From: Pyrinomonadaceae bacterium
GTDB taxonomy: Bacteria > Acidobacteriota > Blastocatellia > Pyrinomonadales > Pyrinomonadaceae
Reading direction: 5' to 3'
Length of the DNA: 61,614 nucleotides
NCBI GenBank assembly: GCA_036522475.1
Contig: DATDFT010000076.1
Coordinates: forward strand, 1-61,614
How positions within the stretch are numbered: the first letter of the stretch is position 1; the number at the start of each line of letters is the position of its first letter. The position numbers were made by a program, and so were the translations under genes. The notes below the pieces were generated by a model, which had not been told where the DNA came from, did no database searches, and saw nothing but the letters and a program-made list of their open reading frames with translations. Of this stretch, positions 1-61,614 are shown in pieces.

Positions 1-458
1 AGGACCTGCACTATCTTCGCTTCCAAATTACCGAAGGCCTCGCTGAAGACACCGGGATGCTTTGTCCTGATCTCGTTGAGCACCGCGCCCAGTTCTCCAT
101 TCGACAACGTGAAACCGATGATGCCCCACGTAATGCCGGCGCCATCGAAATTCCCTACGGCTTTGGTAAAGCCAGTACCTTCAAAGTCGGCTGTCAGCTG
201 CAAACAACGCTGCTTCAGGTCGGGAACTGGAGAAGACATCAACTTCTGCCACGTCTGATCGTCAACTTTGCCGGTGACCGGAAGTTGGTTTTGTTGCTGA
301 AAGCTTCGCACCGCGGCTTCGGTATTTCCGCCGAAGACGCCGTCGTCTTTGTCGTGCAGAAAGCCGGCGCTGATCAGCGCTTGCTGCATCTTCTTAATAA
401 CTTCGCCCTGAACGGTCCGAAAACCGCTGGGCGCGCGTTGAAAAATTATGCGTGGCAT
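1..458 (-). CDS. Peptidoglycan-binding (PG_binding_1-type) domain protein, N-terminal part; the gene runs off the window start
   Basis: Not in the supplied ORF track because it is open at the window edge. My minus-strand translation from the ATG at 458 reads MPRIIFQRAPSGFRTVQGEVIKKMQQALISAGFLHDKDDGVFGGNTEAAVRSFQQQNQLPVTGKVDDQTWQKL. This fits the G-x-V..Q..L...DG-x-FG-x-T..AV..FQ pattern of PG-binding repeats. The plus ORF 57..476 is its antisense shadow. Confidence 0.6.
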   Translation of the reverse strand, partial: MPRIIFQRAPSGFRTVQGEVIKKMQQALISAGFLHDKDDGVFGGNTEAAVRSFQQQNQLPVTGKVDDQTWQKLMSSPVPDLKQRCLQLTADFEGTGFTKAVGNFDGAGITWGIIGFTLSNGELGAVLNEIRTKHPGVFSEAFGNLEAKIVQV

Positions 459-694
459 GTTGAATCCTTTCGTTGAAAGAACCGGTCGTCTATTTCCTGT
501 GCTCATTCTCGCTCACGCTTATCGGTCTGATTGCTGAACGCCGTTGAGAACGGCGAAACCATGTACGCGAGAACCGCTTTGATTGATATGAGTGCGGCGC
601 CGGAAATATTTCAGATGTGAAGAGAGTTGGTTTATTAACTGCCGTATTATTTGGCGTCAGACATTGCATCAGAGATGATGTTTTTCCGCAGCAA

Positions 695-2263
695 TCAGAA
701 ATCTGCGACATTAAGTCTCGCGCCTGTGACCGTCTTGCCTTGCAGTGAAGGAGTAGGGATAGCGCTTTCCAGCAGCGCCCTTCGAATATCTTCTGCAGTC
801 GCGGCGGGATGTGTAGACGCGTATAACGCCGCAGCTCCAGTGATGTGCGGTGTCGCCTGTGAGGTACCACTGAGAGAATCGTAGCTGTTCGGCGGGATTG
901 TTGAAATGATCTCGGCGCCTGGAGCGCCGATATGCACTGACGTTCGTCCGAAATTCGAGAAACTGGCGAGGTTGCCGAACCGGTCGATAGCGGCGACTGC
1001 AATCACGCTGTTAAAGTTGACTCCGGGAGTTCCGCCCGCAGCCTGCGTATCTTTGCGCGTATCATAGGATGCCGGGTAAACCGGCGCCCGGTCATTATCG
1101 GTTCGGGAATTTCCCGCCGCAGCAATAAACAAAATGCCGGATCGCGCCGCCTGCTTAATTGCTTCGAGTAGCAATTGATCGTAGGGTGTGCCGTCCCAGG
1201 AGTTGTTTATTGCGACCACATTAACACCGCGCTCTTTCAAGCTCACAAAGAAATTGATCGCTTCAACGAGCCGGTCGGTGGGTGCATCCGTAGTGCCAAA
1301 AACCTTTGCCGTAATAATGCTAACGTACCAGTTGAGTCCGACCACACCAAGATCATTTCCTCCCGTTGCGCCAATCGTCCCGGCGACGTGCGTACCGTGG
1401 TCGTCACTGTTTTCCGCGTCATAGACGCTTCCCTTGCGATGCGCGAAGTCCCAGCCGTTAACGTCATCCACTAACCCGTCTCCGTCGTCATCTTTGCCAT
1501 TCGTACTTTTGTCCTGGCCGTTTCCATCCATGCCGGTTTCGCCGGAATTAGTCCAAATATTTGCCTCGAGGTCGGGATGATCCACTTGAACTCCACCATC
1601 AATGATGCCGACGGCGACCGCCCGCGACCCGACGTGTCCTTTGAACCATGCCTTTTCGGCTTGCGAGCCGAAAGCGCTGGTGGTTGGATTGGGGCCGATC
1701 GGTACGGGCAGGTCATCTCCGAACATACCCCAGAGAGCGCCCCTAACATATTCGGTATCGTTCGAGACATTTTGCTGAAGTGAATAGATCCAGTTCTTTT
1801 GGACGAACTTCACTCCCGCTTTGCCACGCAGCTTCGCGATTGCTTCATCCGGGCTTTCATCAGCTGGGAGATCCACCACTAAAAGGTCGCCCTCTCGCGG
1901 ATTATCAATGCTTCGGGTTATCGCCAAGTTGACCTGCGTGGCCTGGACGGTTTCCTGGACCTCAGCTCGGAGGCGTTCATTCTTTTGTTTCGCGGCGCTG
2001 AGGTCCCCAAGGCCTAGACGCATACGGGTGTCCTCTCGGGATTCAAGCTTTACCAAGACTTGATTCGGCACATACCGCGGCTCACGTGCGAGCTTCGGCG
2101 ACATTTCGCGTGAGCGCCATCGGACTCTTCTGGATCGTGATGTCGCGGGTTTGCCTTTAGGAGGACGGTTAGTTGTTTGATTCTGCGCACCCGTAAGCGG
2201 AACCAAAATAGCCAATATCACCAGCAATGCGATGATCGCAAACACGCCTTTAGGCTGCTTCAT
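695..2263 (-). CDS. Secreted subtilisin-like (S8) serine protease
   Basis: 522-aa ORF with an N-terminal hydrophobic signal (VFAIIALLVILAILVPLTGA). Triad motifs are VGIIDGGV (Asp), DHGTHVAGTIGA (His) and GTSQATPHITGAAAL (Ser). Confidence 0.9.
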   Translation of the reverse strand: MKQPKGVFAIIALLVILAILVPLTGAQNQTTNRPPKGKPATSRSRRVRWRSREMSPKLAREPRYVPNQVLVKLESREDTRMRLGLGDLSAAKQKNERLRAEVQETVQATQVNLAITRSIDNPREGDLLVVDLPADESPDEAIAKLRGKAGVKFVQKNWIYSLQQNVSNDTEYVRGALWGMFGDDLPVPIGPNPTTSAFGSQAEKAWFKGHVGSRAVAVGIIDGGVQVDHPDLEANIWTNSGETGMDGNGQDKSTNGKDDDGDGLVDDVNGWDFAHRKGSVYDAENSDDHGTHVAGTIGATGGNDLGVVGLNWYVSIITAKVFGTTDAPTDRLVEAINFFVSLKERGVNVVAINNSWDGTPYDQLLLEAIKQAARSGILFIAAAGNSRTDNDRAPVYPASYDTRKDTQAAGGTPGVNFNSVIAVAAIDRFGNLASFSNFGRTSVHIGAPGAEIISTIPPNSYDSLSGTSQATPHITGAAALYASTHPAATAEDIRRALLESAIPTPSLQGKTVTGARLNVADF

Positions 2264-2406
2264 ATTGCCTCGCTTTGCGGAGAGTGGTGACTCGGTACAG
2301 CCGTCCGTGTCTTCATCACTGTCTCAAAGTCACCCAACTGGTCCGAAACGGATGCTAATGCGGCTTTGCGTTGGGCCGGAAGGTGGGCGCTGCAATGATT
2401 GAACCG

Positions 2407-3264
2407 TTATCCGAGTGGCCCGTCTCCATCGGCCATCGTGATTCCTCCGCATTTGAAGGGATTAATGGTTTCTTGGGGAGGACGATTCGGCGAGGGTTCG
2501 AGCGGATCAGTTAATCGAAGCGCTCGGCACTCAAGCACCGGAATACCGGGAAAGAGTAAGGCATAGTAGGCTTGAAAATGATCAACGCCATTAGTATGCG
2601 CGTGGTGCGGCATCACGTTTTCGATTGCCACTGTAAATTGAATTGTCGGGTTGTGGTCAATCCTAAAAATCACGGTGCTGCCCACGCGAAGAACCAGCGC
2701 TTCACCCGGCCGAAGACTCACATCCAACTCCGCGGTCTCACCGATGAACCCAAAGTGTTGGACAGTTGGACGAGCAACGAGGCCAGTCAGGAAGTCAATG
2801 CCGTCGGTTTTGAATTTCGTTGTGAGCGTTCCGTTGGTCATACGGATAACGGGTTTAAGACGGCCGGGGATTAGCGATGCCGAAGGATGTAATGCATTTA
2901 TGTCCAGCAGCCAGCCGAAATCGTGCTGGTTGGGATCGGGATCGTCATGATTGTTCGGTCCGGTCCCCTGGCGCGCAATGCCTGGGCGGATGTTCCCAGC
3001 GGAATCTACAACGTCGAGATTCCACTCATTACCCTTCGCGAGGAAGCTGGCGATTTGCGCTTCGTCAACCACTAAACTGCGAGGGCCGCTGGGGTTCGGA
3101 TTGGGTGTCACCGTAATGTTCGAGAAATGATCTGGAATTCCCGGTAACCCTATCGAAGCCATGTTTTTGGTCGGCATTATGCCGACGTCAAATAGATTTC
3201 CACGCCGATCCCTGCGAAAAACCATTAGACCTTCAAATGTAACGGTAACTGGGGCGTCTGCCAT
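2407..3264 (-). CDS. Hypothetical protein (285 aa), no assignable domain
   Basis: Long ORF co-directional between the CHAT gene and the S8 protease gene. I recognise no motif in it. Confidence 0.55.
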   Translation of the reverse strand: MADAPVTVTFEGLMVFRRDRRGNLFDVGIMPTKNMASIGLPGIPDHFSNITVTPNPNPSGPRSLVVDEAQIASFLAKGNEWNLDVVDSAGNIRPGIARQGTGPNNHDDPDPNQHDFGWLLDINALHPSASLIPGRLKPVIRMTNGTLTTKFKTDGIDFLTGLVARPTVQHFGFIGETAELDVSLRPGEALVLRVGSTVIFRIDHNPTIQFTVAIENVMPHHAHTNGVDHFQAYYALLFPGIPVLECRALRLTDPLEPSPNRPPQETINPFKCGGITMADGDGPLG

Positions 3265-3386
3265 CTTCGTTCTCCTTTTCGGGATAGTTCTGATGTAAAT
3301 GATCGCAAAGGGAAATTCATTTCAATTCCCAATCGCGTCGGCGCGAACTTTCGACGAATGACTGTCTTTGCCCAGTTCGGTAGAGG

Positions 3387-6300
3387 CTAAAACGTCGAAT
3401 AGCCGCCCTGAATTACAAAGGAAGCCCAAAAATACGGATGACGCACGCGCGGATCTGCCGAAGTGATTAGATCCAGTTGAGCCTGTTGCAGAGCGCGCGC
3501 GCTTGAATAGTGGTCCAGTGCTCGATGCTGGTGGAACTTTATCATTAAGTCCGACGTGGCCTCTGACTCGACGGGCCACAAACTGGCAACCACCACGGGC
3601 ACGCCCGCCACGAGAAAACTCCGAGCCAGACTAAAAGTTCCTTCTCCACGATAATAACGGCCGGCTCCCGTTTCACACGCACTGAGCACAACCAGGTGCG
3701 TCGAAGGCAACGCCAGATTGCCAATTTCTGAAGCCTCAAGAGTGCTGTAACCATCACCAATTGCGCTGGCGTCTTTCGCCAATATTAATTTCGAATGCAT
3801 TTCAGCCTGGTAGTCTTCGATCGCATGTAGCGCCAGATGCACCACCTCCGCATGCAATAGGCTTTTCATCACCACCTGTTTGGTCGCATCACTGCCAACC
3901 ACCAGTTTTGAATTCGGATAAAAACCCGCAATAGTGTGTGCCTCAGTTTGTGCCGTTGGCAGGTAATTGAGTGTTGGATACATGGCTGCATCGAAAGCCG
4001 GATTGCCAACACTGAGCACTCTCTCAGATTGACCCAGATTAAGCGCAGCCGCCTCTTTCGACTTAAGGATGAACAGTGACGCGCTCGGCGCATAGACAAT
4101 TGGGTAATCCTGGATGAGATATCTATTGTTATCTGAGATTAATGCGCTAAACGGAAGTTGATTCAGCGATTTGTCTGAAACGATCACTAATTGTTTTGAG
4201 GGGTCAAGTAGGTCGGTGACCGGCGCAATCAAGACGGCGAACAAGTCATGGCCCAGGGCGACACTATCAGCTCCTGAGCCGGGACTGGCTATCGACGTAA
4301 GATAGGTGTGAACCTTCTCGTCCAGCGTGGCTTCGGAAATGTTGGAGGTGCGCGCTTGGAGGAACTGCCTGTTGAGAACCCAGATTAAAGTACGATCCGG
4401 CAGTACGCTGTAAGCGACAATCTGGCTGTTCGGTGGAAGAGTTTGTTGAATCTCGGTACGGCTCAAGGGAAGTGAAACAGGTCGTTTCGCGGCGTCGTTA
4501 CGACTGCTGCCTGCGGTGCCGCTCTGGCCGCGCAGTACTAAATCCAGCAGCGACCGCGCGCGCGATGCTTCCGCAAGGTCAAATGCGCTTTCGATGTCAT
4601 GCAGCTGCGCATATAAAAAACTGATTCCCAGATCGTAGACGTTCTGCTCGACATCAAAAAATCGATATCGATTTTCGCCTTCGAAAATCGTCGACCGGTT
4701 CTTCTCGACCAGATCGAGGACATTCTTCAATTCGGCGGAGGCGAGCGCTGGGTTTGCCTGGGTGATGTAACAACTGAGTCTTCCCTTATAGGCCTGGTAA
4801 AGCTGCGTTAAGAATTTTAAATTCGTATATAAATCGATTGCCTGATCATAACTTCTCAACGCATCCTCGCAGCGGCCCTGTTCGCGGTAGAGATGGCCGG
4901 ATTGCAGCACCGAATAAGCCATCATTTCCTTGCCGCTTGGTTCATCGGCGTGTGCAGACGCCGTATCATAAGCAAAAGCAGTGTTTCGCAATCCCTCACC
5001 AAAGTTACCGGCTTTGCCGTACATCAGACCTAAGTGTGCATAGGACAGACTGATCGTCGAAACGTCGTCTGTTGTAGAAGAGCGACGCGCAGCCTCGCGT
5101 TGGGTGTCGATGGCCGCAGCGTTGAATCCGGCGGAGTATAGAGCCAACGCGGTGATCGCATAGTGTCTCCACAATTTGATCGGATTGAATGGACAGCAGC
5201 TGACGAGTGTTTGGCTCTTGGCAATTGAATTCAATGCTTCCGAATAGTTGTTTACCGAGCGATAGAGTTCTGTAAGCTGATCTTGCGCATCAAAAATGCC
5301 GATCTCATCGCCTATTTGCTCAGCCAAAATAGCGGCCCGATTGGAGTAATCAATTGCCAGGGAGTATTCCTTCAGGTTGTACTTGGCTGCCGCGGTACGC
5401 TGAAGCGTTTTCATTGTGAGCCATCTGTAATTTCGTTCTTTGCAAACAGCCGCCAGCCGCGTAAAGATCGCCAGGCCGCGTTCGGTATCCAGCCCCTCGA
5501 GATAACAATAACCGGCCCAGAATATAGCGTGATTTTGCTGAACCTCATCTCCTGATTCACGGAACGCTAGCGCCGCCTCTTCAAAAACTGTCGCCGCCTG
5601 CTGAAGATGTGATTGAGCGTACAAAGCATAGCCGCGTTTCATCGATTCGCAGGCGGCGACAACTCTGGTTAATCGATCGACGGGCAACGATCGAAATGAA
5701 GCGGCGACGTCTGCTTCGTAATGATCGTTGGCTTTGCGAATGGAGAGTGCACCAACATAAGCCAGTGCTGATAAATCGCTCGCGGCTTCGTCGCGCTGGC
5801 CAGCAGTGGCATGGACGAGATATGAATCCACCAGTTGCTGAAAAATACTTACGCCGGAAAGGTCATCGCGGCTGATATTGACGAGTTCCCAAACCTTGTC
5901 ATCCTGATTAGATCGATACGCAACATAAAAAGCATTCAGCAAATTGTCTTTAGTTTTACTCGAGCTTTCCTGCAGTGCCTGCAAGTGTTTCAGTTTCTGC
6001 CGGGCCTCGACCGCCCACGGTGAAACCGAATCAAGTTGTAGATATTCACGCCAGTCATCTTCAGCCTGAGCCAACAATCCCATTTGCTCGTGACAAATGG
6101 CACGATTAAAAAGCGCCGGCAGCAAATCCGGCTTCAGCTCGAGCGCTTTTTGCAGATACTCCAAACTTCGTGCCAGCCCTTCAAGTCCGTTTCCATTCCG
6201 AGAAACTTGTAAACTTAGTTTTGCCTTCTCTAACCACGCCGCGCCCAAGTCGCTGTAGGTTTCCGCGTTGTTCGGATCACCTTTGAGACTTTCATTGAAT

Positions 6301-7037
6301 TCGTCAATCGCTTTGTCGAAGTCCTTCTTCGCCAAATAAACCTTTCCGAGCGCGTGGTGCACCGCGGGACTTGGTTTAGTCTCCAATTCGTTTAGCAGCG
6401 TGAGTTCTGCCCGACTCAATTTGTTGCGGTCGATTCGTTCATCACCAGGGCCGCGAGTCACCAAATAGGGGGCGTAATCGAAGCTGGAAATGCGCGATTC
6501 GACAGGTCGTTGTTCACGATACGCAGAGTTCAGCGCAAGTAGACCTTCGTCAACTGCTGACTTGTGAATAAACAGATACCATGCTCCGAACCCAACCGCG
6601 AGCACGACCGCCGCAAAAGCGACAGCCCGCCAGGATGAGGCAAAGAAAGCTCGCGGCGAAGTCCACCAGGTAAAAGACTTAGTTTTCGGAGGAATGGGTG
6701 GCTGCGCGTCGGCCGGTGCGAGATCGACTGACGATGAAACTTCTCCGGAAATAACCGGACCCTCGCGGGAAAGATACTGGCGAAAAGTGCGGCCAAACCT
6801 TAGCTGATCCAGCCTGTCTGGGGTAGAAAGAAAATGATTCTCTAGCGCTCTGCGATCTTCGACGGTCAGGATTTCGGCGAGATAGTCCTCGATCAACTCG
6901 TCTTCGGCTGCCAGCAACTCGTCGAAGATTTCGTCTTTAAGCAGGAATTCCTTTTCGAACGCTTCAGCAGTTTGATCATCCAGCTGCCCTAGCAGATATC
7001 GTCGGAGGTCTTTTTGTAACTCTGAACCCGGCGTCAT
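3387..7037 (-). CDS. Membrane-spanning anti-sigma-like / TPR / CHAT (caspase-like) protease, 1216 aa
   Basis: The N-terminal helical region is LRRYLLGQLDDQTAEAFEKEFLLKDEIFDELLAAEDELIEDYL, followed by one TM helix (AVAFAAVVLAVGFGAWYLFI). A long TPR-like middle follows (e.g. ALGKVYLAKKDFDKAIDEFNESLKGDPNNAETYSDLG). The C-terminal CHAT domain has the His/Cys dyad motifs VVHLALHAIED and HLVVLSACETGAG. Confidence 0.9.
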   Translation of the reverse strand: MTPGSELQKDLRRYLLGQLDDQTAEAFEKEFLLKDEIFDELLAAEDELIEDYLAEILTVEDRRALENHFLSTPDRLDQLRFGRTFRQYLSREGPVISGEVSSSVDLAPADAQPPIPPKTKSFTWWTSPRAFFASSWRAVAFAAVVLAVGFGAWYLFIHKSAVDEGLLALNSAYREQRPVESRISSFDYAPYLVTRGPGDERIDRNKLSRAELTLLNELETKPSPAVHHALGKVYLAKKDFDKAIDEFNESLKGDPNNAETYSDLGAAWLEKAKLSLQVSRNGNGLEGLARSLEYLQKALELKPDLLPALFNRAICHEQMGLLAQAEDDWREYLQLDSVSPWAVEARQKLKHLQALQESSSKTKDNLLNAFYVAYRSNQDDKVWELVNISRDDLSGVSIFQQLVDSYLVHATAGQRDEAASDLSALAYVGALSIRKANDHYEADVAASFRSLPVDRLTRVVAACESMKRGYALYAQSHLQQAATVFEEAALAFRESGDEVQQNHAIFWAGYCYLEGLDTERGLAIFTRLAAVCKERNYRWLTMKTLQRTAAAKYNLKEYSLAIDYSNRAAILAEQIGDEIGIFDAQDQLTELYRSVNNYSEALNSIAKSQTLVSCCPFNPIKLWRHYAITALALYSAGFNAAAIDTQREAARRSSTTDDVSTISLSYAHLGLMYGKAGNFGEGLRNTAFAYDTASAHADEPSGKEMMAYSVLQSGHLYREQGRCEDALRSYDQAIDLYTNLKFLTQLYQAYKGRLSCYITQANPALASAELKNVLDLVEKNRSTIFEGENRYRFFDVEQNVYDLGISFLYAQLHDIESAFDLAEASRARSLLDLVLRGQSGTAGSSRNDAAKRPVSLPLSRTEIQQTLPPNSQIVAYSVLPDRTLIWVLNRQFLQARTSNISEATLDEKVHTYLTSIASPGSGADSVALGHDLFAVLIAPVTDLLDPSKQLVIVSDKSLNQLPFSALISDNNRYLIQDYPIVYAPSASLFILKSKEAAALNLGQSERVLSVGNPAFDAAMYPTLNYLPTAQTEAHTIAGFYPNSKLVVGSDATKQVVMKSLLHAEVVHLALHAIEDYQAEMHSKLILAKDASAIGDGYSTLEASEIGNLALPSTHLVVLSACETGAGRYYRGEGTFSLARSFLVAGVPVVVASLWPVESEATSDLMIKFHQHRALDHYSSARALQQAQLDLITSADPRVRHPYFWASFVIQGGYSTF

Positions 7038-7082
7038 AGGAGCTGGCCCTTCAGGTCGGGAGCGACCTCTAATCGATATGGA

Positions 7083-7676
7083 TTACATGTTGAATTCATT
7101 TCTCTGTTTGCGCGCGGCAACGCACTCCTGCACGCATTTCCTAAGAGTTTGCTTGATGCGGCAGGCGCGAATTCGCAGCGCGTTTATGGCGATGCCCATT
7201 GTAGTCGCCATTTGTTCATGTTGCTCGATCTTTGCGCGACCCTGCTGTTGGTAATAGTTCACGACGAGCGTTCGTTCACTTATGCGGAGCACCTCGAGGC
7301 AGTGCAACAGACATTCATACTGCGTGTTGTCGTCATTATCCTCCGTGACAATCGGCATAACCACAGGGTCCTGATTAACCATCTTCCGTCGGCTTGCTAT
7401 TGTCCGCCGCTCGGCGAAAACGTATTGCGCGACCTTAAAAAAATAGAGAGCAGGATCGCCTTCCCAGTTGTTGATGATCTCAGAAAGTTTGGAGGCGACG
7501 CGATTGATGGTTTCATCCGCGAGTTCTTCGGCTTCCTGGCAGCCGCGGCTGGTGAAAATTTTGATTAACTTCAGGCGAATGGTTTCATACTTCTGGCCGG
7601 CGCGCTCCCGATCGGGATCGAGCCAATCGAGCAGTGTGTCAAACAGTTCTTGAGTTAACACCCACCCTTTTTTCAT
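7083..7676 (-). CDS. ECF-type sigma-70 family RNA polymerase sigma factor
   Basis: 197 aa. The N-terminus LLDWLDPDRERAGQKYETIRLKLIKIFTSRGCQEAEELADETINRV and the C-terminal HTH-like MATTMGIAINALRIRACRIKQTLRK match a sigma region 2 / region 4 layout. It lies 45 nt upstream of the anti-sigma-like CHAT gene. Confidence 0.7.
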   Translation of the reverse strand: MKKGWVLTQELFDTLLDWLDPDRERAGQKYETIRLKLIKIFTSRGCQEAEELADETINRVASKLSEIINNWEGDPALYFFKVAQYVFAERRTIASRRKMVNQDPVVMPIVTEDNDDNTQYECLLHCLEVLRISERTLVVNYYQQQGRAKIEQHEQMATTMGIAINALRIRACRIKQTLRKCVQECVAARKQRNEFNM

Positions 7677-8092
7677 TTAAGCAAATCGAACTGTTGGAAA
7701 CGCGTCGCTGCCGGAACGCTGGATTTCTTGGTTGTCGATGTATTCAGGACAGAACCGGAAGTAATTCTTTACGCCATCTCGCGGTTTCTTCTCAGAAGAA
7801 CACGCGCAGAGTAGGAGCGTTAATGAACAAAGTCAATGGTGACACCAGCATAAGGGACGGACGCGGCATCAGTAAGGCAGCATCAACGAGGCCGTCGCAC
7901 GAACCCTATTGTCTGCGCCAGTCGTTTGAGTGATACTTACCGCAACTCCTGACATTCAGCTCCGCAGCCCAGACAGCTCGATGATCACCGGCCGTTGGCT
8001 GGCAGGAGGAGACTCCTCCCGTGGCTACCACGGAGCCAGGTGTTTTGACCCGGCACGCCTGCTCCTTCAATCTGACCAAAAGGAGATCTCAA

Positions 8093-8362
8093 ATGACTTT
8101 GCGAAGAAGAATTCAAATCCTCGCTGTTGCTATAGTTCTCTCAACTGTATTACTTGCCTCTGACGTGGCGAAACCCGCAACAACGTTTACGTTCGAGGGC
8201 TGCTGGACACGGTACCAAGTGGACCCGTGCCTCGATGTCTTCCGTGATGACCAGGGCAATTACTGGATTTGCAAGGCCTGCGGAACAACCACTAATCCGG
8301 GTCCAAACAAGTGTACCTTAACCAACTTAACAGCGCTTTCGAGAGGCTTTTGGTGCTCGTAG
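8093..8362 (+). CDS. Small secreted Cys-rich protein (89 aa, 6 Cys)
   Basis: Internal Met 25 of ORF 8021..8362 is preceded by AAAGGAGA. It has a signal-like N-terminus (MTLRRRIQILAVAIVLSTVLLASD). The mature part has 6 Cys (GCW..PC..ICKAC..KC..WCS). Confidence 0.45.
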   Translation: MTLRRRIQILAVAIVLSTVLLASDVAKPATTFTFEGCWTRYQVDPCLDVFRDDQGNYWICKACGTTTNPGPNKCTLTNLTALSRGFWCS

Positions 8363-8744
8363 GCATTCGACAAATTAAGGCACACGAAACTTGCACTTCG
8401 ACCGTCCGAGTTTCGTTTGGTTGAAGTGTGACTCGTTGCGCCGTAGACATCCGCGCGCGGACGTATGCGTCGAGCGGAACGGTGGGTTCGTCCTTCAGTG
8501 ACCACGCAACTGTGACGTACTCACCGGGCGCGAGCCGTAGCGAAAATCTTCCTTCAGCGTCCGCGCGCGCGATTTCCCAGAGCGAATGCGTGCCCCACTC
8601 GCGCTGGTCTGCCCGAAACAACAACACGCCAGCCCCCGCGACACTTTCCGAACTCGCCCACAACGCGTCCTTCGTCTGCAGCGCAGAGAATACGAGCGCG
8701 AAGTAAACCTTAGTGGTATATCTAGTGAACCAGATCCAAAGCAT
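8292..8744 (-). CDS. Small secreted protein with a CarboxypepD_reg-like beta-sandwich (150 aa)
   Basis: Only the C-terminal 150 aa of ORF 8292..9158 look protein-like (MLWIWFTRYTTKVYFALVFSALQ... GVLLFRADQ...ADAEGRFSLRLAPGEYVTVAW). The longer N-terminal extension overlaps the amidohydrolase gene on the other strand. The 3' end overlaps 8093..8362 by 71 nt, so one of the two may be spurious. Confidence 0.4.
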   Translation of the reverse strand: MLWIWFTRYTTKVYFALVFSALQTKDALWASSESVAGAGVLLFRADQREWGTHSLWEIARADAEGRFSLRLAPGEYVTVAWSLKDEPTVPLDAYVRARMSTAQRVTLQPNETRTVEVQVSCALICRMPTSTKSLSKALLSWLRYTCLDPD

Positions 8745-8777
8745 CTGTGGTGTAATTGTGCACCCGAGGAGAGACTC

Positions 8778-10019
8778 ATGTATATCAAGATAATTCTCGC
8801 CTGCGCCGCCCTCGTCTGCATCGCCTTTCAAAGTCAGTCGCAAACATCGCCACCTGTCCGCAGAATCGTGATTGCCGCCAGTACGATTTTCGACGGCAAA
8901 GGCCATGTTCTCAAAAATACGCGCATCGTCGTCGAGGGTTCGAAAATCGTCGCGATCGATCCGAAGGCGTCGCCAGTTGATTACGACCTGCGCGGGCTGA
9001 CAGTTTTGCCGGGCTGGATCGACGCGCACACGCACATCACCTGGAGTTTCGGCAACGATGGAAAGAACGCAGGACCTGGCGAGACCACCCAGGACGCCGC
9101 TTACCGCGCCGCAGCGAATGCATGGGCCACTCTGATGGCAGGGTTCACGACGATTCAAAGCATCGGTTCGCCAAACGACCTGCCTCTCCGCGACGCGATC
9201 GCGAGAGGCGAACTCCCGGGTCCGCGAATACTCACCGCAGTCGAACCACTTGTCGGTCGCGGCGCACAGACCGGCACCCCCGATGAGATTCGCGCGTTCA
9301 TCAGAAAGCAGAAAGAGAGCGGCGCCGATGTAATCAAAATCTTTGCAGCAGCGAGCATTCGCCAGGGCGGCAACCTGACTCTCTCGCAGGAACAGCTAAC
9401 CGCGGCCTGTGACGAAGCCAAAAAGCAGGGACTACGAGCGGTGGTCCATGCGTACAAAGAGGCGGTTCGAGCCGCGACACTCGCCGGTTGTTCACAGATC
9501 GAGCACGGCACACTCGCCACCGACGACGACCTGAAGTTGATGGCTGAGCGTGGAACGTATCTCGATCCGCAGGCTGGGCTAGTGATCGAAAACTACCTGC
9601 GAAACAAAGAACGTTACCTCGGCACACCCGGTTACACCGAAGAAGGCTTTGCTGCGATGGAAAAGATCCTGCCGCTGAATCACGACCTGATAAAACGAGC
9701 GAGCAAGATTTCTAACCTGAAGATTGTTTTTGGTACTGACGCCGTCGCGGGCTCGCATGGTTACAACGCCGAGGAGTTCATCGATCGCGTGCGTGACGCC
9801 GGCGTCGATCCGCTCACGGCAATCATCTCGGCCAACTCTCTCGGCGCCGAGGCGCTCGGCTTAGGCAATCAGATCGGAACGATTGCGGAAGGTTTTCAAG
9901 CGGACGTTATTGCGCTCGACGGAAATCCGTTGACTGATATCACAGCGGTGCGGCGAGTCGTGTTCGTGATGAAAGGCGGTGTCGTTTACAAAAATACGGC
10001 GCGCACAACTACACCTTAA
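8778..10019 (+). CDS. Metal-dependent amidohydrolase (secreted/periplasmic)
   Basis: Start moved to Met 65 (MYIKIILACAALVCIAFQSQS signal), preceded by GAGGAGAG. Motifs include the HxH motif LPGWIDAHTHI, plus VVHAYKEA..IEHG and FGTDAV. Confidence 0.85.
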   Translation: MYIKIILACAALVCIAFQSQSQTSPPVRRIVIAASTIFDGKGHVLKNTRIVVEGSKIVAIDPKASPVDYDLRGLTVLPGWIDAHTHITWSFGNDGKNAGPGETTQDAAYRAAANAWATLMAGFTTIQSIGSPNDLPLRDAIARGELPGPRILTAVEPLVGRGAQTGTPDEIRAFIRKQKESGADVIKIFAAASIRQGGNLTLSQEQLTAACDEAKKQGLRAVVHAYKEAVRAATLAGCSQIEHGTLATDDDLKLMAERGTYLDPQAGLVIENYLRNKERYLGTPGYTEEGFAAMEKILPLNHDLIKRASKISNLKIVFGTDAVAGSHGYNAEEFIDRVRDAGVDPLTAIISANSLGAEALGLGNQIGTIAEGFQADVIALDGNPLTDITAVRRVVFVMKGGVVYKNTARTTTP

Positions 10020-10095
10020 CGAACCTTAAACTCTCACGCGGATGACACGAAAAAATCCGGGTTTCTTCCGCGTCATCCGTGTACAATGCTGTGCG

Positions 10096-10722
10096 ATGAA
10101 CAGCTCGTTCACTGAAGAGATCGCGAATAGCATCAGTCATGGCCTCGGGCTTCTGCTCGCCATCATAGCCGTACCCGTCCTGGTGCTGGCGGCGATGAAG
10201 GTTGGCAGCGCGCACTTTCTCATCGGTGTGAGCGTGTTTGGCGGGACGATGGTGCTGCTTTATCTCGCTTCGACACTCTATCACTCACTGACACATGAAG
10301 CGGCGAAGCGACTGTTTCGACTCTTCGACCACGCCGCGATCTTTCTGCTCATCGCCGGAACCTACACGCCGTTTTCGCTGGGCGTGTTGCGTGGTCCATG
10401 GGGCTGGTCGATGCTGGCCATCGTCTGGACGCTCGCGTTCATCGGCATCACGTTGAAGATCAGAAAGCGCACGCGACACTCACGCATTTCGATCGTGCTT
10501 TACGTGATCATGGGTTGGCTCGCGGTCGTCGCCGTGAAACCGATCGTGATGCTGATTCCGGTGCCGGGAATTCTCTTGATACTCGCCGGTGGACTTGCGT
10601 ACACCGGTGGGCTCGCATTCTTTGCCGCCCACCGCATCCGCTACAACCATTTCATCTGGCACCTCTGTGTGATCGCCGGCACGACCTGTCACTTCTTCGC
10701 GGTCCTCTGGTACGCCGCCTGA
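10096..10722 (+). CDS. Hemolysin III / PAQR family membrane protein
   Basis: Seven predicted TM helices. N-terminal motif EEIANSISHGLG, plus STLYH and FDHAAIFLLIAGTYTP, and C-terminal HLCVIAGTTCHF. Confidence 0.85.
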   Translation: MNSSFTEEIANSISHGLGLLLAIIAVPVLVLAAMKVGSAHFLIGVSVFGGTMVLLYLASTLYHSLTHEAAKRLFRLFDHAAIFLLIAGTYTPFSLGVLRGPWGWSMLAIVWTLAFIGITLKIRKRTRHSRISIVLYVIMGWLAVVAVKPIVMLIPVPGILLILAGGLAYTGGLAFFAAHRIRYNHFIWHLCVIAGTTCHFFAVLWYAA

Positions 10723-10724
10723 GA

Positions 10725-12944
10725 TTATCTTGCCTTGTACTGAAACGTGATTCGCGTTTCCTCGTCTAAAACTAACGGTCGCACGAAGCGATAGGATTTA
10801 CCGCTGCGGGGTACTTCGACCGACACCGGCAGCAAACCCGCGACGCGACGTTGCAGACTGAAGACATTCTGCGAATAGTTGTTCAACTGCGCCTGTTGTG
10901 TTTTCTTTGCCAACTCCTCGATACGACGATTCTCATTCGCGAGATTTGCGCCGTCTACACTCGTGACGGTAACCGTCGCAGAAACACTGCCGACACCGAG
11001 CGTCGTGCCCATCCGCGCGGGTTTCGAAGCAGTCAATTCAAAGTCCTGCTGCGATGCCGCAAAACCCGTCGCGGAGATGTTCACCTTGACTGGTCCAGGC
11101 TCCAGACCGGAAACCACCCAATGACCATCGCCGCCCGAAGACGCCGTTAAGGTTGTGCCCGTTTGCGTGTTCGTCACGGTCACTTGAGCACCGGCAACCA
11201 CAGCGCCCGCCGGATCGACGACGATGCCGCCGATTTGCCCCGGCCCGAGCGTGCTGAGATCGCTTTCAGTCCAGTTCCGCGCCGACGAGTCGACATCGTC
11301 AACACCATCGAGCATAAAATTATTCGCGGCCGCAGCGGGAAGCAGTTCCGCCGCCACTGCGTTACCGCCAAATTGCCTCACCTCGAGACGCTCAGGCAGT
11401 GCAACTTCCCACGTCAGGACATTTATTGGGATATCCAGCTTCGGCAGACCCATGTCGTAAGATCCGTTCTTCGCAAAGCGCGGACCCTCGCTCAAATAAA
11501 CAAACGAGACATTGTAAGCACCTGACGAATCCAGGCCCGGCCGTGTCAGTGGAATACGAGTGCCGTCGAGATCCTCCGAGGGCTTCACTCGCTGGCCCTC
11601 GACCTCGGCGGTGAAGAGTTTCGCTCCCGCAGGCAATTGAACCTTCACAAACGACTGTGCGTGGTTGCGCACTCGCAGCGAGATCTCCGTGAGAGTCCGT
11701 CCTTCGACGTTCGCGAGCGTCGTGACGGTCGCGCGCTCAGCCACTGCCGAAAGCACGTCCGCATCCTGAAACTGCTGCCACTCGAGTTGCAGCCTCGGCG
11801 CGTCAGTCGCTTTGCGGTTGTAACGAAACGCAGCCTGAAGTGGAAAGTGTGACAGCGATCTCGTGATGGCGTTTGCTTCACGCACGTCGATGCGACGCAG
11901 TCCTCCGGACTCTTTTGCTTTCAACTCCATCGCGCCCGCGCCCTCGACCAACAGTTCGCCTGTTTCTCGCTGCGCGCCCGGAAATTCGAGCAGCGGCGCA
12001 TCGACTCTCGTTTCGCGATTCGCGCGTTCGACTGCGATCAGAAACTGGTGATTGCGCCGAGAGGGATCGTGAACTCGCAGCGTAAGGATGCCACCCGTTG
12101 CATCGAACGATTCGAGTGAGTTTCCGGTCGCGGTCGTGAACTCGTATCCGTCCGGCAATGGAACTTTGAACTCCGCCGCTTCACCCTGGATCACGGTGAG
12201 ATCGCAAAGAGCGGTGAGCCTCAGCTCCGATTCGTCAACAGAGAAGATCGTTTTGACGTCGGAAAGGAAACGTACTTCGCGTTGCGCGACAGGCGCCGCG
12301 ATCTCGCGCGTGGTCCACCAGATGCGCGCCGATTTGCCCGGCTCCAACGCGGCTTCGATCTTCGTGTTTCCGTTAACGCTGTCACGACTCGTCACCAAAC
12401 CCGGCTCGACGTGTACGTTGGCGTGATTCCCCGGCAACTCGAGGCTCAACATCGTGCTGCTCGCAACCGGTACCGCCAGTGTGAACGATGCGCGTCCGGC
12501 TTCGATCGCCAGGGGCGCGGCAACGCCGAGCGACACAGCGAACGGACCTGGTCCATTCAGGATGGCAGCGTGGCTCGAACCTTCCTGTATTAACGGCAGT
12601 GGCTGTCCAGCCTGTTTCGCTTCAAGGATTGTAAGACTGCTGGTAAGCGGAGTTTTGACTGCTCCTTTTCCGAGCAGCGAGCCGTCAATATCAACGTATC
12701 CGACAAGGGTCTGGTCCTCGACGCGAAGCTTAAAGACTGCGTGCGACAAAACGAAAGGTAGTGGCGCTTCCTCGGGCGATTTGTCTTTGCGCGAGGCGCG
12801 CTCAACGAGTCGGTCGTATTCGCTGAGTGAAATCGTCACGGTTCCGGCTGTTCCCGGGGCCGGCAAGACTGAATCCATTCGGGAGTTGCGTTGTTGGCCC
12901 ACCGCTACAACGGTCAGCAACAGAATCAAAATTAGTGCTTTCAT
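10725..12944 (-). CDS. Large secreted protein (739 aa) with a C-terminal CarboxypepD_reg-like domain; paralog of the upstream gene
   Basis: Signal peptide MKALILILLLTVVAVGQ. CarboxypepD_reg-like segment GGIVVDPAGAVVAGAQVTVTNTQTGTTLTASSGGDGHWVVSGLEPGPVKVNISATGF. The N-terminal region is colinear with 12941..14842 (LSEYDRLVERAS versus VSEYTALKHAAS). Confidence 0.7.
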   Translation of the reverse strand: MKALILILLLTVVAVGQQRNSRMDSVLPAPGTAGTVTISLSEYDRLVERASRKDKSPEEAPLPFVLSHAVFKLRVEDQTLVGYVDIDGSLLGKGAVKTPLTSSLTILEAKQAGQPLPLIQEGSSHAAILNGPGPFAVSLGVAAPLAIEAGRASFTLAVPVASSTMLSLELPGNHANVHVEPGLVTSRDSVNGNTKIEAALEPGKSARIWWTTREIAAPVAQREVRFLSDVKTIFSVDESELRLTALCDLTVIQGEAAEFKVPLPDGYEFTTATGNSLESFDATGGILTLRVHDPSRRNHQFLIAVERANRETRVDAPLLEFPGAQRETGELLVEGAGAMELKAKESGGLRRIDVREANAITRSLSHFPLQAAFRYNRKATDAPRLQLEWQQFQDADVLSAVAERATVTTLANVEGRTLTEISLRVRNHAQSFVKVQLPAGAKLFTAEVEGQRVKPSEDLDGTRIPLTRPGLDSSGAYNVSFVYLSEGPRFAKNGSYDMGLPKLDIPINVLTWEVALPERLEVRQFGGNAVAAELLPAAAANNFMLDGVDDVDSSARNWTESDLSTLGPGQIGGIVVDPAGAVVAGAQVTVTNTQTGTTLTASSGGDGHWVVSGLEPGPVKVNISATGFAASQQDFELTASKPARMGTTLGVGSVSATVTVTSVDGANLANENRRIEELAKKTQQAQLNNYSQNVFSLQRRVAGLLPVSVEVPRSGKSYRFVRPLVLDEETRITFQYKAR

Positions 12945-14842
12945 TTGTCGCCTCTCTTTCTCTCACGTTGAAAATCAATCTCGACTGCCGGCGTTTGGTT
13001 CTCACCAGTCAACTCGGACACGAGATAGATCGACGGACCAAAGTGCGGAAACACGACGCGCAGCGGCAGATTGCGTGACGGCCGCGCGGCGCGTTGCGTG
13101 CGGACCTTGTCGATCAGTTGTTTCATCTCGTTCTGATCGGAAGTGATCTCGCTTTCGGCGCGTTGTTGTTCGGTTGCAGCCGGCGACGCTTCGGAACGTA
13201 ACGCAGGCGATTGCGGCGGCGTGTAATTCGCTACGCGGAAACTTCCGGAAAGCCCCGGAGCCGGCGTCACGCGAAACAGCGGCGGGTGATGCAGCAGCAG
13301 ATGTGACTTCGAGATCGGAAGATCCACCGCAACGAGTGAGACTCGCGCGCGACCTTTGTCCGTCCACGAAGCGGCGTGATCGAGATAAGCAACTTCGACG
13401 ACAAAGGCCGGTGCCTCTTCGCCGGAGCGTGTCTTTTCAAGTGGGAGTAAGTACGAACCATCTGGCGCGCGTCCCGGTCTGATGGGACGACCCGCCACCG
13501 AGGCGCTCCAGAGCACAGCAGTGGCAGGCAGGGCGAGTTTCAAAAAGTTTCGCTGATTGTTTCGGACCGCGAAACGCGACTGCACGAGAATCTTTCCGTC
13601 AGCCGCGATCAGCGTGTTGTACTCGGCTTCTTCGATGTTGGCTGTGAGCACAGCCTGTGGCGTGTAACGAGCAACATCGAGCGAGAGCGTTCGGGTTAAC
13701 TTTCCGTTGCCGGGCTGAAATCTAAATGCCATCAACGAAGGTGATTGACGGTTGGAGATCAGTTGGCCCAGTTCGCTTGCCTCGGCTTCTTCGAGACCGT
13801 TCGGCTCGCGCTGTTTGATCTCGCCCGCGCCGAGAACCTCCACACCCACACCGCCCGTCTCACGTTCGGCACTCGGCAGACGAACGAGAGGAATGTTCAA
13901 CTTACCCGATCGCGGAATGCGCAACTCGCCGTTCAGCGTGAAGCGCACGTTGGTTTGCACCGGCTCGATGAACAACACCTTCAGTTCATTGCCGGCGACG
14001 TCCCAGTCGGCGACCATTGCACCCGAGACCTGGTTTACAGTTAGCTGTTCGGGCAGTTGCACGCGAACTTCATTGGCAACTCCCTGGACCACTTCGACTT
14101 GAACCTCAGCGCTGAGCTGTGTCGCGTCTTCACCTAACCCGATTAGTTGAGTGACCGTGCCGCGCAATCGCAATGGTTGACTCGCGCGCACGTCGTCGAT
14201 CTTTCGTCGCCACGCAAACGTCAGTGGTTCGCCGCCTTTGCCATTTGCAACCCAGCGACTTCCGGTCGCAGCGTCCGAGTGTTCGAGCAGAAGCCCACCG
14301 GTGATGCGAACATCAACGCCTTGTCGCGCTAGCTGAACCGTTGCGTGCGAGATCGCGGAGTTGCTTACCGGAAGGTGCAGGATGTCTGTGCCCGCGACTG
14401 TGGTTACTGGTGCGACGATCTGAAGCGTCAACACGGAACGTCCGGTCTTTGATAAGAGCAGATCGGCGCGACCCGGACCTTGGCTCGTTGGGTTCATCGC
14501 GAGGTTCACGGGATGACCATCGAGCTTTGCATCGCGGACGATCAAACCATCGGGCATCGCCACGCGCACCCAGCCGTTCTTGATAACATCGACGGTAAGT
14601 CGCGCTTCGCCCGTTGCGAGATCGCCGTCGACTTTCAGATCGTAGTCGATACGACTGAGTGTTGCTTCGACGGGCGGCGCAACGGGTTCAGGTTCGGTGG
14701 GAGACGCGGCGTGCTTCAGCGCGGTGTATTCGCTGACGGGAAGCACAACCCAGCCGTCAGGCGGTGGCGATCCAGTTTGAGCTGAAGTCGAAACGGCGCA
14801 GCAGATGACGAAGAGCGTTGTAGAGAGCACGAAGCGGTTCAT
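12941..14842 (-). CDS. Large secreted protein (633 aa), paralog of 10725..12944
   Basis: Start moved to Met 16 (MNRFVLSTTLFVICCAVSTSAQ), preceded by AAAGGAGA. There is a 4-nt stop/start overlap with the downstream paralog. Confidence 0.7.
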   Translation of the reverse strand: MNRFVLSTTLFVICCAVSTSAQTGSPPPDGWVVLPVSEYTALKHAASPTEPEPVAPPVEATLSRIDYDLKVDGDLATGEARLTVDVIKNGWVRVAMPDGLIVRDAKLDGHPVNLAMNPTSQGPGRADLLLSKTGRSVLTLQIVAPVTTVAGTDILHLPVSNSAISHATVQLARQGVDVRITGGLLLEHSDAATGSRWVANGKGGEPLTFAWRRKIDDVRASQPLRLRGTVTQLIGLGEDATQLSAEVQVEVVQGVANEVRVQLPEQLTVNQVSGAMVADWDVAGNELKVLFIEPVQTNVRFTLNGELRIPRSGKLNIPLVRLPSAERETGGVGVEVLGAGEIKQREPNGLEEAEASELGQLISNRQSPSLMAFRFQPGNGKLTRTLSLDVARYTPQAVLTANIEEAEYNTLIAADGKILVQSRFAVRNNQRNFLKLALPATAVLWSASVAGRPIRPGRAPDGSYLLPLEKTRSGEEAPAFVVEVAYLDHAASWTDKGRARVSLVAVDLPISKSHLLLHHPPLFRVTPAPGLSGSFRVANYTPPQSPALRSEASPAATEQQRAESEITSDQNEMKQLIDKVRTQRAARPSRNLPLRVVFPHFGPSIYLVSELTGENQTPAVEIDFQRERKRGDK

Positions 14843-15021
14843 GGGAAATTCTCCTTTTGCAATTTCGTGTGCTCGGCCGGCGGGCACACGTCAAGACACT
14901 GCGGCAAGGGTCGCCGCAAAAAAACTAGCCCGCACTTTTTGTTCGAGGCGAGATCGGGGCGTGATCTCTTAGTAAATCTGTGCCTATGATGCAGTGAGGT
15001 TGCTTAGAGTGGTCTCGTTCA

Positions 15022-15114
15022 TCTCTGCGGTCCTCTGCGTATCTCTGCGCCCTCTGCGTCTAAGAGTGCCCTTCAACACGGACTCCGCAGAGATACGCAG
15101 AGGCGCCGCAGAGA
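15022..15114. repeat. Long imperfect inverted repeat built from CTCTGCG heptamers phased at 10 bp
   Basis: The left arm 15022..15049 (tctctgcggtcctctgcgtatctctgcg) pairs with the right arm 15086..15114 (cgcagagatacgcagaggcgccgcagaga) with 1 mismatch and 1 indel. CTCTGCG recurs at 15023, 15033, 15043 and 15053. The loop is 36 nt. Confidence 0.9.
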
Positions 15115-15134
15115 ATTGCCGTTATAATCAAATC

Positions 15135-15797
15135 ATGAAGCCGACGGCGAAACCACGAGTGAAGATCTGTTGTATCGCGAGCATTGAAGAAGCGTGGATG
15201 GCGATTGATGCGGGCGCATCGGCTATCGGACTAGTGTCCGCGATGCCGAGTGGACCGGGACCGATTCCGGAGAGTTTGATCGCCGAGATTGCTGCGACTA
15301 TTCCGCCTGCTGTGAGCTCGTTTCTACTGACGTGTTTGCAGGACGCCGACGCCATCATCGATCAGCAGCGACGATCGAGAGTGAACACGATTCAGATCTG
15401 CGATCGATTGTCTGAACAGAGCCATGCCCAGTTGCGAGAGGCATTACCCGGCGTGTCGCTGGTCCAGGTTGTACACGTCACTGGTCCCGAATCTGTCGAT
15501 GAAGCGATCGCGGTTGCACCGCACGTAGATGCGGTGTTGCTGGATTCAGGGAATCAGTCACTGGCCATTAAAGAACTCGGCGGCACCGGCAGAACACACG
15601 ACTGGAATCTGAGTCGCAGGATAAGAGAAGCGATCGATGTGCCGATGTTTCTTGCGGGTGGACTGAACCCCGCGAATGTCGCTACTGCGATTCGCGAGGT
15701 TCAGCCGTTTGGAATCGACGTTTGCAGTGGACTCAGAACCAACGGTGCGCTTGATCGTGCGAAGCTAACCGAATTTTTCCGAGTCATCCGTGGTTAA
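15135..15797 (+). CDS. trpF: Phosphoribosylanthranilate isomerase
   Basis: Start moved to MKPTAKPRVKICCIASIEEAWMAIDAGASAIGLV (the KICG-I-T-like N-terminal motif). The C-terminal block is GGTGRTHDW..PMFLAGGLNPANV..PFGIDVCSG. The upstream part of ORF 14994.. is a translation of the repeat. Confidence 0.85.
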   Translation: MKPTAKPRVKICCIASIEEAWMAIDAGASAIGLVSAMPSGPGPIPESLIAEIAATIPPAVSSFLLTCLQDADAIIDQQRRSRVNTIQICDRLSEQSHAQLREALPGVSLVQVVHVTGPESVDEAIAVAPHVDAVLLDSGNQSLAIKELGGTGRTHDWNLSRRIREAIDVPMFLAGGLNPANVATAIREVQPFGIDVCSGLRTNGALDRAKLTEFFRVIRG

Positions 15798-18700
15798 AAA
15801 GTAAACCTGACCGCTAACTGCACTTGCCTCGGATCACCCACGCCCTGTCGCAGGAACCCGTCAAAGTTGAAGAGGCCGGGCGTTGAGAGCGGATTGACAT
15901 TGTTCGCGTTGTTGAAGGTATTGAACATCTCGATAACCGGAATTATCGCGAAGCGTTCGCCAAACTTGAACGGTCGCTGAATGCGCCAGTCAAACGAGAA
16001 ATACTGATTGTCTTTGCGCAACGTGTTGCGATTGGTCGCGGTGCGTACCGCCGGCGTGATTGGCTGAGCCGAACGTGCCTGCACGCGGAAGTTGCCCTCA
16101 AGTCCCCAACCCAACTCGATGAAAGTGAAGAAGTTGAACTTGTGACGGATGTCGCGATCCGAGTAGGCATAATCAAGACTCAGGTTCAACGGATCAAACG
16201 AGCGATCCGTAAATGGATCACGTTCATTCGAGTCGTCGTCCTTATCTCTCGAAAGCGCGTAGTTCCACTCAAACTGATATCGCTTGCTGAACCTCTTTCG
16301 CATGCCGACTGTGAAGCCGTCGAATACAGACTTGCCGACAGCACTGGTTACGAATACGTCTCCAAATCCTGGGAACAGGCCCACTCGATTCAGGTTGATG
16401 AAGCGCGTCAGGTGAACGCCTTTCGAGTGAGTGAAGTCGAAGTAGACCGACAGATCCTCGGATAGCTGCTGCTCGAACTGAACGTTTGCTGTGTAGATCC
16501 TCGGGTTAGCGTAGTCTTTGCTGAACACGCGAATCGACGCAAATGAAGGAAGGCCGCCCAACGGCGGAACATTGACGATGTTTGGCCAAGTCGGCAAGCC
16601 CTGACCATTGCTACAGCCAAACGAAGATCCGCATGCGATACCGAACTGCTGCACACCGTTGTCCGTGATCGAACCGACTTGCGACAACATGTTCTGGCGG
16701 CCGTAAAAAATACCGGCGTTAGCTCGTAACACCGATCTGCCCGTTTTGGATAAATCCCACGCAAAGCCAAGGCGCGGTTGAAATTCCTTCTTGGGACTGT
16801 GCAACGTTCCGTCGGACGGGAATGCTGGATTAGATAACAACGAAGCGTAGACGGTTTGACTAGGTGGAACGACGGGCTCGGGGAAGATCTGAGCTTCCCA
16901 GCGCAGGCCGTAGTTGAAAGTGAAGTTTGGTCTAAGCTGCCACCGATCCTGAATGAACAAAGCGAGGTCTTCGTTCTTGATCGTGGATTTACCTGGCGGC
17001 GGAGCGCCCGAAATTCCGGTCGGGATGCCGTTCTGCAAATACAGAAGCAGTGGTCCACCTACGCTACTTCCCGCGCCGCACGTTTGATTGAACGGAGCAC
17101 CTTGAGTAATCCATCCGGTGAACGCGCCTGCTCCGTTAAAGCACTCGCCTGCGGTTGGTCCAAAGCCGTTTGCAGCGGGTGTCGATGCGTAACGCAGAAA
17201 ACCCGCAGGGCTGTCGAAGATGTAACGGCCGGTAAAGAATCCGCGGAACACCTGGTCGTTCAGCGTGTGCAGCCACTCGCCACCAAACTTAAAGTTGTGA
17301 TCGCCGGAGATAATCGAGAAGTTGTCCTTGGCTTGGGTCCGCCAAATCAGTTCGTCGACATTCGGCTCGAGGAAAAACGGAAAACCAAATCGGAAGGTTG
17401 TGGCAAAGCCCATCGCCGTGTCTGCCGGCACATTCGAATCAACTGCGGAACGAGGCCGCAGCTCACGACTGTAAGAGAAGTGAGCTTCGTTCAGTTTTGT
17501 CGGCGAGACAGTGGTGAACAAATTCGCGCGAATGTCATTGATCTTCGATGGACCTTCTATGCCGTTCGCGGAGTTTCCGTAAGTGGCGACGTCAAACGTC
17601 TGGTTTGTGTTCTTCGAATAGTCGAAGTTGTACGAGACCGAAAGGTGGTTTGAGCTGTTGAAATCGTAGTCTACCCTCGAGAAGAATGCCTGGTTATTTA
17701 TCTTGTGCGAGACGGGCAAGCCTTCTTCCTGATTACGCGTAGTCCTCATGAAGTTGATCAACGCCAGTCGCGCGCAGTCATCGTTGCCACTGATTGCAGC
17801 TTCATTCGCGAGAATCGTAGGTGTTGTCACCGGACATGGCGTACTACCGATTTGTTCGCTCAGGTTCGCACGGTCGAGATTTTCGCGAATGCCTTCGAAC
17901 GCTAAGAAGTAAAACGCCTTGTCTTTCTTGAATGGACCACCAACCGTGCCGCCGTACTGCTCACGATGAAAATTATCAAGCGGTTTGCCGTCGGAAGTGT
18001 TTGCCGTCAGTGCTTCGAGGCGTTGGAAATAAAAGGCGCTGCCGTGAACTTCGTTTGTGCCTGATTTTGTGATGACGTTGATGACGCCGCCCGCGGTGCG
18101 TCCAAACTCCGCGCTCGCGCCGGTTGCAACTACCTGAAACTCTTTGACTGCTTCCAGCGTGATGTCGATGGCCGCGCGTTGACCGCCGAGTTGCTCACCG
18201 AAGAAACCGTTGTTGTAGTCACCGCCATCCAGACTGACGTTATTGAAGATGCCGCGCTGACCGGCGAAGTTGATCTCATCGCCGTCCGGACCCTGCGTGA
18301 TGCTGACGTTGGGCGTGAGTGTAAGCAGGTCTTCAAATTTTCGTCCGAGAATTGGGGTGGTGCTCACTGCGACTTCGTTCAGCGTCGTGCTGGCCTCAGT
18401 CTTTGCTGTATCAACTGTCGGTGTCGAGGTGACAGTGACACGTTCCGCGACGTCGGAGACCTTCAGTGAGAAAGGAATCGATAGCGCCTGGCCCACTGTC
18501 AGCATCGTACTCTCGAGCACGGTGGTCGCGAACCCTTGTTTCGCAACCGTGACGGAGTAATTGCCGGGTTGCAGCAGTGGCGCAACGAACCGTCCGTCCT
18601 CGTCGGTTGTCAGTGTGCGTGTGAAATTGGTTTCGAGGTTCTTGATCTCGACGTTTGCGCCCGGCACTACCGCGCCATTCGCATCTACAACTGTGCCCTG

Positions 18701-18817
18701 GATCGTTCCGGTTGTACTCTGCGTTTGTGCGACGATCGAGGGGACGATTAGCAGCGTGAGAATAAAAGCTGCAAAACACTGAATCCGGGGGAACTTACCG
18801 AGTACGGGGGTCCGCAT
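15794..18817 (-). CDS. TonB-dependent outer-membrane receptor with an N-terminal CarboxypepD_reg domain
   Basis: 1007 aa with a signal peptide. CarboxypepD_reg segment GTIQGTVVDANGAVVPGANVEIKNLETNFTRTLTTDEDGRFVAPLLQPGNYSV, a plug-like region, and a terminal beta-barrel ending RQVQLAVRFTF. Confidence 0.9.
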   Translation of the reverse strand: MRTPVLGKFPRIQCFAAFILTLLIVPSIVAQTQSTTGTIQGTVVDANGAVVPGANVEIKNLETNFTRTLTTDEDGRFVAPLLQPGNYSVTVAKQGFATTVLESTMLTVGQALSIPFSLKVSDVAERVTVTSTPTVDTAKTEASTTLNEVAVSTTPILGRKFEDLLTLTPNVSITQGPDGDEINFAGQRGIFNNVSLDGGDYNNGFFGEQLGGQRAAIDITLEAVKEFQVVATGASAEFGRTAGGVINVITKSGTNEVHGSAFYFQRLEALTANTSDGKPLDNFHREQYGGTVGGPFKKDKAFYFLAFEGIRENLDRANLSEQIGSTPCPVTTPTILANEAAISGNDDCARLALINFMRTTRNQEEGLPVSHKINNQAFFSRVDYDFNSSNHLSVSYNFDYSKNTNQTFDVATYGNSANGIEGPSKINDIRANLFTTVSPTKLNEAHFSYSRELRPRSAVDSNVPADTAMGFATTFRFGFPFFLEPNVDELIWRTQAKDNFSIISGDHNFKFGGEWLHTLNDQVFRGFFTGRYIFDSPAGFLRYASTPAANGFGPTAGECFNGAGAFTGWITQGAPFNQTCGAGSSVGGPLLLYLQNGIPTGISGAPPPGKSTIKNEDLALFIQDRWQLRPNFTFNYGLRWEAQIFPEPVVPPSQTVYASLLSNPAFPSDGTLHSPKKEFQPRLGFAWDLSKTGRSVLRANAGIFYGRQNMLSQVGSITDNGVQQFGIACGSSFGCSNGQGLPTWPNIVNVPPLGGLPSFASIRVFSKDYANPRIYTANVQFEQQLSEDLSVYFDFTHSKGVHLTRFINLNRVGLFPGFGDVFVTSAVGKSVFDGFTVGMRKRFSKRYQFEWNYALSRDKDDDSNERDPFTDRSFDPLNLSLDYAYSDRDIRHKFNFFTFIELGWGLEGNFRVQARSAQPITPAVRTATNRNTLRKDNQYFSFDWRIQRPFKFGERFAIIPVIEMFNTFNNANNVNPLSTPGLFNFDGFLRQGVGDPRQVQLAVRFTF

Positions 18818-19062
18818 AGTTGTCTCCTATATAAAAAGATTTCGACAAGTCTCCGATTTTGCCTGGGCGTGTTCAAAGTTCTGGACCGGTGGCTAAGCAA
18901 TCTCGTAGAAGGGTTTATGCTGCTTGAGCATTGTGATTTACAATTGTCGGCCAGTTGGTCGGACATCTTAGTTAGAGCCGCATAGCGTGTCAATGAAACT
19001 TTCTTTGCGGTCTTTCGAAAAAGGATTGATGGTTACAACGCTTTTGTAACAGATTCATCGCT

Positions 19063-20001
19063 ATGCTGCTTGCAATGAATGTTTTGCCCGCGAATACGAT
19101 TTTATTACTGCAAGATTCGACCACAATAATCGCGCAGATCTGGGCTTACCTGACCAAACAGTTCACGTTCGGCAGGATCACGGTATCGATTTCAGGTTTC
19201 ATTACCGGAGCCGCGACAATACTTTTAACGGTATTGGTTGCACGCTGGACGACTACGCTGCTTGACAGGCGCATCGCCAGCCGGCGCCACATCGATCCGG
19301 GTTTGCGCTATACGATTTGCCGGCTGGCCAAGTACATCATCGTTGCGATTGGCGTGCTGGTAACGCTCAAGCAGGCATTCGGGCTCGACCTCACGTCCCT
19401 CGCGGTGATCTTTACGGCGCTCTCGGTAGGCATCGGTTTTGGTTTGCAATACATTGCTGCCGACATTGCGTCAGGATTCATCCTGCTGTTCGAACGGCCG
19501 ATAAGAATCGGCGACCGCATCACAATCGGTGACGACGAAGGCGACGTGAAGAGCATCAACTTGCGCACGACCGTCGTTCTCACCAACGATCAGATCGCGA
19601 TCATCGTTCCGAACTCGAAGCTGGTGAGCCAGCGGGTCATCAACTGGTCCTACGGCGATCCGCGTGCCCGCATCGCGATTCCGATCGGGGTGGCTGACGA
19701 TTCCGATATTCAACTCGTAACTGACACGCTGATCTTGGCTGCTAAAGATGTGCCGAATGTGTTGCTGGACCCGCAACCACAAGTGCAGCTCTTGAAGTTT
19801 GGTGACTACACGCTCGACTTCCGTCTGCTGGTCTGGACGAACCAGCCGCGCCGTAACGTACAGATCCGCAGCGACATCAACTATCGCATCGCGCGACTGT
19901 TCCGCGAGCGTTCGATCAAGATTCCTTATCCGACGCAGGAGTTTCTGCTTAAGGGAGTTGAGCAGTCGACTTACACAGACGGACGCGGATCTTCTACATA
20001 A
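19063..20001 (+). CDS. Mechanosensitive ion channel (MscS family)
   Basis: TM helices followed by the MscS beta-domain motif ERPIRIGDRITIGDDEGDVKSINLRTTVVLTNDQIAIIVPNSKLVSQRVINWSY. Confidence 0.85.
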   Translation: MLLAMNVLPANTILLLQDSTTIIAQIWAYLTKQFTFGRITVSISGFITGAATILLTVLVARWTTTLLDRRIASRRHIDPGLRYTICRLAKYIIVAIGVLVTLKQAFGLDLTSLAVIFTALSVGIGFGLQYIAADIASGFILLFERPIRIGDRITIGDDEGDVKSINLRTTVVLTNDQIAIIVPNSKLVSQRVINWSYGDPRARIAIPIGVADDSDIQLVTDTLILAAKDVPNVLLDPQPQVQLLKFGDYTLDFRLLVWTNQPRRNVQIRSDINYRIARLFRERSIKIPYPTQEFLLKGVEQSTYTDGRGSST

Positions 20002-20035
20002 CTATTACAGTCAGATTCTTGCGTAATAAAAATGA

Positions 20036-20671
20036 GTGAGGCATCATTCATTCAGGATGCGCTCGGCCCGTACCCTCAACAACGTTCGTGTCGCCGGCGG
20101 CGATAAGCGCGAGGCAATTCTGCGCGCCGCTACGAGTGTCTTCGCACACAACGGGTACTTCAACTCCAAGGTCGCCGACATCGCGCGCGAAGCAGGTGTC
20201 GCTGACGGCACCGTCTATCTTTACTTCAAGAGCAAGGAAGACATTCTCCACTCAATTTTCGATCGCGGCGTCGAAGAAGCACTCGGCGCGGCTAGAAAAC
20301 AGATCGAAAGCGTTTTAGATCCGAAAGAGAAGTTACGCCGAATCGCGCTGCTGCATCTGGAACGATTGGGGGCAGATCGAGATCTCGCCGTCGTCTTCCA
20401 GGTTGAGCTGCGTGGTTCGACTAAGTTCATGCAAGAGTTTTCGGCCGCAGGGTTCGCAGAGTATCTCGCTTTAATTCGTACGACGTTCGAAGAAGGACAA
20501 CGCGCCGGGGTGTTTCGCGCCGATCTCAACGCGAAAGTCGTCGCGAAGATTTTATTCGGAGCGCTCGATGAGATGGCGACGAACTGGATCCTCTCGAAAC
20601 GACGTTACAAGCTCGCCCCGATGGCCGATCAGGGGCTGGACATTTTTCTTAACGGAGTGACGGCGACGTGA
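20036..20671 (+). CDS. TetR-family transcriptional regulator
   Basis: HTH REAILRAATSVFAHNGYFNSKVADIAREAGVADGTVYLYFKSKEDIL. A 4-nt overlap with the acyl-CoA synthetase gene suggests one operon. The exact start is uncertain. Confidence 0.85.
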   Translation: MRHHSFRMRSARTLNNVRVAGGDKREAILRAATSVFAHNGYFNSKVADIAREAGVADGTVYLYFKSKEDILHSIFDRGVEEALGAARKQIESVLDPKEKLRRIALLHLERLGADRDLAVVFQVELRGSTKFMQEFSAAGFAEYLALIRTTFEEGQRAGVFRADLNAKVVAKILFGALDEMATNWILSKRRYKLAPMADQGLDIFLNGVTAT

Positions 20672-22524
20672 ATCGCGCACTCGAATACATGGACCTGCGA
20701 TCGACCGCTCCTGTTCGCAAACCTACCGCGGCAGACGAGCCGGTCACGCTTGTCGACGTTTTCAATCGCGTCGTTCGCAGACACAAGCGACCAGATACGT
20801 TGAATTACAAAAGCGGCGGTCAGTGGGTGTCGATCTCGTCTGACGAGATGCTCGCGCGTTTGAAACACATCGCTGCGGGACTGCATGCGATCGGAGCGCA
20901 TCGTGGCGATCGTGTGGCGTTGCTTTCCGACAGCCGCGTTGAATGGACGTTGACCGATGCGGGTTCGATATTCGCCGGCACGATCGACGTTCCGATTTAT
21001 CCGACGTTGACGCCGCCGCAGGTGCGCTACATTCTCAACGACTCCGGCGCCTGCATTCTCTTTCTCGCCAACCGGCAGAAGTATGATGAAATCAAAGATG
21101 CGCTCGGCGAGTGTCCCGAAGTTAAGCATATTGTCTTCTTCGATCCGGAAGGAGTAACGAGTGACGAAGGACTGACGTTGGCCCAACTAGAGGAAAAGGG
21201 CCGCGAACTCGAAGAACGGGAACCGGGTTATGTCGACCGTCTCGCGGGGCAAACCAAACCAGACGAGCTCGCGACGATAATCTACACGTCCGGCACGACT
21301 GGCGAACCGAAGGGGGTGATGCTCACGCACTCGAACCTCGTCACGAATCTGATCGACTCATCGGGCCATCTTTCTTTCGGCGAGCACGACACGGCGCTCT
21401 CGGTGCTCCCCTTGTCACACGTCTTCGAGCGCCAGGCGATGTACATGTATCTGCACCAGGGCATGGCGGTTTACTTTGCGGAGACGATGCAGACGGTTGG
21501 TCCAAACTTGCGTGAGGTGCGTCCGACGGTGCTGGTCGGCGTGCCGCGTATATTCGAAAAGATTTATCAACGCATTCGCGAACGCGCTGCGGAAGCTGGT
21601 TGGCTGAGCGCAGCGCTGCTCGCATGGTCTGTGTCGGTGGCGAAAGATTATGCGAAGCCTGTGATCGCGCATCAGCCAGTGCCCGCGTTTCTCAAACTCA
21701 AACACGCGATCGCTTCGAAGCTGGTGTTTTCGAAATGGCAACGCGCCTTTGGCGGACGCATGCGGCTGTTGGTTTCCGGTGGTGCTGCTTTGCCCGAAGA
21801 TTTGTCGTACATCTACATCGGCGCCGGCATTCCGATTGTCCAGGGTTATGGATTGACTGAGACGTCGCCTGTCATCACCGCGAGCAGGATGGAAGACAAT
21901 CGCGTCGGCACTGTCGGCAAGGCAATTCCAAACGTCGACATTCGCATCGCCGAAGATGGAGAGATCGAAGTGCGTGGTCCAAACGTGATGCGTGGTTACT
22001 ACAACAAGCCTGAAGAAACACGCGCGGTCTTCACGAGCGATGGCTGGTTTAAGACGGGCGACATCGGCACGATCGACCACGATGGATTCCTGCGCATCAC
22101 GGATCGTAAGAAAGAGTTGTTCAAGACTTCGGGCGGGAAGTACATCTCGCCGCAACCGATCGAGCAGGCGATCAAGGAGTCGCGGTTTGTGAACCAGGTG
22201 GTTTTGATTGGCGCTGAACGCAAGTTTCCGGCGGCGCTCGTGGTGCCCGCGTGGGAACAGGTCGAGTCGTACTGCAAGTTGAAGGGCATCGAAGTAAAGA
22301 GTCATAGCGAACTCTGCAAGCATCCGCGCATCATCGATCTGATTCAGCGTCAGATTGAAGCATTAACTCCGAACCTCGCGAAGTACGAACGGATCAAGAA
22401 GGTGGCGCTGCTGGAGAATGAGTTTACGATCGAAGGTGGCGAGCTCACGCCGACGTTGAAAGTCAAGCGCAGAGTTATCGATCAGAAGTATCGCGACGTA
22501 ATTGAGAAGCTCTATGCTGAGTGA
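20668..22524 (+). CDS. Long-chain acyl-CoA synthetase (AMP-binding superfamily)
   Basis: AMP-binding motifs IIYTSGTTGEPKGVMLTHSN, GYGLTETSP, WFKTGDIG and GGKYISPQ. Confidence 0.9.
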   Translation: MNRALEYMDLRSTAPVRKPTAADEPVTLVDVFNRVVRRHKRPDTLNYKSGGQWVSISSDEMLARLKHIAAGLHAIGAHRGDRVALLSDSRVEWTLTDAGSIFAGTIDVPIYPTLTPPQVRYILNDSGACILFLANRQKYDEIKDALGECPEVKHIVFFDPEGVTSDEGLTLAQLEEKGRELEEREPGYVDRLAGQTKPDELATIIYTSGTTGEPKGVMLTHSNLVTNLIDSSGHLSFGEHDTALSVLPLSHVFERQAMYMYLHQGMAVYFAETMQTVGPNLREVRPTVLVGVPRIFEKIYQRIRERAAEAGWLSAALLAWSVSVAKDYAKPVIAHQPVPAFLKLKHAIASKLVFSKWQRAFGGRMRLLVSGGAALPEDLSYIYIGAGIPIVQGYGLTETSPVITASRMEDNRVGTVGKAIPNVDIRIAEDGEIEVRGPNVMRGYYNKPEETRAVFTSDGWFKTGDIGTIDHDGFLRITDRKKELFKTSGGKYISPQPIEQAIKESRFVNQVVLIGAERKFPAALVVPAWEQVESYCKLKGIEVKSHSELCKHPRIIDLIQRQIEALTPNLAKYERIKKVALLENEFTIEGGELTPTLKVKRRVIDQKYRDVIEKLYAE

Positions 22525-23148
22525 TCAGTTAGGAATTTGAACGTCGATATGAAGCGCTTTGATTATGCGGTCGCCGGCTTCTTCACCTGTCCGTTTCAAC
22601 AATTCTTCACGGTATAGTCCGCTCGTTCTGCCGCCAGTTGGATCGACAACGATTGGTCCGGCGCGACGCCCCCTGAGGTAAGTCCTGCCACTCGTCACTA
22701 TCTTTGCGGTTTCGGGAGCGAAGACGATGTACTGGAGTACGAGATCGTCATACGAACGTGCCATGGAATCGAACTGAAGGTCCAGCCAGACTGTGTAGGC
22801 CTTCGTTTCTGACTTCGCCTTTTTGATCGCCTCGCCGCGGCTCACATCGCGATCAGATATGTCCACGGACGCCGAAGATCCCGCGTGCAGTCGAGATGCA
22901 CAACCTTGCACGACGGCGTCGTAGTAACTAATCGGAAGCTGCCCGTACGAGCTGTTGCGATCGGCTCCTACGGAAAACATCAGCTCGTTTTCTTTGGTTT
23001 GTTTTTTCGGCTCGGGTGTGGCTTCGGGAGTTGGTGTGGGAACGGGCGCAGCGGGAGGAGGTTTTACCTGGCGCCGGCCTGACTGCGCTTGCACCGCAAA
23101 GGCGCACAGGGCGAGTAGCAAAACTGTGGCGCAGCGTTGGTACTTCAT
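22525..23148 (-). CDS. Secreted hypothetical protein (207 aa)
   Basis: Signal peptide MKYQRCATVLLLALCAFAVQAQS, then a Pro/Thr-rich linker. No recognisable domain. Confidence 0.6.
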   Translation of the reverse strand: MKYQRCATVLLLALCAFAVQAQSGRRQVKPPPAAPVPTPTPEATPEPKKQTKENELMFSVGADRNSSYGQLPISYYDAVVQGCASRLHAGSSASVDISDRDVSRGEAIKKAKSETKAYTVWLDLQFDSMARSYDDLVLQYIVFAPETAKIVTSGRTYLRGRRAGPIVVDPTGGRTSGLYREELLKRTGEEAGDRIIKALHIDVQIPN

Positions 23149-23214
23149 GTGGGTGGGAATTGTATCCGCTTACGGTGAGATTCGGAAGTTCGATTTGCTA
23201 AACTGCTCGATCAA

Positions 23215-23901
23215 ATGGAAGCGAAACAGGTGCGGCAACTCGTGATTACCGGCATTCGTGAACAGGCTCGCAACACGCGATCGTTTGATTTGCGGTGCAG
23301 TGAGGCAGTCGATTTCACGCCCGGGCAGGTCGCGATCCTGCAGGTCGAGGGCGAAGAACCCGCTTACTTTGCGTTCGCTGGTGCGCCGGAGGACCGGGAT
23401 CTCGAAGTGCTGGTGAAACAAAAGGTCGGTGCGAGCAGCGTGATCTACGAGATGTGTGTCGGTGACAAGATCGAGCTTGTTGGAATTGCAGGGCGTGGTT
23501 TCAAACTCGATGCGATGAGCGGGCGCGATCTCGTTCTTGTCGCGATGGGAACGGGTGTGGCGCCGTTGCGCTCGGCGTTGCGGCACGTGTTGAAACGTAA
23601 AGACAAGTTTGGGCAACTGGTGGTGCTCTACGGCGCGCGCACGCCCGATGACTTTTGTTATCGCGATGAGACTGAAGACTGGGAAGCTGCGGGTGTCGAA
23701 CTCCGACAGGTCATCTCACGGCCGGATGGTCATGACTGGTCCGGCCCAACTGGTTATGTGCAATCATTGTTGGACAACGTACTGCCGAATCTCTCCGCGC
23801 CCGTCGCACTAATCTGCGGCTCGCGCGACATGATCGAACAAACGCGCGAGCGCCTCTCGAAGATGGGATTCAAGCCGGACGAGATCCTCACGAATTATTG
23901 A
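23215..23901 (+). CDS. FAD/NAD(P)-binding oxidoreductase (ferredoxin-NADP reductase-like fold)
   Basis: FAD-binding-like GQVAILQV...YFAFAG and the NAD-binding glycine motif LVLVAMGTGVAPLRS. Confidence 0.8.
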   Translation: MEAKQVRQLVITGIREQARNTRSFDLRCSEAVDFTPGQVAILQVEGEEPAYFAFAGAPEDRDLEVLVKQKVGASSVIYEMCVGDKIELVGIAGRGFKLDAMSGRDLVLVAMGTGVAPLRSALRHVLKRKDKFGQLVVLYGARTPDDFCYRDETEDWEAAGVELRQVISRPDGHDWSGPTGYVQSLLDNVLPNLSAPVALICGSRDMIEQTRERLSKMGFKPDEILTNY

Positions 23902-23906
23902 GCAGA

Positions 23907-24353
23907 TCATTTCTTGAAGAACTTCGAGGCTTTGACGATCTTCGTGTTGCAGTAGCGTTGGATCGCTTTAAAGTCCGTCCAATTCTCCGTTACGACTTGC
24001 GCCTTCCACCGTCGTGCGCTAACGGCGATCAGGACGTCGAGGGCAAGGCGTTGAGAAGCTCCTGGCGGTAGTCTATGTAGCTTTCCTTTTTGTAAACGCC
24101 TGCGTGATCGCGTTAACAAATGCAAGACTTTCGCTGCGAAGAGCCAGTCATCTACAGTAGGCACGATAATTAAATTATCCTGCTGGAACTGGAGAAAGAC
24201 ATCCCTAAAGAATTTTTGACGCGATTCGTCCGGATCGCCTGCCATCAATTCCATCATCACTACCGCTGACAGCCGGAAGTTCTGTGGCATCCTCTGAAAA
24301 TCAATTAGATTTCTTGCAATGCAAACTGACGTGTCGTAGGTGAAGTACGGCAT
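23907..24353 (-). CDS. PIN-domain (VapC-like) putative toxin
   Basis: 148 aa. Acidic residues sit at PIN-typical spacing: YDTSV (Asp 7), MMELMAG, ALDVLIA and TENWTDF. Confidence 0.55.
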   Translation of the reverse strand: MPYFTYDTSVCIARNLIDFQRMPQNFRLSAVVMMELMAGDPDESRQKFFRDVFLQFQQDNLIIVPTVDDWLFAAKVLHLLTRSRRRLQKGKLHRLPPGASQRLALDVLIAVSARRWKAQVVTENWTDFKAIQRYCNTKIVKASKFFKK

Positions 24354-24384
24354 CGGAATGTCCTCAACTTTTTAGTTGCGAAAA

Positions 24385-24618
24385 TTATAGAATCCGGTGG
24401 AATTTACCTTGTTGGTAGTCCTCGTAAACCATTCCAAACATTTTGTGAGCAAGCAGGCCTAATTCTTTTCGCCGCTTTAATTCGTCCGCCTTCTTCTTGG
24501 CGGCTTTTGATTTGGTTGCTTTCGATGCAGCTTTTTTTGAGCGACTGGAAGTTAACGAAGACTTCTTCCGTGCTGAGGTTGTGTGAGTTTTGAGCTTCTT
24601 TGTTGCCATGGGCCGCAC
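24385..24618 (-). CDS. Small Lys-rich protein, candidate cognate antitoxin / DNA-binding partner
   Basis: 77 aa located 31 nt upstream of the PIN gene. It has a strongly basic N-terminal half (KKLKTHTTSARKKSSLTSSRSKKAASKATKSKAAKKKADELKRRK). Confidence 0.45.
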   Translation of the reverse strand: MRPMATKKLKTHTTSARKKSSLTSSRSKKAASKATKSKAAKKKADELKRRKELGLLAHKMFGMVYEDYQQGKFHRIL

Positions 24619-24646
24619 TGTAACACAGTTGAGAGTGAGTTCCTAA

Positions 24647-25036
24647 TTATTCTGCTTCGACCATCGTCGCGACTAGATGTCGCAACGCCGCCGTTGGATC
24701 GGAACATCTCCCCGTGTGCGCCGGAGAAGTTTGAATGATCGTGCTGCGTGGCGCGACAAGCCAGTAGAAACGGTCGCGCTGTGATAACTGACCAATTGGA
24801 CCAGCGTCATCTCCGCCACGACAGATCGTCGGAATCGTTGCTAAATGCGTCTTGACCATTTCGAGGTCGAGCGAAGGATCGAGCGCCAGCAATCGAGCCT
24901 CGTTTAACTTAATACTCGCTTCCAGAAACGACCGATCGGGACACGAGAGTATAACGCCCGCATTGATAAACTCCTCGCGCTCCACTTTTGGTACGACGCG
25001 AATCACCGCGTAGTCATACCTGAACTGATCGCGCAC
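24647..25036 (-). CDS. DUF3037-like protein
   Basis: Start moved to a GTG preceded by GAGGAGG. YDYAVIRVVPKVEREEFINAGVILSCPD matches my recollection of the DUF3037 N-terminal signature. It overlaps the upstream HipA-like gene by 23 nt. Confidence 0.6.
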   Translation of the reverse strand: MRDQFRYDYAVIRVVPKVEREEFINAGVILSCPDRSFLEASIKLNEARLLALDPSLDLEMVKTHLATIPTICRGGDDAGPIGQLSQRDRFYWLVAPRSTIIQTSPAHTGRCSDPTAALRHLVATMVEAE

Positions 25037-25790
25037 GAATCGCCTCCTCGAGAAAGTAGCGAGGCTCCTCACGACGCCTCAACAAGTATTCGACGTATGC
25101 TTCTCTATTCTCTCGCGTGGTCCGGAACGGCGAGTTTCCAACCATCCAGTCATCCGGAACAAGATCAACAACCTCTCGGATCGTTCTTTCGGTCGTCATT
25201 GTCGTCATTGGACCATCCACGGTCTCGAGCGAACTCGCAAACGGAAGCAGAATGTGCTGCTTAACCAACGCAAACGAATCCCTCGCACGCTTCTCCATGT
25301 CAGTCCACGAGTGATGAAAATAGAGTGCGGCTCCGTGATCGATCAACCAGAGCTTGCGATGCCACATCAGCAGATTCGCGTTACGCGGCGTGCGATCGAT
25401 GTTCGTGACGTAAGCGTCAAACCAAACGATGCGCGACGCCAGATCCGCATCAGGCTTTTCCGCAACGGGATCGAACATCACCGATCCAGGCAGATAATCG
25501 AGCCCGAGATTAAGCCCGGCGCTCGCTCGAATCAGATCCTGTATCTCCGGATCCGGTTCCGTCTTTGCGATCTCACGATCGAGGATGACGAACACCAACT
25601 CCGGTACCGGCAGCCCTGCAGTCCTCGCAAGCTCGCCTGCAATCACTTCAGCAATGAGTGCCTTCGTTCCCTGTCCCGCGCCGCGAAATTTGAGCACGTA
25701 CATTCCGTCGTCGTCCGCTTCGATGATCGCCGGCAGCGATCCGCCTTCACGCAGCGGCGTCACGTATCTGGTCGCGTTTACAGTCCTCAT
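25014..25790 (-). CDS. HipA-like kinase-fold protein
   Basis: 258 aa. G-rich loop KFRGAGQGTKA, catalytic-loop-like NIDRTPRNANLLMW, and the metal-binding-like LIDHGAAL. Confidence 0.65.
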   Translation of the reverse strand: MRTVNATRYVTPLREGGSLPAIIEADDDGMYVLKFRGAGQGTKALIAEVIAGELARTAGLPVPELVFVILDREIAKTEPDPEIQDLIRASAGLNLGLDYLPGSVMFDPVAEKPDADLASRIVWFDAYVTNIDRTPRNANLLMWHRKLWLIDHGAALYFHHSWTDMEKRARDSFALVKQHILLPFASSLETVDGPMTTMTTERTIREVVDLVPDDWMVGNSPFRTTRENREAYVEYLLRRREEPRYFLEEAIRARSVQV

Positions 25791-25929
25791 TCCCGCTCAT
25801 TGTGTCAGAGTTCGCCGTTTAAGCCACTAATTCTTTGCGAATTCGGGCGATTTTCTTGACAGACATGTAAACGCATCAACGACGGCTGGAATGAAAGTTG
25901 ACTCGAAAAATTCAGGGAAAGGAGAACTC

Positions 25930-26757
25930 ATGAGGAATCAAATTAAAATGGGTCTGCTTCTCACTGCCGTACTGCTTTTCTTAGCAGCATGTTCGAGTGA
26001 GCCGAAGCAAACTCAACCCGTAATCAGCAAAACCGATTCAGGAACATCAACAGCGCCGCCGGCTAAAGAAGTTGATCAACGAAACAACGCACTCGTGCGT
26101 GTGATTAACGCTGCTCCGGGCGCAGCGTCAGTCGACGTCTTTGCCGACGATCAAAAAGCCTTTGACGCGGTTGCGTTCAAGAGCGTCACTCCCTACAAGG
26201 AGCTTTCAGACACTCGCCACACGTTCCGCGTCCGCGCGGCCGGCAAAGACAGCGACCAACCGATCGCAGAGAACAGCGAAGGTCTCGCCGGTGGTAAGCA
26301 CTACACGGTCCTGATCATGCCGGGCACGAACGACAAGACCACGATCTCGGTGCTCAACGACAACATCACCACGCCGTCCAATGACAAAGCGGAAGTGCGC
26401 GTGATTCATGCTGCGCCCAACGCAGGTGAAGTCGACGTTGTCGAAAAATCAGGAAACAAAAAACTCTTCTCGGGAGTTAATTTCGAACGAGAGACTTCTT
26501 ACATGTCGGTCGATCCGATGAAGACAACGCTCGAGGTTCGTCCGGAAGGTCAGGACAAGTCAGTGTTGACTGTGCCGGAAGCGAATTTCGAGAAGGGTAA
26601 GTACTACACCATCGTAGTTACCGGCAACGCCAAGGGAACGCCCAAGCTACAGGCATTGATGATCGAAGATCAGTTGGGCGGAACGCCCGCTACTGCCGCT
26701 AACGACAAGGGCCAGCAGCCAAACGGCAAGATGGTCAAAGCGAAGGCGAAGTATTAG
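25930..26757 (+). CDS. DUF4397-like lipoprotein
   Basis: Start moved to MRNQIKMGLLLTAVLLFLAACSS (lipobox LAAC), preceded by AAAGGAGA. It contains repeated VRVINAAPGAASVDVFADD / VRVIHAAPNAGEVDVV units. Confidence 0.75.
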   Translation: MRNQIKMGLLLTAVLLFLAACSSEPKQTQPVISKTDSGTSTAPPAKEVDQRNNALVRVINAAPGAASVDVFADDQKAFDAVAFKSVTPYKELSDTRHTFRVRAAGKDSDQPIAENSEGLAGGKHYTVLIMPGTNDKTTISVLNDNITTPSNDKAEVRVIHAAPNAGEVDVVEKSGNKKLFSGVNFERETSYMSVDPMKTTLEVRPEGQDKSVLTVPEANFEKGKYYTIVVTGNAKGTPKLQALMIEDQLGGTPATAANDKGQQPNGKMVKAKAKY

Positions 26758-26772
26758 AGAACGAAAAAGTGG

Positions 26773-26800
26773 ATAGGTCCTATAGTCATATAGGACCTAT
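26773..26800. terminator. Perfect 12-bp hairpin between convergent genes (candidate bidirectional terminator)
   Basis: ataggtcctata-gtca-tataggacctat. It lies 16 nt after the DUF4397 stop and is followed by tt. The stem is AT-rich and the T-tract is weak. Confidence 0.45.
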
Positions 26801-26969
26801 TTACTGTTCACGCGAAGCGCAACGTCTTCTGATTATCCTCAGCCATTCGTTACGCGTAACCTCTCTTGTACTCATGTGACCTCACATTCCTGAAGTTGAA
26901 ACAGGACGAAGGATAGGTCGGAGAAGTTACGACCTCTTGGTGGTTTTGGTTATTTTCTTGAAGGCCGAA

Positions 26970-29597
26970 CTACTCGTATCGCAACGCGATTAGTGGATCG
27001 ACTTTGGTTGCGCGCCTGGCAGGGATGTAACAGGCGAGCAGTGTGGCCAGGATCACACAGAATGCTACTCCGCCAAACGTGATCGGATCGGTAGGAGAGA
27101 CTTCAAACAGCAGCGTGCTCATCAGTCGTGTTAGCGCCAACGCGCCTGCCAGCCCGAGTGTCAATCCGATAGTAACGAGGAGCATCCCGTTTTTGAGGAC
27201 CAGCTTGAGCACGTCGCGCCACTGCGCGCCCAACGCGATGCGAACACCGATTTCACGCGTGCGCTGCGTCACGAAATACGCCATCACTCCATAAATTCCC
27301 GCAACCGCCAGCACGAGCGCGATCGCCGAGAAGATGCCGAAGAGCAGTCCCCAAACTCGTGATTGCCAGACCGTATTCGTCGACAGCCTGGTCAAGGGCA
27401 TAACGTTGAAGACGCCGGTGTCGGGAGCGACCTGCCAGATCGCTCGCTGGATATCTTTCGCGACCATCATCGGATCGCCTTGCGTGCGCGCCACGAAATG
27501 AGTCTGCTTGGCGTAAGTCTGAAAACACGCGTAGTAGAGATCGTAGCCTGCTTCATCGACCAGACTGTTATGCTTTACGTCGCCGACAATGCCGACAATT
27601 TCGGCACAACCAACGCTGTCGTGATCGCAGTTGATTCGTTTGCCTAACGGATCGGTGTTGGGCCACATCAGTTCAGCCAATCGTCGGTTAATGAGCGCAA
27701 CGTCGGGATGGCCATCGGGCCTCAGAGTGTCGCGGTCAGTGAAGGTGCGACCACGAAGTAACGGGATTTGCATCACGCGAAAATAGTCAGGCGAGACGGC
27801 CTGGTAATTCACCAGTGGATTCTGTTTCTCTTCGTCACTCGACTGCCCCTCGATCGCAAACCCGCGTCGATACCACGGCTTTTGACCGACAAACGGCAAA
27901 TCACCGTTCGCCGCGACAGCAATCACGCCCGGCACCTGTGCGACTTGCTGCAGCAACTGTTGGTAGCGCCGCGACATAAACTCCACGCTGTAATCTTCCT
28001 GCCGCTGATAAGTCGGATTGATCTCGAGATGAAGCACGCCCTCGGCATTGAAACCAGGTGACGTGTTCTGCAAACGTGTAAAACTTCGGAGCATCAGTCC
28101 GGCACCGGCGAGCAACACGACGGCAAGCGCGATCTCAGTCACAACCAACAAACCGCGAACACGTTGCATTCCCGCGCTCGTGCCAGATTTGCCGCCTTCT
28201 TTCAACGACTCGTTCAGGTCCCGCGACGCCGTTCGTAACGCCGGTATCAACCCGACGAACAACGCGGTTAGCAGTGAGATCAGCAACGTGAATAACAGCG
28301 CCCGTCCGTCGAGCTCGATCTTCACAAAGAAAGGCAGAAGCTCGTCCGGCAACAGCGCAACCAACATGCGCAGGCCCCACGCCCCGAGCAGGATGCCGCC
28401 AACGCAGCCGATCGAAACGAGCAGTAACGCTTCTGAGATCGACTGCCGGATCAATCGTCCGCGGCTAGCTCCGAGCGCTGCGCGAACAACAAGCTCACGC
28501 TCGCGCACGGTCGCCTGCGTCATGAGCAGGTTCGCGACGTTCGCGCACGCAATCAGCAACACAAATCCACACGCACCCAGCAGAAGCCAGAAAGAGCGTC
28601 GCAAGTTGCCGAACCAGAAGTCGCGCAATGGAACCACAGTGGCAGTCACTTCGGCATTCGTGTCCGGATAAGTTTGCGCGAGGCGAGCGGCGATTTCCTT
28701 CATTTCCGCGCGGGCCTGGTCCGGCGACACGCCGGGCTTGAGACGTCCGATCGTCTGATCGATTCGGAAACCGCGCGCATGCCGTTCAAAGAAGTGATCG
28801 CTCAGCCACCACAAGTCAGTCTGCAACGGAAAACGAAAGCCCGGCGGCATCACTCCGCTTACAGTCATGCTGCGCCCGTCGATGCGAAGCTGACGTCCCA
28901 TGATGTGAGGATCACTCGAAAATCTTCTTTGCCACAGTCCATGACTCAGCAGGACCGTATCGGTGTCACCAGCCGTTGAAACATGGCCGAGGAACGGCGC
29001 GACTTGCAGAGTTGAAAACAGATTTGGAGTGCCGAAAGTCAGGCTGAGCGTTTCGGTTTCGTTGCCGAAGTCGAGATTCGCATTCCAACGCAGATTGAAA
29101 AACGCGAGGTCGTCGAAGACGTTGTTCTGGCCGCGCCAATCTTCGTAGTCGGGAAACGACACGCCGATCGATTGACCACGTTGCTGCGAATCGACCATCA
29201 CCAGGCGGTCGGCGTTGCCGTAAGGCAGCGGCCGCAGGAGAAAAGCATTCACGACGCTGAAGATCGCGGTGTTGGCCCCGATGCCCAGCGCGAGCGTTAC
29301 GATCGCGATCAGTGTGAAACCCGGATTCTTCGCGAGCAGGCGTTTGCCATAACGAAGGTCTTGCAGAAACTCTTCGATTAACCGCACGCCCCGCGCGTCG
29401 CGGCATTCTTCTTTCGATCGTTGGAGCGCGCCAAAGGATTTGAGAGCGGAATAGCGAGCGTCGTCAGGTTTCATTCCGTCTCGCTGGTTCTGCGCCGCCT
29501 CGCGTTCGAGGTGAAAGCTCAACTCGTCCGCGAGCTCTCGTTCCACTTGTTCTTTCTGAAACAACGCCCGCCAGCGCATCCTGATCCGCTCGAACAT
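26970..29597 (-). CDS. Duplicated MacB/FtsX-type ABC permease ('ADOP' architecture)
   Basis: Start moved to MFERIRMRWRALFQKEQVERELADELSFHLE, the typical ADOP N-terminus. There are two MacB_PCD-plus-FtsX halves, each with four TM helices. Confidence 0.9.
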   Translation of the reverse strand: MFERIRMRWRALFQKEQVERELADELSFHLEREAAQNQRDGMKPDDARYSALKSFGALQRSKEECRDARGVRLIEEFLQDLRYGKRLLAKNPGFTLIAIVTLALGIGANTAIFSVVNAFLLRPLPYGNADRLVMVDSQQRGQSIGVSFPDYEDWRGQNNVFDDLAFFNLRWNANLDFGNETETLSLTFGTPNLFSTLQVAPFLGHVSTAGDTDTVLLSHGLWQRRFSSDPHIMGRQLRIDGRSMTVSGVMPPGFRFPLQTDLWWLSDHFFERHARGFRIDQTIGRLKPGVSPDQARAEMKEIAARLAQTYPDTNAEVTATVVPLRDFWFGNLRRSFWLLLGACGFVLLIACANVANLLMTQATVRERELVVRAALGASRGRLIRQSISEALLLVSIGCVGGILLGAWGLRMLVALLPDELLPFFVKIELDGRALLFTLLISLLTALFVGLIPALRTASRDLNESLKEGGKSGTSAGMQRVRGLLVVTEIALAVVLLAGAGLMLRSFTRLQNTSPGFNAEGVLHLEINPTYQRQEDYSVEFMSRRYQQLLQQVAQVPGVIAVAANGDLPFVGQKPWYRRGFAIEGQSSDEEKQNPLVNYQAVSPDYFRVMQIPLLRGRTFTDRDTLRPDGHPDVALINRRLAELMWPNTDPLGKRINCDHDSVGCAEIVGIVGDVKHNSLVDEAGYDLYYACFQTYAKQTHFVARTQGDPMMVAKDIQRAIWQVAPDTGVFNVMPLTRLSTNTVWQSRVWGLLFGIFSAIALVLAVAGIYGVMAYFVTQRTREIGVRIALGAQWRDVLKLVLKNGMLLVTIGLTLGLAGALALTRLMSTLLFEVSPTDPITFGGVAFCVILATLLACYIPARRATKVDPLIALRYE

Positions 29598-29705
29598 GAT
29601 GTGGGTTCTCCTGTCGACAGCCAACTGGAGCGGACTATATTCGCACTCCTATCGGCTGTCAATAGGAAAGAGAAAGAGCGTGGCTTTGTGTAGAATCGGT
29701 CGACG

Positions 29706-30398
29706 ATGAATCAGCCCGAGATCCGCGCCGCCATATTCGACTTTGACTATACGCTCGCCGACTCGTCTGAAGGATGTGTGGAGTGTGTTAACTTCGCGTT
29801 CCGCGAGATGGGGCTCGCCACACACCCGGCGGAGATTGTCTGCCGAACCATCGGACTGTCGTTGAAAGAAACTTTCGTTACTCTGGCCGGCGATCACGAC
29901 GCCGCTCGAATGCGCGAATTCGCAGGACTATTTGTGCAACGAGCGGATCAGGTGATGGTCGATTTGACTGTGATGTACGAATCAGCCCACGCCACCATCA
30001 CGGCGCTTCGCGAGAGAGGATTGAGTCTGGGTATCGTTTCAACCAAGTACCGCCACCGCATCGAACACGTTTTGGAACGAGAGAATCTGCGTCATTTCTT
30101 TGACGTTGTAATCGGCGGTGAGGACGTCGAGGAACACAAGCCGCACCCTGCGGGACTCCTCGAAGCCATCAAGCGACTCGAATGTACTCGGACATCGACG
30201 GTGTATGTCGGCGATAGCGTGGTGGACGCCGAAGTGGCCAAGCGAGCCGCGGTGCCGTTCGTCGCAGTGCTTTCGGGTGTCACGCCGGTAGATCACTTCG
30301 ATGGCTATGAACGTATGGGAACTTTGAAAGACGTCTCGGAGCTACCTCAACTCCTACTCGAGAGCGCGGAGCGCGAGACCCTTGGCGACGGTCGTTAA
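29706..30398 (+). CDS. HAD-superfamily phosphatase (phosphoglycolate phosphatase-like)
   Basis: Motif I AAIFDFDYTLADS (DxDxT), motif II GIVSTK and motif IV YVGDSVVD. Confidence 0.8.
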   Translation: MNQPEIRAAIFDFDYTLADSSEGCVECVNFAFREMGLATHPAEIVCRTIGLSLKETFVTLAGDHDAARMREFAGLFVQRADQVMVDLTVMYESAHATITALRERGLSLGIVSTKYRHRIEHVLERENLRHFFDVVIGGEDVEEHKPHPAGLLEAIKRLECTRTSTVYVGDSVVDAEVAKRAAVPFVAVLSGVTPVDHFDGYERMGTLKDVSELPQLLLESAERETLGDGR

Positions 30399-31124
30399 CT
30401 CTTCACCGCCTTTCAGCTTGTGACTTCCGAATGTCTTCGCGAAGAAGCGACGCACGTAAGGTACGAAGGAAGATCCTCCGGTGAGGAATACACTACCAAC
30501 GTCGCTGTAGCTAACGTTGTGTTGACTAAAAAGACTCTTAACGCACGTTGCGATGTTTTGAATGTCCTCCTGAATCCACGATTCAAAGCGCCAGCGTTCG
30601 AGAGTGTCGTTGATGTTCAAGGAGCCGTGCGCAAATACGAAGTCAGCGTCTTCGTTTACTGTTAATCCAACCTTTGTGCTCTCAACCGCACGATAAAGAG
30701 CGTAACCTAAGTTCTCGGAGATAATCTGAATCAACGCCGTTACTTTGTCAGGTTCCGACGCTTGATTCTTGACCTCTCGGAGGACGGTCATCGTCTTTGG
30801 ATCCTTGAGCAGAAACGTGCGATGCCAACTCGAGAGTTGTGAGTAGAGCCAGACAGGTACGGGAAGCTCCTTGCCTAACGAAACATAATGCGAGCCAAGG
30901 CCGAGTTTCGGCGCCACCAGGTTCATCATGATTCTGCTGTCGAACGTGTCGCCGGCAATGGCTACGCCCGAAGTTCCGACGACGGGATTTCTGCCGGTCT
31001 GTTTTCTGCCGGGACCAAGGTGGGCCAACGTGAAGTCGCTTGTTCCACCTCCAAAGTCGCCTATCAAAACTAATTCGTCGTGGTCCAGTTGAGTTTCATA
31101 CTGGTATGCCGCGGCAACTCCCCC
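30354..31124 (-). pseudogene. 5'-truncated Hsp70/actin-fold ATPase gene (C-terminal ~255 codons only)
   Basis: The frame reads ...AAAYQYETQLDHDELVLIGDFGGGTSDFTL (the Hsp70 phosphate-2 motif DxGGGTxD), then VFLTGGSSFVPYVRRFF. The reading frame is closed by an in-frame stop at 31125..31127. The ~180 N-terminal codons that should hold the phosphate-1 motif are absent. Confidence 0.6.
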
Positions 31125-31185
31125 TCACATCAAGCGGCGAAGCCGCAATGTTGAGCCAATAAGGAACTTTGTGCAAAGCGCTCCA
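31123..31185 (-). repeat. Repeat 'head module', copy 1 (minus orientation)
   Basis: The minus strand reads TGGAGCGCTTTGCACAAAGTTCCTTATTGGCTCAACATTGCGGCTTCGCCGCTTGATGTGAGG. It is colinear with 43344..43409 and 57978..58030. Confidence 0.85.
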
Positions 31186-31554
31186 CGGCGCTTCGGTGCT
31201 CAAAATTCATGGCCCATGACACATTTTGATTCAAAAATAACATTGAGAGTGGGAATTAAGAATTTTCGGACCTGCCGTGACGATTGGTGGTGCCTTTGCG
31301 GATCTCTGTCCAACAGAGAACTTCGTAAAACGCTGCGATTTCGTCGTATGGATCGCATTGGTCCATACGCTGCTCACATTTTCTTGACACGAGCTTAGGG
31401 GAGAATTAGCATCTGCGTGAATTTTACCCTGCTACCCAAGCGACGTTGCATCAACGCCGACTCCGGGTCAACTAAGTCTCGACTCCAGCAACATCCAGAG
31501 CGGGACGCCGAACCCTCGCATAACCTTTCATACGTCTGAAGGGAACGCCCTCAT

Positions 31555-32910
31555 ATGAATTCCCAGTTGGTTATTATTGAGAATCCACCCTCGTCCGTAC
31601 ATAAAACTCTAATCCGCGATTTGATGCCCGAGTTAAGTTCTCATGTGGAACTTGCGACGTGGGATTCGCTTACACTTCAAAAACTACAAGAACGCTCCAC
31701 ACAGGTGCTCGTCGCCGTCGCAATGCCGTCGTCACCGGAAGCGATCGGCCTGTTCAAGTGGCTTCGCGAGCATCCGATCCCAAGTCCTACGCTGGCAGTG
31801 CTTGCGAATGATGTAGACGATGAGACTTTGAGCATCGTGTCTCAGTCGACTGACGACTTCGTTCTGTGGCCCACGCATGCGGCGGAGCTCCGTCACCGCT
31901 TACAACGGATGGTTTGCATAAACCACAAGCGAGATGAGCTCGTCGCCGCTGAGGATCGTCTCACTGAAATACTGGGAATGGAGCAACTGGTTGGCAAACA
32001 CCCGAAGTTTATACGTTCTATCAAGACGATTCCCTTGATCGCCAAAAGTGATCTCCCGGTGCTTATCACCGGAGCCACCGGTACCGGAAAGGAACTGTGC
32101 GCTCATGCCATACATACGCTCAGCAAGCGTCGCAGTTTTCCCTTTATTCCACTCGACGGCGGCGCGATTCCGGACCACCTGTTTGAAAACGAATTATTCG
32201 GCCATGCGCGCGGCGCGTTTACCGATGCCCACTCGGCGCAAAAGGGATTGGCAGCGATGGCCGAAGGCGGAACTTTGTTTTTGGACGAAGTGGATGCACT
32301 TTCACCGGGAGCCCAAGCGAAGCTTTTGCGCTTTCTACAGGAACGCACTTACAAGCCACTCGGTAGTGATCAGTTCGTCAAAGCGACAGTCAACGTGATC
32401 GCAGCAACCAACCGTGATCTGGAGCGTTGTGTACAAGAGAAACTGTTTCGCGCCGATCTTTACTTTCGACTAAACGCATTGCGCTTGGATTTGCCTTCAT
32501 TGGTTGAGCGTAACAGCGACATTCCCGTGCTGGCCCGTCATTTCCTTCAGGCTAACTCCACACGAAAGTCGTTCACACCCGCTGCGCTGCGCAAGCTGCA
32601 AGCCTACGACTGGCCCGGCAACGTAAGAGAACTCTTCAATGTAGTTCAACGTGCGATGTTGTTTGCGGAAGGCCAGTATATCCTTCCCGAACATCTATCG
32701 GTGCCTGTTCCTGATGATCCGTCTCAAAACAACGGCGACTCTTTTCGCGATGCGCGTGCTCGAGCGATTGAAGCCTTCGAGAAACACTACGTCGAGAAGT
32801 TGCTGGAAGAGCACAACGGGAGCGTCACACGTGCCGCACTAGCGGCCGGAAAAGACCGGCGCGCATTCGGTCGATTGAAGAAAAAATACGCCCTCAAAAA
32901 GGTGGGTTGA
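31555..32910 (+). CDS. Sigma-54-dependent transcriptional activator (bEBP) with a degenerate receiver domain
   Basis: AAA+ core with Walker A GATGTGKE, the GAFTGA-type loop HARGAFTDA, Walker B LFLDEVD and WPGNVREL. C-terminal Fis-type HTH NGSVTRAALAAGKDRRAFGRLKKKY. The N-terminal REC-like fold lacks the phospho-acceptor (VLVAVAMP instead of xxxxDxxMP) and has WPT in place of KPF. Confidence 0.9.
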   Translation: MNSQLVIIENPPSSVHKTLIRDLMPELSSHVELATWDSLTLQKLQERSTQVLVAVAMPSSPEAIGLFKWLREHPIPSPTLAVLANDVDDETLSIVSQSTDDFVLWPTHAAELRHRLQRMVCINHKRDELVAAEDRLTEILGMEQLVGKHPKFIRSIKTIPLIAKSDLPVLITGATGTGKELCAHAIHTLSKRRSFPFIPLDGGAIPDHLFENELFGHARGAFTDAHSAQKGLAAMAEGGTLFLDEVDALSPGAQAKLLRFLQERTYKPLGSDQFVKATVNVIAATNRDLERCVQEKLFRADLYFRLNALRLDLPSLVERNSDIPVLARHFLQANSTRKSFTPAALRKLQAYDWPGNVRELFNVVQRAMLFAEGQYILPEHLSVPVPDDPSQNNGDSFRDARARAIEAFEKHYVEKLLEEHNGSVTRAALAAGKDRRAFGRLKKKYALKKVG

Positions 32911-32922
32911 ATTCACCGCACA

Positions 32923-32944
32923 GGTGGGTCACCTGTGACCCACC
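32923..32944. promoter_or_regulatory. Perfect 10-bp dyad GGTGGGTCAC-ct-GTGACCCACC (candidate enhancer / UAS, or terminator of the bEBP gene)
   Basis: It starts 13 nt after the bEBP stop and lies ~165 nt upstream of the sigma-54-like promoter at 33096. A third GGTGGGT half-site sits at 32901..32907. No T-tract follows. Confidence 0.4.
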
Positions 32945-33095
32945 CGCTGCAAATCAACTAAACCCCGCGATAGTTACAAATTTCTTCTTCACAACCGGGT
33001 AATGCAGATGTCGCCCTGGTCCATCAGCGACCCGGTCAGCAAATCTCGTCAAGCACCTTCCTCAACTAAACCCGCCTAAATCATTCAACTCCGTA

Positions 33096-33111
33096 TGGCT
33101 TCACGTTTGCT
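33096..33111 (+). promoter_or_regulatory. Candidate sigma-54 (-24/-12) promoter
   Basis: TGGCTTCACGTTTGCT compared with the consensus TGGCAC-N5-TTGCW. The GG-N10-GC spacing is exact, and both TGGC and TTGC are present. The -12 GC is only ~14 nt before the ATG at 33125, which implies a near-leaderless transcript. Confidence 0.45.
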
Positions 33112-33124
33112 ATTGCGTTGACCG

Positions 33125-33415
33125 ATGTCATCAACATATGGGTACGAGGAGATAGCAAAACAAATCTTGAGGTACTTCTTACGCAATCCTCAATCTGCTG
33201 ACAGTCTCGAAGGCGTAGCCCGTTGGCGTTTGCTTGAAGAAAACGTTCATCAGGCCATGGTTGAAACTCAGAGCGCTCTGGAACAACTCGTCGCCGAGGG
33301 ATATCTGCAAGTTGTTTCTGTTCCAGGCTCGGAGCTCATTTACATCTTGAACACCACCAGGCACAAAGAGGCGGAAGCGTTTGCCGGCTCTGGCGTCGAT
33401 GACAATCGCAAATAA
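33125..33415 (+). CDS. Small protein (96 aa), possibly winged-helix-like
   Basis: ORF between the bEBP gene and the repeat array. The pattern ILRYFLRNPQSADSLEGVARWRL...ALEQLVAEGYLQVVSVPGSELIYILN resembles small wHTH proteins. This is a weak, by-eye call. Confidence 0.55.
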   Translation: MSSTYGYEEIAKQILRYFLRNPQSADSLEGVARWRLLEENVHQAMVETQSALEQLVAEGYLQVVSVPGSELIYILNTTRHKEAEAFAGSGVDDNRK

Positions 33416-33435
33416 GGACGGCTTTGCACAAACAA

Positions 33436-33590
33436 GTCGGAACTGAGCGCCAAGGCGCACAAATGAGTCGGAACAAAGCGCCAAAGGCGCACAAATGAGT
33501 CGGAACAAAGCGCCAAAGGCGCGCAAATAAGTCGGAACAAAGCGCCAAAGGCGCGCAAATGAGTCGGAACAAAGCGCCAAAGGCGCGCAA
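33436..33590 (+). repeat. Tandem array A-left: 5 copies of a 31-32-nt unit with a GCGCC-AAA-GGCGC hairpin
   Basis: The unit is GTCGGAACAAAGCGCCAAAGGCGCGCAAATGA, starting at 33436, 33467, 33499, 33531 and 33563. There are no unique spacers. Confidence 0.95.
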
Positions 33591-33598
33591 TATGAAAG

Positions 33599-33779
33599 CC
33601 AGGGGCAAGCGTGAAGCGTAGCGGAACGCGTCGCCCCTGGGTAATGAGGAATAAATTTGAAAAGAGCACTGAAAGTGCGAAATATGGACGTCAATTATTC
33701 CGCTCTTTCAGAGCTTCACGGCCTTGGCGTTCCGTACCAGGGGCGACGCGCCTTCACTTTGTTCGGCGCTTGCCCCTGG
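33599..33779. repeat. Inverted pair of ~42-nt CCAGGGGC...GCCCCTGG elements around a GACGTC centre
   Basis: 33599..33640 (ccaggggcaagcgtgaagcgtagcggaacgcgtcgcccctgg) and 33737..33779 (ccaggggcgacgcgccttcactttgttcggcgcttgcccctgg) are approximate reverse complements. The central palindrome GACGTC is at 33687..33692. Confidence 0.9.
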
Positions 33780-33912
33780 CTGTCATATTCCGCGCCTTCG
33801 GCGCTGCCCTGGCTGTCATATTCCGCGCCTTCGGCGCTGGCATGCCCCCTGGCTGTCATATTCCGCGCCTTCGGCGCATGCCTCGGGCTGTCATATTCCG
33901 CGCCTTCGGCGC
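33778..33912 (-). repeat. Tandem array A-right: 4 copies of a 27-nt core in the opposite orientation to A-left
   Basis: GGCTGTCATATTCCGCGCCTTCGGCGC occurs at 33778, 33811, 33851 and 33886, with short fillers of 6-13 nt. Its reverse complement GCGCCGAAGGCGCGGAATATGACAGCC matches the last A-left unit (gcgccaaaggcgcgcaatatgaaagcc) and the 61.4-kb array. Confidence 0.95.
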
Positions 33913-33981
33913 TGGCATTAACGACGTTTTTGTTCAAAGCGAATAACGACCATTAGCGCAATCGTTAAGGAGATCAGTTAC

Positions 33982-34239
33982 ATGCTCACCATTACAAATC
34001 GCACGAGGCAGCTACTCATTGTCCCGAAGAACAGTGGATCGTCGGTATATCTCGGACCAGGTGAAGGCGCGAAGATGCCGAGAACCGAGATCGATGGCAA
34101 TACCAAGATTGAGAAACTCGTTCGCACAGGCGCTGTGTCAGTCGGCGAGGCTGCGCCGCAGTCTATGCCCGAAGCCGCTGTGAATCCTGAGCCCGAAGAG
34201 GAAGCTCCTCGTTCCAAAAAATCGAAGCCTCAGAAATAG
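33982..34239 (+). CDS. Small protein (85 aa) at the head of the eCIS operon, unknown function
   Basis: An AAGGAG RBS lies 9 nt upstream. The C-terminal half is disordered and charged (PEAAVNPEPEEEAPRSKKSKPQK). Confidence 0.55.
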   Translation: MLTITNRTRQLLIVPKNSGSSVYLGPGEGAKMPRTEIDGNTKIEKLVRTGAVSVGEAAPQSMPEAAVNPEPEEEAPRSKKSKPQK

Positions 34240-34273
34240 ATAAATCCATCCACAGCTAAGAAGGAGAATAGCG

Positions 34274-36640
34274 ATGGAAACTTTGCATCCAGGTGTCTAC
34301 ATCCAGGAAATCCCCAGTGGGCTGCGTCCTATTGAAGGGGTCAGCACATCGAATGCGGCCTTCATCGGCAAATCGCAAATGGGTCCGCTCAACCAGGCCA
34401 AGCTGGTGACGAACCCGCAGGAATTCGAAAACGCTTATGGCGGGTATTTAAGCGACAGCTCCCTGGCATTCGCTGTTCACCAGTTTTTCAACAACGGCGG
34501 GAAGAAGGCCTACATCGTCAGAGTCGCCGGCACAGGTGCGGTTGCAGCCGACATAAGTATCAAGGATCGGAAGGGAGCAAAAACGCTCACCATCGAAGCG
34601 GCAAACGAGGGAGCCTGGGGAAACAAGCTCGACGTTGTCATCACCGATGGACAATTGGATCCCGGCAACGAGTTCACCATCCAGGTTTATAAGGACCGCA
34701 GCGACCTGGTGCCGCCACTCTCCCCGCTCCTGCTCGAGACTCACAAAAATCTCAGCATGAATCCCGCTGCGAAGAACTACGTCGAGAACGTAGTTAACGC
34801 AAACTCGAAGTATGTGGCGATAACGGTCGATGTAACGAATAACGCGACTGCGAACGCCGGGACAAGTCGAAGTGGCCAACTATCTATAGGTAATGGCGCC
34901 GTCGCTTTGAAGCTCGGCATAGCCAACGGCGGAACTGAGGCTGCGGGTGGAGTTGGCACTAACGGAACGAGTCGAAGCGGCGCCACTCCTTCAACTAACC
35001 CGCCCGCCGATCAACGCAAGTTCCTGATCAACCTTGATGGTGACGGTGCCCAGGAAATAACGATTCCAGCCACAGCGGCAACGGGCGACGACATCGCAGC
35101 CGAGATACAAAAAGCAGTTCGCGCTCTGACTGCGAACACTCCTGCCAATCAGCCCGCGTTCGACGGTTTCACTTCTTCTTACGACGTTTCGGTCGCCGCA
35201 GGAAATCCGTCGTACAAGCTCTTCTCCGGCACCACGGGCGCAGGCTCTTCTGTCGTCGTAACCAACTCCGCTTCAAATGCGATCAGTTTACCTGCGGGTG
35301 TGAAAAAGTTTGTCATCGAAATAGACGGTGATGGACCACACGTTGTTACGCTATCGGCCGGAGCTCTGGCGAACGGTGCTGCAATTGCCACGGACATCCA
35401 GAACGCCGTCCAGGCGTTGATACCGAAGCGGGCTGCGAATACGGCGGCATTCAAACCACCGCCGGCTCCAGGATTTACCTGCACCTACGACACGTCTGCG
35501 GCCGCCGGCAATCCGTCGTTCTTACTGACAAGCGGAACCCCGGCAGGAGCCGGGAGGCTCAATTCCTCAGTGCGCGTGACTGACGCACCGAGTGACAACG
35601 TCGCCGCCACACTCAAGCTCGGACTAAAAAACACCGGCACTGAAATCGGTGGCTCGGCGATACTGCGTCCCGCTAATTCGAAGGTTCCAGGATTTCCCGG
35701 AGACACTGAATATCACCTGGGCGACGCGTCGGTAATCGGCAACGTCGCCGGCCCGCCTGTTTTCGGAAATGACGGTTCGCAGCCGCAGGCGGCGGATCAC
35801 AAAAATGGCTTTACGGCGCTCGACGTGGTTCGCGACGTCAACATCGTTGCTGTTCCCGGCATCGGCGACGCAGACGTAGTTGGCTTCGGAGCGAGTTACT
35901 GTGCGCTCCGTGGCGATTGTTTCTTCATTGGCGATACGAAAGTCGACGATGACACTGTCGAGGAGGCAAAGCTCTTTATTGACAGTCTCGATAAGACCTC
36001 GTACGCCGCAGTTTACTTTCCGTGGCTGAAAGTCTCTGACCCGACCGGGCAATCTCCTGAACCAATCAAGGTGCCACCGTCTGGTTTTGTGGCCGGCTTG
36101 TATGCGCGCATCGACGCGAAGCGCGGCGTGTGGAAAGCACCCGCCGGCACTGAAGCGAGCGTCAACGGTGCACTGAGTCTGTTGGCCGATATCACGGACG
36201 TCCAACAAGACTTTCTGAATCCGATCGGCATGAATGTCATTCGTCAATTTCCAGGTGCGGGCAGAGTGGTCTGGGGTACGCGGACTCTCGCCACTGTCAA
36301 AGACCCGGAATACCGTTATGTACCTGTGCGGCGAACGGCAATCTTCCTCGAGCAGAGCATCTACAACGGAATTCAGTGGGCCGTGTTTGAGCCGAATGAT
36401 GATGACCTGTGGGCCAGCCTGCGGCTCAACATCGGAGCGTTCATGACATTGCAATTTCGAGCCGGAGCATTTCAGGGCAAGTCGGCGAAGGATGCTTTCT
36501 TCGTCAAGTGTGACAACGAAACAACGACACAGGGAGACATCGACGCCGGCATCGTCAACATACTGGTCGGGTTTGCGCCATTGAAGCCGGCAGAGTTTGT
36601 CATCCTGAAGCTGACACAGATCGTGGGCCAGCAAGCCTAG
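34274..36640 (+). CDS. Contractile tail sheath protein (Afp2/Cis2-like) with a large inserted domain pair
   Basis: 788 aa. N-terminus METLHPGVYIQEIPSG and C-terminal block GVWKAPAGTEASVNG...NPIGMNVIRQFPGAGRVVWGTRTL are typical of the phage/CIS sheath family. An AAGGAGAA RBS is present. Confidence 0.95.
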   Translation: METLHPGVYIQEIPSGLRPIEGVSTSNAAFIGKSQMGPLNQAKLVTNPQEFENAYGGYLSDSSLAFAVHQFFNNGGKKAYIVRVAGTGAVAADISIKDRKGAKTLTIEAANEGAWGNKLDVVITDGQLDPGNEFTIQVYKDRSDLVPPLSPLLLETHKNLSMNPAAKNYVENVVNANSKYVAITVDVTNNATANAGTSRSGQLSIGNGAVALKLGIANGGTEAAGGVGTNGTSRSGATPSTNPPADQRKFLINLDGDGAQEITIPATAATGDDIAAEIQKAVRALTANTPANQPAFDGFTSSYDVSVAAGNPSYKLFSGTTGAGSSVVVTNSASNAISLPAGVKKFVIEIDGDGPHVVTLSAGALANGAAIATDIQNAVQALIPKRAANTAAFKPPPAPGFTCTYDTSAAAGNPSFLLTSGTPAGAGRLNSSVRVTDAPSDNVAATLKLGLKNTGTEIGGSAILRPANSKVPGFPGDTEYHLGDASVIGNVAGPPVFGNDGSQPQAADHKNGFTALDVVRDVNIVAVPGIGDADVVGFGASYCALRGDCFFIGDTKVDDDTVEEAKLFIDSLDKTSYAAVYFPWLKVSDPTGQSPEPIKVPPSGFVAGLYARIDAKRGVWKAPAGTEASVNGALSLLADITDVQQDFLNPIGMNVIRQFPGAGRVVWGTRTLATVKDPEYRYVPVRRTAIFLEQSIYNGIQWAVFEPNDDDLWASLRLNIGAFMTLQFRAGAFQGKSAKDAFFVKCDNETTTQGDIDAGIVNILVGFAPLKPAEFVILKLTQIVGQQA

Positions 36641-36692
36641 TGCGTTTTGAAAAAAACATCCACTTCAATTTTGATTGGCAGGAGAAACTGAA

Positions 36693-37193
36693 ATGGCACT
36701 ATTCACGGTAAATCCAACCCGCACGGCCCCGTATCGCGGCTTCAAGTTTCGCATCAAGATCGACAACGTGTACGTCGCGGGTATCAGCAAATGCAGCGCG
36801 TTGAAGAAGACTACGGAGATGGTTGAGTGGCGTGAGGGTGGAGATCCCAGCACCAGTCACAAGCTTCAGGGCAAGACGAAGTACGAGGCGATTACGCTGA
36901 CAGCAGGCGTCACTCACGATCTCACTTTTGAGACCTGGGCCAACTCGGTAAACAACTTCCTGGGAGACGGAAACGGCTCCAACAAGAACAGCCGGAAAGA
37001 CATCATCATCGATGTCTTCAACGAAAACGATCAGAAGGTGCTCTCTTACAAGGTATTCAAATGCTGGGTGTCCGAGTACCAGGCGCTACCCGAGCTCGAT
37101 GCGGGTTCGAATACGGTGATGATTACAACCATCAAGCTGGAGAATGAGGGCTGGGAGCGCGACACGTCGGTGACTGAGCCCACAGAGATCTAA
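36693..37193 (+). CDS. Contractile tail tube protein (T4 gp19 / Afp1-Cis1-like)
   Basis: Start moved to the ATG 6 nt after AGGAGA. YRGFKFRIKIDNVYVAGISKCSALKKTTEMVEWREGGD matches the conserved phage-tail-region tube signature. Confidence 0.9.
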   Translation: MALFTVNPTRTAPYRGFKFRIKIDNVYVAGISKCSALKKTTEMVEWREGGDPSTSHKLQGKTKYEAITLTAGVTHDLTFETWANSVNNFLGDGNGSNKNSRKDIIIDVFNENDQKVLSYKVFKCWVSEYQALPELDAGSNTVMITTIKLENEGWERDTSVTEPTEI

Positions 37194-37205
37194 CTCTTGA
37201 TCCGG

Positions 37206-38123
37206 ATGGAATCGCAAACCGCACAAATCTTTGACTTGCCAGGGGGGTATGTCGACGACGAGGGAGTCACTCATCGCGAGGTTGAGCTGGCTCCAGTTAC
37301 GGGGTTTGAAGAGGAGTTACTGGACAGCATTGGACCATCAGCGCGTTCAGCTCACGCACTGACGGCTTTGCTGACCCGCTGCCTGAGACGTATCGGCAAA
37401 CTGGCGCCAGTCACGGCTGCACTCGTGCGAGATCTGCTCATTAACGATCGAGAATTTCTGATGATGAAACTGCGTGAGCTCACTTTAGGAAAAGATCTCA
37501 AGGCAATAATTGTTTGCCGCGATCCGAAGTGCGCGCAGTCAATGGACATCGCCCTGAATCTCGATGACCTGAGGACGAATGTGAAGCCAGTCGATCGCCG
37601 CGTATTCAAGTTCGAGGTCGATGAAGCCGGAGAAACGTTTGCACTCGAGTTCCGGTTGCCGACAGGCGCGGATCAGGAAGCGTGTGCTGGTTTGGCCGCG
37701 GATCCCGAATCGGCGATCAACCAACTCCTGGCGCGAATTGTTCTGCGCGTGAATGACAACTGTTCCGTTGACGAGCAAACGATTGAAGCTCTTCCGTCCG
37801 GAGTGCTGAAGGAACTTGAACGACGAATAGAAGAGCTGGAGCCGCTTTTATCAATCGATCTCGAAGCTGCGTGTGTGGAGTGCGGTCAGTCTCTGGTGTC
37901 GCATTTCGACGTGACGTCGTTCTTCCTTGATGAGTTGCAACAGAACCGGCGTTTGCTCGAACGCGAAGTCCACTTCATTGCCTGGCACTATCACTGGCCC
38001 GAAAAGGAAATCCTGTCGCTGACGCGTCGCAAGCGCCGGCGATACATCGATCTAATCCAAAGCGACAGTTCGGTAGCGCTTGGCGCCGGCAGAACGATCG
38101 CGACGCTGCCGGCAAGTATTTAA
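37206..38123 (+). CDS. eCIS-associated protein with a Cys4 motif, in the tail-assembly-chaperone position
   Basis: 305 aa. It has CRDPKC (C-x4-C) and CVECG (C-x2-C). Its position after sheath and tube mirrors gpE-type chaperones in myophage tails. An alternative TTG start is at 37197. Confidence 0.5.
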   Translation: MESQTAQIFDLPGGYVDDEGVTHREVELAPVTGFEEELLDSIGPSARSAHALTALLTRCLRRIGKLAPVTAALVRDLLINDREFLMMKLRELTLGKDLKAIIVCRDPKCAQSMDIALNLDDLRTNVKPVDRRVFKFEVDEAGETFALEFRLPTGADQEACAGLAADPESAINQLLARIVLRVNDNCSVDEQTIEALPSGVLKELERRIEELEPLLSIDLEAACVECGQSLVSHFDVTSFFLDELQQNRRLLEREVHFIAWHYHWPEKEILSLTRRKRRRYIDLIQSDSSVALGAGRTIATLPASI

Positions 38124-38143
38124 CAAGGTGAGGTGCGAGTTGC

Positions 38144-39223
38144 ATGTCTGCTTACTTCGGAAATGGTTACTTCCTGAATATCCTGCAACGAGGTGCAGCT
38201 CCCGTTGGCAGGACGCACTCCGCGTTGACTCAGGCGCCGGTTAGATTGGAAGAAACAGTTACGACGACTTCTCACGCAGCGCCAGAAGTTTTCACACAGA
38301 CGTTTGCATCTCAAAACGATTCACTCGATCGTCCGCAGACGACTTCGACCGCTACTCAACCGCTCATAGAAGATCAACCAACAGAATCCCTGCACATCGA
38401 AGCGCCAGTAAGTCCGGTATTCGATATGCGCAGTCATTTCGAAATGACGCCGAACGCGACCCCGGAAGCGCGAGATACACCGGAATTGATCGCGCCGTTT
38501 CATTCGAGCGAGCCCGCGTCTCCGGCTTCGTTTGAAGTCACCGCGCATTCAACGATCGAACCTTTCGTACCAACTGTCGCTGACGAGTCGTTTGTCGCAA
38601 CTGAGAATCCACGCCCACGGCCCACGTCGAGCAGGGTTTTCGAATTGAGAATGCCGGAGAATTTTTTTGGTCACACAAGAGGCGAGACTTCGAGTGCTCC
38701 TGAGGTCAAACCGGCGCACATCGTTTCGGCAGTTCCCGATCTGCAAACCGAAAGTCAACCCGCAGTTGTGCATTTTCCAGAACCGGCAGTCCCCGCCGAA
38801 ATTACAAACGTAACGCAGACGCAGAGCGTAGTAATCCCTGAACGTACGAATGCGCTAACTGAAATTCAAACCATCGAACTGAGCCATCCTGGTCCAACCA
38901 GCGAACCGCAGGTGACTCCGCCACGACCTGTCGAAAATGAGGTTATGGTCCATGTGACCGCGCAACCCCCACGCCTCGTTGCCGCCGAGATTGTTGAAGC
39001 GCCAGACACCAAACCGAGAGTCGAACACACCTCAGCGCATCTGCAACCGCGACAGCCGTCGTTTGCGCCGGCTCCTGTGGTTCCGCCGGCGCGTCTGCAC
39101 ATCAACCGCGTGGACATCCAGGTCATAAACCAGGTTCCACCACCGCCGCCGGCAGCGCGTGTGCCGGATATTTCTCAACTGCTCGAGAAGAGGCACGCCG
39201 GCCGCGTCGAATTGCTCCTGTGA
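38144..39223 (+). CDS. Pro/Thr/Glu-rich low-complexity protein, in the tape-measure position
   Basis: 359 aa and largely low complexity. The C-terminus reads LHINRVDIQVINQVPPPPPAARVPDISQLL. The call is by position only. Confidence 0.4.
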   Translation: MSAYFGNGYFLNILQRGAAPVGRTHSALTQAPVRLEETVTTTSHAAPEVFTQTFASQNDSLDRPQTTSTATQPLIEDQPTESLHIEAPVSPVFDMRSHFEMTPNATPEARDTPELIAPFHSSEPASPASFEVTAHSTIEPFVPTVADESFVATENPRPRPTSSRVFELRMPENFFGHTRGETSSAPEVKPAHIVSAVPDLQTESQPAVVHFPEPAVPAEITNVTQTQSVVIPERTNALTEIQTIELSHPGPTSEPQVTPPRPVENEVMVHVTAQPPRLVAAEIVEAPDTKPRVEHTSAHLQPRQPSFAPAPVVPPARLHINRVDIQVINQVPPPPPAARVPDISQLLEKRHAGRVELLL

Positions 39224-39230
39224 GAAATGT

Positions 39231-40856
39231 ATGAGCTACCTGGCCATAGGTTCAGTAACAAAGAGCATAGCTGCGCTGCTGTCCGGAAAGTTGAACAAGC
39301 CGCAGCTCATGGGCAACGTGACGTTGAGAGTCACGACTTTGCCGCCCGACGACGCGCGTGTAGATGAAGCGGATGGAGTGAATCTTTTTCTGTACCGCGT
39401 TACAGAAAGTCCCTTTACCAAGAACATCGACTGGCGTGGCGATCGTTCGAACCCGACGCGGTCAAAACGGCCGCCACTCACTCTCTCGCTGCATTACCTG
39501 CTCACGGCGTATGCGAAGAAAGGTGACGGCACCGCCCAGGACGATATTACTGCACACCAGATTCTCGGGAATGCGCTGTCAATCCTGCACGAGAACGCCA
39601 CGCTCAACGATATTCACGACAGCGAATTCGATGCGGATCTGAACACAAATTTTGCCGCCGAGCTCAGAGACTCTTTCGAGAAGATCATCATCACTCCCGC
39701 TCCGATCTCGATGGAGGAGTTCTCGAAGATCTGGACCGGTTTGAGTAAAGCATATCGTCTCTCGTTCGCTTATGAAGTCTCGCTGGTCCAGATTGGTCCA
39801 TTGAATCCGCCTCAAGCACCCGCGCCCGCCGTACAGCAGATGTCACTTGCAGTCGGGACAATCGGACGCCCGCAGATCGGCGAAGTCAGTCCGGTTTCAG
39901 GCCAGGTGGGAACACAGGTCACGATCAAAGGCAGCGGTTTCAAGGTCCGCGGCATGACCACGATCGTTACTGTCGGTGAAGAACAGTTTGCCGAAGCCGA
40001 TCTGTTGAAACTCACCGCGAATGAAATCGTGGTCAAGATTCCCGAGGCGCCTCAGCGTGGTCCAAAACTGCCGCTGGTTGTTTCGGTGGGCGGAAGGAAC
40101 AGCGAGCCGGCCTCTTTTGAAGTGACGCCATGGATCGAAAGGATCTCGCCATTCAGAGGCGTCACGAATATTCCGATCACGATCCCGTTCGATGCCGCCG
40201 GCGCGGCAGTGACTGCAACGGTCGGAGGCGTAGCGGCTGTCGTGAACGTCGACGCTGCCAACAAGCTCGTGCGCGTCACTGTACCTAACGCGATCACTGC
40301 GAATGGGCCGCAGCTCGTGGTGTTGACCCTGGCGCCGGGCGGGAACACCAACGCCCGAATCTACGAACTCATTCCGCTGATCCTTACAGCGACCGTGACT
40401 CCGGATATCCCCGCCGGCAAGACCGCCATAACCATAACGGGCCGCCGCCTTGCCGGAACTGATGTGAAAGTGAAGTACGGAAAACTTCTCATCAAAAAGA
40501 TGACGACCGCCACAGCGACTCAGATCGATCTCGAAGTGCCGCGAATCCTGCCGACTACCGACCCTGTCTCAGTGCTGATCGATAACCGCGAATCAAATCT
40601 CTTGCCGCCGCAAATTCAGGAGATCGATCCGTCAGAAGCATTTCCGGGAGGTCAGATCAGGATTAGCGGCGCGGGTTTGAGTGGTGAAGCCGTCTCGGTC
40701 AGTTTCGGTGCGGTGAACGTGAACCTGAACGCGCAGCCGTTTTCGAGTCAAATCAGCATTGCCGTTCCCGACCCGCTTGGTCCAGGCGTAGTCGCGGTCA
40801 AGGTTACGGTGAACAGCATAGACAGCAATACGCAAAACTTAACGGTGCTTGGGTGA
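39231..40856 (+). CDS. Tail terminator/cap protein (DUF4255, Afp16/Pvc16-like) fused to ~4 IPT/TIG-like Ig domains
   Basis: Start moved to MSYLAIGSVTKSIAALL. DUF4255 hallmarks are VNLFLYRVTESPFTKN and LSLHYLLTAY. The C-terminal half holds PQIGEVSPVSGQVGTQVTIKGSGF, PWIERISPFRGVTNIPITI, ITITGRRLAG and PQIQEIDPSEAFPGGQIRISGAGL. Confidence 0.8.
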   Translation: MSYLAIGSVTKSIAALLSGKLNKPQLMGNVTLRVTTLPPDDARVDEADGVNLFLYRVTESPFTKNIDWRGDRSNPTRSKRPPLTLSLHYLLTAYAKKGDGTAQDDITAHQILGNALSILHENATLNDIHDSEFDADLNTNFAAELRDSFEKIIITPAPISMEEFSKIWTGLSKAYRLSFAYEVSLVQIGPLNPPQAPAPAVQQMSLAVGTIGRPQIGEVSPVSGQVGTQVTIKGSGFKVRGMTTIVTVGEEQFAEADLLKLTANEIVVKIPEAPQRGPKLPLVVSVGGRNSEPASFEVTPWIERISPFRGVTNIPITIPFDAAGAAVTATVGGVAAVVNVDAANKLVRVTVPNAITANGPQLVVLTLAPGGNTNARIYELIPLILTATVTPDIPAGKTAITITGRRLAGTDVKVKYGKLLIKKMTTATATQIDLEVPRILPTTDPVSVLIDNRESNLLPPQIQEIDPSEAFPGGQIRISGAGLSGEAVSVSFGAVNVNLNAQPFSSQISIAVPDPLGPGVVAVKVTVNSIDSNTQNLTVLG

Positions 40857-43090
40857 GCAAGACGATCAAACCATTTCAGAATAGTTGGGAGCATCTGGCG
40901 GCGGAGTTCGCTTACCTCGATCTGCTGTTGCGACGCGAGGTTTTGCGTTGGCGACGCGGTCTGCCGAAGCAGAGTCAGGACATCTTCAAGACGGTTTACA
41001 TCACTGACGACGAGATAGACCAGTTGCTGGGCGACACCGCAGACGCGACCGCCGCGGATTACTCGCAGTTGGAAGCGATCGAAGCTGCCGTTGTCGCGGT
41101 CCGCGCTGAGATCGAGCAACGCAAACAGGCCAGCCTCGAAAAAGGCATTTATCTATCGTTGCCACAACTCACAAAACTGTTCCACTTGACTCCCGGCGAA
41201 GAGCAGATGGTCATGATCTGCTTTGCGCCGGAGTTCGAGCTGAAGTACGAGCGTATCTACGCTTATCTCCAGGACGACATCTCGCGACGCCGTGTCAGCG
41301 TCGATCTCATCCTGCGATTGCTGTGTTCATCGGTCGATGAACGAGTCCGGCTGCGAACGTTTTTCTCGCCGCAGTCCATTCTTTTCAGTTCGCACATTCT
41401 TCATTATCACGAGACGGACGAGCACCACTTGCCCGCGCGGACCATCAGGCTTGACGACCAAATCGCCAACTTTCTGCTCGGCATCGCGGAAACTGATAAC
41501 GAGATCGCCGCGTGCACGCAGATCTTCAACCCCGAAGACGCGCAGCCGGCCTTCGAGTGGCCTGACGATCGCAAGTCAAGACTGAGCGAAATCACCGTCA
41601 AACACTATCGCGAACACGACCAGCAACTGAGTAAGTTGATCTTTCATTTGCACGGTCGCGAGGGCGTCGGTAAAAAGTCGCTCGCCGGAGGTATTTGTGC
41701 TCAGTTGCACGTGTTGATGTTGGTTGTAGACGTGAGGGAACTGTTCGAACGTTCCCAGAACATTGCCCACACATTGCGAAAGATCTTTCGTGAAGGGATC
41801 CTGCGACCCGCAGCCATCTACCTGGACCACTTCGAAAAACTCCTCGAGGACGAGACGAAGTCCAACACTTTGCTGCGAGCGCTGCTGAGCTCGATCAACG
41901 AATTTTCGTGGTTGACTTTTATCGCGACTGAAAAACCGTGGGAACCGGCGGGTCTCTTTCAACAGCACAGGTTTTTCACGGTTGAGTTGCCGCTGCCGAA
42001 CGTGACCGCGCGTGCTGAACTGTGGCGAGTGTTGGGCGAGTGGCATGGTGTCGATCTCAACCTGAGCGTTTGTTCAGAACTGGCCGCGAAGTTCAGATTG
42101 AGTCCGGGGCAGATGCGAAACGCGCTCATCACGGCGCGCGACCATGCGCACCTGCGCGCGGATGAGTCTGCGATCACTGTCGCGGACGTCTACAGCGGTT
42201 GTCGTGCGCAGTCGAACCAGCGCCTCGGGATGTTGTCACGCAAACTCACGCCTTCTTTTACCTGGCCGGACATCGTCCTGCCGCGGAATTCGATGGACCA
42301 GCTTCGCGAAATTTGCGGACAGATGCAGCATCGCCAGACCGTGTATGGCTCGTGGGGTTTTGGCGAGAAACACTCACTCGGCTTGGGACTCTGCGTGTTG
42401 TTGTTTGGGCCGAGCGGCACCGGCAAGACTATGGCGGTCGAGATCATTGCAAACGAGTTGAACGTTGATGCCTACAAGATCGATCTCTCGACTGTAGTCA
42501 GCAAATACATCGGTGAGACTGAGAAAAATCTTAACCGGCTTTTCCACGAAGCCGAGACCAGCAACGCCATCCTCTTCTTCGATGAAGCGGATGCGCTCTT
42601 CGGCCGGCGATCGGAAGTGAAGGACGCTCACGATCGTTACGCTAACATTGAAATCAATTACCTGCTGCAACGAATGGAGGAGTTTAGAGGTCTCGCAATT
42701 CTCGCTACCAACCAGCGCAAGAATATTGACGAAGCGTTCTTCCGGCGCATGCACTTCGCGGTTGAGTTTCCCTTTCCGGACCAGGCGGATCGGCTGGCAA
42801 TCTGGAAACAACACTTTCCGGCGTCAGCTCCGGTTGCCGGCGATATCGATTTCAACTTCCTTGCCGGTCAATTCAACGTTGCGGGTGGAAATATCAAAAA
42901 CATCGTGGTCAATGCCGCGTTCCTGGCGGCGGCTAACACCGGCGTCATCGGCATGACACAACTGGTCCAGGCGACGCGGCGCGAATTTCAGAAGATTGGC
43001 CGGCTCTGCACTGACGCTGACTTCGCTCCGTATCACACGCTGGCTCTCGAATCGAACGTGAATAACAACGATGGACTCCGCAGGACTTGA
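40853..43090 (+). CDS. eCIS AAA+ ATPase (Afp15/Cis15-like), with one degenerate and one canonical AAA module
   Basis: 745 aa. The degenerate P-loop is HGREGVGKKS. The canonical module has Walker A GPSGTGKT, Walker B ILFFDEADALFG and LATNQRKNIDEAFFRRM. A GTGA overlap joins it to the cap gene. Confidence 0.9.
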   Translation: MSKTIKPFQNSWEHLAAEFAYLDLLLRREVLRWRRGLPKQSQDIFKTVYITDDEIDQLLGDTADATAADYSQLEAIEAAVVAVRAEIEQRKQASLEKGIYLSLPQLTKLFHLTPGEEQMVMICFAPEFELKYERIYAYLQDDISRRRVSVDLILRLLCSSVDERVRLRTFFSPQSILFSSHILHYHETDEHHLPARTIRLDDQIANFLLGIAETDNEIAACTQIFNPEDAQPAFEWPDDRKSRLSEITVKHYREHDQQLSKLIFHLHGREGVGKKSLAGGICAQLHVLMLVVDVRELFERSQNIAHTLRKIFREGILRPAAIYLDHFEKLLEDETKSNTLLRALLSSINEFSWLTFIATEKPWEPAGLFQQHRFFTVELPLPNVTARAELWRVLGEWHGVDLNLSVCSELAAKFRLSPGQMRNALITARDHAHLRADESAITVADVYSGCRAQSNQRLGMLSRKLTPSFTWPDIVLPRNSMDQLREICGQMQHRQTVYGSWGFGEKHSLGLGLCVLLFGPSGTGKTMAVEIIANELNVDAYKIDLSTVVSKYIGETEKNLNRLFHEAETSNAILFFDEADALFGRRSEVKDAHDRYANIEINYLLQRMEEFRGLAILATNQRKNIDEAFFRRMHFAVEFPFPDQADRLAIWKQHFPASAPVAGDIDFNFLAGQFNVAGGNIKNIVVNAAFLAAANTGVIGMTQLVQATRREFQKIGRLCTDADFAPYHTLALESNVNNNDGLRRT

Positions 43091-43106
43091 AATCGGTGAA
43101 GTACGA

Positions 43107-43340
43107 ATGCTGTACCAGGGCGAAGGCATCTCGAGCCCGCGCGCAGAACTCATCACGCGCCGTGCGTTCGAGATTTTTCAGGACATCGTGGAGACGGACG
43201 TGCAGCGAATTAACCGCGAGCAAGCGATCGAATATCTGGTAGTACCGCCGATTGAGGTCTCCTTCGCGCAGATGCCGGACGAGGCCATTGCGCAAGCAAC
43301 TGCCGAGACACTCTTTCGTGCGCTATTGAACGTGATTTGA
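43107..43340 (+). CDS. Small conserved-looking protein (77-89 aa), unknown function
   Basis: ORF 43071..43340 overlaps the ATPase 3' end. The internal Met gives MLYQGEGISSPRAELITRRAFEIFQDIVE... No domain is recognised. Confidence 0.45.
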   Translation: MLYQGEGISSPRAELITRRAFEIFQDIVETDVQRINREQAIEYLVVPPIEVSFAQMPDEAIAQATAETLFRALLNVI

Positions 43341-43343
43341 AAA

Positions 43344-43359
43344 TGGAGACTGCTTTGCA
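43344..43359 (+). promoter_or_regulatory. Candidate internal sigma-54 (-24/-12) promoter
   Basis: TGGAGACTGCTTTGCA has exact GG-N10-GC spacing and a consensus -12 TTGCA. The -24 element is TGGA rather than TGGC. It starts 4 nt after the stop at 43340 and lies 275 nt upstream of the next gene. Confidence 0.35.
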
Positions 43360-43585
43360 CAAAAAGTTCCTATCGGCTCGAAGTCGCGGCTTCGCCGCCC
43401 GATGTGAGGCAAGGCTATGCCTTGCCGGACGACCTTTCTTTTTCAATGGCGGGCTATGCCCTCGGTTCGGGCTTAGCCCCCAAAGATTGCAGGCCAAAGG
43501 CCGCACCAGGGGCATAGCCCAGAATCTCTAATAGGACTCTCACGGCAAGGCTTAGCCTTGCCTCACATCAGGCGGCAAAGCCGCG
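43344..43585 (+). repeat. Repeat head module copy 2 plus a nested inverted-repeat element (eight short GC hairpins)
   Basis: The outer arms 43385..43427 and 43543..43585 are 43 nt with 3 mismatches. The inner arms are GGGCTATGCCC (43451..43461) and GGGGCATAGCCC (43509..43520). Small hairpins include GCGGC-TTC-GCCGC, GGCAAGGC-TAT-GCCTTGCC, GGGC-TTA-GCCC and GGCC-AAA-GGCC. Confidence 0.9.
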
Positions 43586-43633
43586 GCGGAAACGTAAAGA
43601 TGACCTTTTGTGGAAAGCCACTGGAGAATGCAA

Positions 43634-44341
43634 ATGGCGAGTGGTGGATTCAGTAATCAGGCGAAGATTTTAAGAGGCGCGTTCGTCGAGTTTGGCATCA
43701 GCCTGCCTCCTTTGCTGGTGGTATTTCAATTCAATCCGCTGCAAATCACGCGCTCGCGTACCGCGACGATCAATGCGCCGCAGACACCTGCGGGTTCGCA
43801 ACCCGCTCAAAGCGCCGGCTTCATTCAACAACTCGGCGCGAGTGGTCCAAAGGCGCTGCTGGACTTTCGCGCCGGACAGACGATCACAGTTGGGCAGGAA
43901 TCACTGAGCTTCGACATCCGCCTCGATGCAAGCGATCCGCGAAACGGAATTGCCGAAGAATTTGGTGTGGCGCCGCAGCTCTCGACGCTCGAGTTGATGA
44001 TGCTGCCGAAGAATCAGAGTCTGTTGGGCGGCGCAATCTCGGCCTTACTCGGCGGAGCTCCGAAGCAGTTCGCTTTTTTCGACGAAGCAAAGAATCCACC
44101 GATCATCCTTTTCATCTGGGGACGCAAAAAGGTGATGCCGGTAAACATCAAGAGCATGTCGATCAAGGAGGAGGAATTCAGCACTGAATTGAATCCGCTG
44201 CGCGTGACGGTAACCGTCAGCCTCGAAGTGATGGAAGGAACGAATGCGCCCTTCCTTTATACACAGGCAATGAAGGAAGTCATGTCGCTGCTGAACCTCG
44301 CAAACATCGGCGACATCGCGAACACGATAGTGCCTGCTTGA
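43634..44341 (+). CDS. Second tube-family protein (Afp5/Cis5-like, baseplate-proximal tube)
   Basis: Start moved to the ATG 5 nt after GGAGAA. The N-terminal signature is GAFVEFGISLPPLLVVFQFNPLQITRSR. The C-terminus is VNIKSMSIKEEEFSTELNPLRVTVTVSLEVME. Confidence 0.7.
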   Translation: MASGGFSNQAKILRGAFVEFGISLPPLLVVFQFNPLQITRSRTATINAPQTPAGSQPAQSAGFIQQLGASGPKALLDFRAGQTITVGQESLSFDIRLDASDPRNGIAEEFGVAPQLSTLELMMLPKNQSLLGGAISALLGGAPKQFAFFDEAKNPPIILFIWGRKKVMPVNIKSMSIKEEEFSTELNPLRVTVTVSLEVMEGTNAPFLYTQAMKEVMSLLNLANIGDIANTIVPA

Positions 44342-44343
44342 TT

Positions 44344-45138
44344 ATGTTTATTAAGGGTTCACGTTATCGAAACCTTCCCGAGTCGAGTCCGGTAGATGCT
44401 TCCGGCGAGCGGCTCCAGGGTAAGGATCTGCGCGAGATCCCGCCACCCCTGGCAGGAACGTTTCAGCATACGGTGCACCAGGGAGACCGCCTCGACCTGT
44501 TGTCCTTTAAGTATTACACCGACCCGACGAAGTGGTGGCAGATAGCCGATGCAAATCCACAAGAACAGTTCCCACCGGATCTACTCGATCGTGGCCCGCT
44601 GACCAAAGAGCGTTTTGTGCTTAGTAGTCCGGGCTTTGGAACGCGTCTGCGCCAATTGGAAGAGGTTGAGTTATCGGGTATCGCCCAGGTCACCAGGCTT
44701 GAAGCTACTTCGTTCGATGACGAAAAGCCGGTCGAACCGAGTTTCGTCGAGACTACGCTCATCATGAAGTACGCTCCGGCAACGGCCACACATCAGACCA
44801 TAGTCAACAAAATCGAATCGGTAAATGTTGGATTTCACTTCTTGCGCGCCTTTACGTACCAGGAGACACCCGACACCGTCGAGGCATTCACTTTTGACGA
44901 TCCAGCCACTCGTAACGCCTGGCGCAACATGGTCGCCAAACTGATGGAGATAGGAGTGCTCGATCTGACGTCGATGGTCGTCGAAGGCACACTCGATTTG
45001 ACTTACAACAACGCCATCACTCCGCGTGAGTCAATTCGAACAGTCATAGAGTCAAACGGTTTCACTGTGGAACCGGCGACAACTACATTTCCCGCGGTGG
45101 GCAGCAAAATCCTGATCCCGCCGTACCAGACCGTCTAA
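44344..45138 (+). CDS. LysM-like baseplate protein (P2 gpX-like N-terminus)
   Basis: HTVHQGDRLDLLSFKYYTDPTKWWQIADANP is a LysM/gpX-type motif. The gene is stop/start coupled with the upstream gene. Confidence 0.65.
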   Translation: MFIKGSRYRNLPESSPVDASGERLQGKDLREIPPPLAGTFQHTVHQGDRLDLLSFKYYTDPTKWWQIADANPQEQFPPDLLDRGPLTKERFVLSSPGFGTRLRQLEEVELSGIAQVTRLEATSFDDEKPVEPSFVETTLIMKYAPATATHQTIVNKIESVNVGFHFLRAFTYQETPDTVEAFTFDDPATRNAWRNMVAKLMEIGVLDLTSMVVEGTLDLTYNNAITPRESIRTVIESNGFTVEPATTTFPAVGSKILIPPYQTV

Positions 45139-45150
45139 CAGGAGCACGAC

Positions 45151-46266
45151 ATGCCGCAGGTGGCTGCCACAATCTCGATCGAAGATGAAGCTGCACCCGA
45201 TCTGTTTCTGTCGCTGCTCGACATGGACATCGAGGAAGATCATCGCATGGCTGCCAGCTTCAGAATCAAAGTGGCTATCAGTCGCCAGGATGACGGTCTG
45301 TGGACACTGCTGGAAGATGAGCGCATCAAGCCCTGGGCCAAGGTGACGATCGGTGTGAACGTTTCTGACGAGGAGCAGGACATCCTCACCGGTTACATCA
45401 CACAGCTAAAGCCTCACATCGCTCCCGATGAGAACGGTTCCTACCTCGAGATCTATGGAATGGACTCGACTTGTTTGATGAGTCTGGAAGAGAAGATCAA
45501 AGCGTGGCCCAACATGAGCGATAGCGATATCGCCACTCAGATATTCTCCGACTACAACCTGACGCCGGAAGTGGACGCCACCGAGGTCACTCACGACGAA
45601 GCAGTGGCGACCATCACTCAACGCGATACCGACATTCGCTTCCTGAAAGGCCTCGCGCGGCGAAATGGATTTGAATGTTTCGTCGACGGCGACACGGGTT
45701 TTTTCCGCAAGCCGGTGTTGGACAGTGAACCGCTGCCGTATCTCGCGGCCCACTTTGGCGGCGAGACAAACCTGATCAGCTTCGACGCGAAACTGAATTC
45801 GCTGCGCCCAACGAAAATCGAAATGCACCAGATCGATATCGTGGCCAAGGAGGTTCAGGACTCGCTCGTAGAAACCGGCGAACAGGTGCAGCTCGGGCGC
45901 GACCGCGCTGAATCGATCACCGTGCCGAATGGAATAGTTCCACGCATGTTCGTCAGGCAGACAGTCTCCGTCAATCAGCCCGAGATGGAAAACCTCTGCA
46001 ACGCGCTTTTCGACGAAGCGGAATGGTTGATTGAAGCCAGCGGAGAAGTTGAGACAGCACTCTATGGCTCGGTACTGCGCGCGAAAAGCCTCGTGCCGAT
46101 CAAAGGTGTGGGTGAAGTTTTCAGCGGGACTTATTACATCACCAACGTGAAGCACTCATTTAAGACAGACAAGTACACACAACAATTCAGAGCCAGGCGC
46201 AATGCACTCGCTCCCGCCGGAGATGAGGACTTCGGTGCCGGGGGTTCGCCACTCGGAGGGCTCTGA
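45151..46266 (+). CDS. Phage late-control gpD-like baseplate hub protein (Afp7/Cis7-like)
   Basis: 371 aa. The C-terminal signature GTYYITNVKHSFKTDKYTQQFRARRNAL is typical of the gpD / VgrG N-terminal family. Confidence 0.8.
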   Translation: MPQVAATISIEDEAAPDLFLSLLDMDIEEDHRMAASFRIKVAISRQDDGLWTLLEDERIKPWAKVTIGVNVSDEEQDILTGYITQLKPHIAPDENGSYLEIYGMDSTCLMSLEEKIKAWPNMSDSDIATQIFSDYNLTPEVDATEVTHDEAVATITQRDTDIRFLKGLARRNGFECFVDGDTGFFRKPVLDSEPLPYLAAHFGGETNLISFDAKLNSLRPTKIEMHQIDIVAKEVQDSLVETGEQVQLGRDRAESITVPNGIVPRMFVRQTVSVNQPEMENLCNALFDEAEWLIEASGEVETALYGSVLRAKSLVPIKGVGEVFSGTYYITNVKHSFKTDKYTQQFRARRNALAPAGDEDFGAGGSPLGGL

Positions 46267-46970
46267 TGGTCGAAGAGTTGTTGGCGCGTTTGGTTGAAAA
46301 GGTTGAAGGACGTTTCTACGGAAAGTACCGGGCTCTGGTCGTCGACAACGGGGACCCCGAAAAACGAGGGCGTTTGAAATTGAAAATACCCAGCGTGTTG
46401 GGAAACGAAGTGGTTTCAGGCTGGGCTTTGCCATGTGCGCCGTACGGCGGCGCTGCCGATCAGGGTTTCTATTTTATCCCGGAGGTCGATTCGGCAGTGT
46501 GGGTCGAGTTCGAATCGGGGTTGCTGGATTACCCGATCTGGGTGGGAACGTTCTGGTCCAAGCCCGGTGGAAATAGCGAGGTGCCAAAGCCGAATGGTGT
46601 GGATGGGACAGAAGAGTCAGATGTTCAGAGTCCACCGACACGAAAGATCATCAAGACGCTGAAGGGTCACACGATTCAGCTTGAAGATGCTGACGACGGC
46701 GACCTGGTGATGCTGCTGGAAGCAACGAACGGAAATCTGATCGTGATGAACTCCGATGGGATCAAGATCGTCGATGGCAAGAACAAAACCACGATCACTC
46801 TGGACGACAACGGATTGAAGATCGAAGCCGCGAAGGACATCGAGTTGAAGGCTGACGGCGGCGTCAAGATTACAGCAGGTAAGGACCTCGAGTTGAAAGC
46901 CACCGGCGACATCAAGATGGATGCGGTAAATGTGAAAGTCAAAGTATCGGCTGCGATGGATGTGAGCTAA
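46266..46970 (+). CDS. Spike protein (gp5 OB-fold / P2 gpV-like, Afp8/Cis8-like) with a C-terminal beta-helix
   Basis: GKYRALVVDNGDPEKRGRLKLKIPSVLG...GFYFIPEVDSAVWVEFESGLLDYPIWVGTFW. Then a repetitive beta-helix follows (IKIVDGKNKTTITLDDNGLKIEAAKDIELKADGGVKITAGKDLELKATGDIKM). Confidence 0.85.
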   Translation: MVEELLARLVEKVEGRFYGKYRALVVDNGDPEKRGRLKLKIPSVLGNEVVSGWALPCAPYGGAADQGFYFIPEVDSAVWVEFESGLLDYPIWVGTFWSKPGGNSEVPKPNGVDGTEESDVQSPPTRKIIKTLKGHTIQLEDADDGDLVMLLEATNGNLIVMNSDGIKIVDGKNKTTITLDDNGLKIEAAKDIELKADGGVKITAGKDLELKATGDIKMDAVNVKVKVSAAMDVS

Positions 46971-46973
46971 ACG

Positions 46974-47336
46974 ATGCCAGGAGTCTTAACAGAAGGAAGC
47001 AACGTCACCTGCGGACACAGTCCCGGCAAGGTGTCGACTACTGGTTCGTCGAAGTTAAAGGTCAGTGGTCAAGCGGTGTTGCTGAAAGATGGAATCAACG
47101 GGAAATCAGTTAGCGGCTGTGGGACTCCACCCGCTTCCGATGTCTCAGGTCCGACAGCGATACCTTGTCTAACGGTGACTACCGTAACAACAGGTGAAGC
47201 GACCAAGCTCACGATTGGTGGCGCTCCCGTAATGCTGGACACGCTGGCAGGTCAAACCGATGGAATGGTTGGGAAGGTCACTCCGCAACTGTTGTTATCG
47301 GCGACGGCGGTGCAGACGAAACTGACAACAAGTTAA
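46974..47336 (+). CDS. PAAR-like spike-tip protein (Afp10/Cis10 position)
   Basis: 120 aa immediately after the spike gene. It is Gly/Val/Thr-rich with conserved-looking Cys (NVTCGH, SGCGTPP, IPCL). No canonical PAAR triplets were seen, so the call rests on size, position and composition. Confidence 0.5.
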   Translation: MPGVLTEGSNVTCGHSPGKVSTTGSSKLKVSGQAVLLKDGINGKSVSGCGTPPASDVSGPTAIPCLTVTTVTTGEATKLTIGGAPVMLDTLAGQTDGMVGKVTPQLLLSATAVQTKLTTS

Positions 47337-47341
47337 TTGAT

Positions 47342-47701
47342 ATGGACAAGACTGGCTGGTCATTCCCATTCAACATCAACGAGCTCGGGCGCGTCGATAC
47401 CGCCTCGGGCAATGACGACATTCGCAACAAGGTCTTGCAGGTGTTGCTGACGTCTCCGGGTGAACGGGTCAACTTGCCGGAATTCGGCTGCGGCTTACGC
47501 GACCTTGTTTTCGATCCGAATAACGAGATCCTCGCAGCGACTACTGAATTCACGGTCCGAAAGTCTCTGCAACGCTGGCTCGCCGAAGACATCATTGTTC
47601 AGGCCGTGGACATACATAACGACGAAAGCTCAGTGATGGTCGAAGTAGCTTACTTGAGACGAGATCAATTACAGGCGGACAAAGTGAAGATAACTTTTTA
47701 G
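47342..47701 (+). CDS. Baseplate wedge protein gp25 / GPW family (Afp9/Cis9-like)
   Basis: WSFPFNINELGRVDTASGNDDIRNKVLQVLLTSPGERVNLPEFGCGLRDLVFDPN is the classic GPW_gp25 signature. Confidence 0.9.
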   Translation: MDKTGWSFPFNINELGRVDTASGNDDIRNKVLQVLLTSPGERVNLPEFGCGLRDLVFDPNNEILAATTEFTVRKSLQRWLAEDIIVQAVDIHNDESSVMVEVAYLRRDQLQADKVKITF

Positions 47702-47721
47702 ACGCGATACGGAGCTGAGTA

Positions 47722-49326
47722 ATGGCCATTATCAATCTCAGGGAAAACCGCCAGGTCATCGATTACCTGGCCCGCGACTACAACAGCTTTCGCAAAGCGT
47801 TAGTCGATCTGATACCGGCGAAGCTGCCTGAGTGGACCGATCGTTCAGAGGCAGACTTCGGCGTCGCGCTGGTGGAGTTGTTCGCCTACATGGCGGATAT
47901 TTTGAGTTACTACCAGGACCGCATCGCGAATGAAGCTTTTCTCACGACCGCACAGGAACGTCGCAGTGTAATCAATCACCTTCGGCTCATCGGCTACGAG
48001 ATGACTCCGGCATCCGCCGCGTCCACCACGTTGAATCTCATCGTCGGGAATGCCGTGACGCTACCTTTTGAAGTACGAAAAGGAGATCAATTCGCCACCA
48101 AGGGCGCCAAAGATCGCAAGAGTGTGACTTTCGAGTACACGGGAGACAAACCACTCGTGATCGATCCGGTCACGATGCCTTCCGTGCCGGCAAAAAATCC
48201 GGATGGCTCGCCACTCATCGGTTCCAAAGAATTCCAGAATGTGATTCCCGTCCGTGAAGGCAAAACGATCTCAAACGAAGTGATCGGCGTTTCTGATGGC
48301 CGGCCAAATCAGCGCTACACGCTGGCCCAACCGAACTTGTTGCAAGGCTCGCTGGAAATCGTCGTCGACACGACGGTGCCGACGCCGGCGTGGCGACTGC
48401 GGGACAAACTAATCTTCAGCCGCCGTGCGGTCACTCCCGAACAGCTTGTTGCTCTCGAAGCTCAGGAACGCATCGGCTCGACACTCGCATTCAGCGGTGA
48501 CACAGATACCGATTACGCGATCGAGACAGATGAGGACAACGTGACGACAGTGATCTTTGGCGACGGGCAGTACGGGAGAATCCCTCCAACCGGTCGCCGA
48601 ATTATCGCGAGTTACAGAACCGGTGGCGGCGCAGTGGGCAATGTCGGCAAAGAACAGATCACGCAAATACTCAAAGGCCCGCAACTACAGTTGCTCGGAA
48701 TAAAAGTGATCAATCGAGCTCCGGCGAGCGGAGGCGCGGAACGCGAGTCGATCGATCAGGCAATCAAGTATGCGCCTTCGGTGTTTGCCTCGATGCAGCG
48801 TGCAGTCACTGCTCAGGACTACGTGGCCCAGGCGAGACTCTTCCCCGGAGTTTCGAAGGCCCGCGCGGAAGCTGCAAGTTGGAATATCGTCAAGCTCTAC
48901 ATCGCTCCCACCGGTCAGGGCGAACCTCCAACGGACGTGATGAAGCGCGATCTGCTTACTTACTTCGAAGACAAACGCATGCTGACCAGCATCATCGAGA
49001 TCGAGAGTCCTGACTACGTGAAGATCGATGTCCAGGCCAACGTCGTAGCGCAGCGCCATTTTAGAAACAGCGACGTACTGGACGACGCTGATACGGCGGT
49101 GAGGGACTTATTTGATTTCGAAAAGGTTGACTTCAAGCAGACGCTGTATCTCAGCAAGATTTACGAAAAGCTCGAAGCACTCGACGGTGTTGACAGTGTG
49201 TTTGTCAGCCGTTTTCAGCGGGCCGATGCTGGAGCAGGCATCGCAACGGATGGCTTGATTCAACTTCTGGAAAATGAAATTCCCTTGATGGGCCAACTCG
49301 TCATCAACGTGAGCGGAGGCGTTTAG
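47722..49326 (+). CDS. Baseplate J / gp6-like protein (Afp11/Cis11-like)
   Basis: DYNSFRKALVDLIPAKLPEWTDRSEADFGVALVELFAYMADILSYYQDRIANEAFLTTA, and C-terminal GGAERESIDQAIKYAP. Confidence 0.9.
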   Translation: MAIINLRENRQVIDYLARDYNSFRKALVDLIPAKLPEWTDRSEADFGVALVELFAYMADILSYYQDRIANEAFLTTAQERRSVINHLRLIGYEMTPASAASTTLNLIVGNAVTLPFEVRKGDQFATKGAKDRKSVTFEYTGDKPLVIDPVTMPSVPAKNPDGSPLIGSKEFQNVIPVREGKTISNEVIGVSDGRPNQRYTLAQPNLLQGSLEIVVDTTVPTPAWRLRDKLIFSRRAVTPEQLVALEAQERIGSTLAFSGDTDTDYAIETDEDNVTTVIFGDGQYGRIPPTGRRIIASYRTGGGAVGNVGKEQITQILKGPQLQLLGIKVINRAPASGGAERESIDQAIKYAPSVFASMQRAVTAQDYVAQARLFPGVSKARAEAASWNIVKLYIAPTGQGEPPTDVMKRDLLTYFEDKRMLTSIIEIESPDYVKIDVQANVVAQRHFRNSDVLDDADTAVRDLFDFEKVDFKQTLYLSKIYEKLEALDGVDSVFVSRFQRADAGAGIATDGLIQLLENEIPLMGQLVINVSGGV

Positions 49327-52121
49327 TGCAGGTCCTGGATTTAACAGCTGAGGCCCACCCGAATGGTAATCGAGTGGATCTTGTGTGGAAAAATCCCACT
49401 GAAGCGAACTTCAGAGGAGTGAAGATTCTCCGGCGTGAAGTTACGTATCCGGAACTGCCTGCTGACCTGAATTCGATCTTCCAGATCCACGATGAACCGA
49501 TCGCCCTCACTCCGGCCGGCGCAGACGCACACTTTTCCGATGTCGGACTCAAGAGTGAAACCGTTTACTACTACGCGGTCGCCGCCTACGACGATACTCT
49601 GCCTACTCCCAAACATTTTCCCGTTTTCATTTCGTGCATGCCGACAGGTGCTTACGGAAGTGCCGGCACGATGTATAGAAACCTGCCGGCGCTCTATCAA
49701 CGGTTTGATCTGTTGAAGCCTCCGAATGCGCCGGAAGTCGATCCGGATGACAAAGACAAGGGGCAGTTGCTGCGTTTTATGGAACTGGTCGGACCGCAGT
49801 TTGACTTGTTGCGCAGCTTTGCACGAGCAGGACGTGACTTCTCCGACGTCAACCGCATCGACGGCGACCTGTTGCCGCTGCTCGCTGATTGGATTGGTTG
49901 GGAGAGTGGATTCAATCTGCCGCTCGCCAAACAGCGCAACGAGCTCAACTATGCGCCGCACTTTTATCGGACCACCGGAATCGCCGCGAACTTACGTGCG
50001 ACGCTCAATCGAGTCACGCCGTGGCCGTTGCAGATGAAAGAGTTCGTTCACAACGTCTTTCTTTCAAACCATCCCGAGCAACTGCACATCTGGGAAATCG
50101 ATCAACTTGGCGTTGCCGGACACGATCCGCAAATGGTTACGATCGACATGGCCTATGAAGGTAAGCCTGTCGCTCTTCAAGCCGCTGACGGCAGGGTCTG
50201 GCTCTTCTATCATGCCCGTCGATCAGTGCCGACTCCTCAAGGCCCCGAAGATCATTTTCAGACTTATTACAAGATCAACGATCAGGGTCGATGGCTGCCC
50301 TCGCGACGTGTGACCGAAGGGACCGCCGACAAATATCCGGCAGCGATTCAAAGAGCCGACGGAAGTTTCTGGTTGTTCTGGACCGCACACGAAGACGTTG
50401 GCGGCGCCGTCCTGCCGCAGATCAGAAGTGAGATCTTCGCGGCCGGCCGCGATGCAATCCGTCCACGCAGACTCGGAACTCTTTCAGGACCATTCGCTGT
50501 TGCGGATGGCGACCTGTTTCGCATAACGGTGACTTTAGGCACTCAAACTGTCACGCGGCGAGTCAGGCTGCACCTGGAATACTTTCACACGGTCAATCTG
50601 GTAACTGCTACTGCCACTGCAACGGCTCAGGAGATGGCGGCTGTACTGAACCGCGAGATACCGGGCGTTGAAGTCAGCGTCAATAAAGACGGACAAATTT
50701 TGATCGAGGCAATCGCTGCCGGCAGTACGTCGAGCCTTGACCTGCCGGCATCCACCGTTGCAACAACGCTTGGTCTGGCCACCGGTCTCACTGCGGGAGC
50801 TGATGCGACTTCAGCTCAGTTGTTGAGCAACGCTGGACCAATCAATTTGGCTCCGGACGACACGCTCACGATTCGCATCGATTCGAACGCAACCGCCACG
50901 ATCACTTTTAAGGCGACTGACTTTGCGAATATCACGACGGCAACTGCGGCGGAGATTTCAGCCGCGATAAACAAGGTTCAGCCCGGAATTGCTAAAGATA
51001 GTGGCGGCCGAGTAATGCTTGCGTCGCAGACAGCGGGCGAAGGTTCGTTTGTCACTGTGGTGACGGATCCTTCGAGTGCGGGGCCAAAGCTTGGTTTCGG
51101 AGTTTCGCTTCCCGTGGCTTCGCCCAACCCTGCGGCTGACAGTGAACCGAGTGCATTCAAAGATGCAGGCAACAACGTTTGGCTGTTCTGGAGCTCGCGG
51201 CGCGGTGGTGGTTGGAACGTTTGGTACAACCGTTTTGATGGAACTAATTGGGGCGTAGCGAAACCATTAACTATCGGAAGCGAATCCGATCGCGAGCCGT
51301 GCGCTGTGTTCGATCCAGCAGGAAGGATCTGGGTGTTCTGGAGCCGCAAGAAGAATAACGGTCTCTGGAATATTTTTTATCGCACCACGACTCAGTTGGA
51401 CTTCAATCTCCTGACAGACGCTCTTTGGAGTGTGGAACGCGAGCTCACCCCGATTCCAACGACTTTTGACAACAAAGAACCGGCCGCGGTTGTGACTGCC
51501 GCGAACACAGTCCAACTGTTCTTCGCTTCGAATGTAACTGACGGATTCCATATCAGGTCTGCCGTTATCACACCCGCGAATCAGGCAGCCGATCAGCCTC
51601 ATACTTCCGGCCAGTTCAGTCATCACGCTCCTGCCGCACTGCGAGTGGCGAACGTAACGCGTCTCCTGTTTCGCAGCAACGAGAGCGTCTCTTATTCCAG
51701 CAATCTCTACCCGACCGCGGTAACTATCGACGCGCGTTATGCCGGATCGACTACGACTGATACAGACAACACCTTGAAACTCGGAAATCATGAAAAGTTT
51801 GAAGACATCGAGGGTTACATCTTTGATACCGAGACAGGCTCAGACAACTGGTACGCGCGAAACGTGATCGGGATCTTCGTTTCTGCAAACACAAACGATC
51901 AGGACGTAATCAACCGCACTTTGATCAGCATTGAAGGCGCCGTGAAACGCTTTCTGCCGATCCAGGTGCGCGTAGTTTTAATACTCGAGAGTCTGGCCGG
52001 GTTCCTTTTCCTTCGAACCTGGAAGGCGGGAGTACCAAGCGGCGAATTGCCGGACCTTAACGTGGCGCCTCCGGATCTCTCATTTCGCCTCTTTCAGCCA
52101 GGCGTGACCGAAGGAGTATGA
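49326..52121 (+). CDS. Giant baseplate protein, P2 gpI-like N-terminus (Afp12/Cis12 position), with W-rich propeller-like repeats and two inserted sheath-type modules
   Basis: YRNLPALYQRFD, LLRFMELVGPQFDLL, LLPLLADWIGWE and NYAPHFYRTTGIAANLRATLNRV match the gpI-like tail protein family. Repeats GRVWLFYHARR, GSFWLFWTAHED, NNVWLFWSSRRGGGWNVWYNRF and GRIWVFWSRKKNNGLWNIFYR follow. Confidence 0.8.
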   Translation: MQVLDLTAEAHPNGNRVDLVWKNPTEANFRGVKILRREVTYPELPADLNSIFQIHDEPIALTPAGADAHFSDVGLKSETVYYYAVAAYDDTLPTPKHFPVFISCMPTGAYGSAGTMYRNLPALYQRFDLLKPPNAPEVDPDDKDKGQLLRFMELVGPQFDLLRSFARAGRDFSDVNRIDGDLLPLLADWIGWESGFNLPLAKQRNELNYAPHFYRTTGIAANLRATLNRVTPWPLQMKEFVHNVFLSNHPEQLHIWEIDQLGVAGHDPQMVTIDMAYEGKPVALQAADGRVWLFYHARRSVPTPQGPEDHFQTYYKINDQGRWLPSRRVTEGTADKYPAAIQRADGSFWLFWTAHEDVGGAVLPQIRSEIFAAGRDAIRPRRLGTLSGPFAVADGDLFRITVTLGTQTVTRRVRLHLEYFHTVNLVTATATATAQEMAAVLNREIPGVEVSVNKDGQILIEAIAAGSTSSLDLPASTVATTLGLATGLTAGADATSAQLLSNAGPINLAPDDTLTIRIDSNATATITFKATDFANITTATAAEISAAINKVQPGIAKDSGGRVMLASQTAGEGSFVTVVTDPSSAGPKLGFGVSLPVASPNPAADSEPSAFKDAGNNVWLFWSSRRGGGWNVWYNRFDGTNWGVAKPLTIGSESDREPCAVFDPAGRIWVFWSRKKNNGLWNIFYRTTTQLDFNLLTDALWSVERELTPIPTTFDNKEPAAVVTAANTVQLFFASNVTDGFHIRSAVITPANQAADQPHTSGQFSHHAPAALRVANVTRLLFRSNESVSYSSNLYPTAVTIDARYAGSTTTDTDNTLKLGNHEKFEDIEGYIFDTETGSDNWYARNVIGIFVSANTNDQDVINRTLISIEGAVKRFLPIQVRVVLILESLAGFLFLRTWKAGVPSGELPDLNVAPPDLSFRLFQPGVTEGV

Positions 52122-53491
52122 CGATGGGCGATTTTTCAAGAGACCCTGAAACAACTTTCCAGGACGCAATCAACAAAAACTATTGCCGCGTCCGATTCCA
52201 GCAAGGCAAACCTCTGTTGGACCGCGAACTGAATCTGTTAGGAGACATTGCCAGCCCGCAGCGATTCGCGGGCGTGAATTTTGGTAACGGTGTGCGCGGT
52301 GAGGGAAACGATTTTCTGATCACCGGACTCAGCGTTCCCAACAACGACTTTACGATCACGGCCGGCACTTGTCTGGTGAATGGTCTCGAAGCCGTCCTCG
52401 GCGCAAACGTCAGTTACAAGAACCAGCCGAACAATGACAACGTTGCCGCATTGCCGGGCGGTGCAAGCAACGTCTACCTGCGTGTGTTTAGAACCGAAAC
52501 TGCCGGCGCGGACGACGCGCTTCTCTTGAATGCCGGCGACGTGGGCTCTGAGACGGCGATTCGGGAAAAGGTGGATTGGGAAGTACTGGTTACCACGCAA
52601 AACATCGATGCCATCGATCATTTTCTGCTGGCGTCAATCAACACTGCCGGACCGAGTGTTCAAGATCGCCGACGCAAAGGTCTGAATGTCGGGTCGATAC
52701 GTGATGAAGTAACCACTGCGCGTGGCTCAACTCCGCAACTCGCTTTGCGGCTCAATGCCAGCCTGACAGCGGCGGGCGCTCTGCTGCCGAACATAGTTAC
52801 CGGTAACCAGATCGCTGATAACGGTGTTTCAACCACCAAGATCGCCGACAACGCAGTCGTCACTCAGAAGATTGCGGACAATGCTGTTACCTCGCAGAAG
52901 ATCGCGGACAACGCGGTTGTCACTCAGAAGATCGCCGACAACGCTGTTACCTCGCAGAAGATCGCCGACAACGCCGTGACGGTGTCCGAGATCGCGGACA
53001 ATTCGGTAGTCACGAACAAGATCGCAAACAACGCCGTCATCGGCAGCAAGATCGCAGACGGCAATATCACGTCAACCAAGATCGCTGCTCAGGCGGTTAC
53101 CGAACCGTCACTCGCAAACAATTCGGTTTCCAATCGGACCATCGTCGCCGGAGCTGTTTCAATCGCGAAGATGAATGCGTCGCAGATCGTGAACCTCCAG
53201 GTTACGGTGGCCGCAGCGCCCGCCGCAGGACAGCGCTCAGAAGCGGTCGTGACGATCCAGGAATCAGATGACACGGCATTCTTTCTCGTGAGTTGTCACT
53301 TTGATGGTCCACGTCCGGCCCTTCCTCCGCAAGCGATCTTATCGAGAACTTTTGACTGGCAATACAGAGTGGCACTCGCGAAGCCTCCGGGCCAGCAACT
53401 CTTTCGTCACTTTCACCAGGTAGTGATCCAGAATCCCAACACCGTAGAGATCACCGTCACTGTTCGCGGATTTCGGTTAGCTGAGACTTAA
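52118..53491 (+). CDS. Fibre-like protein with decapeptide repeats (Afp13/Cis13 position)
   Basis: An ATGA overlap joins it to the baseplate gene. The N-terminal module is YCRVRFQQGKPLLDRELNLLGD. About 12 tandem 10-residue repeats of type KIADNAV(V/T)xQ lie at 52802..53170. Confidence 0.65.
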   Translation: MTMGDFSRDPETTFQDAINKNYCRVRFQQGKPLLDRELNLLGDIASPQRFAGVNFGNGVRGEGNDFLITGLSVPNNDFTITAGTCLVNGLEAVLGANVSYKNQPNNDNVAALPGGASNVYLRVFRTETAGADDALLLNAGDVGSETAIREKVDWEVLVTTQNIDAIDHFLLASINTAGPSVQDRRRKGLNVGSIRDEVTTARGSTPQLALRLNASLTAAGALLPNIVTGNQIADNGVSTTKIADNAVVTQKIADNAVTSQKIADNAVVTQKIADNAVTSQKIADNAVTVSEIADNSVVTNKIANNAVIGSKIADGNITSTKIAAQAVTEPSLANNSVSNRTIVAGAVSIAKMNASQIVNLQVTVAAAPAAGQRSEAVVTIQESDDTAFFLVSCHFDGPRPALPPQAILSRTFDWQYRVALAKPPGQQLFRHFHQVVIQNPNTVEITVTVRGFRLAET

Positions 53492-53519
53492 GAAACGCAT
53501 GCGCAAGTGAGAGAAAATT

Positions 53520-55487
53520 ATGGGCAAGATATCGAGGGATTCATTTAAAGAGACGCATAACGTTCTCGGAGATTTGCGCGGGTTAACTCCCGTTGGGCCG
53601 AGTTCCAAATCGTACGTCAGTCTGCGTTTACAACAAGGCGTCCCTTTTCTCGATGCCGACTTCAACGAAGTAGACGACATCCGCCGCGCCGAGCTGGAAC
53701 TGATGTTGGCGAAGGCAATTGGAAACGGTGTGCCCGCTGGCAGCGATGGATTCAAGATTCTTGAGGCGACGACAACCAACAACTTCGTGATCGAGGCGGG
53801 CTTGTTGTTTCTCGATGGATGGTGGGTTTTCAATCCGGTGCGGATAGATTATTTGAACCAGCCGCATCGCACCGCTAAAGGTTTGGCGCCCCCGTTGCGC
53901 ATCTTGCAAAACATCCCCGCCGCGGACCAGGAAGTTGCTTATCTCGATGCCTGGGAGTTGGTAGTCGACTCGCAGGAAGACACGAACCTCATCAATCCAC
54001 GTATCGGTGTCGAGACGTGCAATCGTATCCAACGCGGTTGGGTAGTTCGGCTGGAGCCGGTTGTTGCCGGTATGAATCCCACAGATCCCACAACGTATCC
54101 AAACACGCAGCCGGGACATCGTTACTATCCGCTCAGCTTGATCAACCGGCCGGCGGGTGGGCAAATCTCAGCCGCCATGATGACTGATCTGCGCCGAACT
54201 TATCTCACCCTGGAAGCGACGACTTTCGCACCGCTCCTCATTGATGATGTCGCGCGCAATCAACGGCTCGATAGTCCGAGACTTGCAGGCGCATTCCGCG
54301 GACACCTCGACGCGATGCGTGATCTGCTGAATCGCAGTCCGGAAATTTTTGTCTTTCCGGCGAAACCTGCCGAAACCTCGCAGTCGACAACCGCGCTCAA
54401 TGATGTGCGTGCCTCAGCAATCTCGTTTGAACAGCAAGCGCGGAATCAATTGCTGCACAAAACAGCGGCGACTGACGCTATGCAGGTTTTCTCTCAAACA
54501 GAGCGCAACCTAAGCACCTTCCTGCAAACGTTGGTAGCTGGAGGTATCGCGGGTCCAGCGACTACAGACTTTATCAATATCTACCACAAGCACCTGGACG
54601 GCACAGTTCCGAACGATCCGCAAAGTCTTCAGTTTGCTCTCAATGCAAACGATCTGCTGGGGGCGGTTATGGCTCAGGAAAGGTTAAATGAGGAACTCGG
54701 ACTTCAGAATAATTCGTTGCCGGAAGGCACGGTGGCGGCGTCGCTGATCAGCATTACTCCTTCGGGACCGCTGGCCGATAAGACAGTTCATCCGCAGTAT
54801 CAGTTGACGATTCGCGTTCAGAGTAACCTCACTTCTTCGCCAGGCTCGGAAAAGATCCGCGCGATCGTCTCAGCCGGACCTGGTTGGACGCTGGTCTTTC
54901 AAGGCACGAGCGAACTCAATCAGAACGAGATCGTCGTGACTGTGCCGAATCAGCAGTCTGTAGACGTTGTTCTGAATATTTCAGCCGACGTGGGAGCCGC
55001 GGACACAACGTTGAATCTCTCAGTGAGGCCGGAACGACGCCAGCAACTGGTTTTCATTCTCACGCCACAGGCGATGAAGCTGGGGTCGGAGCTTCTTCCC
55101 AGCACCGTGCTTGCGACACTCACTTACAACGGCTCGTCCCCGATGTCCGCGCAGGGAGTGGTGAAAGCCGGCCGTGCGGTTATGGCGACTCCTGGTGGCC
55201 GCCCGATTGGCTGGCGCGTCATCAATCTCTCAGCGGCAACCGAAACCTACAAGGTAACGGTTACGCCACTCGCTGCGGCTACGGGCTGGATGGCAGTCAA
55301 TGAGCCGATACTTTCTCCGCTCGCGCCCGGTGCGCCACCTCGCGACTTCAACATCAATTTTGGAATTACCGATCAAGCCGGTGCAGTCAGTCCGCTTACC
55401 TACCGGTTGCAATTAACGCGCGTCACTGGCGGGGCAAACGATCCACTGCCAAACACGAAGGTCGATATCACGTTCGAATTAATCTGA
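53520..55487 (+). CDS. Second protein carrying the same N-terminal module, with a divergent C-terminal region
   Basis: YVSLRLQQGVPFLDADFNEVDD, GNGVPAGSDGFKILEATTTNNFVIEAG and YYPLSLIN are colinear with the first ~180 aa of 52118..53491. Confidence 0.6.
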   Translation: MGKISRDSFKETHNVLGDLRGLTPVGPSSKSYVSLRLQQGVPFLDADFNEVDDIRRAELELMLAKAIGNGVPAGSDGFKILEATTTNNFVIEAGLLFLDGWWVFNPVRIDYLNQPHRTAKGLAPPLRILQNIPAADQEVAYLDAWELVVDSQEDTNLINPRIGVETCNRIQRGWVVRLEPVVAGMNPTDPTTYPNTQPGHRYYPLSLINRPAGGQISAAMMTDLRRTYLTLEATTFAPLLIDDVARNQRLDSPRLAGAFRGHLDAMRDLLNRSPEIFVFPAKPAETSQSTTALNDVRASAISFEQQARNQLLHKTAATDAMQVFSQTERNLSTFLQTLVAGGIAGPATTDFINIYHKHLDGTVPNDPQSLQFALNANDLLGAVMAQERLNEELGLQNNSLPEGTVAASLISITPSGPLADKTVHPQYQLTIRVQSNLTSSPGSEKIRAIVSAGPGWTLVFQGTSELNQNEIVVTVPNQQSVDVVLNISADVGAADTTLNLSVRPERRQQLVFILTPQAMKLGSELLPSTVLATLTYNGSSPMSAQGVVKAGRAVMATPGGRPIGWRVINLSAATETYKVTVTPLAAATGWMAVNEPILSPLAPGAPPRDFNINFGITDQAGAVSPLTYRLQLTRVTGGANDPLPNTKVDITFELI

Positions 55488-55527
55488 CGTGCTCGGAGCG
55501 AATTCCAATCGCTCAAAGGAGGCATAT

Positions 55528-57975
55528 ATGACACGAAGACTCACAATCATGTTGGCTGCAATTGGAGCCATCCTTCCCATGATAATAGTCGTTACGACTT
55601 CTGCCCATAATCCGGGTTGGGATGTCCAGAGCCCTGGTCGCCCGCTTGCGGCGATTACGATCAACGGCGATGACGTCGACTGGCCGGCCATGGGACCAGG
55701 TGGACCATACTCGTTCGCCATGGCCGACTACGGCATGGGCAATCCACTAAGTGCAACCGTCAGGGCGCTGCACAAGAGTGACGGCCTCTACATGGTCGCC
55801 ATCATCACGGATTCAACGGACAATCTGGCGAACGACGCGATTCAGATCCGTTTTGACATCAATCACAACGGCGTTCTTGACGCGCCCGACTGGGGCGTTG
55901 AGATCCGTCGCAACGGTAGTACGTTCTGGGGACCAGCCACCGCCCAGCCTGCAACCTGGGCTGCGGCTCCGGGGGGCACCGGGGCTGCCACCAACGGCGT
56001 TGGTACCTGGAAAGCGGAGCTTCGTCTGCCAACAGCTCCGACGGCTGGTTTCGGTGGGTTTGCGATCAACCTGAATCAGCCCCTGGGACTTCACATCGAA
56101 CTATTCGATGCAGACGCCGATCCGTTGCTCGAACCAAACAGCGCGATCTACACGCAGTGGCCTCAACCCACAGTCATGGAGGGATTGGACACGCTGTTCG
56201 ATCAAACTCCTAACAAGTGGGGACACTACTCATTCGATCCGGCGACGACGTTTGCCAACGTGTCTGTTACGGATGTTCGTCGTGGCGGCGGTGTAGGTCC
56301 TTCAGACTACTACAAGATCAGTCACTCTCAAGTGAATACCTTCCAGGTCACTGTCAGTAATTCCGGATCAACTGCGATTGCCGACGCGACTGGTGTTCGG
56401 CTCAATCTTTATGTCGGCGCTGTTGGTTTGGGAGAACCATTTCACCGGTTGGACCAAACGTCGACCATCGATGGCGACTGCGCGGGAGCCTGGAATCCAA
56501 ATGCGTCGTTACCTCAAGCTGACGTTTGTTCCGGAGCAAGCTCGTTGCCTGACGTCGAGACGATTGCCGACAACGTGCTGGTAACGAATACCGCGAAGTA
56601 CACAGTGAAGAACGGCGTGAACCGTTTGGGCGGCACTTCCATGACGGTTAACGGCGGTACGTCGCCAACGACCGACGTAGATTCGTGGGACACGACTGCC
56701 GGCCAGGATCCCAAGTACACCATGATGACGGTCATGGGCAGCACCTATAACCGCCAACACTCCTGTATGCGCGCCGAAGCGTTGGTCCCCAACGATCCGA
56801 ATCTCTCTGACAACACGCGCCAGGTGAATATGGACTTCGTTTGTGTACCCGGAGGTGGGAGCCAGCAGTTCAGCCTCGGCCTCGGTGCAGGTGCTTTCGC
56901 CAAGTACGATCCAGGAGTCGGCAAAGACATGTTCGTTCACGTTGTGACAAAGAACATGGACCGGCAACTCGGCTGGAATTTCAAACTGTCGGATCCCAAA
57001 GGCCAGATCAAGCAAGTCAAAAACAATCTATTCGTTGCGCAGGTTAAGGGTGCACAGTCGATTGGCGCGGTGCTCAACATAACTGCTCCGCGAGCGGAAG
57101 CTCTCGGCACGACTCTTAAAGAGAACTTAATCGTTCCGGCGAAGGCTGGTGGCCGCCAGTCAAACGCAAGGATTCCTTCCGGCGACGCGCCTGTTTACGT
57201 GAAGGTGAATGGCGGCAGTACGTTGTTGATTGCGAACTTCTCGATGCACGACAGCGGCGATGACACGCAATTCGTCGATGTCGACGGCAAAGGCCGTTTG
57301 CTTCCGCCAAATGGTCCTGGCGGCCTGTCGAACGAGCTGCTACAGAAAGCTCTGAAGGAAGTTGCCGGATTCAAGTTGCTGCTCTCACCGACGTCTCCGC
57401 TTGGATCTTTAGTCGGATCTTTCGATAACTTCAAAACTTCATTTCTGATCGCCGAGGGTGTGCAAGTGAGAGTGCCGGCCGGCGCGACGTTTTTGGCGTT
57501 GGGAATAAATGATGCGATTGGTCTTTACGGCGACAACACCGGCACTGGATTCCGCGTGAAAGTAATGGAACGCGCGCCAGGAGCTATCGTTGAAAATCAA
57601 GCAAACGAGGATGAGGGCTTTAGTTTGATCCCGACTGCGTATGCGCAGTCGCGCACCGAACCTCGTACGCTTGTGCCGCTAGCCGACGCCGTTCCGTCAG
57701 TCTGCCTCAACGGTTACGAGCGAACACCAAACACTCGTTACGTGGCCGGTAACAATCGGCGGCTTTACAGGTACATCGGAAACATGTGCTACACGATTAT
57801 GGACGTGTTTCCTCCCAATCGTTCGGAAAAGCCGGACCAGGGCGACGTGTTTCGGGATGTTGGTCCAAAGCCGGGCGGCTGCGGCGGCGGCGAGAACGGG
57901 ATGATCTTGTTCCCGATGCTCTTTGCGACAGCGGGGATCGGAATCATCGGCAGGTTTGCACGCCGTCGAAGATAA
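55528..57975 (+). CDS. Secreted 815-aa protein with a CBM9/DOMON-like N-domain and a C-terminal Gly/Cys-TM-Arg4 sorting-like tail
   Basis: Start moved to MTRRLTIMLAAIGAILPMIIVVTTSAHN, preceded by AAAGGAGG. The N-domain contains DGLYMVAIITDSTDNLANDAIQIRFDINHNG...WKAELRLP. The C-terminus is PKPGGCGGGENG-MILFPMLFATAGIGIIG-RFARRRR. Confidence 0.7.
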   Translation: MTRRLTIMLAAIGAILPMIIVVTTSAHNPGWDVQSPGRPLAAITINGDDVDWPAMGPGGPYSFAMADYGMGNPLSATVRALHKSDGLYMVAIITDSTDNLANDAIQIRFDINHNGVLDAPDWGVEIRRNGSTFWGPATAQPATWAAAPGGTGAATNGVGTWKAELRLPTAPTAGFGGFAINLNQPLGLHIELFDADADPLLEPNSAIYTQWPQPTVMEGLDTLFDQTPNKWGHYSFDPATTFANVSVTDVRRGGGVGPSDYYKISHSQVNTFQVTVSNSGSTAIADATGVRLNLYVGAVGLGEPFHRLDQTSTIDGDCAGAWNPNASLPQADVCSGASSLPDVETIADNVLVTNTAKYTVKNGVNRLGGTSMTVNGGTSPTTDVDSWDTTAGQDPKYTMMTVMGSTYNRQHSCMRAEALVPNDPNLSDNTRQVNMDFVCVPGGGSQQFSLGLGAGAFAKYDPGVGKDMFVHVVTKNMDRQLGWNFKLSDPKGQIKQVKNNLFVAQVKGAQSIGAVLNITAPRAEALGTTLKENLIVPAKAGGRQSNARIPSGDAPVYVKVNGGSTLLIANFSMHDSGDDTQFVDVDGKGRLLPPNGPGGLSNELLQKALKEVAGFKLLLSPTSPLGSLVGSFDNFKTSFLIAEGVQVRVPAGATFLALGINDAIGLYGDNTGTGFRVKVMERAPGAIVENQANEDEGFSLIPTAYAQSRTEPRTLVPLADAVPSVCLNGYERTPNTRYVAGNNRRLYRYIGNMCYTIMDVFPPNRSEKPDQGDVFRDVGPKPGGCGGGENGMILFPMLFATAGIGIIGRFARRRR

Positions 57976-57977
57976 GC

Positions 57978-58030
57978 GGAGGCACTTTGCGCAAAAGCTC
58001 ACTGTCATTGCACCCCGCGGCTTCGCCGCC
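57978..58030 (+). repeat. Repeat head module, copy 3
   Basis: GGAGGCACTTTGCGCAAAAGCTCACTGTCATTGCACCCCGCGGCTTCGCCGCC. It contains the perfect palindrome TTTGCGCAAA (57986..57995) and the same 15-mer CGCGGCTTCGCCGCC (58016..58030) as 43385..43399. Confidence 0.85.
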
Positions 58031-58089
58031 GGAACTGAATGCTAGAGTCGACGGCGGGACCGAGCCCCGCCTCATCAGGGAGGCACGCT

Positions 58090-58926
58090 GTGGAAACTAG
58101 AATTTCCGAATTCCTCGAGCGGAGTCTGGGCGCCGGCTGGCTGGCGCCCAACTATCCGCTCCTCTTTGCTCTCGCGACCGTGTTGGGACTCTATCTGGCG
58201 GTGAGGCAGGCGAAACGCACGACTCTTGATCCGTATTTGGTATTCAAGGCCGGCGTGATCACGATCGTTGCTGCTTTCGTCTCAGCCCGCCTCTTCGTGG
58301 CTCTGGAAAAATTCGGCTACTACTCGCAGAACCCGATCGAGATCCTTAATTACTGGCAAGACGGACTCGCGAGCTCAGGCGCTTACATCGGTGGTTTGTT
58401 GGCTGTGGTAATTTTTAGTTGGCGCTCGGGGCTGCAACCACTGAAGTTTCTCGACTGCGCTGCGCCGTCAGTCGCGTTGGCAATTTTCTTTGGACGGATT
58501 GCCTGTTTCGTGAATGGCTGCTGTTATGGCAGGCCATCGAACCTTCCGTGGGCGGTAAGTTTTCCTTCAGGCAGCCAGCCTGCCTACGAACAGTTATTAC
58601 ACGGCACGATCAATCCGGGCCAGACATCTCTGCCGCTACACCCCACGCAACTCTACGAAGCGGCGTTTGGGTTCGCGCTGTTTCTCTTCCTACTCAAATT
58701 TCGAAAACAGCAACGAAGCGATGGTGAATCAATCGCGCTACTGTTTCTCATGTATTCAAGTGCGCGCTTCTTCTTTGAAATGTTGAGAGGCGACGATCGC
58801 TGGATGATCGGTGGAATCTCCGTTCCGCAATATCTGAGTGTGCTGGCACTGGCACTGAGCGCGAGTTTTCTGATCGCGATACGACGGCGCAACAACAAAC
58901 AGAAACCCATACCCGTTCCCGCCTGA
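58090..58926 (+). CDS. lgt: Prolipoprotein diacylglyceryl transferase family protein (variant motif)
   Basis: Start moved to the GTG 6 nt after GGGAGG. Lgt-family blocks are NYWQDGLASSGAYIGG, FGRIACFVNGCCYGRPSNLPWAVSF, LHPTQLYEA and SSARFFFEMLRGDD. Confidence 0.75.
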   Translation: METRISEFLERSLGAGWLAPNYPLLFALATVLGLYLAVRQAKRTTLDPYLVFKAGVITIVAAFVSARLFVALEKFGYYSQNPIEILNYWQDGLASSGAYIGGLLAVVIFSWRSGLQPLKFLDCAAPSVALAIFFGRIACFVNGCCYGRPSNLPWAVSFPSGSQPAYEQLLHGTINPGQTSLPLHPTQLYEAAFGFALFLFLLKFRKQQRSDGESIALLFLMYSSARFFFEMLRGDDRWMIGGISVPQYLSVLALALSASFLIAIRRRNNKQKPIPVPA

Positions 58927-58940
58927 GGTGCCCCGAGATC

Positions 58941-60671
58941 ATGTGGCGTCAAACCTCCGGCAAAACGATTCAAGCTAAGACTCAGCATCAGCCAGCCTGT
59001 TGCGCGAGGCCCAACTCGAGAGCGCCGGATCTGACGTACTCATTCCACGAATTGCAACAGCAGTTGGGCAATCGCACCGTCGGGCGTTTGATTCAAAGGA
59101 GTGTCGATCACATCTCGCGAATACCGAGCGCGCCGATCGTGCAAAGGCAAACCGCTGAGGACGACGAGGAGTTCGCGCACGTCTTTGAAGAAGCACCAAC
59201 ACCGGAACCTCAACCCGAAGAGCAGTTGACCCCGCCGAATCCGACGGCGACAGCGCCGCCAACACCCGCGCCGCTACCGACAGCGCCGGGCACCTTCGAT
59301 CCGCTGACAGGCTCTGCGCTTACCGATCGTCAGACTCACGGGTTGAGTACTGACACTGGCCCAATGACTGCTGAGATCGAGAGCAACTTGTTTCCCACCG
59401 GCGGCACGAATCCAGCGTGCACGCCAATTCCTGCTGGTTTCGAGGCGACTGTAGCAAGCTCTCTCAGTTCACATTTGCGAGCCAATTTGCCCACGCTGAC
59501 GCCAACCGCTCAGCCAGATCCGATGGCGCTGGCCAATGAAACGGCAACCGAAGCGATGCCGATAATTGCCAGTCACTATTCACCACACGCTCCGACGGTC
59601 AGCGCTGCTTCGTTCATGACTCACGTCAGCCGCAAGACCATGGCTTTCGGCGATCCCATCCGCAACGATCTCGACAGGTTTGCGAGTTTTGTCTCATGGT
59701 TTGCCGGCACGCGTACGGCAATCCGCACCCTCGTTGAGAATAAGTGCAATCTCGATCGCACGTGGTGGCGCAGTTTTGTCGGCTGGCTTGATGGTCCAGG
59801 AGCGTCATGGAACAGCAACCCACACAACATTCGCGAACGATGTGCGCTCTACAACACCTTCTTTACTTCGACGACGCGCGGCGGCCAGATCACGTTTGGT
59901 CGGGGATTCACACGCGGATTTATTCCGCACACCGTCGTCCACGAAGCGATGCATCTGTTTCAGCATGCGGATCTACGGACACAGATCAATCGCATGCAGC
60001 AAGTGCGCGCTTCGACCGACATCATCATTGAGGGCTTTGCAGAGTATCTCGCCCGCGGCGTTCGGGACCTGGTCGTCACTGCGATCCAGGGACACACTCC
60101 CCCGCCCCTTTCCCCCGCAGACGAAACGAGAGCGCGCGCGGCCGCTGGTTATCCGGAATATTTCAGGAAGGCAGTCGCGCTGCGCGACATTCTTTACAGT
60201 CACGGTCAGGATGGGGAGGAATCAATCCGCCGTGCATTCTTTCTTGGCGAAGGATGGCGCTTTGGATTGTTGGAGAGTTCCACCGGCGGTAGTCCGATCG
60301 AAACCGACCGCGCGGTGCCGGCAGTAGTGGATGTTCTTTTCAATAACAAGAGCGACATCATACTGAATCCGGCGGCGTTGAATGCGATCGTCGCTTATGT
60401 AATGACACGCAGCATTGCGACCGTGGAAATCATCGGGCGTACTGATTCGGTCGGAACTGACGCGGACAACCTGACGCTTGGGCAAAGCCGGGCGGATAGT
60501 GTTCAGGCGTATTTGGTGGCCCAGGGAATTCCTGCCAGTCGTATTACCGCGACCAGTCATGGCAAAGCCGATCAAATACCAGGCGGCAGAGCTGCTAATC
60601 GACGGGCGACAGTCACGGTGATCGATCCACGCAACCAGTTTCCGGGAACACCGGCGGTTGGCAGGCCCTGA
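58941..60671 (+). CDS. HExxH metallopeptidase-like protein with a C-terminal OmpA-like peptidoglycan-binding domain and a GNxxVxRLIQ-type N-terminal leader
   Basis: Leader ELQQQLGNRTVGRLIQRSV...APIVQRQ (59049..59099). HEAMH is at 59940..59954, followed by LFQH. The OmpA_C-like end is VEIIGRTDSVGTDADNLTLGQSRADSVQAYLVAQGIPASRITATSHGKADQIPGGRAANRRATVTVI. Confidence 0.75.
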   Translation: MWRQTSGKTIQAKTQHQPACCARPNSRAPDLTYSFHELQQQLGNRTVGRLIQRSVDHISRIPSAPIVQRQTAEDDEEFAHVFEEAPTPEPQPEEQLTPPNPTATAPPTPAPLPTAPGTFDPLTGSALTDRQTHGLSTDTGPMTAEIESNLFPTGGTNPACTPIPAGFEATVASSLSSHLRANLPTLTPTAQPDPMALANETATEAMPIIASHYSPHAPTVSAASFMTHVSRKTMAFGDPIRNDLDRFASFVSWFAGTRTAIRTLVENKCNLDRTWWRSFVGWLDGPGASWNSNPHNIRERCALYNTFFTSTTRGGQITFGRGFTRGFIPHTVVHEAMHLFQHADLRTQINRMQQVRASTDIIIEGFAEYLARGVRDLVVTAIQGHTPPPLSPADETRARAAAGYPEYFRKAVALRDILYSHGQDGEESIRRAFFLGEGWRFGLLESSTGGSPIETDRAVPAVVDVLFNNKSDIILNPAALNAIVAYVMTRSIATVEIIGRTDSVGTDADNLTLGQSRADSVQAYLVAQGIPASRITATSHGKADQIPGGRAANRRATVTVIDPRNQFPGTPAVGRP

Positions 60672-60677
60672 GAGTGT

Positions 60678-61184
60678 TTAGGATGGTCCATCGATTTCGA
60701 CGCGGCGGTGTAGTAGCAGACGGGCGGGTTGCGTAGCCGAGCTGGAGACGAGAAGACATTCAGTTGCATCGCGAGTGAATTTCGCGATGCCACCGGATTC
60801 ATTTGAAACGTCGGCTTCAAAGTCACGCGCGAGCACGACATGCATTTTCTCGAGCCAGTTGTTCGGTGATGCAGGCGACGGTTGGAGCTCGAAGCCGTTA
60901 ACCCAGGAGTTTTCGTGATGCTCTTGAGCTCGTGTGATCTCGATGAGCAATCGCGAGACGATCGCGTCAACAGTTATCGGGTCGACAAGGTAATGATTGT
61001 ACTCGAGCCCGCCGGACAACTGTCGCCAGTCTTCGTTCGGTGGAATGGCCACGTAACCGTGTTTACCGAGGAGCGTGAGAACGAGTTCCGGAGTTTCAGC
61101 GATTGCATATTCCGACAACGCGACCAGCGATAATTGTGACTGGTCATTCGAAGTTTTTTCGGGAGCGTCCGACATGGTGTTCAT
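60678..61184 (-). CDS. Hypothetical protein (168 aa), convergent with the HExxH-OmpA gene
   Basis: Clean ORF whose stop lies 6 nt from the stop of the convergent gene. No recognisable motif. Confidence 0.5.
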   Translation of the reverse strand: MNTMSDAPEKTSNDQSQLSLVALSEYAIAETPELVLTLLGKHGYVAIPPNEDWRQLSGGLEYNHYLVDPITVDAIVSRLLIEITRAQEHHENSWVNGFELQPSPASPNNWLEKMHVVLARDFEADVSNESGGIAKFTRDATECLLVSSSATQPARLLLHRRVEIDGPS

Positions 61185-61359
61185 GAGATTTTACGTTTAT
61201 TGATACGCCCAGGAAAGCTGCGTGGACCGTAAGAACATGGGCCATCGAGCGATCGTCAAAACCAATCATCCAAACTCGCGGCGTCAGTTGCCGACTGGCG
61301 AATCGAACTACAGGCTTATGCCGACGCCGTTCGTACTGTTTTAGTCGGGAAGTAGAATT

Positions 61360-61614
61360 GGCTTTGCACTGAGCGCCAAGGGCGTGGAATATGCGCGCAC
61401 TGTGAACAACGTCAGCGCCAAAGGCGCGAAATATAGCGCAATGTGAACAATGCCAGCGCCAAAGGCGCGGAATATGCGCGCAATGTGAACAATGCCAGCG
61501 CCAAAGGCGCGGAATATGCGCGCAATGTGAACAATGCCAGCGCCAAAGGCGCGGAATATAGCGCAATGTGAACAATGCCAGCGCCAAAGGCGCGGAATAT
61601 GCGCGCAATGTGAA
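61360..61614 (+). repeat. Tandem array B: at least 6 copies of a 41-42-nt unit, homologous to array A; truncated by the window end
   Basis: The unit is AGCGCCAAAGGCGCGGAATATGCGCGCAATGTGAACAATGCC, starting at 61372, 61414, 61455, 61497, 61539 and 61580. The array opens with GGCTTTGCACTGAGCGCCAAGG, as array A does (33420..). Confidence 0.95.

What the first reader, a model, noticed from the sequence alone, without database searches (positions are those of the whole stretch)
33421..33912. ~480-bp composite palindrome of hairpin tandem repeats between the regulatory gene and the sheath operon
The left side has five 32-nt units, each with a GCGCC-AAA-GGCGC hairpin, and then a 42-nt CCAGGGGC...GCCCCTGG element. 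The centre is AT-rich around GACGTC (33687..33692). The right side mirrors this with the reverse-complement 42-nt element followed by four 27-nt cores whose reverse complement matches the left units (GCGCCRAAGGCGCGSAATATGA). The whole region can fold as one giant imperfect hairpin studded with about 11 local hairpins. It occupies the entire space between 33125..33415 and the first eCIS gene. It is not a CRISPR array because it has no unique spacers. Possible roles are an RNase III processing or stability element, a transcription attenuator or insulator for read-through from the sigma-54 promoter, a protein-binding array, or a recombination hotspot.
Basis: seen in the sequence. Interest (0 to 1): 0.65.

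Follow-up and report, generated by a model that had tools for sequence, protein, structure and literature searches.

The report
Hairpin-rich MITE inserted before eCIS genes
The palindromic hairpin array upstream of the sheath gene is one copy of a small non-coding mobile element (a MITE) that is scattered through the genomes of related soil Acidobacteria, so it is an ordinary selfish insertion whose hairpin units vary in number between strains and not a dedicated control device for the injection-machine genes.

Summary
The repeats are real. Window 33420-33941 (522 bp) is a single MITE. It has outer terminal inverted repeats (GGCTTTGCAC...), an 8/9 target-site duplication (AATAAGGAC / AATAACGAC) that overlaps the stop codon of the 96-aa gene, and a 234-bp core (33573-33806).

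- The core aligns end to end with 89 copies in 81 fetched loci from Pyrinomonadaceae and other Acidobacteriota MAGs.
- In those genomes 18 of 24 TIR pairs carry perfect 9-bp duplications.
- Copies are intergenic and are not linked to eCIS genes.
- Four more distant eCIS loci, and one metatranscriptome contig, have the same gene order with an empty site (42-46 nt instead of 566).
- Near-identical strains all carry the element, but with 2-8 left units and 3-5 right units.
- Across copies, compensatory changes preserve the local hairpins and not the "giant hairpin".
- The arms resemble the Rfam Acido-Lenti-1 motif but score below its threshold.
- The mobilising transposase was not found. The 9-bp duplication and GGCTTTG termini point to the IS5/IS903 group.
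- Any effect on operon expression is untested.

The parts
33411..33419 (.). Left target-site duplication AATAAGGAC; it contains the TAA stop (33413-33415) of the 96-aa gene
   Evidence: Matches 33942-33950 at 8/9. An empty-site RNA contig carries AATAAGGAC only once.
33420..33446 (+). Left outer terminal inverted repeat, GGCTTTGCACAAACAAGTCGGAACTGA
   Evidence: Same terminus as the GGCTTTGC[C/A]nCAAAAGTCGGAAT ends of copies in other genomes.
33447..33586 (+). Left tandem array: five P2 hairpins (GCGCC-AA(A)-GGCGC) with a 31-32 nt period. The unit is the inner part of the TIR plus P2. The last unit belongs to the core.
   Evidence: Unit number is 2-8 in near-identical strains.
33573..33806 (.). 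234-bp conserved core of the MITE: P2L 33574-33586, P1L 33599-33640, central hairpins 33666-33678 and 33702-33714, P1R 33737-33779, P2R 33792-33804
   Evidence: Aligns end to end with 89 copies in 81 loci at 70-90% identity. The local hairpins are supported by compensatory changes.
33775..33913 (+). Right-arm units that resemble the Rfam Acido-Lenti-1 motif (linker GCUGUCAUAUUCCG, then P2, then CU)
   Evidence: 30.4-30.5 bits against a gathering score of 37. The layout was compared with the seed alignment.
33792..33912 (+). Right tandem array: four P2 hairpins (GCGCC-TTC-GGCGC) spaced 33, 40 and 35 nt. The unit is the 3' half of P1, the linker and P2.
   Evidence: There are 3-5 units in other strains.
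33913..33941 (-). Right outer terminal inverted repeat (diverged), ...CGACGTTTTTGTTCAAAGCG
   Evidence: Its reverse complement aligns with the left TIR. The boundary is set by the TSD and the empty sites.
33942..33950 (.). Right target-site duplication AATAACGAC
33125..33415 (+). 96-aa gene of unknown function, upstream neighbour. It is conserved next to the 85-aa gene in all related eCIS loci.
33982..34239 (+). 85-aa gene of unknown function, downstream neighbour. It directly precedes the sheath gene (34274-36640).
61362..61614 (+). Second copy of the family: left terminus GGCTTTGCAC followed by at least 6 units with a 41-42 nt period. It runs off the window.

Best explanation
Window 33420-33941 is one copy of a non-autonomous cut-and-paste transposable element (a MITE). 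It inserted into the short spacer, about 35-45 nt long, between two co-oriented small genes at the head of the eCIS operon and duplicated 9 bp of target (AATAAGGAC).

The canonical element is about 275-320 bp. It consists of outer TIRs (GGCTTTGCnnCAAAAGTCGGAAT...) and a palindromic core. Each half of the core is a two-hairpin module (P1, linker, P2) that faces outward, and two small central hairpins lie between the halves. In this copy the segments that contain the stable GC hairpin P2 have been tandemly amplified on both sides independently. The most likely mechanism is replication slippage or unequal recombination at the hairpins (inferred). This gives 522 bp here and different unit numbers in sister strains.

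Shown here: TIRs, the TSD, dispersal, empty sites, unit-number variation and conservation of the local hairpins. Inferred: mobilisation in trans by a DDE transposase of the IS5/IS903 type, and a presence at this locus that is selfish or neutral. As a by-product, the transcript (if it reads through) carries a highly structured insert that could alter mRNA processing or stability.
For:
- Discrete unit: window 33573-33806 aligns end to end with 89 copies in 81 loci.
- TIR and TSD: 18 of 24 TIR pairs have perfect 9/9 duplications, against a mode of 4/9 and a maximum of 7/9 for control 9-mers. The window copy has an 8/9 duplication.
- Empty sites: L126, L127, L128 and L131 have the same gene order (bEBP, ~97 aa, ~88 aa, sheath, tube, baseplate) with only 42-46 nt between the small genes and no units or TIRs. 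An RNA contig joins 33407 to 33967 and contains AATAAGGAC once.
- Intergenic bias: 3 of 71 copies are spanned by an open frame, against 53% of random intervals.
- No recurrent neighbouring gene family and no eCIS link.
- Unit-number variation among contigs that encode identical flanking proteins: gaps of 435-627 bp.
- Tandem unit arrays also occur in copies in other genomes (L071 6x33 nt, L087 7x37 nt).
- IS903 comparison: a real IS903B copy is 1057 bp, has IRs that start GGCTTTG and has a 9-bp TSD. All IS5/IS903-group elements in PMC3281130 Table 2 have 9-bp direct repeats.
Against: - No autonomous element with these TIRs and no IS5/IS903-like transposase was found in about 0.9 Mb of fetched loci plus the window.
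- The TIR similarity to IS903 beyond the first 7 nt is weak (p about 0.003-0.05 against shuffles).
- The unit-number differences come from short-read metagenome assemblies, which can collapse or mis-join tandem repeats.
- Every near-identical strain carries the element, and the hairpins are kept by compensatory change. This leaves room for a selected function.
Confidence: 0.87

Rival explanations
1. Exapted MITE. The insertion is mobile in origin but now acts as an intercistronic RNA element. It would stabilise the upstream 96-aa segment, or provide RNase III sites or partial attenuation, so that the small first gene and the structural genes are expressed at different levels. The variable unit number would tune that level between strains. 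This reading is compatible with the main explanation.
For: - The element lies inside a probable operon. A sigma-54-like -24/-12 match (33096-33111) lies upstream of the 96-aa gene, and an RNA contig of an element-free relative spans both small genes.
- The transcript would be extremely structured.
- The element is fixed in all near-identical strains.
- Local hairpins are preserved by compensatory changes.
- Sheath transcripts at up to 100% identity occur in rhizosphere metatranscriptomes, so the operon is not silenced in that lineage or in one with an identical sheath sequence.
- Established knowledge: REP/BIME, ERIC and Correia elements affect mRNA stability or RNase III processing.
Against: - No RNA contig spans either junction of the occupied site.
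- The hairpins on the sense strand have no U-tracts.
- The hairpin conservation is a property of the whole dispersed family, not of this locus.
- Related eCIS loci work without the element.
Confidence: 0.2
2. REP/BIME-type element, with hairpin units spread by a RAYT (Y1/HUH) transposase and not by a DDE enzyme.
For: - It consists of short GC-rich extragenic palindromes, clustered in both orientations.
- Local hairpins are conserved, which would suit recognition as single-stranded DNA.
- Arrays of units occur in several genomes.
- TIR-associated tyrosine transposases are described in Acidobacteria (PMC3733652).
Against: - The whole element has TIRs and regular 9-bp target duplications, which Y1 transposition does not produce.
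- The units have no terminal GTAG or CGTC tag (sequence).
- ORF clustering found no recurrent small transposase next to copies.
Confidence: 0.05
3. An array of genuine small-RNA genes of the Acido-Lenti-1 class, transcribed on their own.
For: - Four sub-threshold Rfam hits with the same layout (P1, linker, P2).
- The taxon is right.
- Covariation is seen in the hairpins.
- Core-containing contigs with other flanks are present in metatranscriptomes.
Against: - The score is below gathering here (30.5 against 37), and no copy in 18 other loci reaches it.
- The motifs are the two arms of a TIR- and TSD-bounded element.
- No sigma-70-like promoter was found in the region.
- RNA contigs do not show discrete small transcripts.
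Confidence: 0.08
4. An eCIS-specific cis-regulatory array, for example binding sites for the neighbouring sigma-54 activator or an insulator dedicated to this operon.
For: It lies between the activator and small gene on one side and the structural genes on the other. The sites are repeated.
Against: - It is absent from four related eCIS loci that keep the same activator and gene order.
- The same element occurs at dozens of unrelated loci.
- It lies downstream of the putative promoter, not upstream.
Confidence: 0.03

Closest known systems
MITEs derived from DDE insertion sequences, in particular the IS903 group of the IS5 family
   Same: TIRs, a fixed-length 9-bp target duplication, termini that begin GGCTTTG (identical to the first 7 nt of IS903), small size, no coding capacity, many dispersed intergenic copies, and empty sites in relatives.
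   Different: No cognate transposase was found. The TIR similarity beyond 7 nt is weak. The interior is a structured palindrome with conserved local hairpins, not a deleted IS remnant. At least four sub-families with different interiors share the same 17-nt termini.
Acido-Lenti-1 RNA motif (Rfam RF01687; Weinberg et al. 2010, PMC2864571)
   Same: The layout is the same: P1 (CCnnGGGC...), the linker GCUnnnAUAUUCCG, a 5-bp P2 with a 3-nt loop, then CU. The phylum is the same. Members are often repeated in tandem and as outward-facing pairs. The function is unknown.
   Different: The score is below the gathering threshold. The P1 loop is 26 nt instead of a tetraloop, and the extra units keep only the 3' half of P1. 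Here the motif is clearly an arm of a mobile element, which has not been reported for the Rfam family.
Correia/NEMIS elements of Neisseria and ERIC elements of enterobacteria
   Same: Palindromic MITE-like elements that insert between genes, are co-transcribed, and fold into long hairpins that can be RNase III substrates or change mRNA stability.
   Different: They differ in TIRs, target duplication (TA for Correia) and taxa. They do not show internal tandem amplification of hairpin units. No transcript-level effect has been shown here.
REP/BIME clusters of Enterobacteria and Pseudomonas (REPINs, RAYT-mobilised)
   Same: Short GC-rich extragenic hairpins, clustered in direct and inverted orientation between genes, with variable copy numbers.
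   Different: REPs lack TIRs and target duplications and carry a terminal GTAG or CGTC tag. This element has TIRs and a 9-bp duplication and has no such tag.

Membership tests
[quoted passage not shown] | Terminal inverted repeats | tested here: met
   The outer TIR GGCTTTGC[C/A]nCAAAAGTCGGAAT is present at both ends of copies. The window copy has them at 33420-33446 and 33913-33941, the right one diverged.
[quoted passage not shown] | Target-site duplication of fixed length | tested here: met
   18 of 24 TIR pairs have a perfect 9/9 duplication. Controls have a mode of 4/9 and a maximum of 7/9. The window copy has 8/9.
[quoted passage not shown] | Small size and no coding capacity | tested here: met
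   Typical length is 275-320 bp. The ORFs that cross the window copy are made of repeats and change with unit number.
[quoted passage not shown] | Many dispersed copies, with occupied and empty sites | tested here: met
   More than 105 stretches and 89 full cores were found in related genomes. There are four empty-site loci and one empty-site RNA contig.
[quoted passage not shown] | A cognate autonomous IS with the same TIRs | tested here: inconclusive
   None was found among the fetched loci. The long TIR pairs in L081 and L027 are IS110-family insertions into a sister MITE. tblastn with the IS903B transposase gave a best E-value of 0.34.
IS5 family, IS903 group (as the source of the MITE) | 9-bp direct repeats and GGC termini | tested here: met
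   for the MITE. for a real IS903B copy (1057 bp, IR GGCTTTGTTGAATAAATC, TSD GACACAACG). PMC3281130 Table 2.
IS5 family, IS903 group (as the source of the MITE) | A DDE_Tnp_1 transposase that recognises these ends | tested here: inconclusive
   It was not found in the sequence on hand.
Rfam RF01687 Acido-Lenti-1 | Covariance-model score at or above the gathering score (37 bits) | tested here: not met
   The score is 30.4-30.5 bits for the right units and 25.5 bits for the left arm. There were no hits at gathering threshold in 18 other loci that carry copies.
Rfam RF01687 Acido-Lenti-1 | Layout of P1, conserved linker, 5-bp P2 and CU; found in Acidobacteria | tested here: met
   The cmscan alignment was compared with the seed alignment. 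Window 33737-33805 has the complete layout, with a 26-nt P1 loop.
REP/BIME (RAYT-associated) | A terminal GTAG or CGTC tag on the palindrome, and no target duplication | tested here: not met
   The units begin AGCGCC and end GGCGCT(G), with no tag. The elements carry 9-bp duplications.
CRISPR array | Unique spacers between the repeats | tested here: not met
   The stretches between hairpins are themselves repeated.

The most novel reading that the evidence does not exclude
The abundant Rfam family Acido-Lenti-1, listed as an sRNA of unknown function, may in general be the structured arm of a TIR- and TSD-bounded MITE superfamily and not a free-standing RNA gene. Its local hairpins, which are kept by compensatory change, would be needed for the element's propagation or persistence. 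The hairpin-unit VNTR left at insertion sites would then act as a strain-variable control on downstream operons such as this eCIS.
Probability: 0.25. Interest if true: 0.55.

Novelty: new member of a known kind. Interest (0 to 1): 0.33.

Why it matters
- It removes a false lead. The striking palindrome is not an eCIS control device, and the same applies to the sister elements elsewhere in this operon.
- It shows that the 96-aa and 85-aa genes were originally adjacent and probably belong to the operon.
- It describes an apparently unreported, high-copy MITE superfamily of soil Pyrinomonadaceae with modular interiors. This explains why metagenome contigs of these organisms break at such sites.
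- It gives a concrete and testable origin for an abundant Rfam motif of unknown function.
- The unit-number variation could serve as a strain marker for these uncultured bacteria.

Tried and rejected
- Rfam at gathering threshold on 18 loci: no hits.
- Clustering of ORFs from 105 loci to find a recurrent transposase: the largest cluster was an artefact of frames that read through the repeat, and no transposase was enriched.
- The long TIR pairs in L081 (1376 bp) and L027 (1620 bp) were tested as candidate parents. Both are IS110-family (DEDD) elements that sit in the middle of a sister MITE sub-family, so they were rejected as parents.
- L060, L082 and L085 were also checked as candidates. They are ordinary genes that lie between unrelated TIR hits.
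- tblastn with the IS903B transposase against all loci and the window: nothing significant.
- RNA runs (8 metatranscriptomes): no contig spans a junction of the occupied site.
- The giant-hairpin model was rejected as the conserved structure.
- A sigma-54 promoter inside or at the right end of the element: no acceptable match.
- Sigma-70-like promoters in 32850-34350: none.
- The CRISPR, REP/RAYT and activator-binding-array readings were rejected for the reasons given under the rival explanations.

Full report
**Observation.**
- Left array: five direct units with a 31-32 nt period (33426-33595), each with a GCGCC-AA(A)-GGCGC hairpin.
- A 42-nt CCAGGGGC...GCCCCTGG element lies at 33599-33640, and an AT-rich centre contains GACGTC at 33687-33692.
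- A mirror element lies at 33737-33780, followed by four right-hand units (33762-33918).
- The hairpin word occurs 14 times in the window against 0.32 expected.
- As RNA the region folds at -252 kcal/mol, z = -9.2 against shuffles.

Two points in the description need correcting. First, the arrays are not mirror images. The left unit is the inner part of the outer inverted repeat plus hairpin P2. The right unit is the 3' half of hairpin P1, the linker and P2. Second, the same core recurs in another array at 61372-61614, which runs off the window.

**The element is dispersed.**
Nearly all are in Pyrinomonadaceae or other Acidobacteriota MAGs, many per genome, and very often as a +/- pair about 200 bp apart. 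The window has the same geometry (33573+ and 33784-).
- BLAST of the region against those loci shows that window 33573-33806 behaves as a discrete unit. It aligns end to end, always at the same boundaries, with 89 distinct copies in 81 loci at 70-90% identity.
- The window's own genome was not among the loci fetched.

**It is a MITE.**
- Outside the core, many copies carry a second pair of inverted repeats, GGCTTTGC[C/A]nCAAAAGTCGGAAT... The 9 bases beyond each end are direct repeats.
- In a systematic count, 18 of 24 TIR pairs have perfect 9/9 duplications. Control 9-mers taken 15 nt further out have a mode of 4/9 and a maximum of 7/9. Typical element length is 275-320 bp.
- The window copy has the left terminus GGCTTTGCAC at 33420 and a diverged right terminus ending ...GTTCAAAGCG at 33941. 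It is flanked by AATAAGGAC (33411-33419, containing the TAA stop of the 96-aa gene) and AATAACGAC (33942-33950), an 8/9 match.
- Copies are strongly intergenic: 3 of 71 are spanned by an open frame on both sides, against 53% of random same-size intervals.
- No gene family, and no eCIS gene, recurs beside the copies.

**Empty sites.**
- Homologues of the 85-aa protein at 62-74% identity lie in four contigs (L126, L127, L128, L131). These have the same gene order: sigma-54 activator, ~97-aa gene, ~88-aa gene, sheath, tube, baseplate.
- In those contigs only 42-46 nt separate the two small genes, and there are no units or TIRs.
- Joining the window's flanks with one copy of the duplication leaves 35 nt that end in the same conserved TTAAGGAGA..AC-ATG ribosome-binding region.
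- Independently, a rhizosphere metatranscriptome contig joins 33407 to 33967 through 32 nt that contain AATAAGGAC exactly once. This is a relative without the element, and it suggests that the two small genes are co-transcribed there. DNA carry-over in that library cannot be excluded.

**Variation between strains.**
- Soil-metagenome contigs that encode the identical 96-aa and 85-aa proteins all carry the element, with a nearly invariant core.
- The gap between the two genes is 435, 474, 511, 566, 606 or 627 bp, because the left array has 2-8 units and the right array 3-5 units, and some units carry their own variants.
- Several contigs break inside the element, as expected for a repeat.
- These are short-read assemblies, so the counts need long-read confirmation.
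- Tandem arrays of the unit also occur in copies in other genomes, for example 6 x 33 nt in L071 and 7 x 37 nt in L087. Amplification of segments that contain P2 is therefore a recurrent property of the family. Slippage or unequal exchange at the stable GC hairpin is the likely mechanism (inference).

**Which structure is conserved.** I aligned 90 cores and tested two structures on the alignment.

| Measure | Local hairpins (P2, P1, two central hairpins on each side) | One giant hairpin |
|---|---|---|
| Cells forming a standard pair | 97.7% | 91.1% |
| Cells changed on both sides (shuffled mean) | 155 (46) | 62 (67) |
| Covariation score (shuffled mean) | 0.105 (0.045) | 0.041 (0.043) |
| Shuffles reaching the observed score | 0/500 | 423/500 |

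- For the local hairpins the slid-partner controls score 0.011-0.027.
- The clearest cases are the central hairpins: GCAC/GTGC, GCCC/GGGC and GGCC/GGCC on the left, and GCTC/GAGC, GGCC/GGCC and GCCC/GGGC on the right.
- In the giant-hairpin model the central pairs are broken in 38 of 90 copies.
- The copies fall into sub-lineages, so the number of independent events is small. Even so, the two central hairpins keep their own pairing while ceasing to be mirror images of each other. This points to a constraint on local single-stranded structure, in RNA or DNA.

**Relation to Rfam.**
- The right-hand units and the left arm give the only Rfam hits in the window, to Acido-Lenti-1 (RF01687), at 30.5 and 25.5 bits against a gathering score of 37.
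- None of 18 other loci with copies reaches the threshold.
- The seed alignment has the layout P1, GCUAnnnnAUnnCG, P2, CU. Window 33737-33805 has the same layout with a 26-nt P1 loop in place of a tetraloop, which explains the lower score.
- Seed members in Lentisphaera also occur in tandem arrays (periods of 69-200 nt) and as outward-facing pairs.
- The original authors listed the motif as a probable non-cis-regulatory RNA with no stated function. [quoted passage not shown]
- By Rfam's criterion this element is a look-alike and not a member. The resemblance suggests, but does not show, that the motif family as a whole is a mobile-element module.

**The mobilising enzyme.**
- No transposase recurs beside copies.
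- Two long TIR-bounded stretches (L081, L027) contain IS110-family DEDD transposases (Pfam). Their ends lie in the middle of a different MITE sub-family that shares the same 17-nt termini. They are therefore insertions into a MITE, as is known for IS110 relatives that target REPs or transposon ends, and not the parent.
- At least four sub-families with different interiors share the termini and the 9-bp duplication. Window 43351-43619 is one of them.
- A 9-bp duplication with GGC termini is the signature of the IS903 group of the IS5 family. I confirmed this on a real IS903B copy: 1057 bp, IR GGCTTTGTTGAATAAATC, TSD GACACAACG. A published table agrees (PMC3281130).
- The first 7 nt of the termini are identical to IS903, but the rest of the TIR is only weakly similar.
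- No IS903-like protein is encoded in the roughly 0.9 Mb I hold.
- The assignment remains a lead.

**Consequences at this locus.**
- A sigma-54-like -24/-12 match (TGGCTTCACGTTTGCT, 33096-33111) precedes the 96-aa gene. If it is real, the element lies inside the operon transcript.
- The sense strand has no hairpin followed by a U-tract, and no sigma-70-like promoter was found.
- Sheath transcripts at up to 100% identity occur in rhizosphere metatranscriptomes. The operon is therefore expressed in this lineage or in one with an identical sheath sequence.
- No RNA contig spans either junction of the occupied site. The contigs on the core break at 33573 and 33805 into other flanks, so they come from other copies.
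- Read-through, processing and stability effects therefore remain untested. They are plausible only by analogy with REP/BIME, ERIC and Correia elements.

**Verdict.** The interpretation as a dedicated eCIS regulatory structure is not supported. The feature is a new member of a well-known kind, a MITE. It has three points of moderate interest: strain-variable internal amplification of hairpin units, local hairpins kept by compensatory change, and a likely link to an Rfam motif of unknown function.

Noticed in passing
window 43351-43619: The nested inverted-repeat element in the only large gap inside the eCIS operon has the same termini (TGCTTTGCACAAAAAGT / ACCTTTTGTGGAAAGCC) as the MITE studied here but a different interior (GCGGCTTCGCCGC and CCTCACATC modules). 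It looks like a decayed target duplication plus a TIR end.
   Followed up: partly
window 61362-61614: A second copy of the same family begins with GGCTTTGCAC and continues with at least 6 units of 41-42 nt (P2 hairpin, GGAATATG and a different spacer). It lies upstream of the minus-strand gene 60678-61184 and runs off the window, so its right end and TSD are unknown.
   Followed up: partly
window 31117-31177 and 30354-31067: A fragment of a sister MITE (CCTCACATCAAGCGGCGAAGCCGC...AACTTTGTGCAAAGC) abuts a truncated Hsp70-like gene (237 aa). Sister contigs (L106-L111, L122) encode a full 425-434 aa protein, and L122 has 527 nt that the window lacks at exactly this point. This indicates a deletion next to the repeat in the window's strain. 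L123 and L125 share the deletion.
   Followed up: partly
L122:3319-6027: One contig is 99% identical to the window upstream. After a single right-hand unit it continues into a sister repeat module and a minus-strand 597-aa Peptidase_S74 gene that matches nothing in the window. This is either a real rearrangement at the repeat or an assembly chimera.
   Followed up: partly
L081:4045-5389, L027:5886-7470, L010:~1976-3200: IS110-family (DEDD) insertion sequences, with their own subterminal inverted repeats (GGACACAGTCAGTAC...), sit in the centre of a sister MITE sub-family that shares the 17-nt termini. Two unrelated IS110 proteins do this, which suggests that these ISs target that MITE specifically.
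   Followed up: partly
window 33125-33415 and 33982-34239: Two small genes (96 aa and 85 aa) with no Pfam family sit in this order, directly before the sheath gene and after a sigma-54 activator, in every related eCIS locus examined. They are probably conserved operon members of unknown function.
   Followed up: partly
window 33096-33111: A sigma-54-like match, TGGCTTCACGTTTGCT (GG-N10-GC spacing), lies 14 nt upstream of the 96-aa gene's ATG. The number of matches in the whole window is no more than chance (29 observed, 29.7 expected), so the site stands on its position alone.
   Followed up: no
L081:4020-5743: An IS110-bearing MITE shell and a standard MITE lie head to tail and share the same 9-mer, GATGACTGC, at all three junctions. 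The standard copy carries about 66 nt of the IS110-bearing unit's right end. This indicates recombination between family members.
   Followed up: no

Follow-up and report, generated by a model that had tools for sequence, protein, structure and literature searches.

Organization of the locus

The window, by which we mean the whole 61,614-nt stretch of DNA that was analysed, carries a run of closely spaced genes that encode a contractile injection system (CIS), together with a regulatory module upstream and three further genes downstream (Table 1). Between 33982 and 55487 we counted 18 genes on the + strand; the original prediction was right about these reading frames and their shared strand, and gave their number as 19. 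Neighbouring genes in this interval are spaced by -20 to +34 bp, with the sole exception of a 269-bp spacer (43340 to 43610), and stop/start coupling is present at every site that had been quoted (GTGA at 40853-40856, TTGATTATG at 44338-44346, TGATG at 46264-46268, TAGTG at 49324-49328, and ATGA at 52118-52121). The operon goes on past 55487, with gaps of 1, 63, and 14 bp before g19, the Lgt gene, and g21, respectively. The boundaries first proposed, 33982-55487, are too narrow, as they omit the regulatory module (31555-33415) and the three downstream genes (55489-60671), which belong to the system or are linked to it. Judged by sequence, all eight core subunit types are encoded, making this a complete CIS cluster.

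Table 1. Features of the CIS locus, with their positions in the window and the evidence for each.
Feature	Coordinates	Strand	Evidence
Sigma-54 enhancer-binding activator (bEBP)	31555..32910	+	Sigma54_activat 9e-59
Perfect 10-bp inverted repeat	32923..32944	.	GGTGGGTCAC-CT-GTGACCCACC; ~150 bp 5' of promoter
Sigma-54 type -24/-12 promoter element	33096..33110	+	TGGCTT-N5-TTGC
g0, 96-aa protein	33125..33415	+	First gene after sigma-54 promoter
Two tandem hairpin-repeat arrays	33426..33918	.	32 bp x5.3 and 35 bp x4.2, opposite orientation
g1, 85-aa conserved small protein	33982..34239	+	Homologues directly 5' of sheath gene in 6 loci
Sheath (Cis2), 788 aa	34274..36640	+	Phage_sheath_1 and 1C (Pfam)
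Inner tube (Cis1)	36675..37193	+	Phage_T4_gp19 2e-41; TIGR02241 2e-39
g4, 308 aa, four Cys	37197..38123	+	PF12322 T4_baseplate 7e-15; phrog_150 (baseplate hub) 8e-16
g5, Pro-rich, 359 aa	38144..39223	+	N- and C-terminal motifs conserved; middle low-complexity, length-variable
Tail terminator cap (Cis16)	39231..40856	+	Pvc16_N (DUF4255) 6e-39; TIG 4e-23
Cis15 ATPase	40853..43090	+	WHD PF22977 7e-54; AAA 4e-38, two stretches
g8, 89-aa conserved small protein	43071..43340	+	8 homologues in same slot
Nested palindromic element	43341..43609	.	Occupies the single large gap between genes within the operon
Second tube-fold protein (g9)	43610..44341	+	CIS_tube 2e-6, 28 bits vs cut-off 27
LysM/gpX-like baseplate protein (Cis7 C-terminal part)	44338..45138	+	Homologue profile only
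gp27/gpD-like hub (N-terminal half of split Afp8/VgrG)	45151..46266	+	Phage_GPD 1e-6 (under Pfam cut-off); VgrG_rel 1e-20 (73 vs 275 bits, far under curated cut-off)
gp5/V-like spike (C-terminal half of split Afp8)	46266..46970	+	Phage_base_V 9e-23
Spike-tip protein, PAAR-like by predicted fold	46974..47336	+	AF2 model pLDDT 83.9
gp25-like wedge protein (Cis9)	47342..47701	+	GPW_gp25 3e-14
gp6/J-like wedge protein (Cis11), single copy	47722..49326	+	Baseplate_J 2e-10; TIGR02243 2e-67
Cis12-like (gp7/gpI-type) giant wedge protein	49326..52121	+	TIGR02242 domain 4e-7, under cut-off
Tail fibre, 10-residue repeats	52118..53491	+	phrog_892 tail fibre 2e-31
DUF6519-family protein, 655 aa	53520..55487	+	DUF6519 direct E 0.011
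g19, exported envelope protein	55489..57975	+	Signal peptide (A|HNPG); CBM9 match 1i82 at 3e-7
Lgt (prolipoprotein diacylglyceryl transferase)	58039..58926	+	LGT 5e-57; paralogue or orthologue, cluster-linked
g21, 576 aa, candidate cargo or effector	58941..60671	+	N-terminal leader LQQQLGNRTVGRLIQ; OmpA 3e-14

Structural proteins

Profile searches recovered the sheath, tube, cap, ATPase, second tube-fold, spike, gp25, and J proteins, with the hub and the giant wedge protein falling below cut-off. The predicted pairing of a DUF4255 cap with a dedicated AAA+ ATPase was borne out, as was the decoration of the cap by IPT/TIG Ig-like domains, which lie at its C-terminus; caps run to ~545 aa in every close relative and to 400-430 aa in relatives farther off, the minimal form having 186 aa. 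The ATPase combines a winged-helix domain with two AAA domains, the one degenerate and the other a canonical AAA+ domain, and has 570 relatives in GTDB genomes. The repeat modules suspected in the sheath and a baseplate protein are real: a ~95-aa surface insertion module occurs twice in the sheath (residues 248-338 and 344-444) and twice in the Cis12-like giant (residues 395-498 and 511-608), which has 40-47% identical homologues in the same slot.

The protein originally noted for its four cysteines, g4, can now be given an identity through its T4_baseplate and baseplate-hub matches. It ends in a DUF6760-like tail, is conserved in 69 ORFs of related loci, and has its C-terminal part as a separate overlapping ORF in two of them (L053 and L058). 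As g4 occupies the slot where phages encode a tail assembly chaperone, we infer that it is a hub or tape-measure assembly factor, with the chaperone role taken from position only. The next slot, that of g5, holds proteins of 210-560 aa in 11 loci, all of which keep an N-terminal ..LR.GA.. and a C-terminal L.I.RLDVQIINQ...LERRHLGR motif; g5 is a candidate tape-measure or tube-lumen protein, the former role again following from position only.

In the baseplate module, the second tube-fold protein, proposed at first as tube-like, is the tube initiator or adaptor (Cis5/Cis7 N-terminal part). The LysM/gpX-like character of its neighbour emerged only with a profile of homologues: Phage_tail_X was found in 11/18 family members and LysM in 5/18, and the N-terminal-domain profile matched the Kbp LysM (2e-5) and, at sub-threshold values (E 0.015-0.46), the LysM proteins of Streptomyces CIS, AlgoCIS, and tCIS as well as T4 gp53. 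This protein has a 170-aa clade-specific extension, and its domain is fused to a tube-like protein in three loci (L022, L024, and L069). The spike-tip protein, previously called PAAR-like, could not be assigned by sequence; its family comprises 72 hypothetical proteins with no Pfam domain, in which Cys13, Cys49, and Cys65 are invariant and His15 nearly so. Foldseek placed a Pvc10 PAAR and a VgrG-bound T6SS protein on top, at E values of only 0.2-0.3, a weak structural match of a predicted fold by which the protein may be PAAR-like; unrelated proteins fill its slot in relatives. For Cis11, the sole significant CIS match in the PDB was 9gtp_1K (2e-17), from what we take to be a Streptomyces CIS.

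Two fibre-like proteins had been proposed. The first stands as a phage-type tail fibre, with a tandem repeat in its coding sequence (52809-53059), and the second belongs to the DUF6519 family, whose members in the same slot are 651-654 aa long and carry PF20129. An N-terminal domain is common to both, and the second is a candidate fibre or receptor-binding protein.

Regulatory module

The bEBP has a GAFTDA loop, a C-terminal Fis-type HTH, and, reading from its sequence, an N-terminal pseudo-receiver whose phospho-acceptor Asp is substituted (VAVAMP). In 14 related loci, from several phyla, a bEBP is likewise encoded upstream and on the same strand. The inverted repeat that follows it could, by its placement, be an activator binding site or the terminator stem of the bEBP gene. 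A TGG-N9-TGC element stands 29 bp before the ATG of g0 in the window and 60-85 bp 5' of the tblastn match start in 6/6 related loci having g0, so that the motif is kept before g0 in 7/7 loci; strong matches have a background rate of 0.056 per kb, and the window element is a weaker match than those of its relatives (8/11 specified positions). The protein g0 looks winged-helix-like in sequence and found no match in Pfam, NCBIfam, or PHROG. Its homologues adjoin the bEBP and CIS in 9 loci, and in L008 g0 is fused in frame with the g1 homologue in a compact promoter-g0-g1-sheath layout.

Together, the atypical bEBP, the conserved -24/-12 promoter, and g0 make up a regulatory module conserved across phyla, and the sigma-54 control that had been predicted is supported more strongly than the window's sequence alone could have indicated. 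Regulators linked to eCIS in published surveys are GerE (LuxR-type), BTAD, and RfaH, not sigma-54 activators (PMC8213781).

Envelope protein, Lgt, and candidate cargo at the 3' end

The exported protein g19 consists of a CBM9-fold domain, Ig-like beta-sandwiches, a conserved Cys, a C-terminal transmembrane helix, and an RRRR tail (AF2 model pLDDT 74.8), with no more than about 7 of its residues on the cytoplasmic side. Its family is small (1.84 billion representatives gave 34 clusters at E<=1e-30), and homologues with 42-53% identity lie directly 3' of the DUF6519 gene in 5/5 CIS clusters examined; the L090 homologue is flanked by the DUF6519 gene and the ATPase. Homologues of Lgt and g19 share contigs down to 52% and 44% identity, respectively, an LGT gene stands between a g19 homologue and two eCIS_core genes in L092, and LGT-domain genes are embedded in the clusters L060 and L062. 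By these comparisons, g19 is a conserved 3' accessory to which an Lgt gene is repeatedly linked.

In g21, the leader is followed by a Pro-rich linker, a putative HExxH motif (VVHEAMHLF), and, at the C-terminus, an OmpA-like peptidoglycan-binding domain; g21 lacks both a signal peptide and the eCIS_core domain that the cargo of relatives carries. Over 47 aa, its leader shows 43% identity (E 1e-4) to the N-termini of eCIS_core proteins from related clusters. The six frames of the window contain no second copy of the leader motif; 1.55 Mb of loci (mostly CIS) contain it 10 times, in each case close to the N-terminus of a large ORF on the + strand. eCIS toxins are typically found at the 3' end of the cluster (PMC8213781). 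With its ~47-residue leader similarity, HExxH motif, and position, g21 is the sole candidate cargo in the window.

Discussion

We consider it likely that 31555-60671 is a chromosomal operon of ~29 kb, regulator included, that encodes a lineage II CIS belonging to the eCIS superfamily, and that its host is an uncultured bacterium from soil, probably an acidobacterium. Its sheath matched best the haloarchaeal structure 9ezm (9e-90), followed by 8bky (2e-85) and 8bl4 (2e-83), presumably the Streptomyces CIS sheath, and by Pvc2 (1e-45). Because the best solved-structure matches are haloarchaeal and Streptomyces systems and not Pvc2, the sequence fits lineage II and not Afp/PVC (lineage I); of the complete Afp/PVC-like eCIS originally envisaged, the completeness and the superfamily hold, and the likeness to Afp/PVC does not. 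Afp/PVC operons have their cap and ATPase at the 3' end. When synteny was compared across 80 GTDB loci, the gene order of the window, once thought unusual, recurred in dozens of MAG-derived loci spanning seven phyla or more (Acidobacteriota, Planctomycetota, Chlamydiota, Bacteroidota, Chloroflexota, Myxococcota, and Proteobacteria). A single sheath gene, a mid-operon cap and ATPase, and a decorated sheath and cap, first read as departures, are the norm for this widespread clade, a catalogued branch for which the gene order is normal and whose members are known from genes alone.

The locus is most like dbeCIS subtype IIb, an assignment by published rules, not by tree or database, because the split afp8 and single afp11 agree with those rules (PMC6899500). 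Shared features are the eight core subunits, a single sheath gene, an afp8 divided between gp27-like and gp5-like ORFs, divergent afp12/afp13-like genes, the lack of an HMM-detectable PAAR or Afp14, conserved genes that are specific to the subtype and have no known domains, and synteny kept within the subtype. Lineage II loci in dbeCIS were catalogued by bioinformatics only (Chen et al. 2019, PMC6899500). The eCIS literature searched makes no mention of the sigma-54 activator/promoter/g0 module, of the g19-Lgt accessory, or of a leader-bearing OmpA-type cargo.

Among characterised systems, the Halogeometricum borinquense CIS ('archaeal T6SS', clade IIa, PDB 9EZM, PMC11566945) shares the lineage, the split hub/spike type, Cis12/Cis13-like peripheral baseplate proteins, and a cluster-linked membrane protein. 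It differs in its two cis11 genes, its toxin-immunity pairs, and its two subclusters on a plasmid; its anchor has six TM helices and a cytoplasmic domain, whereas g19 is Sec-exported and mostly periplasmic or surface-located, and its host is an archaeon, whereas that of the window is presumably a diderm, given the Lgt, OmpA-type, and TonB-dependent receptor genes. CIS-Sc of Streptomyces coelicolor (subtype IId; PMC10066040, PMC12237407), presumably the second-best sheath match, likewise has a single sheath, two tube-fold genes, and no canonical tape measure; unlike the window system, it lacks tail fibres, its VgrG-like Afp8 is fused, and it is a cytoplasmic mediator of cell death, with small single-TM proteins as effector candidates. 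The Anabaena thylakoid-anchored tCIS (PDB 7B5H; PMC8894136) has a comparable LysM Cis7, extended Cis12, and extra domains on sheath and baseplate proteins, and the window system, too, may be deployed under stress; tCIS is anchored by a TM helix in Cis13 and has a Cis19 crown, whereas the structural proteins of the window lack TM segments, and its sheath match reached only 4e-41. Afp (Serratia entomophila) and PVC (Photorhabdus) are contractile sheath-tube-baseplate particles with a DUF4255/Pvc16_N cap, AAA+ ATPase, and fibres, and their 3' cargo genes are loaded through N-terminal leaders (10.1101/2023.11.13.566157, PMC11495950). They differ in having three sheath paralogues, a contiguous VgrG-like Afp8, a recognisable PAAR and tape measure, and insect-active toxins, and their sheath similarity to the window is much lower (1e-45 and weaker).

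Extracellular action, part of the original description, is an unproven assumption, as the nearest characterised systems are membrane-bound or cytoplasmic and not extracellular (PMC11566945, PMC10066040, PMC8894136). It is possible, if on balance unlikely, that the same machine forms no free particle and either fires docked at the envelope, T6SS-like and contact-dependent, or acts as a cytoplasmic stress-triggered device for cell death or lysis, as in Streptomyces and Anabaena, with the exported, C-terminally anchored g19 (perhaps with Lgt) as part of a docking or exit site. The two closest solved sheaths come from membrane-bound (PMC11566945) and cytoplasmic (PMC10066040) systems, both of which need or correlate with a cluster-encoded membrane protein (PMC12237407, PMC11566945); g19 is conserved in 5/5 clusters, and no lysis or release genes are present. 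However, the few cytoplasmic residues of g19 make direct contact with a cytoplasmic baseplate hard to picture, g1-g18 have no transmembrane segments, and a TssJLM-like trans-envelope complex is missing; a pair of fibre-type proteins, of which one has phage tail-fibre repeats, and Ig-like decoration of cap and sheath are expected of outside-facing particles. It seems doubtful that g19, Lgt, and g21 are ordinary envelope housekeeping neighbours of a system without cargo encoded in cis. Lgt is a housekeeping enzyme that most diderms cannot do without, and the window shows a single copy; the OmpA-like domain of g21 is generic and unaccompanied by eCIS_core, and in 4/5 of the g19 contexts examined from outside this species no Lgt gene is adjacent; yet g19 keeps its slot down to 42% identity, LGT genes recur inside other clusters, the short gaps prolong the operon, and g21 binds peptidoglycan by prediction without a signal peptide and bears a motif that, within the loci examined, marks only N-termini of large CIS-strand ORFs.

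We regard a defective prophage tail module or R-type tailocin as very improbable. The sheath, tube, baseplate, and fibre genes are phage-derived, and JGI annotators labelled the J protein 'phage protein gp47/JayE'; against this stand the Pvc16_N cap and WHD-AAA+ ATPase, a neighbourhood that recurs in several independent soil assemblies, and a sheath with no relative in 2.9 million IMG/VR contigs. As had been claimed, the window ORFs scanned included no members of capsid, portal, terminase, integrase, or lysis families, nor of Tss membrane-complex families; head, portal, terminase, integrase, and lysis genes are absent from the 34 kb upstream and the remaining downstream sequence, and the window shows no tRNA and no GC shift.

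For the lineage II CIS that we favour, we propose that a signal activates the bEBP without phosphorylation, which would open the promoter at 33096 and have the whole operon transcribed. The particle would assemble in the cytoplasm, its baseplate made of gp25/J/Cis12 wedges and the LysM/tube initiator and its split hub/spike bearing the Zn-type tip protein; the g4/g5 pair may set or fill the tube, after which sheath and tube would polymerise and be closed by the Ig-decorated cap. The ATPase perhaps aids assembly or loads cargo with the LQxxxGNxA leader, borne in the window only by g21, the HExxH and OmpA-like protein. Because g21 has a peptidoglycan-binding domain and no signal peptide, it suggests the cell wall or periplasm of other bacteria as the target compartment. 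In the least certain step, lysis would release or expose the particles, and their fibres would bind targets, a course favoured because the two fibre-type proteins are anchor-free and the sheath and cap carry Ig-type decorations.

The hairpin arrays fill the 566-bp spacer from g0 to g1, which varies in length among near-identical soil contigs and is missing in L008; they are probably REP-like insertions, and could terminate transcription between the promoter element and g1. The palindromic element is missing in relatives, whose g8-g9 gap is <120 bp; its 43-nt arms are 93% complementary, and its RNA folds at -144.9 kcal/mol (z = -10.7).

A complete contractile injection system

The locus is a genuine and complete contractile injection system (CIS) cluster, in which the tube, sheath, cap, ATPase and baseplate genes of the eight-subunit eCIS/CIS core (Chen et al., 2019) are all present. 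The original prediction placed 19 co-directional genes between 33982 and 55487. Tight packing on the forward strand was evident throughout this interval, but the count is 18 ORFs, with intergenic distances of -20 to +34 bp and a single 269-bp spacer as the exception, and each of the proposed stop/start couplings is in place (GTGA at 40853, TTGATTATG at 44338, TGATG at 46264, TAGTG at 49324 and ATGA at 52118). The predicted boundaries enclose this 18-gene core, but miss the small gene g0 and the sigma-54 head upstream, as well as everything from the exported protein g19 onward, which begins 1 bp past the proposed end. Positions are collected in the table.

Coordinates of the genes, sites and repeats discussed in the text
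Feature	Position	Strand	Description
CHAT-TPR protein	3387-7037		giant protein
HipA_2-type kinase	25014-25790	-	between housekeeping genes and bEBP
Hsp70-like gene	30354 to about 31650	-	divergent from bEBP
bEBP	31555-32910	+	sigma-54 enhancer-binding activator
Sigma-54 element	33096		TGGCTT-N5-TTGC
g0	33125-33415	+	96 aa
Repeat array	33426-33595		between g0 and g1
Repeat array	33762-33918		between g0 and g1
CIS core	33982-55487	+	18 genes
g1	33982-34239	+	85 aa
g4	37197-38123	+	308 aa
g5	38144-39223	+	Pro-rich
g8	43071-43340	+	89 aa
Palindromic spacer	43341-43609		between g8 and the second tube gene
Split afp8, first ORF	45151-46266	+	hub
Split afp8, second ORF	46266-46970	+	spike
Spike-tip slot	46974-47336	+	between spike and gp25
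g19	55489-57975	+	exported protein
Lgt	58039-58926	+	next gene after g19
g21	58941-60671	+	576 aa, candidate cargo
168-aa ORF	60678-61184	-	converges on g21
Repeat array	61372-61614		contig end

Profile searches bore out most of the predicted subunits: the sheath (Phage_sheath_1 and 1C), the tube (gp19, 2e-41, and TIGR02241), the second tube-like protein (CIS_tube, 2e-6), the IPT-decorated cap (Pvc16_N, formerly DUF4255, 6e-39; IPT/TIG, 4e-23), the double-AAA+ ATPase (winged-helix domain PF22977, 7e-54; AAA, 4e-38, in two stretches), the gp5/V spike (Phage_base_V, 9e-23), gp25 (3e-14) and gp6/J (Baseplate_J, 2e-10; TIGR02243, 2e-67). Other assignments held in part. The gp27/gpD-type hub matched its families, but below cut-off (Phage_GPD, 1e-6; VgrG_rel, 1e-20, 73 versus 275 bits), and the 931-aa gpI-like giant carries a TIGR02242 domain (4e-7) that likewise falls under the cut-off. 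The LysM/gpX call is supported only through a homologue profile, with Phage_tail_X in 11 of its 18 members; this profile matched the LysM domain of Kbp (2e-5) and, below threshold, the LysM baseplate proteins of solved CIS and T4 gp53 (E 0.015-0.46). One of the two proposed fibres, of 457 aa, carries phage tail-fibre repeats (phrog_892, 2e-31), but the other, of 655 aa, belongs to the DUF6519 family. PDB sequence searches with g4 and with the 931-aa protein (g16) gave no matches, and g0, g1, g5, g8 and g19 matched nothing in Pfam, NCBIfam or PHROGs.

The protein at the spike tip had been called PAAR-like. This call lacks sequence support, as no HMM in the profile libraries matched and a PDB sequence search returned only noise, but the predicted fold weakly resembles PAAR: the top Foldseek hits of the AlphaFold model (pLDDT 83.9) are Pvc10 PAAR and a VgrG-bound T6SS protein, at E values of only 0.2-0.3. 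Its family comprises hypothetical proteins of about 120 aa with three invariant Cys and a near-invariant His, the closest named homologues being from 'Ca. Sulfotelmatobacter' and from a different tail-like cluster of Paraburkholderia tagetis and P. sacchari (L086). The slot itself is a variable cassette in related loci (L002, L003, L005, L007, L011, L048, L056 and L064), occupied there by unrelated small proteins of 161-178-aa, 86-126-aa and 260-aa types.

Could the cluster instead be a prophage or an R-type tailocin? The original prediction had already noted the lack of phage genes, and a profile scan of the 61.6-kb contig likewise found no capsid, portal, terminase, integrase or lysis families. 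The window holds no tRNA, Rfam family or GC shift, the ATPase (Cis15) and cap (Cis16) are both present, and a search of IMG/VR with the sheath returned no relatives. The remainder of the contig is ordinary chromosome (a TonB-type receptor, MacB permease, MscS, acyl-CoA ligase, TetR, HAD phosphatase, a CHAT-TPR protein and an S8 peptidase), and several independent soil metagenome assemblies show the same neighbourhood. These surroundings, their recurrence and the absence of IMG/VR relatives make a prophage or tailocin very unlikely. A type VI secretion system (T6SS) is no better match: the Pfam families of TssJ/L/M, TssK, TssA, ClpV and Hcp occur in no window ORF scanned, and T6SS lack the J-type wedge and the cap (PMC6899500).

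Among the surrounding genes, the CHAT-TPR giant and its adjoining S8 peptidase lie about 27 kb upstream, and a HipA_2-type kinase and an Hsp70-like gene are found between the activator and the housekeeping genes. The latter gene, divergent from the activator, keeps its position in same-species contigs, and it is called at 425-434 aa in other contigs.

Affiliation with lineage II

An Afp/PVC-like (lineage I) affiliation, as originally proposed, does not stand. The window has a single sheath gene, it encodes hub and spike in two ORFs, none of its proteins matched a PAAR or tape-measure profile, and in PDB sequence searches the sheath is nearer to lineage II structures. Its best matches were Cis2 of Halogeometricum borinquense (9ezm, 9e-90), followed by 8bky (2e-85) and 8bl4 (2e-83), which we take to be Streptomyces CIS sheaths, whereas Pvc2, Afp2/3 and tCIS were far more distant at 1e-45 or weaker. 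Among solved CIS structures, the J protein (Cis11) matched only 9gtp, presumably likewise from a Streptomyces CIS. The 9EZM entry is the H. borinquense sheath (PMC11566945).

In the published classification, subtypes IIa, IIb and IIc are recognised by a split afp8 (hub/spike) and Ia, Ib, IIb and IId by a single afp11; IIb is also the subtype with divergent afp12/afp13 and without detectable afp10, the PAAR gene (Chen et al., PMC6899500), and afp6 is likewise expected in it. Here afp8 is split into two ORFs and the Baseplate_J gene is single; a Cis12-like protein (TIGR02242 below cut-off) and a fibre are also present, and no PAAR HMM matched, yet the predicted tip fold is PAAR-like. By the gene-content rules on afp8 and afp11, the locus is a putative member of dbeCIS subtype IIb. 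It joins a catalogued, unstudied lineage II clade. Lineage II holds most CIS diversity, and the handful of systems studied are each different (thylakoid-anchored, linked to cytoplasmic cell death, or archaeal and T6SS-like). To our knowledge, the cross-phylum clade of the window, which recurs in soil metagenome assemblies, has no studied member. Our findings refine the catalogue and do not overturn current understanding.

A recurring gene order

Searching 185,579 species genomes with the ATPase recovered 570 relatives, the top identities being only 54-56%. The best of these were mostly from metagenome-assembled genomes (MAGs) of Pyrinomonadaceae, Blastocatellia and other Acidobacteriota, with a Phycisphaerae MAG as the single top match. 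When the window proteins were mapped onto the 80 best of the 570 loci, one order recurred (sheath, tube, g4, g5, cap, ATPase, g8, second tube, LysM, hub, spike, tip slot, gp25, J, Cis12-like). The MAGs that show it bear, among others, the labels Pyrinomonadaceae, Blastocatellia, Terriglobia, Phycisphaerae, Chlamydiota, Bacteroidetes, Promineifilaceae, Polyangiaceae and Thiobacillaceae. The order that had seemed unusual is thus the one that recurs among the mapped loci.

Similarly, the decorations and repeat modules of sheath, cap and baseplate are real, but they do not set the window apart, as relatives carry them too. The cap is about 545 aa long with Ig-like extensions in every close relative, versus 186 aa for the minimal form, and sheaths range from 520 to 920 aa. 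Both the sheath and the Cis12-like protein hold two copies of a module of about 95 aa; in relatives there are one to three copies in the sheath and two in Cis12. The module profile matches a myophage sheath insertion domain (7kh1, 5e-5), which makes the decoration a familiar type of sheath embellishment, here shared with the wedge protein; one member also matches Flagellin_IN. In two relatives (L053, 16233-17194; L058, 6697-8375), the DUF6760-like C-terminal part of the g4 family, which is fused in the window, forms a separate overlapping ORF, an arrangement reminiscent of the tail assembly chaperone pairs that phages link by a frameshift.

Probable sigma-54 control

The predicted sigma-54 control found good support in an adjacent activator and in a putative GG-N10-GC promoter before the first gene. 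The activator (bEBP), 1 kb upstream and on the same strand, has a Sigma54_activat domain (9e-59), a GAFTDA loop of the GAFTGA type and a Fis-type HTH, and in its receiver-like N-terminus the phospho-acceptor Asp is replaced by Ala. The promoter element, 29 bp before g0, is the only good -24/-12 element in the 1.4-kb region, and reading 33596-33981 revealed none before g1 or the sheath. A loose scan of the whole window allowing two mismatches was no better than chance (51 sites found versus 64 expected); what makes the candidate site credible is only its position and conservation. In nine loci a g0 homologue is flanked by a bEBP and the CIS genes, and TGG-N9-TGC occurs 60-85 bp upstream of the g0-match start in all six loci checked, five of which score at least 9 of 11, against a background of 0.056 such sites per kb. 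In 14 related loci a same-strand bEBP precedes the sheath gene by no more than 6 kb, and a manual tally of loci with an upstream same-strand bEBP came to about 26. Scans for sigma-70 promoters and terminators were uninformative. In the eCIS surveys searched, the regulators named are GerE, BTAD and RfaH, not sigma-54 activators (PMC8213781).

In a Chlamydiota MAG (L008), a sigma-54 promoter element is followed by g0 and g1 in one 177-aa frame (2403-2936) and then by the sheath, which suggests that the two small proteins work together. The 566-bp spacer between g0 and g1 in the window is full of hairpin tandem repeats and varies in length among near-identical contigs, and we read it as a probable later insertion into an operon starting at the sigma-54 promoter.

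Candidate cargo and its leader

The product of the last co-directional gene, g21, has no signal peptide. It carries the leader LQQQLGNRTVGRLIQ at its N-terminus, a linker rich in Pro, an HExxH motif and a peptidoglycan-binding domain of the OmpA-like type. This leader can be aligned with the N-terminal ends of eCIS_core proteins from related clusters. Given the missing signal peptide, the OmpA-like domain and this common leader, g21 is the best cargo candidate, albeit one without an eCIS_core domain (PF13699), which found no match in it even at E <= 10; nor was the EQEAD motif of DUF4157 cargo present in any frame of the window.

The leader motif, [LIM][QP][QRH]x[LMFI]GN[QR][ATV], occurs once in six frames of the window and ten times in the fetched loci, which total 1.55 Mb and are for the most part CIS loci (L014, L016, L038, L060, L062, L088 and L092 among them). 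All ten occurrences mark the N-terminal region of a large CIS-strand ORF, Methanosarcinales and Methanoperedens loci included, and the leader often precedes an eCIS_core/DUF4157 domain, in bacterial as well as methanogenic and methanotrophic archaeal CIS loci. Lineage II systems may use it as a general cargo tag, and the LQxxxGNxA form marks candidate cargo from Acidobacteriota to Methanosarcinales. In one relative (L092, 13906-17682), a VanY/Peptidase_M15_4 gene and two CHAT-domain genes extend the cargo region. The 168-aa ORF that converges on g21 in the window, considered as a candidate immunity gene, has no signal peptide and no family match.

Deployment and the envelope

Our analysis establishes composition, synteny and the conservation of regulatory and accessory modules, from which a working scheme may be drawn. 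The whole operon would be transcribed from the sigma-54 promoter; g4 and g5, to judge from position and conserved termini, would serve as an assembly factor and a tape-measure-like protein; and the ATPase may help to load leader-bearing cargo. Here the leader points to a cell-wall-directed effector, which suggests bacterial targets, and the particle would act on the cell wall of other bacteria. The conserved sigma-54 module, the g19-Lgt accessory and the cargo leader will be interesting points for follow-up, the activator and its promoter being a possible handle for switching the system on.

How such particles are deployed is less clear-cut. No transmembrane anchors were found in the structural proteins, and fibres without membrane anchors, together with Ig-type decorations, favour particles that are released or exposed. 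Against this, the window has no lysis genes, the envelope protein g19 is conserved, and the nearest characterised relatives are cell-bound, so that perhaps the particles remain associated with the cell, which we consider somewhat unlikely.

The g19 gene and the linked Lgt bear on how such particles meet or cross a diderm envelope. The g19 protein is predicted to have a signal peptide cleaved before HNPG, some 750 beta residues, a conserved Cys, a C-terminal hydrophobic helix and an RRRR tail, and its AlphaFold model (pLDDT 74.8) shows a CBM9 fold (1i82, 3e-7; TM 0.68) at the N-terminal end, ahead of Ig-like sandwiches. The family is small (34 clusters at E <= 1e-30 among 1.84 billion representatives). 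In all five CIS clusters examined, a homologue with 42-53% identity comes immediately after the DUF6519 gene, and in L090 the homologue sits between that gene and the ATPase. In the window Lgt is the next gene; in L092 an Lgt gene separates the g19 homologue from two eCIS_core genes, and LGT-domain genes are embedded in the clusters of L060 and L062. Contigs shared by Lgt and g19 homologues persist down to 52% and 44% identity, and one Lgt homologue is from Pyrinomonadaceae.

It is tempting to speculate, and we offer it as a long shot, that this clade has a dedicated envelope module not described for any CIS, in which a cluster-encoded Lgt paralogue lipidates the C-terminal Cys of the Sec-exported g19 and the resulting surface or periplasmic anchor docks, displays or releases the particle, under a phosphorylation-independent sigma-54 switch. 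Sorting of the MYXO-CTERM type offers a parallel, and the conserved Cys of g19, with the transmembrane helix and Arg tail behind it, may by analogy be a C-terminal 'lipobox'. If true, the envelope module would be a further mode of CIS deployment in diderm bacteria.

Repeats and a palindrome

Three tandem arrays in the window (32-, 35- and 42-bp units) are built on the hairpin GCGCCAAAGGCGC, with 13 copies in the arrays and 14 matches in the whole window versus 0.3 expected. Two are oppositely oriented between g0 and g1, the third is at the contig end, and array length differs among near-identical soil contigs (L081, L082 and L085). They are not CRISPR arrays, because the units abut without spacers. 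The only large gap within the operon is a nested near-perfect palindrome with 43-nt arms that are 93% complementary and a predicted RNA fold of -144.9 kcal/mol (z = -10.7). It parts the tail/cap/ATPase half from the baseplate half, is present as a single copy in the window and is missing from distant relatives; it could be a MITE/REP-like insertion, or perhaps a transcript-processing or attenuation structure.
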